A stretch of DNA of 34,875 nucleotides from assembly GCA_026982275.1 (NCBI GenBank), contig JALSHK010000006.1:1-34875 (forward strand), given 5' to 3'. Below are positions 1-34,875 of the stretch, one piece after another; position 1 is the stretch's first letter, and each line of letters begins with the position of its first letter. The notes beneath the pieces were generated by a model that made no database searches, was not told where the DNA came from, and was given only the letters and a program-made list of their open reading frames with translations. The DNA comes from Paracoccaceae bacterium (lineage in GTDB: Bacteria; Pseudomonadota; Alphaproteobacteria; Rhodobacterales; Rhodobacteraceae). The translations under genes were made by a program, and so were the position numbers.

Positions 1-659
1 GCGGTGTTTTCCCGCAGCGTTTTCAGCAGGTAATAGGCAAAAACCGAATGACCGTCAAAGCCGTCATCCGATACCGGCTCCAGCCCGCCGCTTGTCAGGG
101 CCTGCCGGCTGTTTTTGGCGAGGGCTTGCTGCATATAGGCATCGTTTTTGCCTATGCTTTGCGGGGCTTCACGATGTTTGAAAAAGTCACCTGAAAAACA
201 GGAATCAGAGATAACCAGCACATGCCGCGCGGCCAGGCGGGCCAGATAGGCCTTGATGGTTTCATTCAGGATCGAGCCATGCAGGGTGTCTTTGCGGGCG
301 TCCACCGGTGCCCAGGCTCCCATTTCAGAAAAGCTGTCAACGCTGCCATGACCGGCAAAATAGATCAGCAGCGAATCCGCCTCATCCAGCGCTTTTTCGC
401 CGTTTTTGCCATAAGCCCGAAAGGCACGGTCAATATTTTCGGCCGTAGCGGATTCGTTCCAAAGCTCTGTCACGCGGCTCTTGGCAAAGCCGTAATGGGT
501 GACCAGCACATCACGAAGGGTTTTGGCATCGTTAACGGCGGTTTTGAGCGGGTCGAAATGGATGTATTCATCTATGCCGATCACCAGCAAATGATAATCA
601 CCCCGCCCCGCACTGCGGGGAGGCTGTGGTGGTGGGACGGAGCGGGTGTCTCGGGTCAT
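1..659 (-). CDS. Caspase-like (peptidase C14 fold) cysteine protease; C-terminus runs off the window start
   Basis: This ORF is absent from the ORF track because it is open at the window edge. My reverse-strand translation from the ATG (complement of 657-659) reads MTRDTRSVPPPQPPRSAGRGDYHLLVIGIDEYIHFDPLKTAVNDAKTLRDVL...SLLIYFAGHGS...HVLVISDSCFSGDFF. This gives the caspase/metacaspase His motif (GHG) and Cys motif (D-S-C-x-S-G) in the canonical order. I saw no in-frame stop down to position 1. It lies 35 nt downstream of the preceding caspase-like gene on the same strand. Confidence 0.75.
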   Translation of the reverse strand, partial: MTRDTRSVPPPQPPRSAGRGDYHLLVIGIDEYIHFDPLKTAVNDAKTLRDVLVTHYGFAKSRVTELWNESATAENIDRAFRAYGKNGEKALDEADSLLIYFAGHGSVDSFSEMGAWAPVDARKDTLHGSILNETIKAYLARLAARHVLVISDSCFSGDFFKHREAPQSIGKNDAYMQQALAKNSRQALTSGGLEPVSDDGFDGHSVFAYYLLKTLRENT

Positions 660-694
660 TTTTCGGGTCCTGCTGAAATGTGCTTTGGTGGTTT

Positions 695-2161
695 TCAATT
701 TTCCTGGTTTTGAAGTCGCCGTTTTAGCTTTTCCAAGTTACTACATGCTGCGTCGCACCCCATGTCGCAGGCTTTAGCGTAGAGCTCCATAGCTTTGGCG
801 TTGCGCTGAGCGCTGGTTCCAGCTACTCCGAGGTTGTTCGCATACATCATTCCTAGGAAGTTGAATCCATCAGCATTCCCCATTTCGCAGGCTTTTAAAA
901 AACAATTAACTGCTTTGGATGCGAGTTCCGGATTTTTTGTCTGCTGGCAGTCTGTCATGTAGCGCCATCCTACCATCACACACGTATCTGCATCGCCTAA
1001 CTCGCAAGCCCTAGCATAAAACTCGTAGGCTTTTGAGACGTCGCTTTCTACCATTCCCAATCTGGATTCGTCGCACATCATCCCAGCCGATTGGCAACAT
1101 AATATATCGCCTAAGTCGCAACCTTTTGAGTAGAGCGCCAATGCTTTTTTGTGACGTAGGTATTTACTTTCATCAACGCCAATAATACCTTCATTGAATT
1201 CGTAAGCGGTCCCAAGAAAATAAAACCCGTCGGGATCACCGCTCTCGCAAGCTTCGGCATATTTGCGGACATGCGCATCCTCGCTCTCTTTGGCTTTAGA
1301 TATGATCTCAAGTAAAAGTGGCGAAAGGGTGGGTAGAAAATAATCTTGCCGCAGCACCTGCGGCACCTTTTTTACTATGGGCAGCGGGGCCGTATAGCGG
1401 GCGAGGTTGATGTCGACCCCGCCTTTCATTTCCAAAAACGGATCTTGGGCACTGTGTACTTCTTGCTGCGCGGTGAGCGGGGTTTTTGCCTGCACATAAT
1501 CCACCAGCTCTGACAGGCGGGTTTTGCCCATTTTAAGGGCATCGAGCATATGGGCGGTAAAAATGCCCTGTTCGCGGGAATCCCATTCAAAGGCGCGCTG
1601 GCCTTCGCTGCAGGCGCTTAGCACGGCTGTGGTGGCCAAGCCTTTGCTCTGGCTGGCGCAGTGAGACTGGATATCGCGGGCAGCGGCGGCATAATGCGCC
1701 TGCGCGCCGGCTTCCAGCTCCGGCAGGGCCGAATCACGCCCTATGCTGCGGTTTTGGCAGCAATCGAGAATCATCACGGTATTTCGCGCCCCGACCTGAC
1801 GCAGGGTTTCGTTAACAATCCCCAAAGGAATGGCGGTGCGGGCGAGGTCGGTATTGGTGGTGCTGATGCTGCAAAGGTAGCGGTGATTTCCATCTTGCGA
1901 GAAGCCGTGGCCCCAAAACCCGAAGATCAGGAGATCCAGATCTTTCAACAATAACAAGGCGTCCAGCTGGTTTTTTATGTAATCCCGCTCGACTCTCAAC
2001 CCGCCCTCAACACCGCATTGCATGAGGGTGATATCGTCAGAATCAAACCCGCATTCCGCTTCCAGTGCGGCCTTGAAGGCCGTTGCATCATTGCGCGCAT
2101 AGGACAGGGGTGCCAGCGGGTGGTAGGTGTTAATTCCGATTAATAAGGCGTGGCACTTCAT
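695..2161 (-). CDS. Caspase-like (C14) protease domain fused to C-terminal Sel1-like (SLR/TPR-type) repeats
   Basis: 488-aa ORF. The N-terminus reads MKCHALLIGINTYHP...ARNDA...LLIFGFWGHGF...VMILDCCQN, giving the His and Cys catalytic dyad motifs of the caspase fold. The C-terminal ~190 aa carries at least 4 Sel1-type repeats (YFLGTAYEFNEG...ALALYSKGCDLGD; AYEFYARACELGDADTCVMVGWRY; AVNCFLKACEMGNADGFNFLGMMYANNLGV...AMELYAKACDMGCDAACSNL). Confidence 0.85.
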   Translation of the reverse strand: MKCHALLIGINTYHPLAPLSYARNDATAFKAALEAECGFDSDDITLMQCGVEGGLRVERDYIKNQLDALLLLKDLDLLIFGFWGHGFSQDGNHRYLCSISTTNTDLARTAIPLGIVNETLRQVGARNTVMILDCCQNRSIGRDSALPELEAGAQAHYAAAARDIQSHCASQSKGLATTAVLSACSEGQRAFEWDSREQGIFTAHMLDALKMGKTRLSELVDYVQAKTPLTAQQEVHSAQDPFLEMKGGVDINLARYTAPLPIVKKVPQVLRQDYFLPTLSPLLLEIISKAKESEDAHVRKYAEACESGDPDGFYFLGTAYEFNEGIIGVDESKYLRHKKALALYSKGCDLGDILCCQSAGMMCDESRLGMVESDVSKAYEFYARACELGDADTCVMVGWRYMTDCQQTKNPELASKAVNCFLKACEMGNADGFNFLGMMYANNLGVAGTSAQRNAKAMELYAKACDMGCDAACSNLEKLKRRLQNQEN

Positions 2162-2287
2162 GGTGATTCCTACGACTACTTAATAGCAATAGATACTAAA
2201 CGATACCATAAGTCAACAATACTAGCGTATTCGCACCATATGATAACAACCGATAAAAATAGGTAGACAAAGCCAGTAATATAGATA

Positions 2288-2298
2288 TATTGACAATA
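2288..2298. promoter_or_regulatory. Short palindrome TATTG-A-CAATA overlapping a TTGACA hexamer (candidate operator)
   Basis: The sequence tattgacaata has perfect 5-bp inverted arms around a 1-nt centre, and its half-site is shared with the palindrome at 2325-2341. Confidence 0.3.
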
Positions 2299-2324
2299 AG
2301 CGATGACACGGGTTGCGGATTGCA

Positions 2325-2341
2325 CTATTGATTAACAATAG
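2325..2341. promoter_or_regulatory. Perfect inverted repeat CTATTG-ATTAA-CAATAG (candidate operator)
   Basis: The sequence ctattgattaacaatag has 6-bp perfect arms and a 5-nt AT spacer, and lies 37 nt upstream of the HTH gene start. Confidence 0.35.
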
Positions 2342-2377
2342 CCCGAAGGCGGGCAAAAGCAACCACAGGAAGAAGCA

Positions 2378-2866
2378 ATGTCTGGCAAGGATGACAGAGT
2401 TATGGGAATTGAAGGTTTGGCCAAGTATCTGAACTTGTCGAAATCAACGGTATACAAGCTGGCCCAGGAGGGCTCTTTGCCGAGTCAGAAGGTGGGAAAG
2501 CATTGGCGGTTTCGGCAGGAGACCGTAAACCGCTGGCTTGATGGCGAGCTGGCGGGCAAGTCGACGGTGGGGGTGGTTCGCCCCGCGCAGGCGCCAGAGC
2601 CGGCGGCAGCAGAGTCTGCAGGAGGGCTTTTGCTCGATAGCTTTGACAACCGTCTCACCAAGGCCCAAATCGAGAAGCTCAAGGGGCGCTGGATCGAAAC
2701 GGTTGACCAGTTTTTCTCCATTGCATCAACGCAGGCGGGCGCAGCGGGTCTGGCGGCATTGCTGGGCATGTCGAATGAGGAATTTTCGCCATGGCTGACG
2801 GCTTTTGAAGAAGATATTTTGTCGGACAAGGGTGCCGCAACAAAAGATGAAGGTGGTGGTGGGTGA
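2378..2866 (+). CDS. Excisionase/MerR-superfamily helix-turn-helix DNA-binding protein with an uncharacterised C-terminal domain
   Basis: 162-aa ORF. The N-terminus MGIEGLAKYLNLSKSTVYKLAQEGSLPSQKVGKHWRFRQETVNRWL matches the pattern of the excisionase-family HTH (HTH_17-like: LS.stvY.l...G.lP..k.G..wrF....i..Wl). An alternative start exists at the ATG at 2402. This is the first gene of the operon. Confidence 0.8.
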   Translation: MSGKDDRVMGIEGLAKYLNLSKSTVYKLAQEGSLPSQKVGKHWRFRQETVNRWLDGELAGKSTVGVVRPAQAPEPAAAESAGGLLLDSFDNRLTKAQIEKLKGRWIETVDQFFSIASTQAGAAGLAALLGMSNEEFSPWLTAFEEDILSDKGAATKDEGGGG

Positions 2867-4110
2867 AGATATCCGGGTTCACATCGCTATCTGCGCCCGG
2901 CGTTGGCCTGCTTTCTGATGGTCAGAAGGCTGTATTGGCCTCGTTGTGGGTCGAGAATGTAGAGGAGGCGGTGAGCCTCGTTGCTGCTGTCGAGCATGCG
3001 AATGTGGAATCGGAGGTTTTGGTGCCGATACGGGCCGCGTTGGCGCCGTTTATGCTGGCACTGCCTGAGGAGGAGCTTGCACGATGGGGGAGTGCGCTGC
3101 ATCCGCCTGCGCTCGGGTGTCGTGTGGAGCCGGAGACGATGGCTGCTTATGCCGCAACGGGCCGCGTGACGGCGGGGCGGGCTTCCAGCGGGATGTCCGA
3201 GGCACCGCTGCCGGTCAGTGTGCGGTTGATGGACCGGCTGGGACCGGTCAAGGCGCAGGGGGAGCGCGGCACATGTGTGGCGTTTACTCTGGTTGGGTTG
3301 CGCGAGTATTTGCTGGAAAAGCCGGTCCGGCTTAGCGAGCAGCATATGTATTGGGGTTGCAAGCAGCGCGACGGCTTTGAGGGCGAGGCTGGTTCAACCA
3401 TTCATGATGGCCTGTCCGCGCTGCGGGCTTTTGGTGTCTGCCCTGAAGCGGACTGGCCCTATAGTGATGCGGTGATTGCGCATAACGAGTCCCATGGGCC
3501 GGTGCCCGCTCAGGCTGCAAAATCAGCGAAGGGTTTCCGGATGCAATATACCACGGCCGTTTCGCGCAGCAATGTAGTTGATATCAAACAGGTTTTGGCC
3601 GGAGTTGATGCGCAAGAAGGCATGCCGGTGGCCATATCTGTTCTGGTTTTCAACAGCTGGCTGCATTCCTACGCTACACAGCAAACCGGAAAAATAACCA
3701 TGCCATTGCCCGGAGAAGAGCCGCAAGGCGGCCATGCGATGCTCGTGGTCGGGTATCAGGAAGATACATCTGCCCCCGGCGGGGGTTATCTGATTTTGCG
3801 CAATAGCTGGTCAAGCGAGTGGGCGGGCCATTCACCCGAAGCGCCGGGCCATGCGGTAATGCCCTATGGCTATTACGAGAGGTTTGCGATGGAGGCTTAT
3901 TCCGGGGAGGTTCGCGCGGTCGCTTCCCCGCAAGAGCTTGCAGAAACGGGGCTGCAATTTCTGACTTTGGAGGAGGATGCGCGTGACAAATACGGCAAGC
4001 TTTTGCGTGCGGGTTGCAAGGTTGTGGTCGACCCGCGAGATGGTGCCAGCTTTTTGAAGGCGTCTCCAGCGAATATTGCTGAATTTTCTACCCATGCCAA
4101 TGCTAACTAA
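2863..4110 (+). CDS. Papain-like (peptidase C1 family) cysteine protease, no signal peptide, with N- and C-terminal extensions
   Basis: 415-aa ORF whose GTG start overlaps the upstream stop (GTGA). The catalytic motifs are VKAQGERGTCVAFT (compare papain VKNQGSCGSCWAFS; Gln oxyanion plus Cys), GGHAMLVVGY (His) and LILRNSWSSEWAG (Asn-Ser-Trp). The N-terminus MKISGFTSLSAPGVGLLSDGQ is not hydrophobic. Confidence 0.85.
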   Translation: MKISGFTSLSAPGVGLLSDGQKAVLASLWVENVEEAVSLVAAVEHANVESEVLVPIRAALAPFMLALPEEELARWGSALHPPALGCRVEPETMAAYAATGRVTAGRASSGMSEAPLPVSVRLMDRLGPVKAQGERGTCVAFTLVGLREYLLEKPVRLSEQHMYWGCKQRDGFEGEAGSTIHDGLSALRAFGVCPEADWPYSDAVIAHNESHGPVPAQAAKSAKGFRMQYTTAVSRSNVVDIKQVLAGVDAQEGMPVAISVLVFNSWLHSYATQQTGKITMPLPGEEPQGGHAMLVVGYQEDTSAPGGGYLILRNSWSSEWAGHSPEAPGHAVMPYGYYERFAMEAYSGEVRAVASPQELAETGLQFLTLEEDARDKYGKLLRAGCKVVVDPRDGASFLKASPANIAEFSTHANAN

Positions 4111-4122
4111 ATCGGAGTCCTT

Positions 4123-4710
4123 ATGAAATCTCTCATTGACCTGATCCGGAAATTGCTCAGGCTCGGGCCTGCAAATCCGGCGCAAGCCAGCCTTGAAAAG
4201 CTAGAGCTGATCAAGCAGAGCAATATGGATAGCCTTGAGGCGCTGAAGGACCAGATCCGCGATCTGGTGGCGCGGATTGGCCAGAAAAAGGCCGAGCTTG
4301 ATGACACCAAGATCCCCGCGCTTCGCAATACGATCGAGCGTGAAATCGGCGAGCTTTTGAATGAAGTGGAGCGGTTTAGAACCCGCGAGGATTATATTGT
4401 CCGCAATATCACACGCATTTCCAAGCTGGTAGAGAAACTCCTGCAAAATCAGATTGCGCGGGAGCAGGGTGTATCTGAAGGCATAATAGAAGATACCACC
4501 CTTGATACCGAAGAAGTGTTGGCCAGCATGGAAGAGGAAGACAGGGCCATGGAGCAGATGGAAAGCCGCAGATACAGGCCGCTGAATGCTTTAGAGGCCG
4601 AACCGGCCCGCGAGGCGGAGATTTCACTCGAGGCGCGGTTGCGCGAAGTCGGTATTGGGGAGGACGCAGCTAGGCCCGGGAAAAAGCCGAATTTGGACGT
4701 CGAAGAATAG
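4123..4710 (+). CDS. Coiled-coil protein, probable ESCRT-III (Snf7/CHMP)-like subunit with C-terminal MIM1-like motif
   Basis: 195-aa ORF with a GGAG RBS 8 nt upstream. It appears all-helical, with a basic/neutral N-terminal half and a strongly acidic C-terminal half (IIEDTTLDTEEVLASMEEEDRAMEQME). The near-C-terminal EISLEARLREVG fits the MIM1 consensus (D/E)xxLxxRLxxL. It lies directly upstream of a clearer ESCRT-III homologue and a MIT-AAA ATPase. The CDS itself is confident; the family call is moderate. Confidence 0.55.
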   Translation: MKSLIDLIRKLLRLGPANPAQASLEKLELIKQSNMDSLEALKDQIRDLVARIGQKKAELDDTKIPALRNTIEREIGELLNEVERFRTREDYIVRNITRISKLVEKLLQNQIAREQGVSEGIIEDTTLDTEEVLASMEEEDRAMEQMESRRYRPLNALEAEPAREAEISLEARLREVGIGEDAARPGKKPNLDVEE

Positions 4711-4743
4711 GCAACAAACATTGCGCAACGGGAGGATAATGAA

Positions 4744-5388
4744 ATGGCATTTAATAAAATTTTCAAAAGTCAGAAAGATCGGGTCCGGGAAGAAAAACGC
4801 AAAATTCTCCGTGCCACTAATCAGTTACAACGGGGTATTGACCAATGTAATCGAAAGGCCGATTTTTTCAGGGCTGAAATGGAAAAATCCCTCAAGCTTG
4901 CAAAGAAATACGCGGCTGAGGGCAATCGTGATATGGCCCGGAGTATTGCTAATAAAATCAGGTCTCACAAAATTCGCATTGCGAAAGTGGAAATGAATGC
5001 CGCTGTGATGGATAAGCGAAAGCTGCAGGTGGATATGGCCGGCACCCAAAAGGAATTTACCGAAGCCATCGGCCAGTTGAACGAGCTGGTTAAATTAGAC
5101 CCGAATGCCTTTATGGATGTTGTGGACGATGAAGCAAAACTGGCCGAGGACCAAACCGAAATCGATACGTTATGGGAGCAGCTTTACACGCAAGACATGG
5201 CAGAGGTGGAATTTGCCGGTGGGCCGATTGAAAGTGTTGACGAGATTCTGAGCAATTTGGAGGCGGAGGTCAGTGCGGAAATTGGCGGAACCGTGTCTGA
5301 GACCGGACAGCGTGACCGGGAGGCGCAGCTTAGCAAGATCAATGCGGGCATAGAAAATATCGAAAAGCTGATGGAGAAAAACAAGTGA
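4744..5388 (+). CDS. ESCRT-III (Snf7/Vps2/CHMP family)-like protein
   Basis: 214-aa ORF with a GGAGGA RBS 7 nt upstream. MAFNKIFKSQKDRVREEKRKILRATNQLQRGIDQCNRKADFFRAEMEKSLKLAKKYAAEGNRDMARSIANKIRSHKIRIAK aligns by eye with the Vps2/CHMP2 alpha1-alpha2 hairpin (FGK..tpqE.lr...R.l.R..ReleRe..kle..ekk...eiKk.AkkGn...Ak.lAkdlvr.rk). The acidic distal part, with VDEILSNLEAEVSAEIG, resembles the CHMP alpha5 region (DEIVNKVLDEIGVDL). Confidence 0.7.
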   Translation: MAFNKIFKSQKDRVREEKRKILRATNQLQRGIDQCNRKADFFRAEMEKSLKLAKKYAAEGNRDMARSIANKIRSHKIRIAKVEMNAAVMDKRKLQVDMAGTQKEFTEAIGQLNELVKLDPNAFMDVVDDEAKLAEDQTEIDTLWEQLYTQDMAEVEFAGGPIESVDEILSNLEAEVSAEIGGTVSETGQRDREAQLSKINAGIENIEKLMEKNK

Positions 5389-6488
5389 CTTTGTTGACCG
5401 ACAAAAAGGCCGAGCAGGAAAAGCTTGCCGAAATCGCGTTGCAAAGCAAGGATTTCAAGGCCGCTTTCTTGCATACTGCATATGCGGCCAAGCTGGCATA
5501 CAAGCTGGCCGCAGCAACGGAGGGGGTTGTTTCCCAAGCCTATATAAAAAATGGTGGAAGGCTGGCCGATGCGGCCGGAAAATTGCAAAAAGCCAGTAAA
5601 AACCAGCAGGCCGAGCAGGAGAGAACACTGGAGGGGACGGATAAAGACGCGGTGCAAACCAGCCAGTGGCAGATGACCAGAAAGCCGGATGTGCGCCTTG
5701 ATGATGTGGCGGGGTTGACGGAGGTGAAGGCCGCTTTGCAACAGGATGCGATTTTGCCCTTCGAGTATCCCGAAGTTTATGAGCGCTACAAGCTGGCTGG
5801 CGGCGGCGGGGTGCTTATGTATGGCCCGCCCGGCACGGGTAAAACCTTTATTGCCAAGGCGGTAGCCGGGGAGCTGAAGGCTGCGTTTTTCTCGGTGGAT
5901 CCTTCGCAGATCAAGGGAAAATATGTGGGCGAGACCGAAAAGAACATGCGCGCCCTTTTTGAAGCGGCGAGACAGCACGAGCGGGCGGTTATCTTCTTTG
6001 ACGAGGTGCATTCGCTTTTGCCCAGGCAGCGTGGCACCGGGGTAAATGCTGTCACGATGTTTTTAACCATGATGGACGGGATCACCAGTGATAGCGGTAA
6101 AACCATTTTGCTGGTTCTCGGGGCGACGAATCATCCCGATATGATGGACCCTGCTACTTTGCGTTCCGGACGCTTCAGTAAGCACATTTATGTGGGGCTG
6201 CCCGATATCGAGGCCCGGGAGTCCATCGCGAAATATTGCTTTCGGGATGTTCCATTGGACGGCGGGTTTCCATTTGCGGAGGCGGCCGCACGTATGCAGG
6301 GGTTCAGCGGGGCCGATGTGGCAGCGGTTTGTAAGAAAACAAAAGCCGCTGTGGCTATGCGGGATATTCGGGAATCCGCCAATGGGCGGGTATCTGGCGA
6401 GGATTTTTTCGAGGCTATATCGGGTTTTACACCAACGGTAACCGAAAAAGATGTGGCTAAATTCAATGAGTGGCGCGGCAAAAGCTAA
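5385..6488 (+). CDS. Vps4-like AAA+ ATPase (classical/meiotic clade) with N-terminal MIT-like helical domain
   Basis: 367-aa ORF with a GTG start in a GTGA overlap. Motifs seen are Walker A GVLMYGPPGTGKTFIAKAVA, Walker B VIFFDEVHSLL, sensor-1 VLGATNHPD, and an Arg-finger region LRSGRFSKHIYVGLP (compare Vps4 RRFEKRIYIPLP). The ~75-aa N-terminal helical region (LAEIALQSKDFKAAFLHTAYAAKLAYKLAAA...) is consistent with a MIT 3-helix bundle. The AAA+ call is very confident; the Vps4/MIT call is moderate. Confidence 0.85.
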   Translation: MTLLTDKKAEQEKLAEIALQSKDFKAAFLHTAYAAKLAYKLAAATEGVVSQAYIKNGGRLADAAGKLQKASKNQQAEQERTLEGTDKDAVQTSQWQMTRKPDVRLDDVAGLTEVKAALQQDAILPFEYPEVYERYKLAGGGGVLMYGPPGTGKTFIAKAVAGELKAAFFSVDPSQIKGKYVGETEKNMRALFEAARQHERAVIFFDEVHSLLPRQRGTGVNAVTMFLTMMDGITSDSGKTILLVLGATNHPDMMDPATLRSGRFSKHIYVGLPDIEARESIAKYCFRDVPLDGGFPFAEAAARMQGFSGADVAAVCKKTKAAVAMRDIRESANGRVSGEDFFEAISGFTPTVTEKDVAKFNEWRGKS

Positions 6489-9400
6489 GTGCGGTAAAGC
6501 TGCGAGTGACGAGTATTTCTATGGATGAAGACGGCAAAACACAAGGCGATGACCCGGGGATTGTAGATCACGGCAAAGAAATGCCGGCCAATTCGGAGGA
6601 CTCCGCACAAGCTGATGATACCCCGACCGATGATGTTTTGGAGGGAGACGTGCCTGATGTCACGGTGCCGCTTGAAGATGCGCAGGACGATGGATTTGAT
6701 GATGAATATATGGAAGATGAATCCTGGGAAGATGATTCATATTGGGATTTTGACAGGCTTTCTGCGGATATCGACCAGTTCACCGGGCGCTCGGAGTGGA
6801 GTTTGAATTTGGAGCCAAGCCCGGCAGACCGGGAAATGCTGGCGCGCATTATATCCGGGACTGGCCTTTGTATTGTGCCCGATATGCACGACAAAGAGCG
6901 AGAATTACTGATGAGGTGGCTCTCCAGCATGGCCGAAAGCCAGCAAATATTCTGCGCCCGTCCGCTGGAAGGGGCCAGAACGTCGGAAATGGTACTGCTC
7001 TCGCAAATGGTTGCGTGGCACAATGACCAACAAAGCACGCGCGCGTCTGCCTGCTATGTAGTTGATCCGCACGAGCATCCAATTTTTATCAGCGATACCG
7101 AAATGGCAAATTTCCTTGCGGAGCTGAAAAAAGCCGGCATTTGCATTTTGCTTTTCTCGCGTGGCAACAGCCACGCAAGCTTGAAAAACAGAGGCGCAAC
7201 ACTGTGGCGTCCGGATTTCTACAGCTATTGGTGGCGCTGCTTTACCGAAGCGTTTTTCGAGGTGGAAAGCCCGGATGTGGTCGAAGGCGAGTTTGAGCGT
7301 GCGGCGGGGCTTTTGGAAGCCAAGCGCCCGAGCTTGCTAGGCCGCGCCCCGACGCGGGCGAAAATATTGCGGCTCCGGCGGTTGATTTTGGAGTCTCCGG
7401 AGATTCCGGATCGGGAGAGTGATCTTGGGGATGCGATCCAGCAGGTGATGGATGCGTTTGAAGCGCGCCCGAGCGCTGATGGCTCCCGCCTGCGAGAAGC
7501 CCATAACGAGGTGTTCCGGATTTCACCGGACCAGATGGCACAAATGCGCGAGAAAGGAGGAGGAAAGGCGCTTCTGGAGCCCGAAGCCACGGCGCTGTTT
7601 GTGGCATGGAACTGTTTGAAAAACAACGAAGGCAAGCCCGTACAGTTGATGGATTTCGAAGAGGTTTTCTCCATCCAGCTTCGGAATATGGAGGCTGAAC
7701 AAAAAGCAATTATGGCCAATGCCGCGCGGGAAAATCCGGGCGGGAAAAACAAAAAAAAGGACCGCCCGAGCTTTGATGCAGGGCAATATTTGCGGCATCG
7801 TTTATTTGCCAGCCAGGGCGATATGATGCTCGAATATATCGGATTGGACGTAAATTCCTGCCCGGTAAAAGGTAAGCAGATCACGTTTCGCCATCCGGAC
7901 CTGCTTGACCATCTGGAAGATATTTTCAACCGCCGCCGTGCCAATTATGCGGCCGCCCAGATAGACCGGTTTTTTGTAGATCAGAAAATATGGGAAGACG
8001 GGCAAAGCCGCCTCGGGGCTTATGCCAATATGCTTATGGTTCTGAAATTCAGACAATACGGGCCGATCTCGGACCTCAATGTGGCCAAGCGCTGCGTTGA
8101 TGAAATTTTGAAAGATTTCAAGCCGGGTCCGGATGAGAGCCAGAGCCACAAAGCCGGTAGCAGGTCGGCGGAGAGGCGTCGCTACAAGGTGCTGGAAAAA
8201 CGCTATCTGCGGGTGGTCGAGTTTCTCATGCTCTGGTTTGACGAGCAACAAAAGCTTGCGCCGGATGCGGTGGAAGAGACGGCCCGCGCATTCAAGGATT
8301 TTGTAACCTTGCTGTCAAAGCAGTTGATGAAGCGCGGGGGATGGCTGGATTTCGTATTTCTGTTTATGCATATTGCGCGGCATCGGCCCGAACTGATTGA
8401 TGTGTCGGCTATATTGCGTATGGTAAACGAGCGTGCGCCTTTTGCGACCAAGTGGGACATCCTCAGCATTGTGGAAACCGAGGCTCGCAAGCAGACTGGC
8501 AACGAGCTGCAATACCGGATTTTCCGGTTTTTGGTCTCCGATATTGCCAAAACCGTGGATGACAAGCGGCATCTGGGTGTTTTTCGAGATGCGTTTCTTG
8601 CGGGGCTGGCGCTCAGGGTTATTCCGGCGGGGGTGCGGCGGTTAAAAGCAGTGGATTATGAAAAAGGCAGCCTGCAATTATCGGATGCGATGCTGGAACA
8701 GATCATAACAGCGAAAGATGGAATAACGGATCTCGTTGCGGTAATGACAGCGCCGCGGGTTCGCAACTATTTGCAGAACCTTTTGAACCGGAAACGTAGA
8801 AACGAAGTTTTGGACTGGTTTACCTTGCAGGAATTCATGCGCATCGAAGAAATGTGTTATGCGATGCAGATCAAGCCGTTAGAGCGTGCAAAAGACAGTA
8901 AATCCGATCAGAAATCCCACGAGGATTTTCATGAAGACCTTTACCGCGCCTATATGGAAGAGGTGCGGGAAATGACCACGCTGGTGGAGGGTCTGCCGGT
9001 TCTTAGCCGCGTCAATACGCGCAATACTGGCGGGAGCGCTGTTGGGACGGCACGGGCGCGGGTAGTTAAAATGAAGCGTGGCGGATCGGATTTGATTATT
9101 CCGGTATTACGCAAACATTTTGAAAAATCAAAGCAGCTGGACAGCCTGAATAGCCTGAACCTGCTGGTTTTTGTGGAATTGCATGGCGTATTGCTCAGCG
9201 TGGGGCGCACGGAGATTGCCGGGGAGATACTGGAGGCCCTTAACGTCGCGAAGGTCGCAGCTTCAGGGGCTGAGGAGCAGCGCGAGATTCGCGGCTTCAG
9301 CAAAGCGTTTGACGCCCGCATTAAGGCGGCAAAGCTTGTGCAGAAACGAGGGTTGGTGGCCATGGTGAAAAATACGCGACACGAGTTGAAAACGGGGAAG

Positions 9401-9505
9401 GTCTCGACGGAATATTGCACGGCTTTCGAGGCATATTTGCGAAAAAGATACGGATATATTGACAATTTTACGCTTCGAGGAACAAGCGTCAGGAGGACAG
9501 AATGA
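6470..9505 (+). CDS. Large hypothetical protein (about 1000 aa) with a highly acidic N-terminal region; no motif recognised
   Basis: 1011-aa ORF from the GTG at 6470, which overlaps the Vps4-like gene by 19 nt. An alternative ATG at 6521 (MDEDGKTQGDD...) would give 994 aa. The N-terminal ~90 aa are D/E-rich (DDTPTDDVLEGDVPDVTVPLEDAQDDGFDDEYMEDESWEDDSYWDFD), and the rest looks mainly helical. I found no Walker A or other catalytic motif. Confidence 0.75.
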   Translation: MARQKLSAVKLRVTSISMDEDGKTQGDDPGIVDHGKEMPANSEDSAQADDTPTDDVLEGDVPDVTVPLEDAQDDGFDDEYMEDESWEDDSYWDFDRLSADIDQFTGRSEWSLNLEPSPADREMLARIISGTGLCIVPDMHDKERELLMRWLSSMAESQQIFCARPLEGARTSEMVLLSQMVAWHNDQQSTRASACYVVDPHEHPIFISDTEMANFLAELKKAGICILLFSRGNSHASLKNRGATLWRPDFYSYWWRCFTEAFFEVESPDVVEGEFERAAGLLEAKRPSLLGRAPTRAKILRLRRLILESPEIPDRESDLGDAIQQVMDAFEARPSADGSRLREAHNEVFRISPDQMAQMREKGGGKALLEPEATALFVAWNCLKNNEGKPVQLMDFEEVFSIQLRNMEAEQKAIMANAARENPGGKNKKKDRPSFDAGQYLRHRLFASQGDMMLEYIGLDVNSCPVKGKQITFRHPDLLDHLEDIFNRRRANYAAAQIDRFFVDQKIWEDGQSRLGAYANMLMVLKFRQYGPISDLNVAKRCVDEILKDFKPGPDESQSHKAGSRSAERRRYKVLEKRYLRVVEFLMLWFDEQQKLAPDAVEETARAFKDFVTLLSKQLMKRGGWLDFVFLFMHIARHRPELIDVSAILRMVNERAPFATKWDILSIVETEARKQTGNELQYRIFRFLVSDIAKTVDDKRHLGVFRDAFLAGLALRVIPAGVRRLKAVDYEKGSLQLSDAMLEQIITAKDGITDLVAVMTAPRVRNYLQNLLNRKRRNEVLDWFTLQEFMRIEEMCYAMQIKPLERAKDSKSDQKSHEDFHEDLYRAYMEEVREMTTLVEGLPVLSRVNTRNTGGSAVGTARARVVKMKRGGSDLIIPVLRKHFEKSKQLDSLNSLNLLVFVELHGVLLSVGRTEIAGEILEALNVAKVAASGAEEQREIRGFSKAFDARIKAAKLVQKRGLVAMVKNTRHELKTGKVSTEYCTAFEAYLRKRYGYIDNFTLRGTSVRRTE

Positions 9506-11988
9506 AGATTGCAGAACCATTGGACCGTCTTATTACTGCTGTATCTGAAGAAAGCAAAATGGGGCGTAATGAAGTGTGCTTCAAAATGAGCGGTAATAAG
9601 CGTGGCACGGTAAGTGTGGCACCTCATTTTGCACAAAAAAAGGGATTACTTTCAGTTTTTACGCGCGGCAAAGGACCAACTCGTTACATCCGTATTGCCA
9701 CAGGGCGGACGGTGGATATTTTAGATATGGATGTGGATTGCCAGGATGTTCAATCACAGGTTGAATATCGGATTACACTCCGGTTCGATGCTCAGACACC
9801 TGAAAAGGACAACTGGAACGCTCTGCAAAAAATGGTCGAGGTGTTTGCAGATACCATTCCGGATTTGTCCTTGCGGGGTAGAGATGACCCGGATTCCGGG
9901 CCGTCTCGCCGCTTCAGAGATGAAATGCACCAGTGGCTGGCGACCCGTTACCGCAGTGGCGACCGGATCAAAACATCCGAAGAGTGGCGTCTGGCGCAGG
10001 CCTTACAGATAGACGCGTATATCGCGCAAGAATACGGGCTTGATATCAAGGTCAAGCTCACCATCAAAACCCTGTCCCAAAAGCGCCTTGGGCCGGTTGA
10101 GGCAAAGGTTGATACCAATGCCTGCGATAGCAAGATTGCAATAAGCTTGCCGCTGAAGGTTGGATGCGAGCTTATGGACGGCAAGAAAGACCTGTTTGAA
10201 GCCGTAACTTTTTCTGAATCGGATTTGCAGGCTTTGATCGAGCGCCGCGTGGACAGGTTTATTCGGGATCAGGTCACCTTGCAGCAATTTCGCTTTGAAA
10301 ATGCGTGGCTCGACGATATGCGCGAGAGCATCGAAAAGGATTTGCAGGCCAAAGGGCGCACGATTACCAGCTTTATTGTCGAGCACTCGCCGGCATCGGC
10401 CGATTATGAGATGGGGCCGATCAATGTAAAAACCGAGCCGGTTGCGTTTATTCCATCGGGTTGGGATGAGGGTAACACGATCAATTTCATTTCCAATGCC
10501 CAGGTTCACGTTAACAATGCGGCTATCCACGAACCTCTGTATGAAGCCAGTGATTTCAATAAAATGAAGCCCTACCTTCATGATTGGTTCACCAAGGCTT
10601 TGAATACCGCAATTCATGATTGCCTGCACCGGATCCATGACAAAAACGTGGGCTACGCGACTTTGCTGACCGATTGGGACAGCACTTTCCAGAAAAATAT
10701 CCGGACCATGCTGGAAGGCATGGCAAAAGAGGCCGGGCTGGTTGCGGATGCGATTATTTCCAATCCCGAGCGCCCGGAGGTCAAGCTTCCTCAAGGGGTC
10801 TGGATTCATATTCCGGTGGAAAATAGCGAAAGGCAGATGTTCTCGGGTAGCGAGGGGGGGATTGTGGCGAAAAAATTTGCCTCCATGACCCCGTCTATGA
10901 ATTTCGAGCTAGCCATCGATGCCCATGTGAAAATCAGGAATTTTGCCGATATCAAGGATATCCTGAATCAGACAACCGATGCACTGGCTTATATCAGAGA
11001 GCAATTGATAGAACCCGCCGTGCGGCATGTGTGTCAGGATACCGATACGGTACGATATTACAGTGCTTTTGAATTTGTGCCCGCTGGCGAGACCGGAATT
11101 TCGTTTACGGAAATGGTCGAGCGTAAAGTTCGGGAGGCGCTGATAGCCAAAAATATTCAGCTTCTTTCCTTGCGGTTGCGGCGCGCCGATGAACATATTT
11201 GGGAGAAATATACCCGCATTACCGGCAATCCGCCACAGCGGGTCGAGTTTTACATCAAACCTTTGGTTCGGGGTGCCGGAATACAGGATGTCTCCAGTCG
11301 GGTGTCGGTGAGCTTTGATCTGAATATAACGGGCATGTGCGAGGATGGCGCCGGTTGGGGGCAATTTGTGCCGCTGATCTGGCCGGATGAAGTGGAAGAA
11401 TCACGATCATATTATCAACCGGTATATGACAAGGTGAAGGATACAATTTCGGAGAAGTTTCACGCCGGAGATATAGATTCTATAAAATATGCCGAATTCA
11501 GTGCCGAAGATAAAAAAGAATTCGAGCTTCTGCTCAACCGCTATGTAAATGATATTCTTGACAAGAATTTCGGTTTACGGGGCGAGGCGATTTCTATCAA
11601 GCGGGATCTGAGTGATCAGGAGCAGATTTACATCGAGAATTTCCAACATACGATAGAACACAAGCGGCGGCTGATGCAGGCAGAGCAGGCGAAAGATATC
11701 CACCAGCTCGATGCGGACGTTAAAGTTAATGCTGTGCAACAAGGGGCACGCATCACCGATGCCCGTGAAGAGTCAGATACCCGCATGCCCGGATATGATT
11801 TTGGCCAGCCTGGTGACACCCTGAAAATCGAGGATTTCGATAGTCTTGATTTTAAGGGCCGCGAGCCAGGGAAAGGCCTGCCATCGCATGACGGTGCGAA
11901 GGAAACCCCGCCGCCGGAGCCCGAAGCCCCTTCAGCGCCCGAGGGAGAGGTTTATGAAATGCCCCCTGAAGATAAAGGAAAACCCTAA
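9502..11988 (+). CDS. Large hypothetical protein (828 aa) with a Pro/Glu-rich C-terminal tail
   Basis: A strong AGGAGGA RBS precedes the ATG, which overlaps the upstream stop (ATGA). The sequence looks mixed alpha/beta, with the C-terminal tail KETPPPEPEAPSAPEGEVYEMPPEDKGKP. No motif recognised. Confidence 0.75.
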   Translation: MKIAEPLDRLITAVSEESKMGRNEVCFKMSGNKRGTVSVAPHFAQKKGLLSVFTRGKGPTRYIRIATGRTVDILDMDVDCQDVQSQVEYRITLRFDAQTPEKDNWNALQKMVEVFADTIPDLSLRGRDDPDSGPSRRFRDEMHQWLATRYRSGDRIKTSEEWRLAQALQIDAYIAQEYGLDIKVKLTIKTLSQKRLGPVEAKVDTNACDSKIAISLPLKVGCELMDGKKDLFEAVTFSESDLQALIERRVDRFIRDQVTLQQFRFENAWLDDMRESIEKDLQAKGRTITSFIVEHSPASADYEMGPINVKTEPVAFIPSGWDEGNTINFISNAQVHVNNAAIHEPLYEASDFNKMKPYLHDWFTKALNTAIHDCLHRIHDKNVGYATLLTDWDSTFQKNIRTMLEGMAKEAGLVADAIISNPERPEVKLPQGVWIHIPVENSERQMFSGSEGGIVAKKFASMTPSMNFELAIDAHVKIRNFADIKDILNQTTDALAYIREQLIEPAVRHVCQDTDTVRYYSAFEFVPAGETGISFTEMVERKVREALIAKNIQLLSLRLRRADEHIWEKYTRITGNPPQRVEFYIKPLVRGAGIQDVSSRVSVSFDLNITGMCEDGAGWGQFVPLIWPDEVEESRSYYQPVYDKVKDTISEKFHAGDIDSIKYAEFSAEDKKEFELLLNRYVNDILDKNFGLRGEAISIKRDLSDQEQIYIENFQHTIEHKRRLMQAEQAKDIHQLDADVKVNAVQQGARITDAREESDTRMPGYDFGQPGDTLKIEDFDSLDFKGREPGKGLPSHDGAKETPPPEPEAPSAPEGEVYEMPPEDKGKP

Positions 11989-11990
11989 CT

Positions 11991-12776
11991 ATGGTCACCG
12001 GTATTCATTGGAAAGACGGCTTTGATGAAGCGTCGAACCTGCTGGCCGGTATTCTTGACTTTGCGATTACAAGTCTGGAAGCCCCGGTAGAGGGCAAGGT
12101 CTTTTTCCCGACGCTGGAGGCTTTGATTACGCCAATGCTTGATTGCAGCGCCGAGGAGCGGCAGGCCGTTATGAAAACGGCCGGGCTAAGCAGCGCGCCC
12201 CATCGGGCTTTTTTAAGCGTTCCCGGCCTCGGTATGGGGCTGGTGCGTGAAAAGACAGAGAGCAAAAAAACGGCGCGGGCAAATGCTATTCCGCAAGAGG
12301 TTTTGTGGGCCATTGCCGGTGCCGGCGTGGCGGGCACACAAGGCCAGCGCGCGCGGGCAATACGGGTTTCAGGCTGGGTGCAGTCCAGGTTTTTGTTATC
12401 CGGGGCGCGTCTTGTCACGGATCTTGCCGATTTGCGCACGCTCTGGACCATAATTGCCACTGTGGCGCGAAGCCAGAAACTGGCCGCGCATCCCGGTATT
12501 GCGGAGCTGGAAAGCATGGCAACGCTGATGGCGGCTAAACATCCGGTGCCGCAGATGGTCGACCAGCTGGTTTGCTGCGAAATTGCCCGTGCGCTCATGG
12601 TCGGGCGCGGGGTGCCGTCTGCGCACCCGCTGATGGCGTGTCCGTTGATTGCCGCGCCGCGCTACGGGCTTGAATACAGCCCGGAGAACGCGCAGTCCAA
12701 AGGCGAGCCGGGCGCAACGTTCCAGAAGGTTCCAACCGATTTGGAACCCTATATTTTCTTTCGGAAAGAGGTTTGA
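11991..12776 (+). CDS. Hypothetical protein (261 aa)
   Basis: The ATG lies 2 nt after the upstream stop, and the next gene starts 3 nt after this gene's stop. The protein is Ala/Gly-rich with no motif recognised. A 197-aa antisense ORF (12005-12598) also exists, but the tight spacing with both neighbours favours the plus strand. Confidence 0.6.
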   Translation: MVTGIHWKDGFDEASNLLAGILDFAITSLEAPVEGKVFFPTLEALITPMLDCSAEERQAVMKTAGLSSAPHRAFLSVPGLGMGLVREKTESKKTARANAIPQEVLWAIAGAGVAGTQGQRARAIRVSGWVQSRFLLSGARLVTDLADLRTLWTIIATVARSQKLAAHPGIAELESMATLMAAKHPVPQMVDQLVCCEIARALMVGRGVPSAHPLMACPLIAAPRYGLEYSPENAQSKGEPGATFQKVPTDLEPYIFFRKEV

Positions 12777-12779
12777 CCC

Positions 12780-13865
12780 ATGTTCAATACTGCGGCCCTT
12801 TCAAAGTTTTTTACCAAGCATAAATCTACCCTGAAGCGGCTGGAAAAGGTTCGGGGCCACCTTGAAAGCCGGATTTACAACGGGGAAATCGCGATCAATG
12901 CGATATTTCTTGCGGCGCTGACCGATGTGCCTTGTTTGCTTTTTGGCCCGCCCGGTGTGGCCAAATCCAAACTGATCCGCAATTTTTGCGAAATCACAGG
13001 GGTTTCCAATGCAGAAGCGGCGGAAGAGCGTAAATATTTCGAGTATTTGCTCACTCCGTTTACCGAGCCGACCGAGCTTTTCGGGTCTTTCAGACTGCAA
13101 AAAACTGAGACCGGAGAGCAACAACTTATGCGGGTGGAAACCGGCATGTTGCATAATTGCGAGGTGGCATTTCTTGACGAGGTGTTTAACGGGTCAAGTG
13201 CGATTTTGAACAGCTTGCTGGCCCTGATTAACGAAAAGCGATTTCATGACCGTGGCGAGATTAAAAAGAGCCGGCTAAAGCTGGTTTTCGGGGCGACAAA
13301 TGACCTGCCGACCAGTGAAAGCCTCCGGGCTGTTTTCGATCGGTTTGTGGTGCGGGCCTATATGGACAACGTGGAGCCGGAAGCGGTTGAATACCGGAAA
13401 TATTTTGATAGTGCGTTCAAGGCGCAGCGCAACTTCACACCTAAAGAATGTGATTATGAGCTGCTGGACGATATCCAGATATTGCGGGATGACTATCTGG
13501 CTCTGGAAAAAGGGAATGACCCCAAAAAAAGCCTTTTCGATTTTGATTCCGAAGAGGGACGGAAATTTCTGGAAAATCTTGGTTATATTGTGGATAATTG
13601 CCGTGGTGGTCTGGGGCGCGCGAACGCATACGGAAGTTTTTCAAACCGTCGCGTTTTTCAAATGCTGCGTGCCCTCACCATGCAGCGGCTCATGCGGGCG
13701 GCGCGGCAGGGTAGCGTGATCGGAGGGGGGCCGCCTCTTATTCGTGAAGATTACAGTATAATTGTGGCGCATTTTCTGGATGTTAAGGAGCCGCTCCCGA
13801 GCACCGAGGTCGACAAACTTCTTGATCTCCCTAACGGTCAGGTGATTGCAGGAGCCAAATCTTGA
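12780..13865 (+). CDS. RavA/MoxR-family AAA+ ATPase
   Basis: 361-aa ORF that aligns by eye along the E. coli RavA AAA+ module. LESRIYNGEIAINAIFLAALTDVPCLLFGPPGVAKSKLIRNF matches [42 protein letters not shown] (Walker A). FEYLLTPFTEPTELFGS matches FEYLMTRFSTPEEVFGP. CEVAFLDEVFNGSSAILNSLLALINEKRFHDRG matches [32 protein letters not shown] (Walker B). LVFGATNDLP matches LLVAASNELP. Confidence 0.85.
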   Translation: MFNTAALSKFFTKHKSTLKRLEKVRGHLESRIYNGEIAINAIFLAALTDVPCLLFGPPGVAKSKLIRNFCEITGVSNAEAAEERKYFEYLLTPFTEPTELFGSFRLQKTETGEQQLMRVETGMLHNCEVAFLDEVFNGSSAILNSLLALINEKRFHDRGEIKKSRLKLVFGATNDLPTSESLRAVFDRFVVRAYMDNVEPEAVEYRKYFDSAFKAQRNFTPKECDYELLDDIQILRDDYLALEKGNDPKKSLFDFDSEEGRKFLENLGYIVDNCRGGLGRANAYGSFSNRRVFQMLRALTMQRLMRAARQGSVIGGGPPLIREDYSIIVAHFLDVKEPLPSTEVDKLLDLPNGQVIAGAKS

Positions 13866-15388
13866 AACACGAGGTTATGGGAGCGACATTCTGGACACCG
13901 GTTATTGCGCAAAGGCGCAGGGCGGGGGCGGCGAATTTTGACCTTGAGATGGCCATATTGCGGCTCCTGCACTCGAATGGATATGGCGCGCCGATAGAAA
14001 CGGTTTTTGATTTTGCGGCGTGGCTCCAAAGGAAAGGCAGTGCAGGCCAATATTGGGAAAATGCGTTCCAGCAGCTCTTTTCCGGCATGGATTTACGGAA
14101 AATTCGCAGTTCCGTCTCGATGGTGGAGCGGCGAATGCGAGAGAATCCGTTTCAAGCTGTCCGGTTGTTTTTATTGCCGGTAGTCCAGCGTGTATTGGCC
14201 AAGACAGAAAAAAACATTCTGCTTTCGAGGAGTGATAAAACCAGCCACCATAACAAAGGTGATTATCAGAAATATAGTGATGCGTTTCAGGCAACGCTGG
14301 CAACGCTGTTGCCCGAAAGCAACGAGCCCCCTGCAACCAAGGTCAATGATGAAAGCACCGTAGCGTGGCGGCGGGCCATGATCCTGCGGCTGATTCAATA
14401 TACTCATCTCGAGGATTTGTCGGAAGACCCGGGCGGTCCGTGCCTTCCGGATATGCTGGCGGCAGAGCTGTTTCTGGCGGCCGAACGATTGCAGGTTGCA
14501 TCAAGGCCGGACAAAGCCATTCCACGGCTTGCCCGAGAAGGGACCGTGCGACGTAGTTCCCGCTACCAGCAAGACGGCATTGCGGGAATACGCCACGCCT
14601 CTCCCGGAGAGGACCCGTCATCAATGTTGCAGCATCAGATGGTGAATGCATTCGAAGTGCTGGTAGAGCAGATCGAAAACGAAGGGTTTATTGCGTATGA
14701 CCGCCCGCCGCCTTTGCCGGAGAAACGCTGTTTTATGTTTGCGGCTCTGGCGGCTGACATGGCTGAAGGCCGTGGGCTGAGCCTGCTGCGCGCCGCATGG
14801 TGGCTGGCCTGCCAATGGGCTGAAATGATACTGTGCGAGCAAGATTCCAGGGTTGATTTTGCCTGGTTGCAAACCACAAACGGCTTTTCCGGGCGAGGGA
14901 GTTTTGTGCGCTCCCCGGAAAAATTCATGCGGATGCGTCCGGGCGATACCGGCGCGCGCTATCTTGCACAATGTGAGGGGATTGGTGCGCCTTTCAGGGC
15001 AGGACGGCAGAAAACAGCCCTCTCCGAAGGGCGAACCAGACCCCTTTGTCCGGACAATTTGGTGGGTTTATTGAGAGATGAAGGCCTTCAGGTGATAGGA
15101 GATGGAGGGATGCAGGTTGCGGCCATGATTTTGTCGGTTCAGGAGGCAACCGGAGACAGGGCAGATGAACATACGAGCGTGTGGCGCGATGAAATTACCG
15201 GACAGGGAGGCGAAATGCCGTTGGTTCTGTCTGTCACTATTAACGCTGCACAAGGGAGGCACAGGCTGGCTTTCGGGGCGGAAGAGCCGGTGCTGGTCTG
15301 TGATGATTTCGAGGAAGCCGCGCAGCAAGCTGTGAAAATTGCCAACCGGTTGATAGAAGAAATGATGAAAGTTATCCGCAATGAGTAA
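13862..15388 (+). CDS. Hypothetical protein (508 aa) in the position of a ViaA/vWA partner of the RavA-like ATPase; no canonical MIDAS motif seen
   Basis: A TTG start in a TTGA overlap has an AGGAG RBS 7 nt upstream; an alternative ATG is at 13877. The size is similar to ViaA (483 aa), but I could not find a DxSxS MIDAS motif. The segment KRCFMFAALAADMAEGRG sits where a vWA beta1-MIDAS would be expected. The vWA assignment is speculative. Confidence 0.65.
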   Translation: MKHEVMGATFWTPVIAQRRRAGAANFDLEMAILRLLHSNGYGAPIETVFDFAAWLQRKGSAGQYWENAFQQLFSGMDLRKIRSSVSMVERRMRENPFQAVRLFLLPVVQRVLAKTEKNILLSRSDKTSHHNKGDYQKYSDAFQATLATLLPESNEPPATKVNDESTVAWRRAMILRLIQYTHLEDLSEDPGGPCLPDMLAAELFLAAERLQVASRPDKAIPRLAREGTVRRSSRYQQDGIAGIRHASPGEDPSSMLQHQMVNAFEVLVEQIENEGFIAYDRPPPLPEKRCFMFAALAADMAEGRGLSLLRAAWWLACQWAEMILCEQDSRVDFAWLQTTNGFSGRGSFVRSPEKFMRMRPGDTGARYLAQCEGIGAPFRAGRQKTALSEGRTRPLCPDNLVGLLRDEGLQVIGDGGMQVAAMILSVQEATGDRADEHTSVWRDEITGQGGEMPLVLSVTINAAQGRHRLAFGAEEPVLVCDDFEEAAQQAVKIANRLIEEMMKVIRNE

Positions 15389-17477
15389 TGCGCTGCGCAC
15401 CCCTCGCCTGTCCGACCCGTCTTTTGTCATGCAGGCTGTCGCCAATTTTGGTGACCCCGCAGAACTGGTTCCGCTCGGTATTACGGTAGATGCCTCCACG
15501 CGAGGCTGGGTGATTATGATGCGGGCCAACCGCAAAACCCAGCCGGTGATTTCGGCGCTTTGTGCCGCGCTGGCTCTCAAAGAAGAGGCGTTGGATCGCA
15601 TTGACGACTCAGAGCGGAATGCGACAGGGGTGCGCAGTTTGGGGCAGGAAATGCTCTCCCATGTTATTCATCGTGACTGGGTGAATGAAGGGGATGCCGT
15701 GGCCCGCCACGGGGAAAAAATAATAGCAGCGCGGCATATGGAAAACGAAGCGCTGGCGGCATTGCTTGACAAAATAAATGTGCATGCGACCAACTGCCGT
15801 GCTGCCCGTTTCGGGGCGGATATGGTTGATGGTTTTACGCTTTTCCACCTGCGGGACGATCCGGCGCGAGGCTCTACCTTACAGGCTTTTCTAAAGGCGT
15901 ATTCGGGTCTGGAGGTGCCGGTTTTAAGTGCGTATCATACCGAGTTTGGCACCGTATTTCTGCCTAAAGCCCCGCCACGGGAGGCTCTGGGCGCCGTGGC
16001 TCATATTATGAACCGCGCCCCCGAGCTTTTCGGCTTTGCAGCCAAGGGATTTTCTGACGCCCCGTCAGCTATGCTTTTCGCTTTGGTGGAAAATGACACG
16101 AGTGAAGGAAAAAGCACACATGGAAGGGATATGTGCCTTGATTTGCGTCATAGCCGCTTTTTCGGCAGCCAGGCTTTTGCAGAGCATATCCGCCCGGTCA
16201 TGATTACAGCAATGCCCAGTGCTGACCCGGAAAAAAGCATTGAAGACCTCGGGCGGCAATTGCGAAACAGTAAAGGCACTTTTGCGCATGCTTTGCAATT
16301 GCGTGAAAATCAGGACGAGCTGCTGGCCAGAGATACGCTGACGGATCTATCTATTTTGAAAAGCGAGCGCAAAGCGCTTGACCTGCAAATCCGCCATATT
16401 CATGCCGGCCTTCCCGCTCAGGTGGTTCTCATTCGTGTCGGGGATGAAGGGCTGGAAACGGTGATTCATTTTTTGCGCGGACTGGTTTCCCGGAATGATA
16501 GCTGGAAAGGGGTTTCCTACAAACTGGAGCAAAACTCCAGCGTCCCCGAAAAACGTCGCCATGTATTCCATTTCTCGCCGGAGCTTGCAAAGGAGATTTC
16601 GATCTATGCGCGGCTGCAGGGCAAGGCGGATATCGAGTGGTTTCGTGGAGATCAGGCCTGGACACAGATTTATGGCGCGTTTTCACGTTTTCAAATCCTT
16701 GTGCCGTGGAAAACAGCGCTCCACCCTTTACCCCATTCCTGGGAAGCGGACCAGATAGATGGTTATTTGGCCGAAATGGTAGCGCTTTGGAGCGGCGAAA
16801 AAATCCGGCTTCCGGCAGGCAAAGAGCATGTATTGGTATTTTACCCCCAAACCGGAGAGAGCGGCAGCCCGTTGGCGGTTGATGTTTATATGGAGGGTGA
16901 TTTCAGACCCATTGAAGGCCGCACGATTACATGGCTGAATGCGGTTCAGGCGCAACTTACGCTGCCATCTGATAAGAGCGAGGTTTTGGAAGCGGAAGTT
17001 TTAGAAGCGGAAGTTTTAGAAACGGACGCGGAAATCGCAAGCAAGCGGGCATTAAAGGCCGAGCAAATTAAGGCGGTTTTGGTGGCTCAGGAAAAGGAAA
17101 TGCTGGCCTATGGCCGCGATGCGGTTGCGGCAATATTTGACGGAATAGAAAAAGCTGTGGGTGATATCGTGGCGCAGATGGAAGATCGCATAAGCCTTAT
17201 TCAGGAGTTGGAAACAGCTGCCAAGGATATGGAGCGAAAATATCAGGCTGCAAGCGGGCGGCTATCGGGCATTCATCGGAAAGACCGGCAGTTTGCTCGA
17301 AAAGCCAAGTCCGAAACTGCGCGTGATGTGCGGGAAATGACCGCTTTCATGGATGAACTGGAACGGCGGGAGAAGGCTTCGGACGCTGCGATTGCCCGCA
17401 CGACAATGCGGATTCAGGCGATGCATTCCAATATTGCCGCTATGAAAGCACAACTGAAATGGTGGAGCAATGACTGA
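15381..17477 (+). CDS. Hypothetical protein (698 aa) with an in-frame (EVLEA)x3 repeat and a ~130-aa C-terminal coiled coil
   Basis: The ATG overlaps the upstream gene by 8 nt. The C-terminal region DAEIASKRALKAEQIKAVLVAQEKEML...RIQAMHSNIAAMKAQLKWW has heptad-like helical character. No catalytic motif recognised. Confidence 0.7.
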   Translation: MSNALRTPRLSDPSFVMQAVANFGDPAELVPLGITVDASTRGWVIMMRANRKTQPVISALCAALALKEEALDRIDDSERNATGVRSLGQEMLSHVIHRDWVNEGDAVARHGEKIIAARHMENEALAALLDKINVHATNCRAARFGADMVDGFTLFHLRDDPARGSTLQAFLKAYSGLEVPVLSAYHTEFGTVFLPKAPPREALGAVAHIMNRAPELFGFAAKGFSDAPSAMLFALVENDTSEGKSTHGRDMCLDLRHSRFFGSQAFAEHIRPVMITAMPSADPEKSIEDLGRQLRNSKGTFAHALQLRENQDELLARDTLTDLSILKSERKALDLQIRHIHAGLPAQVVLIRVGDEGLETVIHFLRGLVSRNDSWKGVSYKLEQNSSVPEKRRHVFHFSPELAKEISIYARLQGKADIEWFRGDQAWTQIYGAFSRFQILVPWKTALHPLPHSWEADQIDGYLAEMVALWSGEKIRLPAGKEHVLVFYPQTGESGSPLAVDVYMEGDFRPIEGRTITWLNAVQAQLTLPSDKSEVLEAEVLEAEVLETDAEIASKRALKAEQIKAVLVAQEKEMLAYGRDAVAAIFDGIEKAVGDIVAQMEDRISLIQELETAAKDMERKYQAASGRLSGIHRKDRQFARKAKSETARDVREMTAFMDELERREKASDAAIARTTMRIQAMHSNIAAMKAQLKWWSND
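16980..17024 (+). repeat. Three tandem 15-bp units (gaRgttttRgaaRcg) encoding EVLEA-EVLEA-EVLET
   Basis: The units are gaggttttggaagcg / gaagttttagaagcg / gaagttttagaaacg, direct tandem copies (2 and 1 mismatches to the middle unit), in frame within the 698-aa CDS. Confidence 0.9.
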
Positions 17478-17877
17478 CACCCCGCCAAAACCGGATAGTT
17501 TGCGCGCTGGCTTTACTTATAATGGTAATGTTTCGGACGCATTGGCGCATTTTGAAAGCGAAAACCAGAAGGTGGAAAATGCACTTTCCAACCTTTCACA
17601 ACATGAGAAATCTTTTATTGAAGCCCGAAAAGAAGTGTTGGGCAAGATTGTAAAAACTCGCCGCCGGCAAAGCTGGCGCTTGAGGCGGGGGTCTTTATGG
17701 CTGCGCTGGCTCGGGATGCAGCGCATAATGGTTGAGCTGCGTATCTTCTTGACCAATATTCTGTCTTTATTTCTATTTTTTATTGGTTGGTTGATCATGG
17801 TGGCGATCACTTTGGCAACAATCGCCTTCGGGATCTATCTGTTTGTGCAAATTATCGAGGCGCTTGTTAATGGATAA
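17470..17877 (+). CDS. Small membrane protein (135 aa): helical N-terminal part, basic amphipathic linker, C-terminal hydrophobic hairpin
   Basis: The ATG overlaps the upstream gene by 8 nt. RRRQSWRLRRGSLWLRWL is followed by a ~40-residue hydrophobic stretch, ILSLFLFFIGWLIMVAITLATIAFGIYLFVQIIEALV, which is long enough for two TM segments. Confidence 0.7.
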   Translation: MTDTPPKPDSLRAGFTYNGNVSDALAHFESENQKVENALSNLSQHEKSFIEARKEVLGKIVKTRRRQSWRLRRGSLWLRWLGMQRIMVELRIFLTNILSLFLFFIGWLIMVAITLATIAFGIYLFVQIIEALVNG

Positions 17878-18973
17878 CCATCCGCTAAATACCTCGTTGA
17901 ACAACGATGATTTCAACCCGACGTCGCGCATCACTTGGTTGACAGCGCCGGCGAAAAAATCAGCGGCGCGCTGGTTGTTTACTGGAAGGCAAACCAGGTG
18001 GATTTTTTTGGGGCTGGCCGCAATTGGGGGAAGTGCAGTATTAATGATTTGGCCCGTTTTGCCGGCCAATAGTCCGGCCTGGCCGATTTATTGGCTGCAC
18101 GACACCATTGTTTCTCCTGTCGTCGGACGAATTTTTCTTCGGTATTCGCCTTATCCCGAACTGATCATTGCCAGCCTCGTAATGCTTGCCCTGTTTGCCT
18201 TGTATGCGCGCAGCTTTGCCGGAGATATGCACCGCCTTGCAACCAACAGGGCGTTGAGGTCTGCCGGGTTCAAGAATATTTTGATAAAATGGGCAAGTGC
18301 CCGCCGGAAAGACAGTTACCTGCAAGCTTTGGTGGAGCGGCGATTCCGGGAGGTTTTCCAGCAATGGGCTGGCACAAAAACGCCACAAAGTTTCAACGCT
18401 GTTCAAGAATCCGCACATTTCGCCATGGCCATGATCTCCAAAACCTGCGCCGCTGGAGACCGTAACGCCGATATGGCATTGGCGGGCATTGCTGCGCGCT
18501 TGATTGTGGCGCAGTGGTTAACCGGAAAGCCATGGCCTTCCACCGATGACCGGCTTGCAAAACAGCTTGCCGATAATGGCAAAGACCTGAGCAAAAGCGT
18601 TCTGGCGCTTGCGGGACATGCAGCCCGGCCAAAAGACGGAGAGGAAAAGCTCAATTCTTTCTGGGCGCGCGGAAATATGTGGCCGAAAAATGAGCGCTCA
18701 CAATATTGGGAAACCCTGTGCTGGCTTGCTTTGGTTCACGGGTTGCGTCAAGAAGACAGCTATTTGCTTCACCACTTCCTGACATTGCTGGCGGAATACG
18801 GGTTTTTGGCGGATTCTTCATTGGCAGAAGGGCAGGAGACTTCAGACAGCTTCAGCATAGACCCTGCATTATGGCTATGCCTTGAGCCGGTACAGCTTGA
18901 GCTTGGCACCGGCCCGGGTGCCGAGGCAATCCTGTCGATACGAAAGGAATTGATGCAGGAGGTGGGCCCATGA
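17870..18973 (+). CDS. Membrane protein (about 367 aa) with two predicted N-terminal TM helices and a helical C-terminal domain
   Basis: The ORF track starts at 17843. I prefer the ATG at 17870 (MDNHPLNT...), which gives the same 8-nt overlap pattern seen at neighbouring junctions. Hydrophobic segments are WIFLGLAAIGGSAVLMIWPVL and LIIASLVMLALFALYARSF. No motif recognised. Confidence 0.65.
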   Translation: MDNHPLNTSLNNDDFNPTSRITWLTAPAKKSAARWLFTGRQTRWIFLGLAAIGGSAVLMIWPVLPANSPAWPIYWLHDTIVSPVVGRIFLRYSPYPELIIASLVMLALFALYARSFAGDMHRLATNRALRSAGFKNILIKWASARRKDSYLQALVERRFREVFQQWAGTKTPQSFNAVQESAHFAMAMISKTCAAGDRNADMALAGIAARLIVAQWLTGKPWPSTDDRLAKQLADNGKDLSKSVLALAGHAARPKDGEEKLNSFWARGNMWPKNERSQYWETLCWLALVHGLRQEDSYLLHHFLTLLAEYGFLADSSLAEGQETSDSFSIDPALWLCLEPVQLELGTGPGAEAILSIRKELMQEVGP

Positions 18974-21900
18974 AATGGCCATTCCCTCCCTTTGATGAGG
19001 AAAACGGTTTGCCACGCCATGGGATGGACCGCTGGTTTGCCCGACGAACAAAAAACCTGCGGTTTGTCAACCGGCTGGATCCGGTTTGGGGAGCGATTGC
19101 GCTTTTGCTCATAATCGCGGTTATGCTGGTGATCGGCATTGGCGGGTTGCTATATCCGGAGCCTGAGAAAACGGTGCGCGTAGAAGATAGGCGTATTTTG
19201 CAATCCTTTACCGATCCCGATGATTGCTTCGTTAGTGCCGCACCAACGGCAAATGGCCAATTGCTGGTTTCTCTGTCGCGTGCGGCACGCTGCCGGAGCG
19301 ATATCGCTTCTGGCGGGGTCACTTTATATGATCCTATTTGGCGCGTTTTTTCCCCCCAAACCCTGCCTTTCGCCGATGACGAAGGCTATTCGCTTTCCGA
19401 TACAATCGGCAATGTTGCCAACTCGGTCTGGATTAGAGGCGATCAGGACGGGCTTGCACGCTGGACAGAAGGCCGCTGGGCTGTTTGGGCCTCCCAGACT
19501 TCGATGCAAATTGGCGAGCGATTGTCGATGGATCGCGATATTGTTGCGACAGCGCAAACGAAAAATGATGGTGAATCCATGTTTGCTACAAGGACCGGCG
19601 CATTTTCTGTTTACGATACGTCCGACTCGAGATGGCAAAACTATGGATACTTGCCGGGGACCGGCACGGTAAGCGCGCTGGAGTGGAGCGACAAAGGGGT
19701 GTGGGTCGCTCGTGGCTCGGGATTATGGTTTGCGGATTTTAGCCTGGGCGCAGGTCTGGGCGAGCCTCGCCAGATTTCCAGAGATCCGGTGTTAAGCCTT
19801 GACTTGACGGAGCAAGGCGAAGCTGTGGTGTTATATTCGAAAGCCTGTGAAGGACAGCCTTCGAGAGTGGCTGTGGAGCGCGGGGGCTGTCAGGCTCTGG
19901 TGCGCTATACCAGCGACGCACGACGCTATTACGCAATGCTGGATACAACGGCGGCTCCGAGATTGCTCGATTCCCGTGCTGTGCAATTTGTTGCGGCAAT
20001 CGGTGCCGAGCTGGTGTTGGCGGGAAAAAATGGTATATGGCGCTATAACACCACGACCAGAAGCTGGACCCGTCCGGAAAAGCGCAGCGTAACGGTTCTG
20101 GAAACCGGCCCTGATGGCACCATAGCCTATGGCGGACGTGGCTGGATTGCAATGCAGGCACCCCTGATGCGTACCACCGTTACTTCCAGCTTCCCGAACC
20201 AGAGCCGGACGAGTGTTATGGTATCTTTTGACAGCCGGAACCGTCCGTTATTCACGGATAATCAAGGCGCCCTTATCCGGCTTGAACGATCCGGCACACT
20301 GGCTTTTCTATTTGAGCCAACCGCACCGGGGGCTATCGAAAGCATGTTTGTGGCCAGCAGCCCCACCCATGATTATTTTATCGGTGAGTCGGGGCAGGTG
20401 GCGCTTGACCGGGAAACGCGAAGCTATACGAGGGCAGGTTCCAATTCGCAATTGTCAAGCATGGCAAATGCTACGCTCTATGCCCAACTGGGCTCATTGG
20501 CGCTTGGATTTGTGCCTACAGGCACAACGGACCGCGGGAGCCTTGTAGTCTTTGATATGTCTACCCCGTCTTTATCGGTTTCGCGCCCGGTCGAGAGCGC
20601 AAAAGGCCTGACATTGGCAACAGAAGCACAAGCCTTTTTTACCGATCGTTTGGGTCGGCTTTTTGGGGGCCGGATCAATTTTCGCCAACCATCCGGCATA
20701 TCGGTAGAGGGTTTGATGCCTGCACAGCCCAATACCGGCCCGGGAGAGCGCCAGGTCGACGATGTGACAAGGCTTGGTGACCGTTTTGTTCTGAGCGGCG
20801 CATGGGGAATCCGGATTTATAATCCCGTTACACGAGGCTGGGAAACGGTTTCCTCGATCGACACCCGAACGGTTGCCGATCTGGGGCAGGGCGGAAAGAT
20901 ATTGTCGGTAGGCAAAGATGGCATATTGCGGACGTATCAACCCTCGTCAGACCGCTGGCTGGCAAGCACCGTTATTCCGAACAGGCCGCTGGCTTTCAAT
21001 AGCGAGCGCGATATTCTTGACACTCTCGTTTCCCCGCTTGGCCAAATTGTATTTTTGGCGAAAACGGAAAATGGTGGTGTATTGCAGGTATACGACCCTC
21101 GGACACGCCGGATCGTGTATACATCTAATATAAACGCTGGCGCGGTGACCAATGGTAAAATCCTGACATTCATATCCGGGCAAAACTGGATGCTGCGCTT
21201 GGGAGCGCGGGCCTTCACAGCCGATGGTGCCTTGCCTCTGGCACCTGCCAGCCGCGGTGTGGTTTCCGGCTGGGCTGAATCCGGCAAAGTGTTTGTGACC
21301 GTCGAGCAAGACCAGCGGACCGGATTGAAATTCCTGCATCGGCGCCAGATTGGAAACGATCGCTCCACGTGCCTTTATCGCGCGAACACTATTGATGCTT
21401 CCCCGCAGCTTGATGCGTTTATGCCTTCGCAAAACAGGCTGGTAACCGTAACCGAACAAGGTGTTTGGCTGAATAATTTATCCACACGCAGGTGGAATAA
21501 AGTCAACCTGCCGGCCTCGTCGTATCAGGTTGGCATGTCTGGCAATATGTTATGGGCGCGCTCGACCGGGCGGCGGGCGGCCAATCTGGTATACCGGATC
21601 GATCCGCAAGCCGCCCCCGCATATGACAGCTGTGACCCGAATGCCACAGGCATTGCAAGCGTTGCTTTTGAAAATGCTGTTATCCTGCCGGAAAATGGTA
21701 CCGTTTACCGGATAACTTCTGTTCAAGATGGCGGCTCTCCCCAGGTTGTCAAAGAAACCATCGGAGGGCGGGCAAGCGTGCAGCTTGCACCTGCCGGCGC
21801 GCCACCGGGTGCGGGAGCTCCCTTGCGAAGCTTTGTGCACGAGGCCACGAACTCACTGTGGCTTGCCTATCCCGGGGCATTGGCGCGTTATGAGTTTCGC

Positions 21901-24900
21901 GCACGGAAATGGACGCAATTTCCGTTGCCCCGCAGTCGGGATTGGTCGCAAGTGTTGATCGAAACCGGAGAGGGTACGCTGGAGGGCAAGCTGGTTGCCA
22001 GCTACATCGCCGATGCAGGGTGGATTCAACTTCGGGTGCCCTATGGCGCTGGATCCGCGAGTGAAATGGAAGTGTTTGACCGTGAAATCGTTAATCCTGG
22101 CCCTGTGCCGGGTGGGCGATTGGCCGGAAATCTGCAAGAAATCAGGCAATCGGCATCGGCGCTGTATTTCAGGTTTCCCGACCGGATTGTCAGCATGAAC
22201 CGGCGTAACCGTTCCTGGAACCCGGCTTGGCCGATCGCCGATGAAAATGCCGAAATGGCCATTATAAACAATCGGTTTATGGTTTATGCGCCTTCCCTGA
22301 ATCGTCTGTATTTTCAGCGGGGCCGCGGCACCGTTGGCATTGGTGCGGCGTTGCGGGAGGTTGTAGTGCCCGAGGGGCAAGTGCCAATGATTGATCGTGA
22401 CGGGTTGATAAGCTGGATTGCGGCTGATGGTGCGTTAGTATCCTGCAGCGCGGCGGCGATCTGCCAAAACGTGGTAAATCCGGTGCCCGAGATCGATTTG
22501 CGTGGTGTGTCCTCTATCCGGCAACTTGGCGAGGATTTTCTTCTCGCCGGGGATGACGGGCTGGGTATTGTGGTAACGCGAGACCCTGACCAACGATTCC
22601 GGCGACTCACGCAAGGCGCAAAGCCGCTGACGGGGCAAAATACGCTTGGCCGGTTGCGCACAGAAACTATCGGGGTGCTGCGCCGATCAAAAAATGGCGA
22701 AAACCTGTTTATGGCCAGTCCGTCAAGCGGCTTTTGGGTGGTTGATGGGCCAATGCCTCCCTTCTTGCCTACTATGAACAAAGCTACATCATTCGGGCTG
22801 AGCGGGGTATTTAATCCGGATGACAACTTGTATATTGACACCAGCAAGCAGTTGGTTGGCGAGGATGGTATAATCGGGCCGCTTCCGGCAGGAATTTCCG
22901 GTCAGGATATCATGGCCATTGGGCGTTTTGGCGATGACTACTGGTTTCAAACCCTTGACCGCATTCAGGTTTTTTCTCCGGATTGCATTTCTCCAGATGT
23001 TGTGGTGGATGTGCCGGAAGATCCCGAACAGGACATCGAGGCTCCCGCGCGTTGCATAGAACGTGACTTTCCGACCTTGGAGGGTCAGATAATTGCTTAT
23101 ATTGAAGCCGGGAACTCTGGGCAGAATTTCATCGCCATACTTCAGGATGGTTCAGCGCAGAGCTTTGATGGCCGTTGGCAGCAAATCCGCCCTGCCTTTC
23201 AACTTCCGCTGGCTACAATACAGGACTTTTTACAAGCCACTACCTTTGTTCGGCCAGACGGGAAGCGCAGTTTTTTTGCGCCATTATCCGTTGAGGAAAG
23301 CGTGGACGGGTCCCGATTTACGGTTGTCGAGCCCAAACCGGGCGGTACGAACCGGCGGCGCAGCTATGTCGCGTTTCAAGCCGGTACACTGGCAGCCCTC
23401 GATCTTGGATGGTTGCGTTTTGATGCGGCCCGCAAAGTGTTGGTTTTGGGCCGTGGGGAACAGAAAAGCGAGATGCCTCTCGACGCAGCCTTCAACTCTG
23501 ACCAGCGGTTTTTAGCGTTTGCGTGGTCTGCACCGGCCCCGCAGCCTGACGGGACGGTGATTGTGGCCCTGCAGGATGGGCAGCTACGGCTGCAAAATCC
23601 GGCTAGCCAATCATCTCTGGTTACAGCAGCCTATGTCAGGCAGCGCGGTATCTTGGATGCAGCGGTGGTGCCGGATACAGGTGGCCATTGGCAAGGTCCG
23701 CGCTTTTTGCCATTTCAGGCAGAAAATACCCTGTTGTCGCCTGAGAGGCTCTATCAAAAAGAAGCATTTTCCATCCTGCAAGATCGGCGCGAGACCGGCG
23801 TGCGCCTGCGCCACGGGGTTAACCGCGTGCTGGACCGGGCAGGCTTCTTGTGGGACCGGTTCAATGATATCGGACTGGGGCCAAATTTGGAAGTAATTTT
23901 GCAAACCGCCCTTGGGCCTGTGGAAATGGATGCCCCTGAAGCCGCACTTTTTGAGGGTATGGTGGCCTGGAGTGCTGACACGCTGGATGTGATAGAGGCT
24001 GCGACGGAACGCCGCCTGCCGGAAAACAAATTCGAATGGAGACAGGATCGTCGTAATGGCATTGCCTCCCTTACTCGGGATACGCTGTTTTCGGCAATTT
24101 ATGCCAATGGCACCCTCTCCGTCTCGACCTTGGCAGGATTTGGCCAGCGGCGCGGATTTGGTCCTGTTGCTACGCTTGATAATGCCGCCGACCCAGTCGA
24201 CTTGCTATTGTCACGCGGAGATGAGCCGCTCGTTTACGGCCTTTTGAATGGCGATGTAATGATTGCCAATGAGCAGTCCGGGCTTGAGATTGCGGATCCG
24301 GCGATAGCCGCAGAGGTGATGCAGCTTGAAGCGTGGCGGGTGGGGCCGTTATTTGCCCGTGCGAAAAATAGCGGTCGCACGCAGTTCGAGGTGCGACTGG
24401 CTGAAACCGGCGGGCAAGAAAGCCCGGCAATCGGGCCATCCCGTAGATTTTTGTTTGATTCATTCCTGCAGGCGCGGTTCGCACCAGATCAAGCGCTTTA
24501 TCTGGTGAGCAATGCCGGGTTGATGCGCTCTGCTAGCCGCAGTCCGGATCTGGCAGGAATGGAATTGTTAAGCAGCAATACGGGAAACAGGAGCTATGAC
24601 CTCGTAACACGTGAGAATGATCTTTATGTTCTGGCCCGCAAGCATGGCCGGCCGGTGGGCTGTGAGCAGATTTCAGAAAGCGGACAAAGGCAGTGTGATG
24701 TGCAAATGCCACTACTGTCGATGGTGCAGACGACCTTATCCGATGATCGGGGCCTGACGGCTAAAGCAGGCGAAACCGGGTGGGTTTTTTCAGCTTCGGA
24801 CCCCGATACCAGCATGAATCGCAGGGTTAGCCTTGAAAACGGCAGGTTTTCTTTTGATCGGATACAGGCGGTCGCGGTTTGTAATGGCGCGTTTTTTATG

Positions 24901-26346
24901 ATCAACCGTGATGGCGATGTATTGCGAGCGCCATCTGCCACGCGCTGGCCGCAGGCCCGGTTTGTTGAAAGGCAGCCGGCTGACAGTCGGTTGTTTTGCA
25001 AGTCTGACAGGCCGATAGATCCTTTACCCGACGGGCTGTGGCTCCAGCGGCCCGATGGAATTTGGCTTAATTTGCCGGCTGATGGAGAGAGGTTCCGGCG
25101 CGCAGCTCCGGAATACGGCCGGCTGGCCAGCCAGGTTTTTTCCATTCGCGCTTCGAGCCGAGTATCAGCTATCAGGCGCAGTGATGAAAATGGGGGGCTA
25201 TCCCAAACGGGAACCCGGGCGCTCCAGATTACCCAGCGATTCGGGGCGGGAGCGCTCGCGCCTGTCACCACTGTTTTTTCAAAAGGACCAGCCCTTGAAA
25301 TAGACACTCCGACAGGGTTTTTCGGCGCCGGGCAGCGGATTTGGGCAATTACGCCAGACGGGATTGTCGATTATGGGCCGGAAGATCGAAGTGTCGCCTA
25401 TTTCACACCGGAACGTGCTCCGCGGGTCCGGCTGCCGGCTGGATGCGTGGTTGGCTCTGCCCGTCGTGTAAGTGTAAGCGAAACAGAGCTGTATTGCGAA
25501 AATGGAACAATGGTGCGGGCTGGCGTGACGGGCGGCGCACTTTCCCTTTCAGCACCCAGCTTCGCGCTTGCAACATGGACAGCCCGCTCGGGGCAGGTTT
25601 CGGTAAGCAGTGATCGGCAGGGCATCCAGCATCTGGCCTTAAGTGGTCAGAAAATATCACCCGCGATAACAACGGGCGGCTTCCCGTTTGATTCTGTTCG
25701 CCAAGTCCTTATTGGCGGAGATGGGGGGTATAATCTGATAACAGGCATCGGGTGGTGGGGGTTTAGTTCCAGCGGGGTTTCGCTTGCCGAAAATGGCGGG
25801 AACAGCATAGCGCTTCAGCGCAGCTTGTTGCTGCGCCTTGGTCGGCCGGAGTTGGTGCAGGCTGCTGAAGTCAACGAAACTCTTGACCCTTACGGACTTT
25901 GCTTGGCGTCCGAAAACAGCACGGTGGTTGATATCTCTATCACCGAAGACGGGTACACGGCGGCGCTCTCGCGCAACAGGGTTTGCGAGCCGTATCTGGG
26001 GCGAGATAGGTTACGTTCTTTTCACAAAACAAGTGATGGACGGTTTTTTTCGCGGCTATGGATAGGTGGTCAGCGAAACCGTATTGATTCATTGGTGAAC
26101 GGACGATTTGACAGCGATCGCATCCTGGAACTGCCCAATGCACAATATATTTCCGGCGAGATGGAAGCCGGAGACGGGCTTTGTGCGCCGACAGCCCTTG
26201 CTGGCGTTTCGGTCTGGGGAAATTCGACATCCCAGCGCGGGCGCGTATTTTCCGGAGCTTGTGGCCCGCTTTTGCCAATTGCCCCGATTTATGTGGATAA
26301 CAACTATTTTGCCGTTTTTTCCGGAGCTTTATACAGGCGCGAATGA
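18970..26346 (+). CDS. Giant (2458 aa) N-terminally membrane-anchored protein built largely of beta-propeller-type repeats
   Basis: An uninterrupted 7.4-kb ORF whose ATG overlaps the upstream stop (ATGA). A basic N-terminus (RWFARRTKNLRF) is followed by a single TM segment, AIALLLIIAVMLVIGIGGLLY. Recurrent blade-like motifs then follow: VWIRGDQDGLARWTEGRWAVW, GVWVARGSGLWFADF, GKNGIWRYNTTTRSWTRP, GAWGIRIYNPVTRGWETV, GKDGILRTYQPSSDRW, VLQVYDPRTRRIVY, GVWLNNLSTRRWNKV. These resemble Reg_prop/WD-like propeller blades. No catalytic motif recognised. Confidence 0.8.
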   Translation: MKWPFPPFDEENGLPRHGMDRWFARRTKNLRFVNRLDPVWGAIALLLIIAVMLVIGIGGLLYPEPEKTVRVEDRRILQSFTDPDDCFVSAAPTANGQLLVSLSRAARCRSDIASGGVTLYDPIWRVFSPQTLPFADDEGYSLSDTIGNVANSVWIRGDQDGLARWTEGRWAVWASQTSMQIGERLSMDRDIVATAQTKNDGESMFATRTGAFSVYDTSDSRWQNYGYLPGTGTVSALEWSDKGVWVARGSGLWFADFSLGAGLGEPRQISRDPVLSLDLTEQGEAVVLYSKACEGQPSRVAVERGGCQALVRYTSDARRYYAMLDTTAAPRLLDSRAVQFVAAIGAELVLAGKNGIWRYNTTTRSWTRPEKRSVTVLETGPDGTIAYGGRGWIAMQAPLMRTTVTSSFPNQSRTSVMVSFDSRNRPLFTDNQGALIRLERSGTLAFLFEPTAPGAIESMFVASSPTHDYFIGESGQVALDRETRSYTRAGSNSQLSSMANATLYAQLGSLALGFVPTGTTDRGSLVVFDMSTPSLSVSRPVESAKGLTLATEAQAFFTDRLGRLFGGRINFRQPSGISVEGLMPAQPNTGPGERQVDDVTRLGDRFVLSGAWGIRIYNPVTRGWETVSSIDTRTVADLGQGGKILSVGKDGILRTYQPSSDRWLASTVIPNRPLAFNSERDILDTLVSPLGQIVFLAKTENGGVLQVYDPRTRRIVYTSNINAGAVTNGKILTFISGQNWMLRLGARAFTADGALPLAPASRGVVSGWAESGKVFVTVEQDQRTGLKFLHRRQIGNDRSTCLYRANTIDASPQLDAFMPSQNRLVTVTEQGVWLNNLSTRRWNKVNLPASSYQVGMSGNMLWARSTGRRAANLVYRIDPQAAPAYDSCDPNATGIASVAFENAVILPENGTVYRITSVQDGGSPQVVKETIGGRASVQLAPAGAPPGAGAPLRSFVHEATNSLWLAYPGALARYEFRARKWTQFPLPRSRDWSQVLIETGEGTLEGKLVASYIADAGWIQLRVPYGAGSASEMEVFDREIVNPGPVPGGRLAGNLQEIRQSASALYFRFPDRIVSMNRRNRSWNPAWPIADENAEMAIINNRFMVYAPSLNRLYFQRGRGTVGIGAALREVVVPEGQVPMIDRDGLISWIAADGALVSCSAAAICQNVVNPVPEIDLRGVSSIRQLGEDFLLAGDDGLGIVVTRDPDQRFRRLTQGAKPLTGQNTLGRLRTETIGVLRRSKNGENLFMASPSSGFWVVDGPMPPFLPTMNKATSFGLSGVFNPDDNLYIDTSKQLVGEDGIIGPLPAGISGQDIMAIGRFGDDYWFQTLDRIQVFSPDCISPDVVVDVPEDPEQDIEAPARCIERDFPTLEGQIIAYIEAGNSGQNFIAILQDGSAQSFDGRWQQIRPAFQLPLATIQDFLQATTFVRPDGKRSFFAPLSVEESVDGSRFTVVEPKPGGTNRRRSYVAFQAGTLAALDLGWLRFDAARKVLVLGRGEQKSEMPLDAAFNSDQRFLAFAWSAPAPQPDGTVIVALQDGQLRLQNPASQSSLVTAAYVRQRGILDAAVVPDTGGHWQGPRFLPFQAENTLLSPERLYQKEAFSILQDRRETGVRLRHGVNRVLDRAGFLWDRFNDIGLGPNLEVILQTALGPVEMDAPEAALFEGMVAWSADTLDVIEAATERRLPENKFEWRQDRRNGIASLTRDTLFSAIYANGTLSVSTLAGFGQRRGFGPVATLDNAADPVDLLLSRGDEPLVYGLLNGDVMIANEQSGLEIADPAIAAEVMQLEAWRVGPLFARAKNSGRTQFEVRLAETGGQESPAIGPSRRFLFDSFLQARFAPDQALYLVSNAGLMRSASRSPDLAGMELLSSNTGNRSYDLVTRENDLYVLARKHGRPVGCEQISESGQRQCDVQMPLLSMVQTTLSDDRGLTAKAGETGWVFSASDPDTSMNRRVSLENGRFSFDRIQAVAVCNGAFFMINRDGDVLRAPSATRWPQARFVERQPADSRLFCKSDRPIDPLPDGLWLQRPDGIWLNLPADGERFRRAAPEYGRLASQVFSIRASSRVSAIRRSDENGGLSQTGTRALQITQRFGAGALAPVTTVFSKGPALEIDTPTGFFGAGQRIWAITPDGIVDYGPEDRSVAYFTPERAPRVRLPAGCVVGSARRVSVSETELYCENGTMVRAGVTGGALSLSAPSFALATWTARSGQVSVSSDRQGIQHLALSGQKISPAITTGGFPFDSVRQVLIGGDGGYNLITGIGWWGFSSSGVSLAENGGNSIALQRSLLLRLGRPELVQAAEVNETLDPYGLCLASENSTVVDISITEDGYTAALSRNRVCEPYLGRDRLRSFHKTSDGRFFSRLWIGGQRNRIDSLVNGRFDSDRILELPNAQYISGEMEAGDGLCAPTALAGVSVWGNSTSQRGRVFSGACGPLLPIAPIYVDNNYFAVFSGALYRRE

Positions 26347-26566
26347 AGCGGTTACTGCAAAAATGCCAGTGGTGGCAAAGCGGTAAATAATGCCGGGGCA
26401 AGCATAGTTTGATCATTTCCAGCTCAATCTGACGGGTCGATGAAAATTGTGATATAGTGGTTTTGACAAATGCGGGAATCGCCATGGGAAATTACAGGTT
26501 TTGTCCGGTGTCAAACGGCCTGCTCCCATGGAAATGATTTTCGCGACAGCCGAAACCGGAGAGAAT

Positions 26567-28741
26567 ATGCGTATTATTTCCCTGATTGCCTTGTTTTTTG
26601 CCAGTGCGCTATGGGCGCAAGAGCGAGAGCCAAACAACCTTTTGGGGCAAAAATCCCCCTATTTGCTTCAGCATGTATATAATGCGGTTGATTGGTATCC
26701 ATGGGATGAGCCGGCTTTTGCCAAGGCTCGCGCCGAAGGCAAGCCGATATTCTTGTCGGTCGGGTATGCTTCTTGTCACTGGTGCAGGGTGATGGCGGAG
26801 GAAAGTTTTGAAGATGACGCAGTGGGGGCCTTTCTGAACGATAATTTTGTTTCGATCAAGCTGGATCGCGAGGAACGCCCCGATCTTGACGAACAGTTCA
26901 TGCTGGTTACACGAACCGCAACCGGAACGGCGGGCTGGCCGAATTCGGTATTTCTCACACCGGAAGGGGATCCCTTTTATGCTGGCGGCTATTACACCAG
27001 AGATACGTTTTTATCGCTGCTGGTAGAGCTTGAGCAGCGCTGGCGCGAGGATCGTGAAACAATAGATGCCACGGCAGCCTCGCTGGGCGGCGTGGTGCGG
27101 GAATATCTTGGGCGAAAGGCACAGGCAAAACCGCTGACGCCGGAGCTTGCGCTCGAGGTTTCCCGGCAAATGCTGTCCGGAATGGATGATTTTAACGGCG
27201 GCTTCGGGGTGGCCCCGAAATTTCCGAAGGAATCAGGCTTGTTGTTTCTGCTGGATCAGGCCGAGCGGAATATGGATACTGCGTTGCTGGAGGCCGTGCA
27301 GCTTGCGGCCGAGGGAATGGTGAATGGCGGCATTCATGATCAGGCCGGTGGCGGCTTCCATCGTTATGCGGTGGATAATGAATGGGCGGTGCCGCATTTC
27401 GAGAAGATGCTCTATAATCAGGCCCTGATCGGACGTTTGCTGATGCGGCTGGATGGCCTGCAGCCCAACGAGGCCTTTGCCCGCGCCGCCATTCGCACCT
27501 TTGACTATGTGCTGCGCGATCTTCAGGCCACCGGAGGCGGGTTTTATGCCTCCGAGGATGCCGATACCCTTGATGAAAACGGCGAATACAAAGAGGGGTA
27601 TTTCTATCTCTGGACGCCGGATGAAATTCGCGCTGTGGCGGGCGGGGAGGCGGAGTTTCTGATCTCGGCGCTGAATGTGGAAGAGAACGGCAATTTTGAA
27701 GGTTCCAGCACCCTGCGCCTGAGCTATTTTGACGGTGACCGCGCACGGCTGGATCGCGGGCTGGAGCTGCTGCGATTGGCGCGCATGGCCCGCACCCCGC
27801 CCAACAAGGATGAAAAAATCCTGATGGGCTGGAATGGCGAAATGATTATCACGCTGGCGGCGGCGGCAAAGGCATATGGGCGGCCCGAATATCTGGCGGC
27901 GGCGCAGGCCTCGGCGCGATTTATCATGGACAACATGCGCAATGGTGACGGGTATTTCCGCGCCTATATCGCGGGCGAGGCCAGCATCGAGGCGCAATTG
28001 CCCGATTATGCCGGCTTTGGCCGTGCGCTGGTGGCGCTGCATGATGCCGACCCGGCAGCTGGCTGGCTGGCAGAGGCCCGGCGCATTGCCCGTTATATGC
28101 GGTCGAATTTCCAGGAGGATAGCGGAATATTCCGCATGAATGAACAGGCCGAGGGGCTGGGGGCGTTTATTCCGGTGGATGATGGCGAGGTGGCTTCGGG
28201 CAACGCGCAGGCACAATGGCTGCTGAGCGCTTTGGCGCGACGGGGAGAAGATGCGGAATTTGTGCAACAGGCGGATGCGCTGGCGGATCTCCTTTCGGGA
28301 AGCGCCCTTGGCCTGCCCGAGAAACGCGCGGCGGGCTTGGCGGCAGTGGATGCGCAGAATCGCGGTGATCTTGGTCCGTTGCGGGCGGTGTCCAACGGGG
28401 CGGTTCTGGTGCAGGCGGAGTATGACCGGGCAGCAGGCGTGGTGAATTTTACCATTTCGGTGGCCGAGGGTTGGCATATCAACGCCCATGAACCGCTGGA
28501 AGATTATTTCATCCCGACCTCGCTCCGGGTAAACGGCGAGGCGCTGGGTCCGGAGGCCTATCCCGAGCCGCTGATCACCACGCTTGCCTTTAACCGCGAT
28601 ACCCCGCTGGCGTTATATGATGGTGAACTCCGTCTGAGCGCGCCGGTTGGAGAGGGGGCGAATGTGGTGGTTCTGGTGCTACAATCCTGCAGTGATGAAA
28701 TATGCCTTGCACCGCAGGATATCAGCTTTGGCTTTTGGTAG
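26567..28741 (+). CDS. Secreted thioredoxin-domain protein of the YyaL/DUF255 family (thioredoxin-like N-domain + six-hairpin glycosidase-like domain) with C-terminal DsbD-N-like domain
   Basis: [80 protein letters not shown] is the hallmark DUF255 CxxC region. I chose the ATG at 26567 (GGAGA RBS) because [19 protein letters not shown] looks like a signal peptide; the ORF track start at 26501 is upstream. The C-terminal ~110 aa (GWHINAHEP...IPTSLRV...YPEP...LYDGELRL...[13 protein letters not shown]) resembles the DsbD N-terminal/DsbC-like domain. Confidence 0.8.
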
Positions 28742-28750
28742 GTCGCGGGG

Positions 28751-30226
28751 TTAAACCTCCATGCAGATATATTTCATTTCCAGATAATCCTCTACGCCAT
28801 GATGGGAGCCTTCGCGACCGAGGCCGGATTGCTTGACCCCGCCAAAGGGGGCGACTTCGGTGGAAATCAGGCCGGTATTCACCCCGACCATGCCATATTC
28901 CAGCGCTTCGGCCACCCGCCATACGCGGCTCAGGTTATTGGCATAGAAATAGCTGGCGAGGCCAAAAACGGTGTCATTGGCCTGCTCGATTACATCCGCC
29001 TCGTCGGTGAAGCGGAAAAGCGGTGCAACGGGGCCGAAGGTTTCGTCATTGGTGACGATCATATCGCGGGTAACGCCTGTGAGGATGGTTGGCTCGAAAA
29101 ACGTGCCGCCAAGCGCGTGACGATGGCCGCCGGCGGTGACAGTGGCACCTTTGGCTGTGGCGTCTGCAATATGTGCTTCCACCTTTTCCACGGCGGCCCG
29201 GGTGATCAGCGGTCCTGCAACAGTGCCCGCTTCAAAGCCGTCGCCGACCTTCATCTTGCCCACGGCCTCGCCCATTTTGGCGGCAAATTCGTCATATACC
29301 GCATCCTGCACATAAATCCGGTTGGCACAAACGCAGGTCTGGCCGTTATTGCGGTATTTGGCAATCATCGCCCCTTCCACGGCGGCATCCAGATCTGCAT
29401 CGTCAAACACGATGAAGGGGGCGTTGCCACCCAGCTCCATACTCATTTTCATCACCCGCGAAGCCCCTTGCGCCAGCAATATCCGACCCACCTGTGTGGA
29501 GCCGGTAAAGGTGAGCTTGCGCACCTTGTCGTTAGACGTGAATTCTTTGCCGATGTCAGCCGCAGCAGAGGATGGCACCACCGAGAACACCCCTTTGGGC
29601 ACCCCTGCCCGCTCGGCCAGCAGGGCCATGGCGAGGGCTGAAAGCGGGGTTTCGGGGGCGGGTTTGGCGACGAATGCACAGCCCACGGCCAGCGCAGGGC
29701 CGGCCTTGCGCGCGATCATCGCATTCGGGAAATTCCACGGGGTGATCGAGGCCACCACCCCTACGGGCTGTTTCAGCACGACAATGCGCTTGCTTGGCTG
29801 ATGGCCCGGAATGGTCTCGCCGTAAACCCGCTTGGCTTCTTCGGAAAACCACTCGATAAAGCTGGCCCCATAAAGGATTTCGCCCTTGGCCTCGGGCAGG
29901 GGCTTGCCCATTTCTGCGGTGAGAATCGCGCCCAGATCATCGGCATTTTCCACCATCAGCTCATACCACTTGCGCAGAACCGCTGCACGCTCCTTGCCGG
30001 TGCGCGCGGCCCATGGTTTTTGCGCGATATAGGCGGCGTCAATGGCGCGGGTGGTTTCGGCCACCCCGCAATCGGCGACTTGCGCGACCACATCGCCGCG
30101 TGCGGGGTTGGTGACATCAAGGGTATTTCCTCGGTCGCTATCTACCCATTCACCGGCAATAAAGGCCTTGGTGACAAGCAGGGAAGGGTCTTTTAGCCTG
30201 CTGGCGAGTTCGGTTTTGTCTAGCAT
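28751..30226 (-). CDS. gabD: NAD(P)+-dependent succinate-semialdehyde dehydrogenase (aldehyde dehydrogenase family)
   Basis: MLDKTELASRLKDPSLLVTKAFIAGEWVDS...TLDVTNPARGDVVAQV...VLKQPVGVVASITPWNFPNAMIARKAGPALAVGCAFVAKPAPETPLSALAMA...MELGGNAPFIVFDDADLD...NNGQTCVCANRIYVQ...EETFGPVAPLFRF follows the typical GabD/SSADH pattern, including the catalytic Cys and Glu motifs. I set the start at the ATG complement of 30224-30226, which has a GGAGG RBS and gives 491 aa. The 642-aa ORF-track version adds an Arg/Pro-rich extension that overlaps trmL. Confidence 0.85.
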   Translation of the reverse strand: MLDKTELASRLKDPSLLVTKAFIAGEWVDSDRGNTLDVTNPARGDVVAQVADCGVAETTRAIDAAYIAQKPWAARTGKERAAVLRKWYELMVENADDLGAILTAEMGKPLPEAKGEILYGASFIEWFSEEAKRVYGETIPGHQPSKRIVVLKQPVGVVASITPWNFPNAMIARKAGPALAVGCAFVAKPAPETPLSALAMALLAERAGVPKGVFSVVPSSAAADIGKEFTSNDKVRKLTFTGSTQVGRILLAQGASRVMKMSMELGGNAPFIVFDDADLDAAVEGAMIAKYRNNGQTCVCANRIYVQDAVYDEFAAKMGEAVGKMKVGDGFEAGTVAGPLITRAAVEKVEAHIADATAKGATVTAGGHRHALGGTFFEPTILTGVTRDMIVTNDETFGPVAPLFRFTDEADVIEQANDTVFGLASYFYANNLSRVWRVAEALEYGMVGVNTGLISTEVAPFGGVKQSGLGREGSHHGVEDYLEMKYICMEV

Positions 30227-30317
30227 CGGAGCCTCCGTAAGTATTCGGGTGCAGGATGCGGGGGCGGGGGCGGTTTCGCAAGGGGTATTGGTTCCGAAGA
30301 AGCAAAATACCCGCGTT

Positions 30318-30339
30318 GGTGGTGGGCTATAACACCACC
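30318..30339 (-). terminator. Possible stem-loop terminator immediately after trmL stop
   Basis: ggtggtg-ggctataa-caccacc forms a perfect 7-bp GC-rich stem with an 8-nt loop, directly abutting the trmL TAG. On the minus strand a short T-run (TATTTTG) follows only after about 10 nt, so this is not a textbook intrinsic terminator. Confidence 0.3.
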
Positions 30340-30798
30340 CTACCGGAGCTGGCGCGTGGCCTCGCCAATCGCTATGCCCGCCGATACCGCCACATTCAGC
30401 GATCGCCCGCCTCCGGGCATGGGAATGAGCAGGCGGGCATCGCAGGCCTGGGCCACCTCGCCGGGCACCCCGGCGCTCTCGCGGCCAAGCATTATGGTAT
30501 CTCCTGCCCGAAAGTTGAAATCCCATAGCGGGCTGGCGGCTTTGGTGGTCATGAGAATCAGGCGGCCGGTGCGTTGGGCCTGAAATGCCTCCCACGAAGC
30601 ATGGCGGGTGATATCGGCGATATCGGCGTAATCCATCGCCGAACGGCGCAGGGCCTTGACCGAAAACGGGAATCCGCATGGCTCGATTACGTCTATTCCC
30701 GCGTCAAAACAGGCGGCAAGGCGAATCATACTGCCCAGATTGGGCGCTATATCCGGCTGAAAAGCTGCGATTCGAAGATTTTGGGGCAATATTTTCAC
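30340..30798 (-). CDS. trmL: tRNA (cytidine/uridine-2'-O)-methyltransferase, SpoU/TrmH family (TrmL-like)
   Basis: [50 protein letters not shown]...LILMTTKA...[20 protein letters not shown]...[27 protein letters not shown] matches the TrmL/YibK SPOUT motifs. I chose the GTG at the complement of 30796-30798, giving 152 aa, which is the family-typical length. The longer ORF-track version (193 aa) would overlap the petA promoter region. The exact start is uncertain. Confidence 0.75.
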
Positions 30799-30934
30799 TT
30801 TCTTTAGGCATGCGGCGCAAAGTCCGCTGGACCGCGCGCCCACTCGGGTGTATTCGTTTCGGGCAATGCCTGCAATCTGCGGGCCTAAAATGTATATCTG
30901 CCCGAAACCGGGCAACAACAAGGGGGGACGTCCA

Positions 30935-31492
30935 TTGTCTCACGCAGAAGATTCAGGTTCGCGCCGCGATTTCCTATATGTCGCGACCGCCTCCACCGGC
31001 GCGGTGGCTCTCGGGGCTGCCGTCTGGCCGCTGGTCGATCAAATGAATGCCAGTGCCGATGTGCAGGCGCTTGCTTCCAAAGAGGTTGATATTTCCGGTG
31101 TTGAAGTGGGCACACAAATTTCGGTCAAGTGGCTTGGCAAGCCGGTTTTCATCCGTCATCGCACAGACGAGGAAATCGAAGCCAGCCGCAACACCCCGCT
31201 GGAAGATCTGAAAGATCCGACCTCGCAAAACAACGCGAAATGGGAAACCGATGCATCCGATGCCAACCGCGCGCTGGATGAAGAAGGCAAATGGCTGGTG
31301 ATGGTCGGGGTTTGCACCCATCTGGGTTGTATCCCGCTTGGCGGAGCCTCGGGCGAATTTGGCGGCTGGTTCTGCCCTTGCCACGGTTCGCACTATGATA
31401 CGGCTGGCCGCATTCGCAAGGGGCCTGCCCCGCTCAATCTTTTGGTGCCGGAAGCCGCGTTTCTGTCCGACACCGTAATTAAACTAGGCTAA
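30935..31492 (+). CDS. petA: Ubiquinol-cytochrome c reductase Rieske iron-sulfur subunit
   Basis: (M)[42 protein letters not shown]...[14 protein letters not shown]...[17 protein letters not shown]...[27 protein letters not shown]...IKLG contains the Rieske boxes CTHLGC and CPCHGS and a Tat-like RRDFLY. It is near-colinear with R. capsulatus PetA, which starts MSHAEDN. I therefore chose the TTG start at 30935, preceded by an AAGGGGGG RBS, rather than the ORF-track ATG at 30848. Confidence 0.9.
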
Positions 31493-31503
31493 GGGAGAAC
31501 ATC

Positions 31504-32820
31504 ATGGGTGGTATCCCACACGATAAATACGAGCCAAAGACCAAATCGGAAAAATGGCTCCACTCGCGTCTTCCTATTGTAGGGCTGATCTATGATACAA
31601 TCATGATCCCGACGCCGAAAAACCTGAACTGGATGTGGATCTGGGGCATTGTGCTGGCCTTTGCGCTGGTGATCCAGATCGTAACCGGCATCATTCTGGC
31701 CATGCACTATACGCCGAATGTAAACCTGGCTTTCCAGTCGGTCGAACATATCATGCGCAATGTGAATGGCGGCTGGCTGCTTCGCTATGTGCATATGAAC
31801 GGCGCAACGCTTTTCTTTATTGCGGTATATCTGCATATTTTCCGTGGCCTGTATTACGGTTCCTATAAATCCCCGCGCGAGGTGACATGGATCATCGGCA
31901 TGCTGATCTATCTGGCGATGATGGCTACCGGCTTTCTGGGCTATGTGCTTCCATGGGGGCAAATGTCCTTCTGGGGCGCAACGGTAATTACCGGCCTGTT
32001 TGGTGCCATTCCCGGAGTTGGTGAAAGCATTCAGGCATGGCTGCTTGGCGGACCATCGGTGGATAACCCCACCTTGAACCGCTTTTTCTCGCTGCATTAT
32101 TTGCTGCCCTTTGTGATTGTGGCGCTGGTTGCCCTGCATATCTGGGCCTTTCACACTACCGGCAACAGCAACCCGACAGGGGTCGAGGTTCGCCGTGGCT
32201 CCAAGGAAGAGGCTGAAAAAGACACCCTGCCTTTCTGGCCTTACTTTGTGATCAAGGACTTTTATGCGCTGGTTGTGGTGTTGGTGGTATTTGCTGCGGT
32301 TGTCGGTTTCATGCCGAATTACTTTGGCCACCCGGATAACTACATCATGGCCGATCCGCTGAAAACACCGGCGGAGATTGTGCCGGAATGGTATTATCTG
32401 CCTTTCTACGCAATTTTGCGCGCCTTTACCGATGATGTATGGGCGGTGCAAATCGCCTCCCTCTTCTCGGGCGGGATCATTGATGCAAAATTCTTTGGTG
32501 TGATCGCGATGTTCGGTTCGATCTTTGTGATGGCTCTGGTTCCATGGCTGGATACTTCCAAAGTGCGTTCGGGCCGTTATCGCCCGGCGTTCCGGTTTTT
32601 CTTCTGGATCCTGGCGTTTGACTTCATGTTCCTGATGTGGCTGGGCGCCCGCCCCGCAACCGAACCCTATTCAAGCCTCGCGCTTGTAGGCACGACCTAC
32701 TGGTTCGCCTATTTCCTGGTTATCCTGCCGCTGCTGGGGGTGTTTGAACGCCCGCAAACGCCGCCGGATACGATCGAAGCGGACTTTGATAGCCACTATC
32801 CGCCAAAACCGGCCGAATAA
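31504..32820 (+). CDS. petB: Cytochrome b subunit of the bc1 complex
   Basis: [53 protein letters not shown]...AMHYTP...[12 protein letters not shown]...[15 protein letters not shown]...[13 protein letters not shown] carries canonical cytochrome b motifs. An AGGGAGA RBS is present. Confidence 0.95.
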
Positions 32821-32843
32821 GCTCATACGAGAGGACATTTATA

Positions 32844-33623
32844 ATGTTTACAAGAACACTCCTTTCCGCCGTCCTGGCGCTGGGCCTCGGCACCGCAAGC
32901 TATGGTGAGGGAAACAAGCCTAAAATCGATGATATTGCTTTCAGCTTTGAAGGCGTATTCGGTAAATTCGAAGAAGCGCAGCTTCAGCGCGGATTGCAGG
33001 TATTTACCGAGGTCTGTGCCGCGTGCCACGGGCTGAATCTGCTCTATTACCGCAATCTCGGAGATGAAGGCGGGCCGGGCATGGCCGAGGACCAGGTAAA
33101 GGCCTATGCGGCGCAATTCGAGGTCTTTGATCCTGAAATCGACGATTACCGCCCTGCGATTCCGCCGGATAATTTCGGCAGCAGCAGCATGGCAACCGCA
33201 CCGGATCTTTCACTGATGGCCAAAGCGCGCAAGGGGTTTTCCGGCCCCTACGGGCTGGGATTGAATCAGCTTTTCCGCGGGCTTGGTGGCCCTGAATATA
33301 TCGCGGCGTTTTTGTCATCCTATACCGGCGAAGAAAAAGAAGAGGCAGGCATGCTTCTATACGAGAACACCGCCTTTTATGGTGGCTGGACCTCCATGCC
33401 CCCACCGCTTTTTGACGAGCAGGTAGAATTCGAGCCAGCACATAAAAACACTGTTGAATCTATGTCTGAAGACGTAGCCGCCTTTTTGATGTGGACGGCG
33501 GAGCCTAAGCTGATGCAGCGCAAACAAGCCGGTCTTGTGGCGGTGTTGTTCCTCAGTTTTCTGGCGGTCATGCTTTATCTGACCAACAAGAAAATCTGGG
33601 CAAAAGCCAAGCGTAAAGACTAG
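32844..33623 (+). CDS. petC: Cytochrome c1 subunit of the bc1 complex
   Basis: It has a signal-like N-terminus ([21 protein letters not shown]), the heme-binding motif CAACHG, the downstream ligand region MPPPL, and a C-terminal TM anchor ([24 protein letters not shown]). It is the third gene after petA-petB. Confidence 0.9.
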
Positions 33624-33642
33624 GTTCTTCACGATATTTTAG

Positions 33643-33673
33643 AAAAGGCGGTCTTTCGAGGCCGCCTTTTTTT
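33643..33673. terminator. Bidirectional rho-independent terminator between convergent petC and thiQ
   Basis: aaaaggcggt-ctttcgag-gccgccttttttt forms a ~10-bp stem (GGCGG core with one G-U pair) and an 8-nt loop. It is flanked by an A-run on the left and a T-run on the right, so it reads as stem plus U-tract on both strands. Confidence 0.85.
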
Positions 33674-33676
33674 CAT

Positions 33677-34381
33677 TTATAGCATGGGTGAGCTGCCTAA
33701 ATAGGCGGCCAGCGCAGGCGATGGTTTGCGAAAAAATGCGCCTGTTTCCACCGGTGACCGGGCCTTTTCTTCATCCACATACACAACATTTTCGGCAATA
33801 TGGCGGGCATCTTCAGGTGCGTGGGTCACCAGTAGCAGAGTTGCGCCCAGCTCCGCGCGGAGGCTTTCAACCAGCTTCAGCATATCCTGCCGCAAGCCCG
33901 GACCAAGCGCTGCAAAGGGTTCATCCAGCAGTAATAGCGGCTTTTTGCGCAATATTGTGCGGGCCAGCGCGGCCCGCTGCATCTGCCCGCCTGAAAGCGC
34001 GCGCGGATAATCAGCCCCTCGCCCCGCAAGGCCCACCCGCGCCAGCGCGGCCTCAACGGTAAGGCGCTCGGGTTTGGACAGCTTGAAATCCGTTCTCAAT
34101 CCCAGCCCGACATTTTGTTGCAGGGTTAAGTGCGGAAACAGGTTATGCGCTTGAAACATAATCGAAACGGGGCGTTTGGCCGGGGGGAGGTCTGAAATAT
34201 CCTCGCCCTGCCACCACACCCGCCCTTGCGGCTTGATAAATCCGGACAAGGCCAAAAGCAAAGTGGATTTCCCACCGCCGGAGGGGCCGATAATGGCGGT
34301 GGTGCTGTCTGGCGGCACAGCAAAATTGGCGGATAGCGCGAAATCACCCTGATTTATGAATAGCTTTTCAAGCTTCAGCAC
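33677..34381 (-). CDS. thiQ: Thiamine ABC transporter ATP-binding protein
   Basis: (V)LKLEKLFINQGDFALSANFAVPPDSTTAIIGPSGGGKSTLLLALSGFIKP...RPVSIMFQAHNLFPHLTLQQNVGLGL...LSGGQMQRAALARTILRKKPLLLLDEPFAALGPGLRQDML is colinear with E. coli ThiQ (Walker A, RPVSMLFQENNLF, LSGGQ, Walker B). I chose the GTG at the complement of 34379-34381, which has GGAGG 5 nt upstream and overlaps the thiP stop by 14 nt. Confidence 0.8.
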   Translation of the reverse strand: MLKLEKLFINQGDFALSANFAVPPDSTTAIIGPSGGGKSTLLLALSGFIKPQGRVWWQGEDISDLPPAKRPVSIMFQAHNLFPHLTLQQNVGLGLRTDFKLSKPERLTVEAALARVGLAGRGADYPRALSGGQMQRAALARTILRKKPLLLLDEPFAALGPGLRQDMLKLVESLRAELGATLLLVTHAPEDARHIAENVVYVDEEKARSPVETGAFFRKPSPALAAYLGSSPML

Positions 34382-34875
34382 GTTGGCCTCCCTTGTCAAA
34401 AAGATAGAATAGCCCAAAGCTGCTAGCCACCAGTATCAGCGCTGTGCCTGCGGCGGCTTCCATCTGATAGCTGCCCATCTGCCGAAACATCATCAAAGGC
34501 AGGGTTTGTATATCGGGCGGGGCAAACAGGGTGATGACGCCAAGGTCCCCCATGGAAAGCGCGGCGGCCAGCCCGGTGGCAAAGCCCAGCTCGGGGCGGA
34601 TTTGCGGCAGGGTAATATGCCGAAATCGCACCCAGCCGCGCAGGCCCAGCCCGTCAGCGATTCGCCCGTAATTTTCTCGGGTGCGGGCAATGGCGGGCCG
34701 CAATATACGCAGCATCAGCGGCAGGCTCAGCGCGGCGTTCGCCAAGGCCGTGATCGGCAGAGCGAGGCGAAACGGGCTGAAAAACGGGTTGACCAGAATG
34801 AATAACCCAGTGCCGATCACAAAGGGAGAAGCGGCAAGTAGCAACAATACAAAAGCCTCGATCCGGTTGCCCTGC
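34368..34875 (-). CDS. thiP: Thiamine ABC transporter permease, C-terminal part (N-terminus beyond window end)
   Basis: ...LPLMLRILRPAIARTRENYGRIADGLGLRGWVRFRHITLPQIRPELGFATGLAAALSMGDLGVITLFAPPDIQTLPLMMFRQMGSYQMEAAAGTALIL resembles the C-terminal half of E. coli ThiP, including the EAA-loop region. It lies directly upstream of thiQ. Confidence 0.75.
   Translation of the reverse strand, partial: QGNRIEAFVLLLLAASPFVIGTGLFILVNPFFSPFRLALPITALANAALSLPLMLRILRPAIARTRENYGRIADGLGLRGWVRFRHITLPQIRPELGFATGLAAALSMGDLGVITLFAPPDIQTLPLMMFRQMGSYQMEAAAGTALILVASSFGLFYLFDKGGQRAEA

Follow-up and report, generated by a model that had tools for sequence, protein, structure and literature searches.

An operon joining a Snf7/Vps4-like module to a bpMoxR cassette: a candidate composite conflict locus in bacteria

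The bpMoxR family was defined for the ATPases of MoxR-vWA-beta-propeller ternary systems, which were described computationally (Kaur, Burroughs, Iyer & Aravind, eLife 2020, PMC7159879) and were reported to 'show no conventional effector modules' (PMC7159879). The Esr pathway of Actinomycetales provides experimental support for the sensing of extracellular attackers by modules of this kind (bioRxiv 10.64898/2026.09.08.750141). A bacterial Vps4-like AAA+ ATPase with a TPR-6TM partner has also been described, in which snf7 is reported to be displaced by an unrelated TPR and 6TM gene (Ravi et al., mSystems 2024, PMC11237479). This ATPase was proposed to have passed from Archaea into bacteria, Verrucomicrobia and Planctomycetes among them, and was predicted to act near the membrane (PMC11237479). 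According to a 2025 review, a Vps4-type ATPase appears to be absent in bacteria (PMC7619361).

The window, namely, the whole stretch of DNA analyzed here (34,875 nucleotides), carries 14 co-directional ORFs on the + strand in a 24-kb operon (2378-26346 in the ORF listing). The gaps at four junctions are 2, 3, 12, and 33 nt, while overlaps of 4-35 nt occur at the remaining junctions. A separate gene call on the same contig returned the same genes, except for a g6 start at window position 6521, which leaves a 32-nt gap. A preliminary description had claimed a packed operon of 14 ORFs, and the coordinates bear this out, with gaps of 33 nt or less. It had also proposed a single undescribed 14-gene system. 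The genes do form one operon; however, the locus is composed of two modules, g1-g5 on the left and g6-g14 on the right, and g6-g14, or at least g9-g14, belong to the bpMoxR ternary systems that were already described computationally. The features are as follows.

3..659, - strand: gene for a caspase-like protease (Peptidase_C14, E 5e-17), cut at the contig end and divergent from the operon
695..2161, - strand: divergent gene for a caspase-like protease (Peptidase_C14, E 3e-16) with C-terminal Sel1 repeats
2264..2291, + strand: promoter-like site between the divergent genes (intergenic region of 216 nt), agreeing with the consensus at 10 of 12 positions; weak, because such sites are not enriched relative to shuffled sequence
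2378..2866, + strand: g1, HTH_17 DNA-binding domain and a C-terminal domain of ~55 aa
2863..4110, + strand: g2, predicted cytoplasmic papain-family (C1) cysteine protease
4123..4710, + strand: g3, 195-aa coiled-coil protein
4744..5388, + strand: g4, Snf7-family ESCRT-III protein, by profile
5385..6488, + strand: g5, MIT-AAA Vps4/CdvC-like ATPase
6470..9505 (from 6521 in the gene call), + strand: g6, 1011 aa, opens the nine-gene cassette
9502..11988, + strand: g7, 828 aa, cassette member
11991..12776, + strand: g8, 261 aa, cassette member
12780..13865, + strand: g9, MoxR-type AAA+ ATPase of the bpMoxR family
13862..15388, + strand: g10, 508 aa, always 3' of bpMoxR
15381..17477, + strand: g11, 698 aa, a globular region of ~540 aa followed by a C-terminal coiled coil
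17470..17877, + strand: g12, 135 aa, two C-terminal hydrophobic helices (hydropathy scan)
17843..18973, + strand: g13, 376 aa, two hydrophobic helices (hydropathy scan)
18970..26346, + strand: g14, 2458 aa, one N-terminal transmembrane helix, proposed sensor

The right module shares several features with the ternary systems. g9 matched bpMoxR (PF20030, E 7.3e-47; AAA_5, E 1.2e-20), and its P-loop, GPPGVAKS, has Ala where Gly is usual; this atypical P-loop, with Ala before Lys-Ser, was noted by Kaur et al. in vWA-MoxR subsystem 4 (PMC7159879). Both also have a very large partner protein that spans the membrane and additional conserved linked genes without a match to any known superfamily, and they overlap in taxa (Proteobacteria, Planctomycetes, and Verrucomicrobia). 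However, a vWA domain was not detected in any cassette protein of the present subclade, which instead has, always at the same 5' position, a TIR gene, a CHAT gene, or an ESCRT-III/Vps4/papain module. Moreover, g6-g8 stand where Azospirillum and Paracoccus have a MoxR(AAA_3)-DUF58-x-VWA-x block. The g9-g14 core extends to these two taxa without any ESCRT genes, and g7 is not homologous to the VWA protein found there at the same position. Like Esr, the locus combines a predicted giant sensor exposed at the surface with a MoxR ATPase and outputs that vary, with homology compared for MoxR alone; in contrast, the Esr vWA protein, the kinase/phosphatase pair, and the FHA outputs feeding Esx secretion are all absent here. 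g9 had previously been called RavA/MoxR. Like RavA, it is a MoxR-class AAA+ ATPase; however, the NCBIfam RavA model, with a cut-off of 681 bits, scored 118 bits and matched the AAA core only (residues 18-218). Therefore, g9 is not RavA, and the ViaA/vWA partner of the RavA-ViaA system is missing from the locus.

Four other loci (L090, L091, L092, and the P0137 locus) repeat the nine genes in this order, with MoxR proteins that are 42-54% identical. Homologues of g6-g11, g13, and g14 follow one another in L090, L091, and L092 (MoxR, 47-54% identical), and gene sizes match the cassette in the P0137 locus (MoxR, 42%). The five proteins of 1011, 828, 261, 508, and 698 aa, noted earlier for lacking a recognizable motif, indeed belong to no Pfam, NCBIfam, or PADLOC family. 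Searches with g6 and g7 found no family; homologues of g6 occupy the same position in L002, L090, L091, and L092, and L002 and L090-L092 also carry homologues of g7 (25-55% identical) and g8. Homologues of g10 are present in L002, L090-L092, L094, and L095, and none of its ~45 representative relatives had a Pfam family or a PDB match. L091, L092, and L094 have homologues of g11 and g13; the ~90 representative relatives of g11 share no Pfam family, and their PDB matches were coiled-coil noise. ORFs of 130-155 aa lie at the position of g12 in L092, L094, and the P0137 locus. The prediction that g12 and g13 are small membrane proteins agrees with their two hydrophobic helices each.

The g14 product had been regarded as a membrane-anchored beta-propeller giant. 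The anchor was retained: the hydropathy scan placed a transmembrane helix at ~aa 37-59 (window 19078-19146), preceded by a short cytoplasmic tail. However, the propeller was reduced to one Kelch_6 match below threshold (17.1 bits; cut-off, 25.3) plus weak internal repeats (aa 60-1260). From this predicted topology, the huge Trp/Gly-rich region is probably outside the cytoplasm. Homologues of 2400-2750 aa close the cassette in L091, L092, L094, L095, and the P0137 locus.

The 5' side of the cassette is variable. The gene directly 5' of g6 encodes TIR_2 in L090, L092, and the P0137 locus and CHAT, which is caspase-like, in L091. The same place in the window and L002 is taken by an HTH protein, a papain-like protease, two coiled-coil proteins, and an AAA ATPase. 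A defense-type context, which had been suggested for the locus, is supported by the caspases in the window and the TIR or CHAT genes at the equivalent position in the sister loci.

The calls of an HTH regulator and a leaderless C1 protease in the left module were confirmed. g1 matched HTH_17 (E 5.8e-14); its NCBIfam MAD1 match fell below the model cut-off. g2 matched Peptidase_C1 (E 1.9e-12) and has the papain-like motifs QGERGTC(138)VAF, GGH(291)AMLVVGY, and RN(314)SW, with Cys138, His291, and Asn314 present; no signal peptide was detected in the protein. The C terminus of g1 (aa 92-146) and the N terminus of g2 share a domain (hhalign probability 78%, E 1.9e-5), and the N-terminal part of g2 (aa 16-79) is a predicted adaptor or pro-region. 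Orthologues of g2 adjoin Snf7/Vps4 genes in L002, L087, and L007.

Two Snf7/CHMP-like proteins had been proposed, and this was upheld for g4. g4 matched Pfam Snf7 narrowly (E 3.1e-6; 27.4 bits, cut-off 27.3), and its family profile, built from 10 members, matched yeast Snf7 (5fd9, E 3.8e-9) as well as CHMP3, CdvB2, and Heimdall ESCRT-IIIB. Judged by these profiles, g4 is a true Snf7-family protein. However, we found no sequence similarity between g3 and any ESCRT-III protein. PDB and Foldseek searches with g3 returned no significant match (rank 1, CHMP1B, E 0.64). An AF2 model from the single sequence (pLDDT 64) has helices at 4-13, 19-60, 65-114, 122-149, and 160-175, and the C-terminal helix is MIM1-like (aa 166-176, window 4618-4650). 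The membership of g3 in ESCRT-III is unproven because the model offers ESCRT-III-like topology alone; g3 may possibly act as a further subunit of the ESCRT-III type, or as an adaptor or substrate of Vps4.

The identification of g5 as a MIT-AAA Vps4-like ATPase was sustained. g5 matched AAA (E 4.8e-37), Vps4_C (E 9e-7), and, nearly end to end, the NCBIfam CdvC model (E 2.6e-53, below the model cut-off). Walker A, Walker B, and the arginine fingers are invariant. In an AF2 model (pLDDT 86), N-terminal helices 2-20, 24-44, and 47-80 form a MIT-like three-helix bundle, and the best PDB match of the N-terminal profile was the MIT domain 2mpk (E 0.0026); the evidence for MIT is moderate. g5 grouped with archaeal CdvC in an NJ tree (100/100 bootstraps), and its AAA domain is, by score, equally similar to Cdc48 D2 and Vps4.

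As in archaeal Cdv and eukaryotic ESCRT-III-Vps4, a Snf7-family subunit lies directly 5' of a single-domain AAA ATPase, which here has the MIT-like bundle, a C-terminal helix, and the CdvC grouping, and is preceded by two small coiled-coil proteins, both with predicted C-terminal amphipathic MIM-like helices. However, the host is bacterial; CdvA, ESCRT-I, ESCRT-II, and a winged-helix partner are lacking; no sequence evidence ties g3 to ESCRT-III; the accompanying genes encode a papain-like protease and caspases (and, in other loci, a four-TM protein of 280 aa); and the context is of the conflict type rather than cell division. The operons of Ravi et al. also have a Vps4-like AAA+ ATPase in bacteria, whereas Snf7 is retained here along with a further conserved coiled-coil protein. 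With PspA/Vipp1, the module shares the ESCRT-III superfamily fold and, as proposed here, both action on the cytoplasmic membrane from its inner side and a connection with envelope stress. In contrast to PspA/Vipp1, a Vps4-type ATPase is paired here, and the g4 profile, with its matches to Snf7, CHMP3, and CdvB2, returned no match to PspA or Vipp1. In the literature searched, we found no description of a module of bacterial Snf7-type ESCRT-III, a Vps4-like ATPase, and a papain-like protease. The combination of Snf7-type ESCRT-III with a Vps4-like ATPase in a bacterial locus runs counter to recent reviews that deny bacteria such machinery.

The explanation that we favor, at slightly better than even confidence, is a composite conflict (immunity-type) locus in which an envelope threat sensor is coupled to a protease-controlled ESCRT-III/Vps4 membrane-remodeling output. 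With g12 and g13, the ~2400 residues of g14 beyond the transmembrane helix would sense insults at the cell surface, for example from a phage, an epibiont, or a predator or through envelope damage. The g9 ATPase, together with g10, g11, and g6-g8, would convert this signal into a thresholded switch. The position beside g6 may be an exchangeable output slot, which is filled here by the self-contained g1-g5 module. Upon activation, the g2 protease, which shares the putative adaptor domain with g1, would be released, and either g2 or the divergent caspases may free g3 and g4 from autoinhibition. We speculate that g3 and g4 then polymerize on the inner surface of the cytoplasmic membrane. The attacked membrane patch may be pinched off or sealed; alternatively, unrestrained polymerization may wreck the membrane in the manner of abortive infection. 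The MIT domain of g5 would bind the C-terminal MIM-like helices, and the polymer would be disassembled or recycled at the expense of ATP.

The adjacency of the modules could also reflect two independent conflict systems that are neighbors in a region resembling a defense island, perhaps co-transcribed and with no functional coupling, because each module exists without the other elsewhere. Conflict systems cluster in islands. The left module occurs without the MoxR cassette in L087, L004, L088, L089, L005, and L007; in MAGs of PVC, Synergistota, and Chloroflexota, it usually lies amid caspases, and L004 adjoins transposases and other conflict genes. Conversely, L090-L092, L094, and L095 carry the cassette alone. 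To the earlier question of whether the same gene set recurs across distant taxa, the answer is yes for each module separately, but not for the full 14 genes, which were found in close relatives only (L002, with Vps4 75% identical, and L093, 96%). Nevertheless, the left module, encoded on the same strand, fills precisely the place of the lone TIR or CHAT gene of the sister cassettes, and a spacer of exactly 32 nt separates g6 from the upstream gene in the window, L002, L090, and L092. The junction is overlapping or minimally spaced, with no terminator-like site on the + strand between g5 and g6, and L002 has kept it at protein identities of 46-75%, even though its g6 and g8 are 54 and 46% identical. 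We regard unrelated neighbors as fairly unlikely.

Housekeeping membrane remodeling, namely, division, vesicle formation, or envelope-stress repair, with the cassette as a chaperone for envelope assembly, is a distinctly improbable alternative to the composite conflict locus. Division, vesiculation, and repair are established roles of ESCRT-III/Vps4 and PspA (PMC7619361, PMC10936438), and MoxR proteins are known as assembly chaperones (PMC9976466). In L005, the g3-g4-g5 triad lies amid housekeeping genes, next to those for RNase PH, signal peptidase II, and hydrogenase. However, the distribution is patchy across phyla; the host appears to be of the proteobacterial type, while the nearest named homologues are from PVC, Synergistota, and Chloroflexota. 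The g3 family is conserved beside Snf7/Vps4 in seven loci, in which the triad was found again, and a Snf7-like gene adjoins or lies near the ATPase in 10 of the 11 loci examined. The neighbors in these loci are Peptidase_C14/CHAT, GYF_2, FGE-sulfatase, DUF4384, kinase, TPR/Sel1, and transposase genes; across the loci compared, sister cassettes included, caspases, CHAT, TIR, GYF, FGE-sulfatase, kinase-TPR proteins, and transposases turn up repeatedly. An exchangeable 5' slot is also typical of conflict systems (PMC7159879).

In eukaryotes, ESCRT-III counters gasdermin and MLKL pores. A parallel role of the ESCRT module in self-protection, repairing membrane damage from an attacker or from the system's own proteases or caspases, with the caspases and the C1 protease as the killers, is very doubtful. 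In its favor, the triad is almost always amid several caspase-like proteases, ESCRT-III superfamily members including PspA mend membranes (PMC7619361), and a dedicated recycling ATPase may suggest a reusable rather than suicidal device. However, the search found no gene for a pore-forming or gasdermin-like protein, the conserved ~280-aa companion of the triad elsewhere (absent from the window) is a four-TM protein without a PADLOC or Pfam family, and sister cassettes have typical terminal effectors, TIR or CHAT, in the slot.

L002 and L087 have homologues of the Sel1-containing caspase (695..2161; 69 and 49% identity, respectively), placed and divergently oriented as in the window; this gene probably belongs to the left module.

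The fourteen co-directional plus-strand ORFs at 2378-26346 (g1 to g14) are packed in an operon-like manner, as is read directly in the sequence. In the ORF listing, neighboring genes overlap by 4-35 nt at 10 junctions, and no gap exceeds 33 nt. Gene calls in L001, a public record covering the left portion of the contig, agree with this layout except for the g6 start, which lies at 6521 and leaves a 32-nt gap after g5. The tightly packed operon of the preliminary description was confirmed in this respect. GC skew is positive along the entire operon. A signal scan, which is weak evidence, placed a promoter-like site at 2264-2291 in the 216-nt divergent intergenic region and found no plus-strand terminator-like site at the g5/g6 junction. 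We infer that g1-g14 are read as one transcript.

This operon comprises two modules, each conserved independently: a left module (g1-g5) and a right module, or cassette (g6-g14). The ESCRT genes of the left module hold the position that is taken by TIR or CHAT genes in sister cassettes. Two caspase-like genes lie upstream:
3-659, minus strand, caspase-like Peptidase_C14, diverging from the operon
695-2161, minus strand, caspase-like Peptidase_C14 with Sel1 repeats, diverging from the operon
These caspases are probably part of the ESCRT/protease module because homologues hold the same divergent position in L002, a close relative of the window, and in L087, a left-module locus. A listed plus-strand ORF at 222-713 overlaps the first caspase gene and is probably spurious.

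The product of g5 matched AAA (E 4.8e-37) and Vps4_C (E 9e-7), and the NCBIfam CdvC model was matched almost from end to end. Walker A, Walker B, sensor 1, and the arginine fingers are invariant across 37 orthologues. In a neighbor-joining tree of AAA domains from the fetched loci, in which sampling was limited and eukaryotic sequences were absent, the bacterial g5 family and archaeal CdvC formed a clade in 100/100 bootstraps, nested among Cdc48 D2 domains. Raw scores for g5 were equally high to Cdc48 D2, and Foldseek likewise does not separate Vps4 from Cdc48 D2. Within this small sampling, g5 has its ATPase motifs intact and belongs to the Vps4/CdvC lineage of classical AAA ATPases with a single AAA domain. 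Pore loop 1 (KYVGETEK, aa 179-186) is presumably nearer to the K[WY]xGExEK of Vps4, katanin, and spastin than to Cdc48 D2. The AlphaFold model (pLDDT 86) has an N-terminal three-helix bundle (2-20, 24-44, and 47-80; pLDDT >90), which a disordered linker connects to the AAA domain; a helix closes the C-terminus. The best PDB match of the N-terminal profile was the MIT domain of chitin synthase (2mpk, E 0.0026), and the VPS4B MIT domain aligned in register (E 0.6). We consider the N-terminus to be a putative MIT domain with moderate confidence, because Pfam MIT itself had no match to g5. The Vps4-like MIT-AAA assignment made previously stands with this qualification. The anti-phage protein IetA was also considered for g5 (PADLOC E 7e-31), but the NCBIfam IteA model scored 104 bits against a cut-off of 510.

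Two Snf7/CHMP-like proteins had been claimed. The claim holds for g4; g3 is a candidate second subunit, for which we found no sequence link to ESCRT-III. The Pfam Snf7 score of g4 is right at the threshold (27.4 bits; cut-off 27.3). A profile of 10 orthologues matched yeast Snf7 (5fd9, E 3.8e-9), CHMP3 (E 9e-4), CdvB2 (E 0.026), and a Heimdall ESCRT-IIIB in the PDB. We concluded that g4 is a Snf7/CHMP-family ESCRT-III subunit, as expected of a Cdv-type system. The family carries a conserved amphipathic helix at its C-terminal end. Assignment to PspA/Vipp1 was rejected; g4 has no PspA_IM30 match in Pfam, and its profile matches Snf7, CHMP, and CdvB rather than PspA or Vipp1. A profile scan of viral contigs gave no Snf7-family matches, and plasmids searched with g4 and g11 by tblastn gave none.

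The coiled-coil protein g3 belongs to a family conserved beside the Snf7 and Vps4 genes. The family profile had no match in the PDB, and its alignment with the g4 family reached an hhalign probability of 0.4%. In the single-sequence AF2 model (pLDDT 64), a short helix at the N-terminus precedes a long hairpin (19-60 and 65-114), which is followed by one helix of 28 residues and another at the C-terminus. The helix order of this low-confidence model is ESCRT-III-like and would be typical of ESCRT-III. Foldseek with the model returned nothing significant, with CHMP1B at rank 1 (E 0.64). A helix with the pattern [IL]xx[RK][LM]xx[LIV] is conserved in the family (EISLEARLREV in g3, aa 166-176); we take this C-terminal helix to fit the MIM1 pattern as a predicted motif. 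The PADLOC match of g3 to LmuB of Lamassu (E 0.004) arises through coiled-coil similarity and was not accepted.

The first two genes encode an HTH_17 protein (g1) and a Peptidase_C1 protein (g2) with no signal peptide, in which the papain-like Cys138, His291, and Asn314 motifs are intact. A domain of approximately 55 aa is common to the g1 C-terminus and g2 N-terminus (hhalign probability 78%, E 1.9e-5):
2651-2815, g1 aa 92-146, shared domain
2908-3099, g2 aa 16-79, shared domain
This sharing suggests that the HTH protein and the protease are linked homotypically; the domain may act as a homotypic adaptor or as an inhibitory pro-region. In L007 (Victivallales), in which the C1 protease is a longer fusion, the domain is a stand-alone ORF of 109 aa (5894-6223) directly before that fusion. 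The HTH of g1 also matches mad1 in PADLOC, but NCBIfam MAD1 scored 61 bits against a cut-off of 80, and g1 was not assigned to it. More generally, scanning g1-g10 for catalogued anti-phage systems (PADLOC 2.0; IetAS, MADS, and Lamassu) gave generic similarity only, and identity with a known PADLOC system was rejected for these genes.

The left module recurs in other bacteria. The g5 family contains approximately 100 full-length relatives (90% clusters; 365-415 aa, 39-95% identity), the named members of which come from Synergistales, Phycisphaeraceae, Thermoguttaceae, and Kiritimatiellia MAGs. A genome scan with the g5 alignment identified at least five bacterial loci (L007-L011) and added Victivallales, Phycisphaerae, Chloroflexota, and Planctomycetales. 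Approximately a dozen contexts were inspected per module. A Snf7-family gene of 214-217 aa directly precedes the ATPase gene in seven independent contexts (L002, L004, L005, L007, L087, L088, and L089), six of which also contain a g3-family gene, and the more distant L009, L010, and L011 have a Snf7-like gene near the ATPase as well. L087 (Vps4 55% identical) contains HTH_17, Peptidase_C1, g3-family, Snf7, and Vps4 genes without a MoxR cassette. Neighbors of the left module are mostly Peptidase_C14 or CHAT proteins, often fused to GYF, Sel1, TPR, or FGE-sulfatase domains; DUF4384, DUF1294, and Ser/Thr kinases also occur. In L004, a contig of 1.1 Mb, the ESCRT/caspase cluster adjoins an IS110-family transposase, an rve_3 integrase fragment, and MC8/CTD12/DUF2326 genes (1-6543), which is a defence-island-like setting.

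A well-conserved four-TM protein of approximately 280 aa was found in all seven contexts; the window holds no member of this family:
L002, 4092-4934, minus strand
L087, 2088-2921, minus strand
L004, 14152-14994
L088, 3928-4776
L089, 11145-11981
L005, 11555-12445
L007, 11581-12432
In this protein, one TM helix at the N-terminus is followed by a globular domain and by three TM helices toward the C-terminus, and the tail ends in '..LEE'; it may be the membrane anchor of the left module. The tail 'L[DE]xEE' of the g3 family resembles this ending. The idea that this neighbor is a gasdermin was rejected: it has four TM helices, and Pfam gave no gasdermin match.

Downstream of the operon are a DUF255 thioredoxin-like gene, an aldehyde dehydrogenase gene, a Rieske/cytochrome b/cytochrome c1 (bc1) operon at 30848-33623, and an ABC transporter. 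We take these to be ordinary chromosomal genes of a proteobacterial type, judging from the known occurrence of cytochrome c1. The bc1 operon points to a host of proteobacterial type. The nearest named Vps4-like relatives are in PVC, Synergistota, and Chloroflexota MAGs, and the data are consistent with horizontal spread of the left module.

In the right module, g9 had been described as RavA-like. This was not borne out. The NCBIfam RavA model scored 118.2 bits against a cut-off of 681 and aligned only over model positions 8-199 of 498, and no vWA neighbor was found. g9 is instead a bpMoxR protein (PF20030, E 7.3e-47) with the P-loop GPPGVAKS. Its orthologues in the cassette loci L090, L091, L092, and P0137 are 42-54% identical, and these loci share one order of gene sizes: approximately 950-1000, 790-880, and 250-265 aa, bpMoxR, and then 480-526, approximately 700, 130-141, 360-458, and approximately 2400-2460 aa. 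Beyond its fifth gene, the L090 cassette is degenerate; the small ORF is not called in L091. BLAST confirmed the homology of g6-g11, g13, and g14 to the cassette loci, and the giant g14 has conserved homologues. The g9-g14 order is kept in these four loci and in Azospirillum (L094) and Paracoccus (L095). The core in Azospirillum brasilense and Paracoccus versutus pBEN consists of bpMoxR, g10, g11, a small ORF, g13, and the giant, with a MoxR(AAA_3)-DUF58-x-VWA-x block in place of g6-g8. The Paracoccus locus lies at 317758-350771 of plasmid pBEN of P. versutus DSM 17099, and both hosts are cultured and genetically tractable. A distant correspondence of g7 or g8 to the VWA protein and the 261-294-aa proteins of these two loci was considered and rejected (hhalign probabilities 0.1 and 1.5%). 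A scan of metagenome contigs with the g7 alignment returned one near-identical contig only (L093).

No family was assigned to g3, g6, g7, g8, or g10-g14 even at E up to 10, and no vWA or propeller family to g6-g14 at the same limit. The putative propeller of g14 rests on a Kelch_6 score of 17.1 bits, which is below the cut-off, and weak internal repeats. A hydropathy scan predicted two hydrophobic helices each in g12 and g13 and one TM helix near the N-terminus of g14. No vWA or propeller family was found in 60 relatives of g11 or 45 of g10, none of the 139 representatives of the two families belongs to a Pfam family, and the g10 and g11 profiles matched nothing in the PDB, so that neither has a structural relative by sequence. 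g10 or g11 as the vWA component therefore found no support in these searches. HMM sensitivity may be too low for a vWA domain of the cassette, because Kaur et al. call these domains divergent.

Kaur et al. (2020; PMC7159879) described systems of a MoxR protein with an odd P-loop (GXXXTAKS), a divergent vWA domain fused to a beta-propeller of approximately four blades, and a third, large component containing a membrane segment and a beta-propeller, with extra linked genes of unknown superfamily. The authors noted no conventional effector in these ternary systems. The window resembles these MoxR-vWA-beta-propeller systems in its bpMoxR with a variant P-loop and in a neighborhood conserved across taxa; g14, with its predicted TM helix and giant homologues, is a candidate for the third component. 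The 14 genes had been proposed as an undescribed system; the right module is already described in this sense, and the left module has no description in the literature searched. The right module is a known, computationally defined kind of system; its subclade, marked by g6-g8 and by a defined slot for effectors, appears to be new.

This slot is the same-strand gene position that directly precedes the g6 homologue. It contains TIR_2 in L090, L092, and P0137, CHAT in L091, and, in the window and L002 (Vps4 75%, g6 54%, and g8 46% identical), the five-gene ESCRT/protease module. The TIR and CHAT proteins are as follows:
L090, 2486-3646, TIR
L092, 2783-3946, TIR
L091, 2727-3989, CHAT
Their C-terminal regions resemble each other weakly and contain an FGE-sulfatase-like 'L..E.EW' motif; the region lies below Pfam detection, and the window proteins yielded no counterpart. 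The distance from the upstream stop to the g6 start is 0 nt in L091 and exactly 32 nt in four loci:
window, 6489-6520
L002, 11099-11130
L090, 3647-3678
L092, 3947-3978
This spacer follows a Vps4-like gene in two loci and a TIR gene in two, and its sequence is not conserved. The module junction is kept over substantial divergence. The independent conservation of the two modules would also fit two unrelated systems lying side by side, a reading to be weighed against the kept junction; we consider it unlikely, although it is the strongest of the rivals.

We lean slightly toward a composite locus that combines a sensor with an output. An envelope event would be sensed by g14 with g12 and g13, bpMoxR with g10, g11, and g6-g8 would turn it into a switch, and the 5' module would be the output. 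The Esr preprint (bioRxiv 10.64898/2026.09.08.750141) provides an experimental precedent for this sensing scheme. The C1 protease and/or the caspases would then free g3 and g4 from autoinhibition, both would polymerise at the cytoplasmic membrane, and g5 would recycle them through a predicted MIT-MIM contact. Proteolysis as the specific trigger is considerably less probable than the composite locus itself. As an outcome, the attacked membrane may be shed or repaired, or the membrane may be damaged lethally. A terminal effector is favored because sister slots hold TIR and CHAT, while repair or scission is favored because of the recycling ATPase and known ESCRT and PspA biology. That same biology would suit housekeeping membrane remodelling, which, set beside the caspase-rich neighborhoods and the TIR and CHAT genes of sister slots, we regard as improbable. 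A self-protective role of the ESCRT module, in place of an effector role, would also involve membrane repair; with TIR and CHAT in the sister slots, it is the least probable reading.

A 2025 review in Curr Opin Struct Biol (PMC7619361) stated that a Vps4-like ATPase is apparently absent in bacteria. The window locus and approximately 100 related protein clusters go against this. Ravi et al. (2024; PMC11237479) reported that Vps4-like ATPases moved to bacteria with snf7 displaced by a TPR-6TM gene, and mentioned bacterial Snf7-AAA+ associations briefly. In the literature searched, coverage of which was partial, we found no description of a bacterial Snf7 and MIT-AAA module among caspases or of a MoxR linkage. 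The Snf7 and MIT-AAA pair spans PVC, Synergistota, Chloroflexota, and a proteobacterial-type genome, almost always amid caspase-like proteases, and bears on the debate over ESCRT origin and horizontal spread. We tentatively propose, with somewhat less confidence than for the composite locus, that several bacterial phyla possess genuine Snf7 and MIT-Vps4 machines, sisters of CdvC, as protease-controlled and exchangeable outputs of immune-type sensors, here replacing TIR or CHAT in the effector slot of a surface-sensing bpMoxR cassette. In that case, bacteria would use ESCRT-III/Vps4 membrane scission or repair against invaders, and the system would be a prokaryotic parallel to the interplay of ESCRT-III and caspase-driven cell death in animals. 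'Effector-less' bpMoxR systems would gain a defined effector slot (TIR, CHAT, or ESCRT), membrane scission or repair is suggested as a possible bacterial immune output, and the locus would offer a tractable bacterial system for the proteolytic regulation of ESCRT-III.

Two further arrangements were observed. In the Victivallales locus L007, genes for three vWA-domain proteins and one caspase come after the ESCRT module (12463-19587), with no MoxR gene. In L009 (Chloroflexota), two paralogous Vps4-like ATPase genes (2244-3440 and 4146-5288) flank the Snf7-like gene, and the first of these (2244-3440) is a deeper branch beside the bacterial family, inside the clade that includes CdvC.

What the first reader, a model, noticed from the sequence alone, without database searches (positions are those of the whole stretch)
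4123..6488. Snf7-type ESCRT-III pair plus MIT-domain Vps4-like AAA+ ATPase in a bacterium
Seen in sequence: two consecutive small helical proteins have a basic N-terminal hairpin-like half and an acidic C-terminal half. The second aligns by eye to Vps2/CHMP2 (LAKKYAAEGNRDMARSIANKIRSHK vs SAKNGQVAAAKVQAKDLVRTRN; VDEILSNLEAEV vs DEIVNKVLDEIGV). An AAA+ ATPase follows immediately, translationally coupled through a GTGA overlap. Its C-terminal motifs resemble the Vps4/katanin clade (RSGRFSKHIYVGLP) and its N-terminus looks like a MIT 3-helix bundle. This is the eukaryote/archaeal-type ESCRT-III+Vps4 arrangement rather than the usual bacterial PspA/Vipp1 arrangement. To my knowledge such bacterial modules have been noted only in comparative genomics, with no established function.
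Basis: partly seen in the sequence, partly recalled or inferred. Interest (0 to 1): 0.85.

Follow-up and report, generated by a model that had tools for sequence, protein, structure and literature searches.

The report
Bacterial ESCRT-III/Vps4-like module beside caspases

Summary
The three ORFs exist as described (4123-4710, 4744-5388, 5385-6488), including the GTGA overlap. ORF2 is a Snf7-family ESCRT-III protein. It reaches Pfam's Snf7 cut-off, 21 of 24 relatives hit Snf7, and the family profile finds yeast Snf7 in the PDB at E=1e-7. None hits PspA. The ATPase is a single-cassette classical AAA protein with a confidently predicted N-terminal three-helix bundle and a Vps4_C-type C-terminal helix. 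In a rough NJ tree its family is sister to the Vps4/CdvC/katanin/spastin clade (95% bootstrap), not to Cdc48, PAN or FtsH. Its N-domain is not a MIT domain by sequence, and its arginine-finger motif is Cdc48-like. ORF1 is ESCRT-III-like in predicted topology and carries a MIM1-like motif, but homology is unproven (hhalign E~1e-3, no significant Foldseek match).

It usually lies with papain-like and caspase-like peptidases, a multi-TM protein and a DUF4384 protein.

Best reading: an ATP-driven membrane-remodelling polymer system wired into a protease-based conflict or cell-death system. I found no description of it. Recent reviews state that such systems are absent from bacteria.

The parts
4123..4710 (+). 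ORF1, 195 aa. An ESCRT-III-like helical protein: a short N-terminal helix, a long helical hairpin, a fourth helix, an acidic disordered tail and a short C-terminal helix.
   Evidence: ORF. AF2 model with pLDDT 79.6 and helices at 2-12, 19-61, 65-114, 119-148 and 169-175. The family comprises 70 clusters of about 200 aa. It lies upstream of the Snf7 gene in 21 loci. Homology to ESCRT-III is not established.
4624..4650 (+). MIM1-like motif SLEARLREV in ORF1 (residues 168-176).
   Evidence: R172 and E175 are invariant in A2. The local helix has pLDDT of about 89. In the family, 36% of tails match the full pattern and 78% the core pattern, against 2% and 14% in shuffled tails.
4744..5388 (+). ORF2, 214 aa. 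A Snf7-family ESCRT-III protein.
   Evidence: Pfam Snf7 at 27.4 bits (cut-off 27.3), covering profile positions 2-163 of 171. 21 of 24 relatives hit Snf7, best E=8.5e-11, and none hits PspA_IM30. The family profile finds yeast Snf7 in the PDB at E=1e-7 and CHMP3 at 0.008. Net charge is +15 in the N-half and -19 in the C-half.
4744..4770 (+). Conserved N-terminal hydrophobic/basic motif of ORF2 (MAFNKIFKS; family consensus MxxFxxLFKS). A candidate membrane-insertion helix.
   Evidence: M1 and F7 are invariant, and K8 and S9 conserved, in A1 and A7. The membrane role is an inference from the N-terminal anchor of Snf7 (own knowledge).
5332..5385 (+). Conserved C-terminal amphipathic helix of ORF2 (INAGIENIEKLMEKNK). 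A candidate ATPase-binding motif.
   Evidence: Family consensus INxGxxxLxxLLxxxK at the extreme C-terminus. The core [RK][LIVM]xx[LIVM] occurs in 62% of tails against 18% when shuffled.
5385..6488 (+). Vps4-like single-cassette classical AAA+ ATPase, 367 aa. Its GTG start overlaps the ORF2 stop (GTGA).
   Evidence: Pfam AAA 127.8 bits and Vps4_C 29.2 bits (cut-off 21.3). AF2 pLDDT 86.9. The N-terminal/linker profile ranks 16 Vps4/CdvC chains first in the PDB. NJ tree: family plus meiotic clade at 95% bootstrap.
5385..5636 (+). N-terminal three-helix bundle (residues 1-84; MIT-like in position and topology, Sel1/TPR-like in sequence). A disordered linker follows.
   Evidence: AF2 helices at 2-20, 24-44 and 48-84 with pLDDT 85-95; residues 80-90 fall below 50. 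Conserved across 45 homologs. No Pfam MIT hit. Sel1 hits in the PDB. hhalign to MIT is colinear but gives only 8% probability.
5823..6005 (+). Catalytic core: Walker A GPPGTGKT (residues 147-154), pore loop 1 KYVG (179-182), Walker B DE (206-207).
   Evidence: These positions, together with sensor-1 N249 and arginines R260 and R263, are invariant or nearly so in the 45-sequence alignment.
2863..4110 (+). Papain-like (Peptidase_C1) cysteine peptidase directly upstream, in the same operon.
   Evidence: Pfam Peptidase_C1 at 48.2 bits. Homologs lie next to the trio in 13 loci.
2378..2866 (+). HTH_17/excisionase-type DNA-binding protein; first gene of the operon.
   Evidence: Pfam HTH_17 at 52.5 bits. 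NCBIfam MADS1-like at 61.4 bits, below its cut-off of 80. Syntenic in 8 loci.
695..2161 (-). Divergently transcribed caspase-like peptidase (Peptidase_C14) with Sel1 repeats.
   Evidence: Pfam Peptidase_C14 at 60.2 bits and Sel1 at 44.3 bits. Caspase genes flank the trio in 10 loci.
1..698 (-). Second caspase-like gene, cut by the window edge.
   Evidence: jackhmmer with the caspase domain, E=5e-56.
6470..12776 (+). Three conserved proteins of unknown family (about 1000, 828 and 261 aa) that follow the ATPase in this lineage only.
   Evidence: No Pfam, NCBIfam or PADLOC hits. Syntenic only in L001 and L003-L005. The true start of the first gene is probably near 6521 (homologs are 994-999 aa).
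12780..13865 (+). bpMoxR-type AAA+ ATPase, part of the lineage-specific downstream block that runs to 26346.
   Evidence: Pfam bpMoxR at 159.5 bits and AAA_5 at 74.4 bits.

Best explanation
ORF1, ORF2 and the ATPase form a bacterial counterpart of the ESCRT-III/Vps4 machine.

Shown:
- ORF2 is a Snf7-family ESCRT-III protein.
- The ATPase is a catalytically intact, single-ring-type classical AAA protein whose family is sister to the Vps4/CdvC/katanin/spastin clade.
- The three genes are co-inherited in fixed order across many bacterial phyla.

Inferred:
- ORF2 binds the inner face of the cytoplasmic membrane through its basic hairpin and its conserved N-terminal MxxFxxLFKS motif, and polymerises there.
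- ORF1, a divergent ESCRT-III-like subunit, co-polymerises with it. This would resemble the two-subunit B-type/A-type systems of Asgard archaea.
- The ATPase hexamer docks through its N-terminal three-helix domain onto the C-terminal MIM1-like helices of ORF1 and ORF2, threads subunits through its pore (KYVG loop), and so remodels or recycles the polymer.
- The trio almost always lies with papain-like and caspase-like cysteine peptidases, a multi-TM protein and a DUF4384 protein. I therefore infer that the polymer is an arm of a protease-controlled conflict or programmed-cell-death system. It would act either as a membrane-targeting effector released when a peptidase removes the acidic autoinhibitory tail, or as a repair device that limits self-inflicted membrane damage.
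- In this window's lineage the module is additionally fused to a bpMoxR-centred gene block.
For: - ORF2 is Snf7: Pfam 27.4 bits against a cut-off of 27.3; 21 of 24 family members hit Snf7 and none hits PspA; PDB profile finds Snf7 at E=1e-7; two further Dehalococcoidia ORFs in the same position hit Snf7 on their own.
- ATPase motifs: Walker A and B, pore loop, sensor 1 and arginine fingers are invariant.
- Vps4_C scores 29.2 bits. That matches the control spastin (30.0), katanin (33.8) and CdvC (29.6); control p97-D1, p97-D2, PAN and FtsH do not hit.
- The N-terminal/linker profile ranks 16 Vps4/CdvC/SKD1 chains above all Cdc48 and FtsH chains.
- NJ bootstrap: family 97-100%, family plus meiotic clade 95%, family plus Cdc48-D2 0%.
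- AF2 predicts a three-helix N-domain followed by a disordered linker.
- ORF1 has an ESCRT-III-like helix pattern, and MIM1-like C-terminal motifs are enriched 5- to 18-fold over shuffled tails.
- Gene order is conserved in about 25 loci from Planctomycetota, Lentisphaeria, Kiritimatiellia, Desulfobacteraceae, Roseomonas, Hydrogenedentota, Dehalococcoidia and this proteobacterium.
- Partner genes recur: C1 peptidase in 13 loci, caspases in 10, the multi-TM protein in 17, DUF4384 in 12.
Against: - ORF1 has no significant sequence or structure match to any ESCRT-III or PspA protein. hhalign to the Snf7 family gives E~1e-3 and 17-47% probability.
- The N-domain fails Pfam MIT in all 17 sequences tested. 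Alone, it matches Sel1 repeats.
- The AAA core and lid score as well against p97-D2 as against katanin.
- The arginine-finger motif is the Cdc48 type.
They were validated only by their Pfam architecture.
- No PADLOC defence model matches the small proteins.
- Nothing here tests polymerisation, membrane binding, the MIT-MIM contact or any protease link.
- Caspases are absent from the Thermoguttaceae loci.
Confidence: 0.6

Rival explanations
1. The ATPase is mainly a protein unfoldase or regulator for the neighbouring cysteine peptidases (caspase-like, papain-like), by analogy with AAA-plus-protease defence pairs such as IetAS. The two helical proteins would then be substrates, adaptors or scaffolds, not a membrane-remodelling polymer.
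For: Peptidase genes flank the trio in most loci. PADLOC IetA models hit the ATPase at E=7e-31. The AAA core resembles Cdc48-D2 unfoldases as closely as it resembles katanin.
Against: The IetA equivalog scores 104 bits against a cut-off of 510, which reflects generic AAA similarity. The invariant partner of the ATPase is the Snf7 gene (25 of 30 loci, often with a 4-nt overlap), not a peptidase; the Thermoguttaceae loci have no caspase. ORF2 is a real Snf7 homolog with a conserved N-terminal hydrophobic motif.
Confidence: 0.15
2. This is a housekeeping envelope-stress or membrane-maintenance system, functionally like PspA/Vipp1. It merely lies in variable genomic islands, and the protease association is incidental.
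For: The ESCRT-III superfamily in bacteria is known for membrane repair (PMC8281802, PMC7619361). A conserved multi-TM protein accompanies the trio in 17 loci.
Against: No member hits PspA_IM30. The family is rare and patchy: 5 close ORF2 homologs among 5.8 billion proteins and 70 ORF1 clusters among 1.84 billion. That is atypical for housekeeping genes. The link to C1 peptidase, caspase and DUF4384 recurs across phyla with rearranged order, which argues for function rather than accident.
Confidence: 0.15
3. The resemblance is superficial. The small proteins are generic coiled coils, and the locus is a recent transfer or a contaminant from archaea or eukaryotes.
For: The window ORF2 only just reaches Pfam's Snf7 cut-off (27.4 against 27.3 bits). 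ORF1 matches only coiled-coil noise.
Against: Family-level evidence is strong. The window carries proteobacterial housekeeping genes. Relatives come from many bacterial MAGs. The ATPase family is monophyletic and deep, at 40-55% identity among bacteria, so this is not a recent import.
Confidence: 0.03

Closest known systems
Archaeal Cdv / ESCRT-III + Vps4 (CdvB-CdvC) and the two-subunit Asgard ESCRT-IIIB/IIIA + Vps4 system
   Same: One or more Snf7-family genes lie next to a single-cassette AAA ATPase that has an N-terminal three-helix domain, a flexible linker and a Vps4_C-type C-terminal helix. There are two different small subunits, with MIM1-like helices at their C-termini.
   Different: The host is bacterial. 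The ATPase family is sister to the Vps4/katanin clade, not inside Vps4/CdvC (family plus CdvC gets only 9-10% bootstrap). The N-domain is not a MIT domain by sequence. There is no CdvA, ESCRT-I/II or ubiquitin component. The partners are instead papain-like and caspase-like peptidases, a multi-TM protein and DUF4384.
Bacterial PspA/Vipp1 (IM30) systems
   Same: They belong to the same ESCRT-III superfamily, occur in bacteria and act at membranes.
   Different: ORF2 matches Snf7, not PspA_IM30. The partner ATPase is a classical AAA of Vps4 architecture, not the sigma-54 activator PspF. There is no PspB/C, LiaI or Toastrack partner.
Bacterial Vps4-like ATPases and Snf7 contexts noted in PMC11237479 (mSystems 2024)
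   Same: That study reports Vps4-like AAA+ genes in Planctomycetes, Verrucomicrobia and other bacteria, and occasional bacterial Snf7 homologs.
   Different: In those operons snf7 is said to be replaced by a TPR+6TM protein, or Snf7 carries a signal peptide and TM segment and sits with ABC transporters. A cytoplasmic Snf7 + ORF1 + ATPase trio linked to caspase and papain peptidases is not described there, nor in PMC7159879, PMC11188069 or PMC7619361.
MoxR-vWA-beta-propeller ternary conflict systems (Kaur et al. 2020, PMC7159879)
   Same: The window carries a bpMoxR gene (159.5 bits) followed by large uncharacterised proteins and TM proteins. Caspase effectors are typical of these conflict systems.
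   Different: No vWA or propeller domain was detected by Pfam. The MoxR block accompanies the trio only in this lineage (L001, L003-L005). That paper does not mention Snf7, Vps4 or ESCRT.
Eukaryotic ESCRT-III repair of gasdermin/MLKL pores downstream of caspases
   Same: ESCRT-III/Vps4-type machinery appears together with caspase-family proteases in a cell-death setting.
   Different: This is a functional analogy only (own knowledge). No gasdermin homolog was detected, and no experiment links the components.

Membership tests
ESCRT-III, Snf7 family (Pfam PF03357) - ORF2 | Significant match to the Snf7 profile over most of its length | tested here: met
   27.4 bits against a cut-off of 27.3, profile positions 2-163 of 171. 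21 of 24 relatives hit, best E=8.5e-11. The family profile finds yeast Snf7 in the PDB at E=1e-7.
ESCRT-III, Snf7 family - ORF2 | Basic N-terminal hairpin half and acidic C-terminal half | tested here: met
   Net charge +15 (pI 10.6) against -19 (pI 4.05).
ESCRT-III, Snf7 family - ORF2 | Polymerisation on membranes and membrane remodelling | not testable with these tools
   Needs liposome and EM assays.
ESCRT-III superfamily - ORF1 | Significant sequence-profile match to Snf7 or PspA | tested here: not met
   No Snf7 or PspA hit for ORF1 or any of 67 relatives. The PDB profile search finds only coiled-coil noise. hhalign to the Snf7 family gives E about 1e-3 and 17-47% probability.
ESCRT-III superfamily - ORF1 | Fold: alpha0, long alpha1-alpha2/3 hairpin, alpha4, flexible acidic tail | tested here: inconclusive
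   The AF2 helices at 2-12, 19-61, 65-114 and 119-148 fit this pattern. The best Foldseek E-value is 0.17. Vipp1 and CHMP2A appear in the top 50 alongside unrelated hairpins.
ESCRT-III superfamily - ORF1 | C-terminal MIM1-type helix, (D/E)xxLxxRLxxL(K/R) | tested here: met
   SLEARLREV lies at residues 168-176. In the family the full pattern occurs in 36% of tails and the core in 78%, against 2% and 14% shuffled. Typical tails read 'ALEQRLKELEKE'. Binding was not tested.
PspA/Vipp1 (PF04012) | Match to the PspA_IM30 profile | tested here: not met
   No hit for ORF1, ORF2 or their relatives. No PspA or Vipp1 chain appears in the PDB sequence searches.
Vps4/CdvC and the wider 'meiotic' AAA clade | Single classical AAA cassette with intact Walker A/B, pore loop 1, sensor 1 and arginine fingers | tested here: met
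   Pfam AAA at 127.8 bits. The invariant columns are G147-T154, K179/V181/G182, D206/E207, N249, R260 and R263.
Vps4/CdvC and the wider 'meiotic' AAA clade | Vps4_C-type C-terminal helix | tested here: met
   29.2 bits against a cut-off of 21.3. However, the lid plus helix also aligns to p97-D2 at 70-81 bits.
Vps4/CdvC and the wider 'meiotic' AAA clade | Phylogenetic placement | tested here: inconclusive
   NJ tree: family plus meiotic clade 95%, family plus CdvC 9-10%, family plus Cdc48-D2 0%. The family is thus sister to the clade, not a Vps4 ortholog. The method is rough and several references came from memory.
Vps4/CdvC | N-terminal MIT domain (PF04212) | tested here: not met
   No MIT hit in 17 N-termini. 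The control CdvC scores 39.9 bits and Vps4 84-87 bits. The domain-only profile hits Sel1 repeats. hhalign to MIT gives 8% probability. AF2 does predict a three-helix bundle of MIT size and position.
Vps4 (eukaryotic) | Beta-domain insertion in the small AAA domain (Vta1 binding), and an RRRFE-type SRH motif | tested here: not met
   The alignment shows only a short loop where the beta domain would sit. The motif is LRSGRF, as in VAT and Cdc48.
Vps4/CdvC | Genomic coupling to an ESCRT-III gene | tested here: met
   A Snf7-family gene lies directly upstream in 25 of 30 distinct loci, often with a 4-nt overlap.
Cdc48/p97/VAT | Two tandem AAA cassettes with an N-terminal substrate-recognition domain | tested here: not met
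   The protein has 367 aa and one cassette. NCBIfam CDC48 scores 195 bits against a cut-off of 803. Tandem-AAA variants exist elsewhere in the family but nest within it.
IetAS anti-phage system (IetA) | Equivalog-level match to IetA | tested here: not met
   NF042959 scores 104 bits against a cut-off of 510. The PADLOC hit at E=7e-31 reflects generic AAA similarity.
MoxR-vWA-beta-propeller ternary system | bpMoxR together with a vWA-beta-propeller protein | tested here: inconclusive
   bpMoxR scores 159.5 bits. The adjacent 508-aa and 2458-aa proteins have no vWA or propeller Pfam hit, apart from a faint Kelch match.

The most novel reading that the evidence does not exclude
Bacteria possess an ancient, widely dispersed ESCRT-III plus Vps4-type machine of their own. 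It is not a recent import, and its ATPase is sister to the whole Vps4/katanin clade. Its activity is wired to caspase-like and papain-like proteases. If so, the pairing of an AAA disassemblase with Snf7-type polymers is not an archaeal invention. The link between ESCRT-III and caspase-driven cell death, or protease-triggered ESCRT-III polymerisation, would also predate eukaryotes.
Probability: 0.35. Interest if true: 0.9.

Novelty: new variant of a known kind. Interest (0 to 1): 0.8.

Why it matters
[quoted passage not shown] They also state that a Vps4-like ATPase appears absent from bacteria (PMC7619361). A conserved bacterial trio with the same logic would change how the origin of ESCRT is reconstructed. 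It would also offer a minimal, genetically tractable system of two small subunits and one ATPase for studying ESCRT-III mechanics. Its constant company of caspase-like and papain-like proteases, a membrane protein and DUF4384 points to a previously undescribed type of bacterial conflict or cell-death system that acts on the membrane. That is directly testable with phage challenge and protease-cleavage assays.

Tried and rejected
- Single-sequence PDB searches for ORF1, ORF2 and the ATPase N-terminus were uninformative. Family profiles were needed.
- Foldseek of the full ATPase model cannot separate Cdc48-D2, NVL, Rpt and FIGNL1; all score E~1e-21. It gave no read-out for the N-domain. The model could not be cropped and no prediction jobs remained.
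- The idea that the C-terminal helix alone marks the meiotic clade was weakened. p97-D2 aligns through it at 70-81 bits, about the same as katanin at 80-82.
- MIT membership by sequence was tested three ways and failed each time.
- I suspected a gasdermin-like partner, but the ~280-aa neighbour is a multi-TM protein with no PADLOC or Pfam defence match.
- I suspected a shared adaptor domain between the HTH protein's C-terminus and the C1 peptidase's N-terminus. BLASTP finds nothing.
- EACC1, from the caspase two-gene system, is a TM domain unrelated to ORF1 or ORF2.
- The representative search could not take locus-derived sequences, so it was run with close homologs only.
- The listing of cluster members returned no names or organisms.
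- Nine literature searches found no description of this trio.

Full report
**Observation.** The window has three co-oriented ORFs exactly as reported: ORF1 at 4123-4710 (195 aa), ORF2 at 4744-5388 (214 aa) and an ATPase at 5385-6488 (367 aa). ORF1 and ORF2 are preceded by GGAG and GGGAGG. The ATPase GTG start overlaps the ORF2 TGA stop as GTGA. ORF2 has a strongly basic N-half (net +15, pI 10.6) and an acidic C-half (-19, pI 4.05). ORF1 shows the same polarity more weakly, at +3 and -13. The right end of the window encodes a proteobacterial-type Rieske protein (222.6 bits), cytochrome b, succinate-semialdehyde dehydrogenase, ThiQ and TrmL, so the host is a bacterium.

**ORF2.** Pfam Snf7 matches ORF2 at 27.4 bits, just above the cut-off of 27.3, across profile positions 2-163 of 171. 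Only four close homologs exist among 5.8 billion proteins. More distant members were recovered from loci found through the ATPase. Scanned individually, 21 of 24 members hit Snf7 (best E=8.5e-11) and none hits PspA_IM30. An 8-sequence family profile finds yeast Snf7 in the PDB at E=1e-7, then CHMP3 at 0.008, and finds no PspA or Vipp1. The family has a conserved N-terminal MxxFxxLFKS motif and a conserved amphipathic helix at the extreme C-terminus. ORF2 is therefore a genuine Snf7-type ESCRT-III protein.

**ORF1.**
- *Sequence.* No Pfam, NCBIfam or PDB sequence match was found. An exhaustive profile search of 1.84 billion representatives found 70 clusters, all of about 200 aa. None of 67 members hits Snf7 or PspA, and the deeper profile finds only coiled-coil noise in the PDB. 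Profile-profile comparison with the Snf7 family gives a long, colinear but non-significant alignment (E 9e-4 to 1.5e-3, probability 17-47%).
- *Structure.* AlphaFold2 with the 67-sequence alignment (pLDDT 79.6, hairpin about 97) predicts helices at 2-12, 19-61, 65-114 and 119-148. A disordered acidic stretch follows, then a short helix at 169-175. From my own knowledge of CHMP1B, Snf7 and PspA structures, this is the pattern of an open ESCRT-III subunit. Foldseek finds nothing significant (best E 0.17). Vipp1 and CHMP2A appear in the top 50 next to unrelated hairpins.
- *Motif.* The family's C-termini carry MIM1-like motifs such as 'ALEQRLKELEKE' and 'DLDQRLKDLDVE'. The full pattern occurs in 36% of tails and the core in 78%, against 2% and 14% in shuffled tails. 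The window ORF1 keeps an internal copy, SLEARLREV, with R172 and E175 invariant.
- *Verdict.* ORF1 is ESCRT-III-like and plausibly a divergent member, but homology is not demonstrated.

**ATPase.**
- *Family and motifs.* Pfam gives AAA (127.8 bits), Vps4_C (29.2 bits against a cut-off of 21.3) and a sub-threshold AAA_lid_3. More than 100 bacterial full-length homologs at 40-55% identity exist. In a 45-sequence alignment the Walker A and B motifs, the KYVG pore loop, sensor 1 and two arginines are invariant. There is also a conserved ~75-residue N-terminal helical domain, a variable linker and a C-terminal F/YxxW helix. There is no beta-domain insertion.
- *N-domain fold.* AF2 (pLDDT 86.9) predicts an N-terminal three-helix bundle (2-20, 24-44, 48-84), a disordered linker and the AAA fold.
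- *N-domain sequence.* A profile of residues 1-125 ranks 16 Vps4/CdvC/SKD1 chains first in the PDB. Its alignment to VPS4B runs through the MIT domain (E=2.6e-6). Most of that score, however, comes from the linker and first AAA strand. The N-domain profile alone hits Sel1-repeat proteins and no MIT domain. No N-terminus hits Pfam MIT. hhalign against three MIT domains is colinear but gives only 8% probability.
- *Core similarity.* Foldseek of the whole model and sequence scores for the core and lid do not separate Cdc48-D2 from katanin. NCBIfam scores are close together: CDC48 195, CdvC 181, PAN 179 and FtsH 172 bits, all far below their cut-offs.
Spastin, katanin and CdvC hit Vps4_C at 30-34 bits, the same level as this protein. 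p97-D1, p97-D2, PAN and FtsH do not hit it.
- *Tree.* A neighbour-joining tree on 239-265 columns used those references plus real VAT and Cdc48-like sequences. It makes the bacterial family monophyletic (97-100%) and sister to the Vps4/CdvC/katanin/spastin clade (95%). Support for a grouping with Cdc48-D2 is 0%, and with CdvC alone 9-10%.
- *Verdict.* This is a Vps4-like ATPase by architecture, C-terminal helix, gene context and provisional phylogeny. It is a distinct bacterial family, not a Vps4 ortholog, and its N-domain is MIT-like only in predicted topology.

**Genomic context.**
- *Close relatives.* The four close relatives share the full gene order: a divergent caspase gene, then HTH_17, Peptidase_C1, ORF1, Snf7, the ATPase, genes of about 1000, 830 and 261 aa, bpMoxR and a ~510-aa gene.
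- *Distant loci.* Contigs carrying more distant ATPase homologs again have Snf7 directly upstream and many caspase genes around it. A genome scan with the family-specific N-terminal profile returned 24 loci. They come from Planctomycetota (Thermoguttaceae, Phycisphaeraceae), Lentisphaeria, Victivallaceae, Kiritimatiellia, Desulfobacteraceae, Roseomonas, Hydrogenedentota, Dehalococcoidia and Chloroflexi MAGs.
- *Adjacency counts.* HMM scans of all ORFs show a Snf7-family gene immediately upstream of the ATPase in 25 of 30 distinct loci. This includes two Dehalococcoidia ORFs that hit Pfam Snf7 on their own. An ORF1-family gene lies in front of the Snf7 gene in 21 loci.
- *Recurrent partners.* These are a ~280-aa multi-TM protein (17 loci; 31% identity between L001 and L014), a DUF4384 protein (12 loci), papain-like C1 peptidases (13 loci) and caspases (10 loci).
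- *MoxR block.* It is specific to this lineage. It resembles the beta-propeller MoxR-vWA ternary systems of PMC7159879 only through bpMoxR.

**Mechanism.**
- *Shown.* A Snf7 homolog and a catalytically intact Vps4-like AAA ATPase are translationally coupled and co-inherited with ORF1 across phyla.
- *Inferred from what is established for ESCRT-III/Vps4.* ORF2 polymerises on the cytoplasmic face of the inner membrane, with ORF1 as a second subunit. The ATPase hexamer docks through its N-domain on the C-terminal MIM1-like helices, extracts subunits through its pore, and so drives remodelling or recycling.
- *Inferred from context.* This machine serves a protease-centred conflict or cell-death system. 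It could be an effector unleashed by proteolytic removal of the acidic tails, or a repair device. I put the core mechanism at about 0.6. The direction of its biological role remains open.

**Comparison with the literature.**
- PMC7619361 states that a Vps4-like ATPase appears absent from bacteria.
- PMC11237479 reports Vps4-like ATPases transferred to some bacteria, but with snf7 replaced by a TPR+6TM protein. It also reports TM-anchored Snf7 homologs with ABC transporters.
- PMC7159879, the main survey of caspase and MoxR conflict systems, does not mention Snf7, Vps4 or PspA.
- Nine searches found no description of this trio. The library is incomplete, so an earlier mention elsewhere cannot be excluded.

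**Verdict.** It is also incomplete, because the trio is part of a larger, widely distributed bacterial system. I rate it a new variant of a known kind of machine, with high interest.

Noticed in passing
window 6470-26346 (+): Nine further co-oriented genes follow the ATPase: products of about 1000, 828 and 261 aa, a bpMoxR ATPase (12780-13865), then 508, 698, 135 (TM), 376 (TM) and 2458 aa. Apart from bpMoxR none has a family match; the giant protein has only a faint Kelch hit. The first six genes (through the 508-aa gene) are syntenic only in L001 and L003-L005, where the fetched loci end; L003 shows the start of a seventh.
   Followed up: partly
L001 3138-5581 (-); L014 11593-13983 (+); 17 and 12 loci respectively: A ~280-aa multi-TM protein and a DUF4384 protein are conserved partners of the trio, usually right after the ATPase. 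Neither lies inside this window. In the closest relative with enough flank (L001) they sit beyond the caspase gene, which corresponds to the region left of the window edge.
   Followed up: partly
window 1-2161 (-): Two tandem caspase-like genes are transcribed divergently from the operon. One carries Sel1 repeats. By sequence, the ATPase N-domain also resembles Sel1 repeats (PDB 8sxq, E=1e-5).
   Followed up: partly
L011 9291-18700; L030 1870-4179; L032 9347-11656; P0077: Some family members are tandem-AAA proteins (528-796 aa). The one tested in the tree (P0077) nests inside the single-AAA family. The Lentisphaeria locus L011 has four Snf7 paralogs and two ATPases.
   Followed up: partly
L022 8121-11116; L024 1466-4535: The Dehalococcoidia loci have two family ATPases. 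A divergent ORF overlaps the second ATPase start by 4 nt and hits Pfam Snf7 on its own (32.1 and 20.9 bits). No ORF1 relative was detected there.
   Followed up: partly
window 6470-6521: The mechanically called start of the ~1000-aa ORF overlaps the ATPase end by 19 nt. Homologs are 994-999 aa and start about 30 nt after the ATPase stop, so the real start is probably the ATG near 6521.
   Followed up: no
window 28751-30679 (-): The succinate-semialdehyde dehydrogenase ORF has an N-terminal extension of about 160 aa outside the NCBIfam match (residues 161-641). The called start is probably too far upstream.
   Followed up: no
L014 11103-11525 and homologs in L010, L012, L017, L020, L026: A 140-aa protein lies between the ATPase and the multi-TM gene in the planctomycete loci (Thermoguttaceae and related). 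Iterative search links it weakly to part of the C1-peptidase proteins (window E=8e-5), but BLASTP shows no pairwise similarity.
   Followed up: partly
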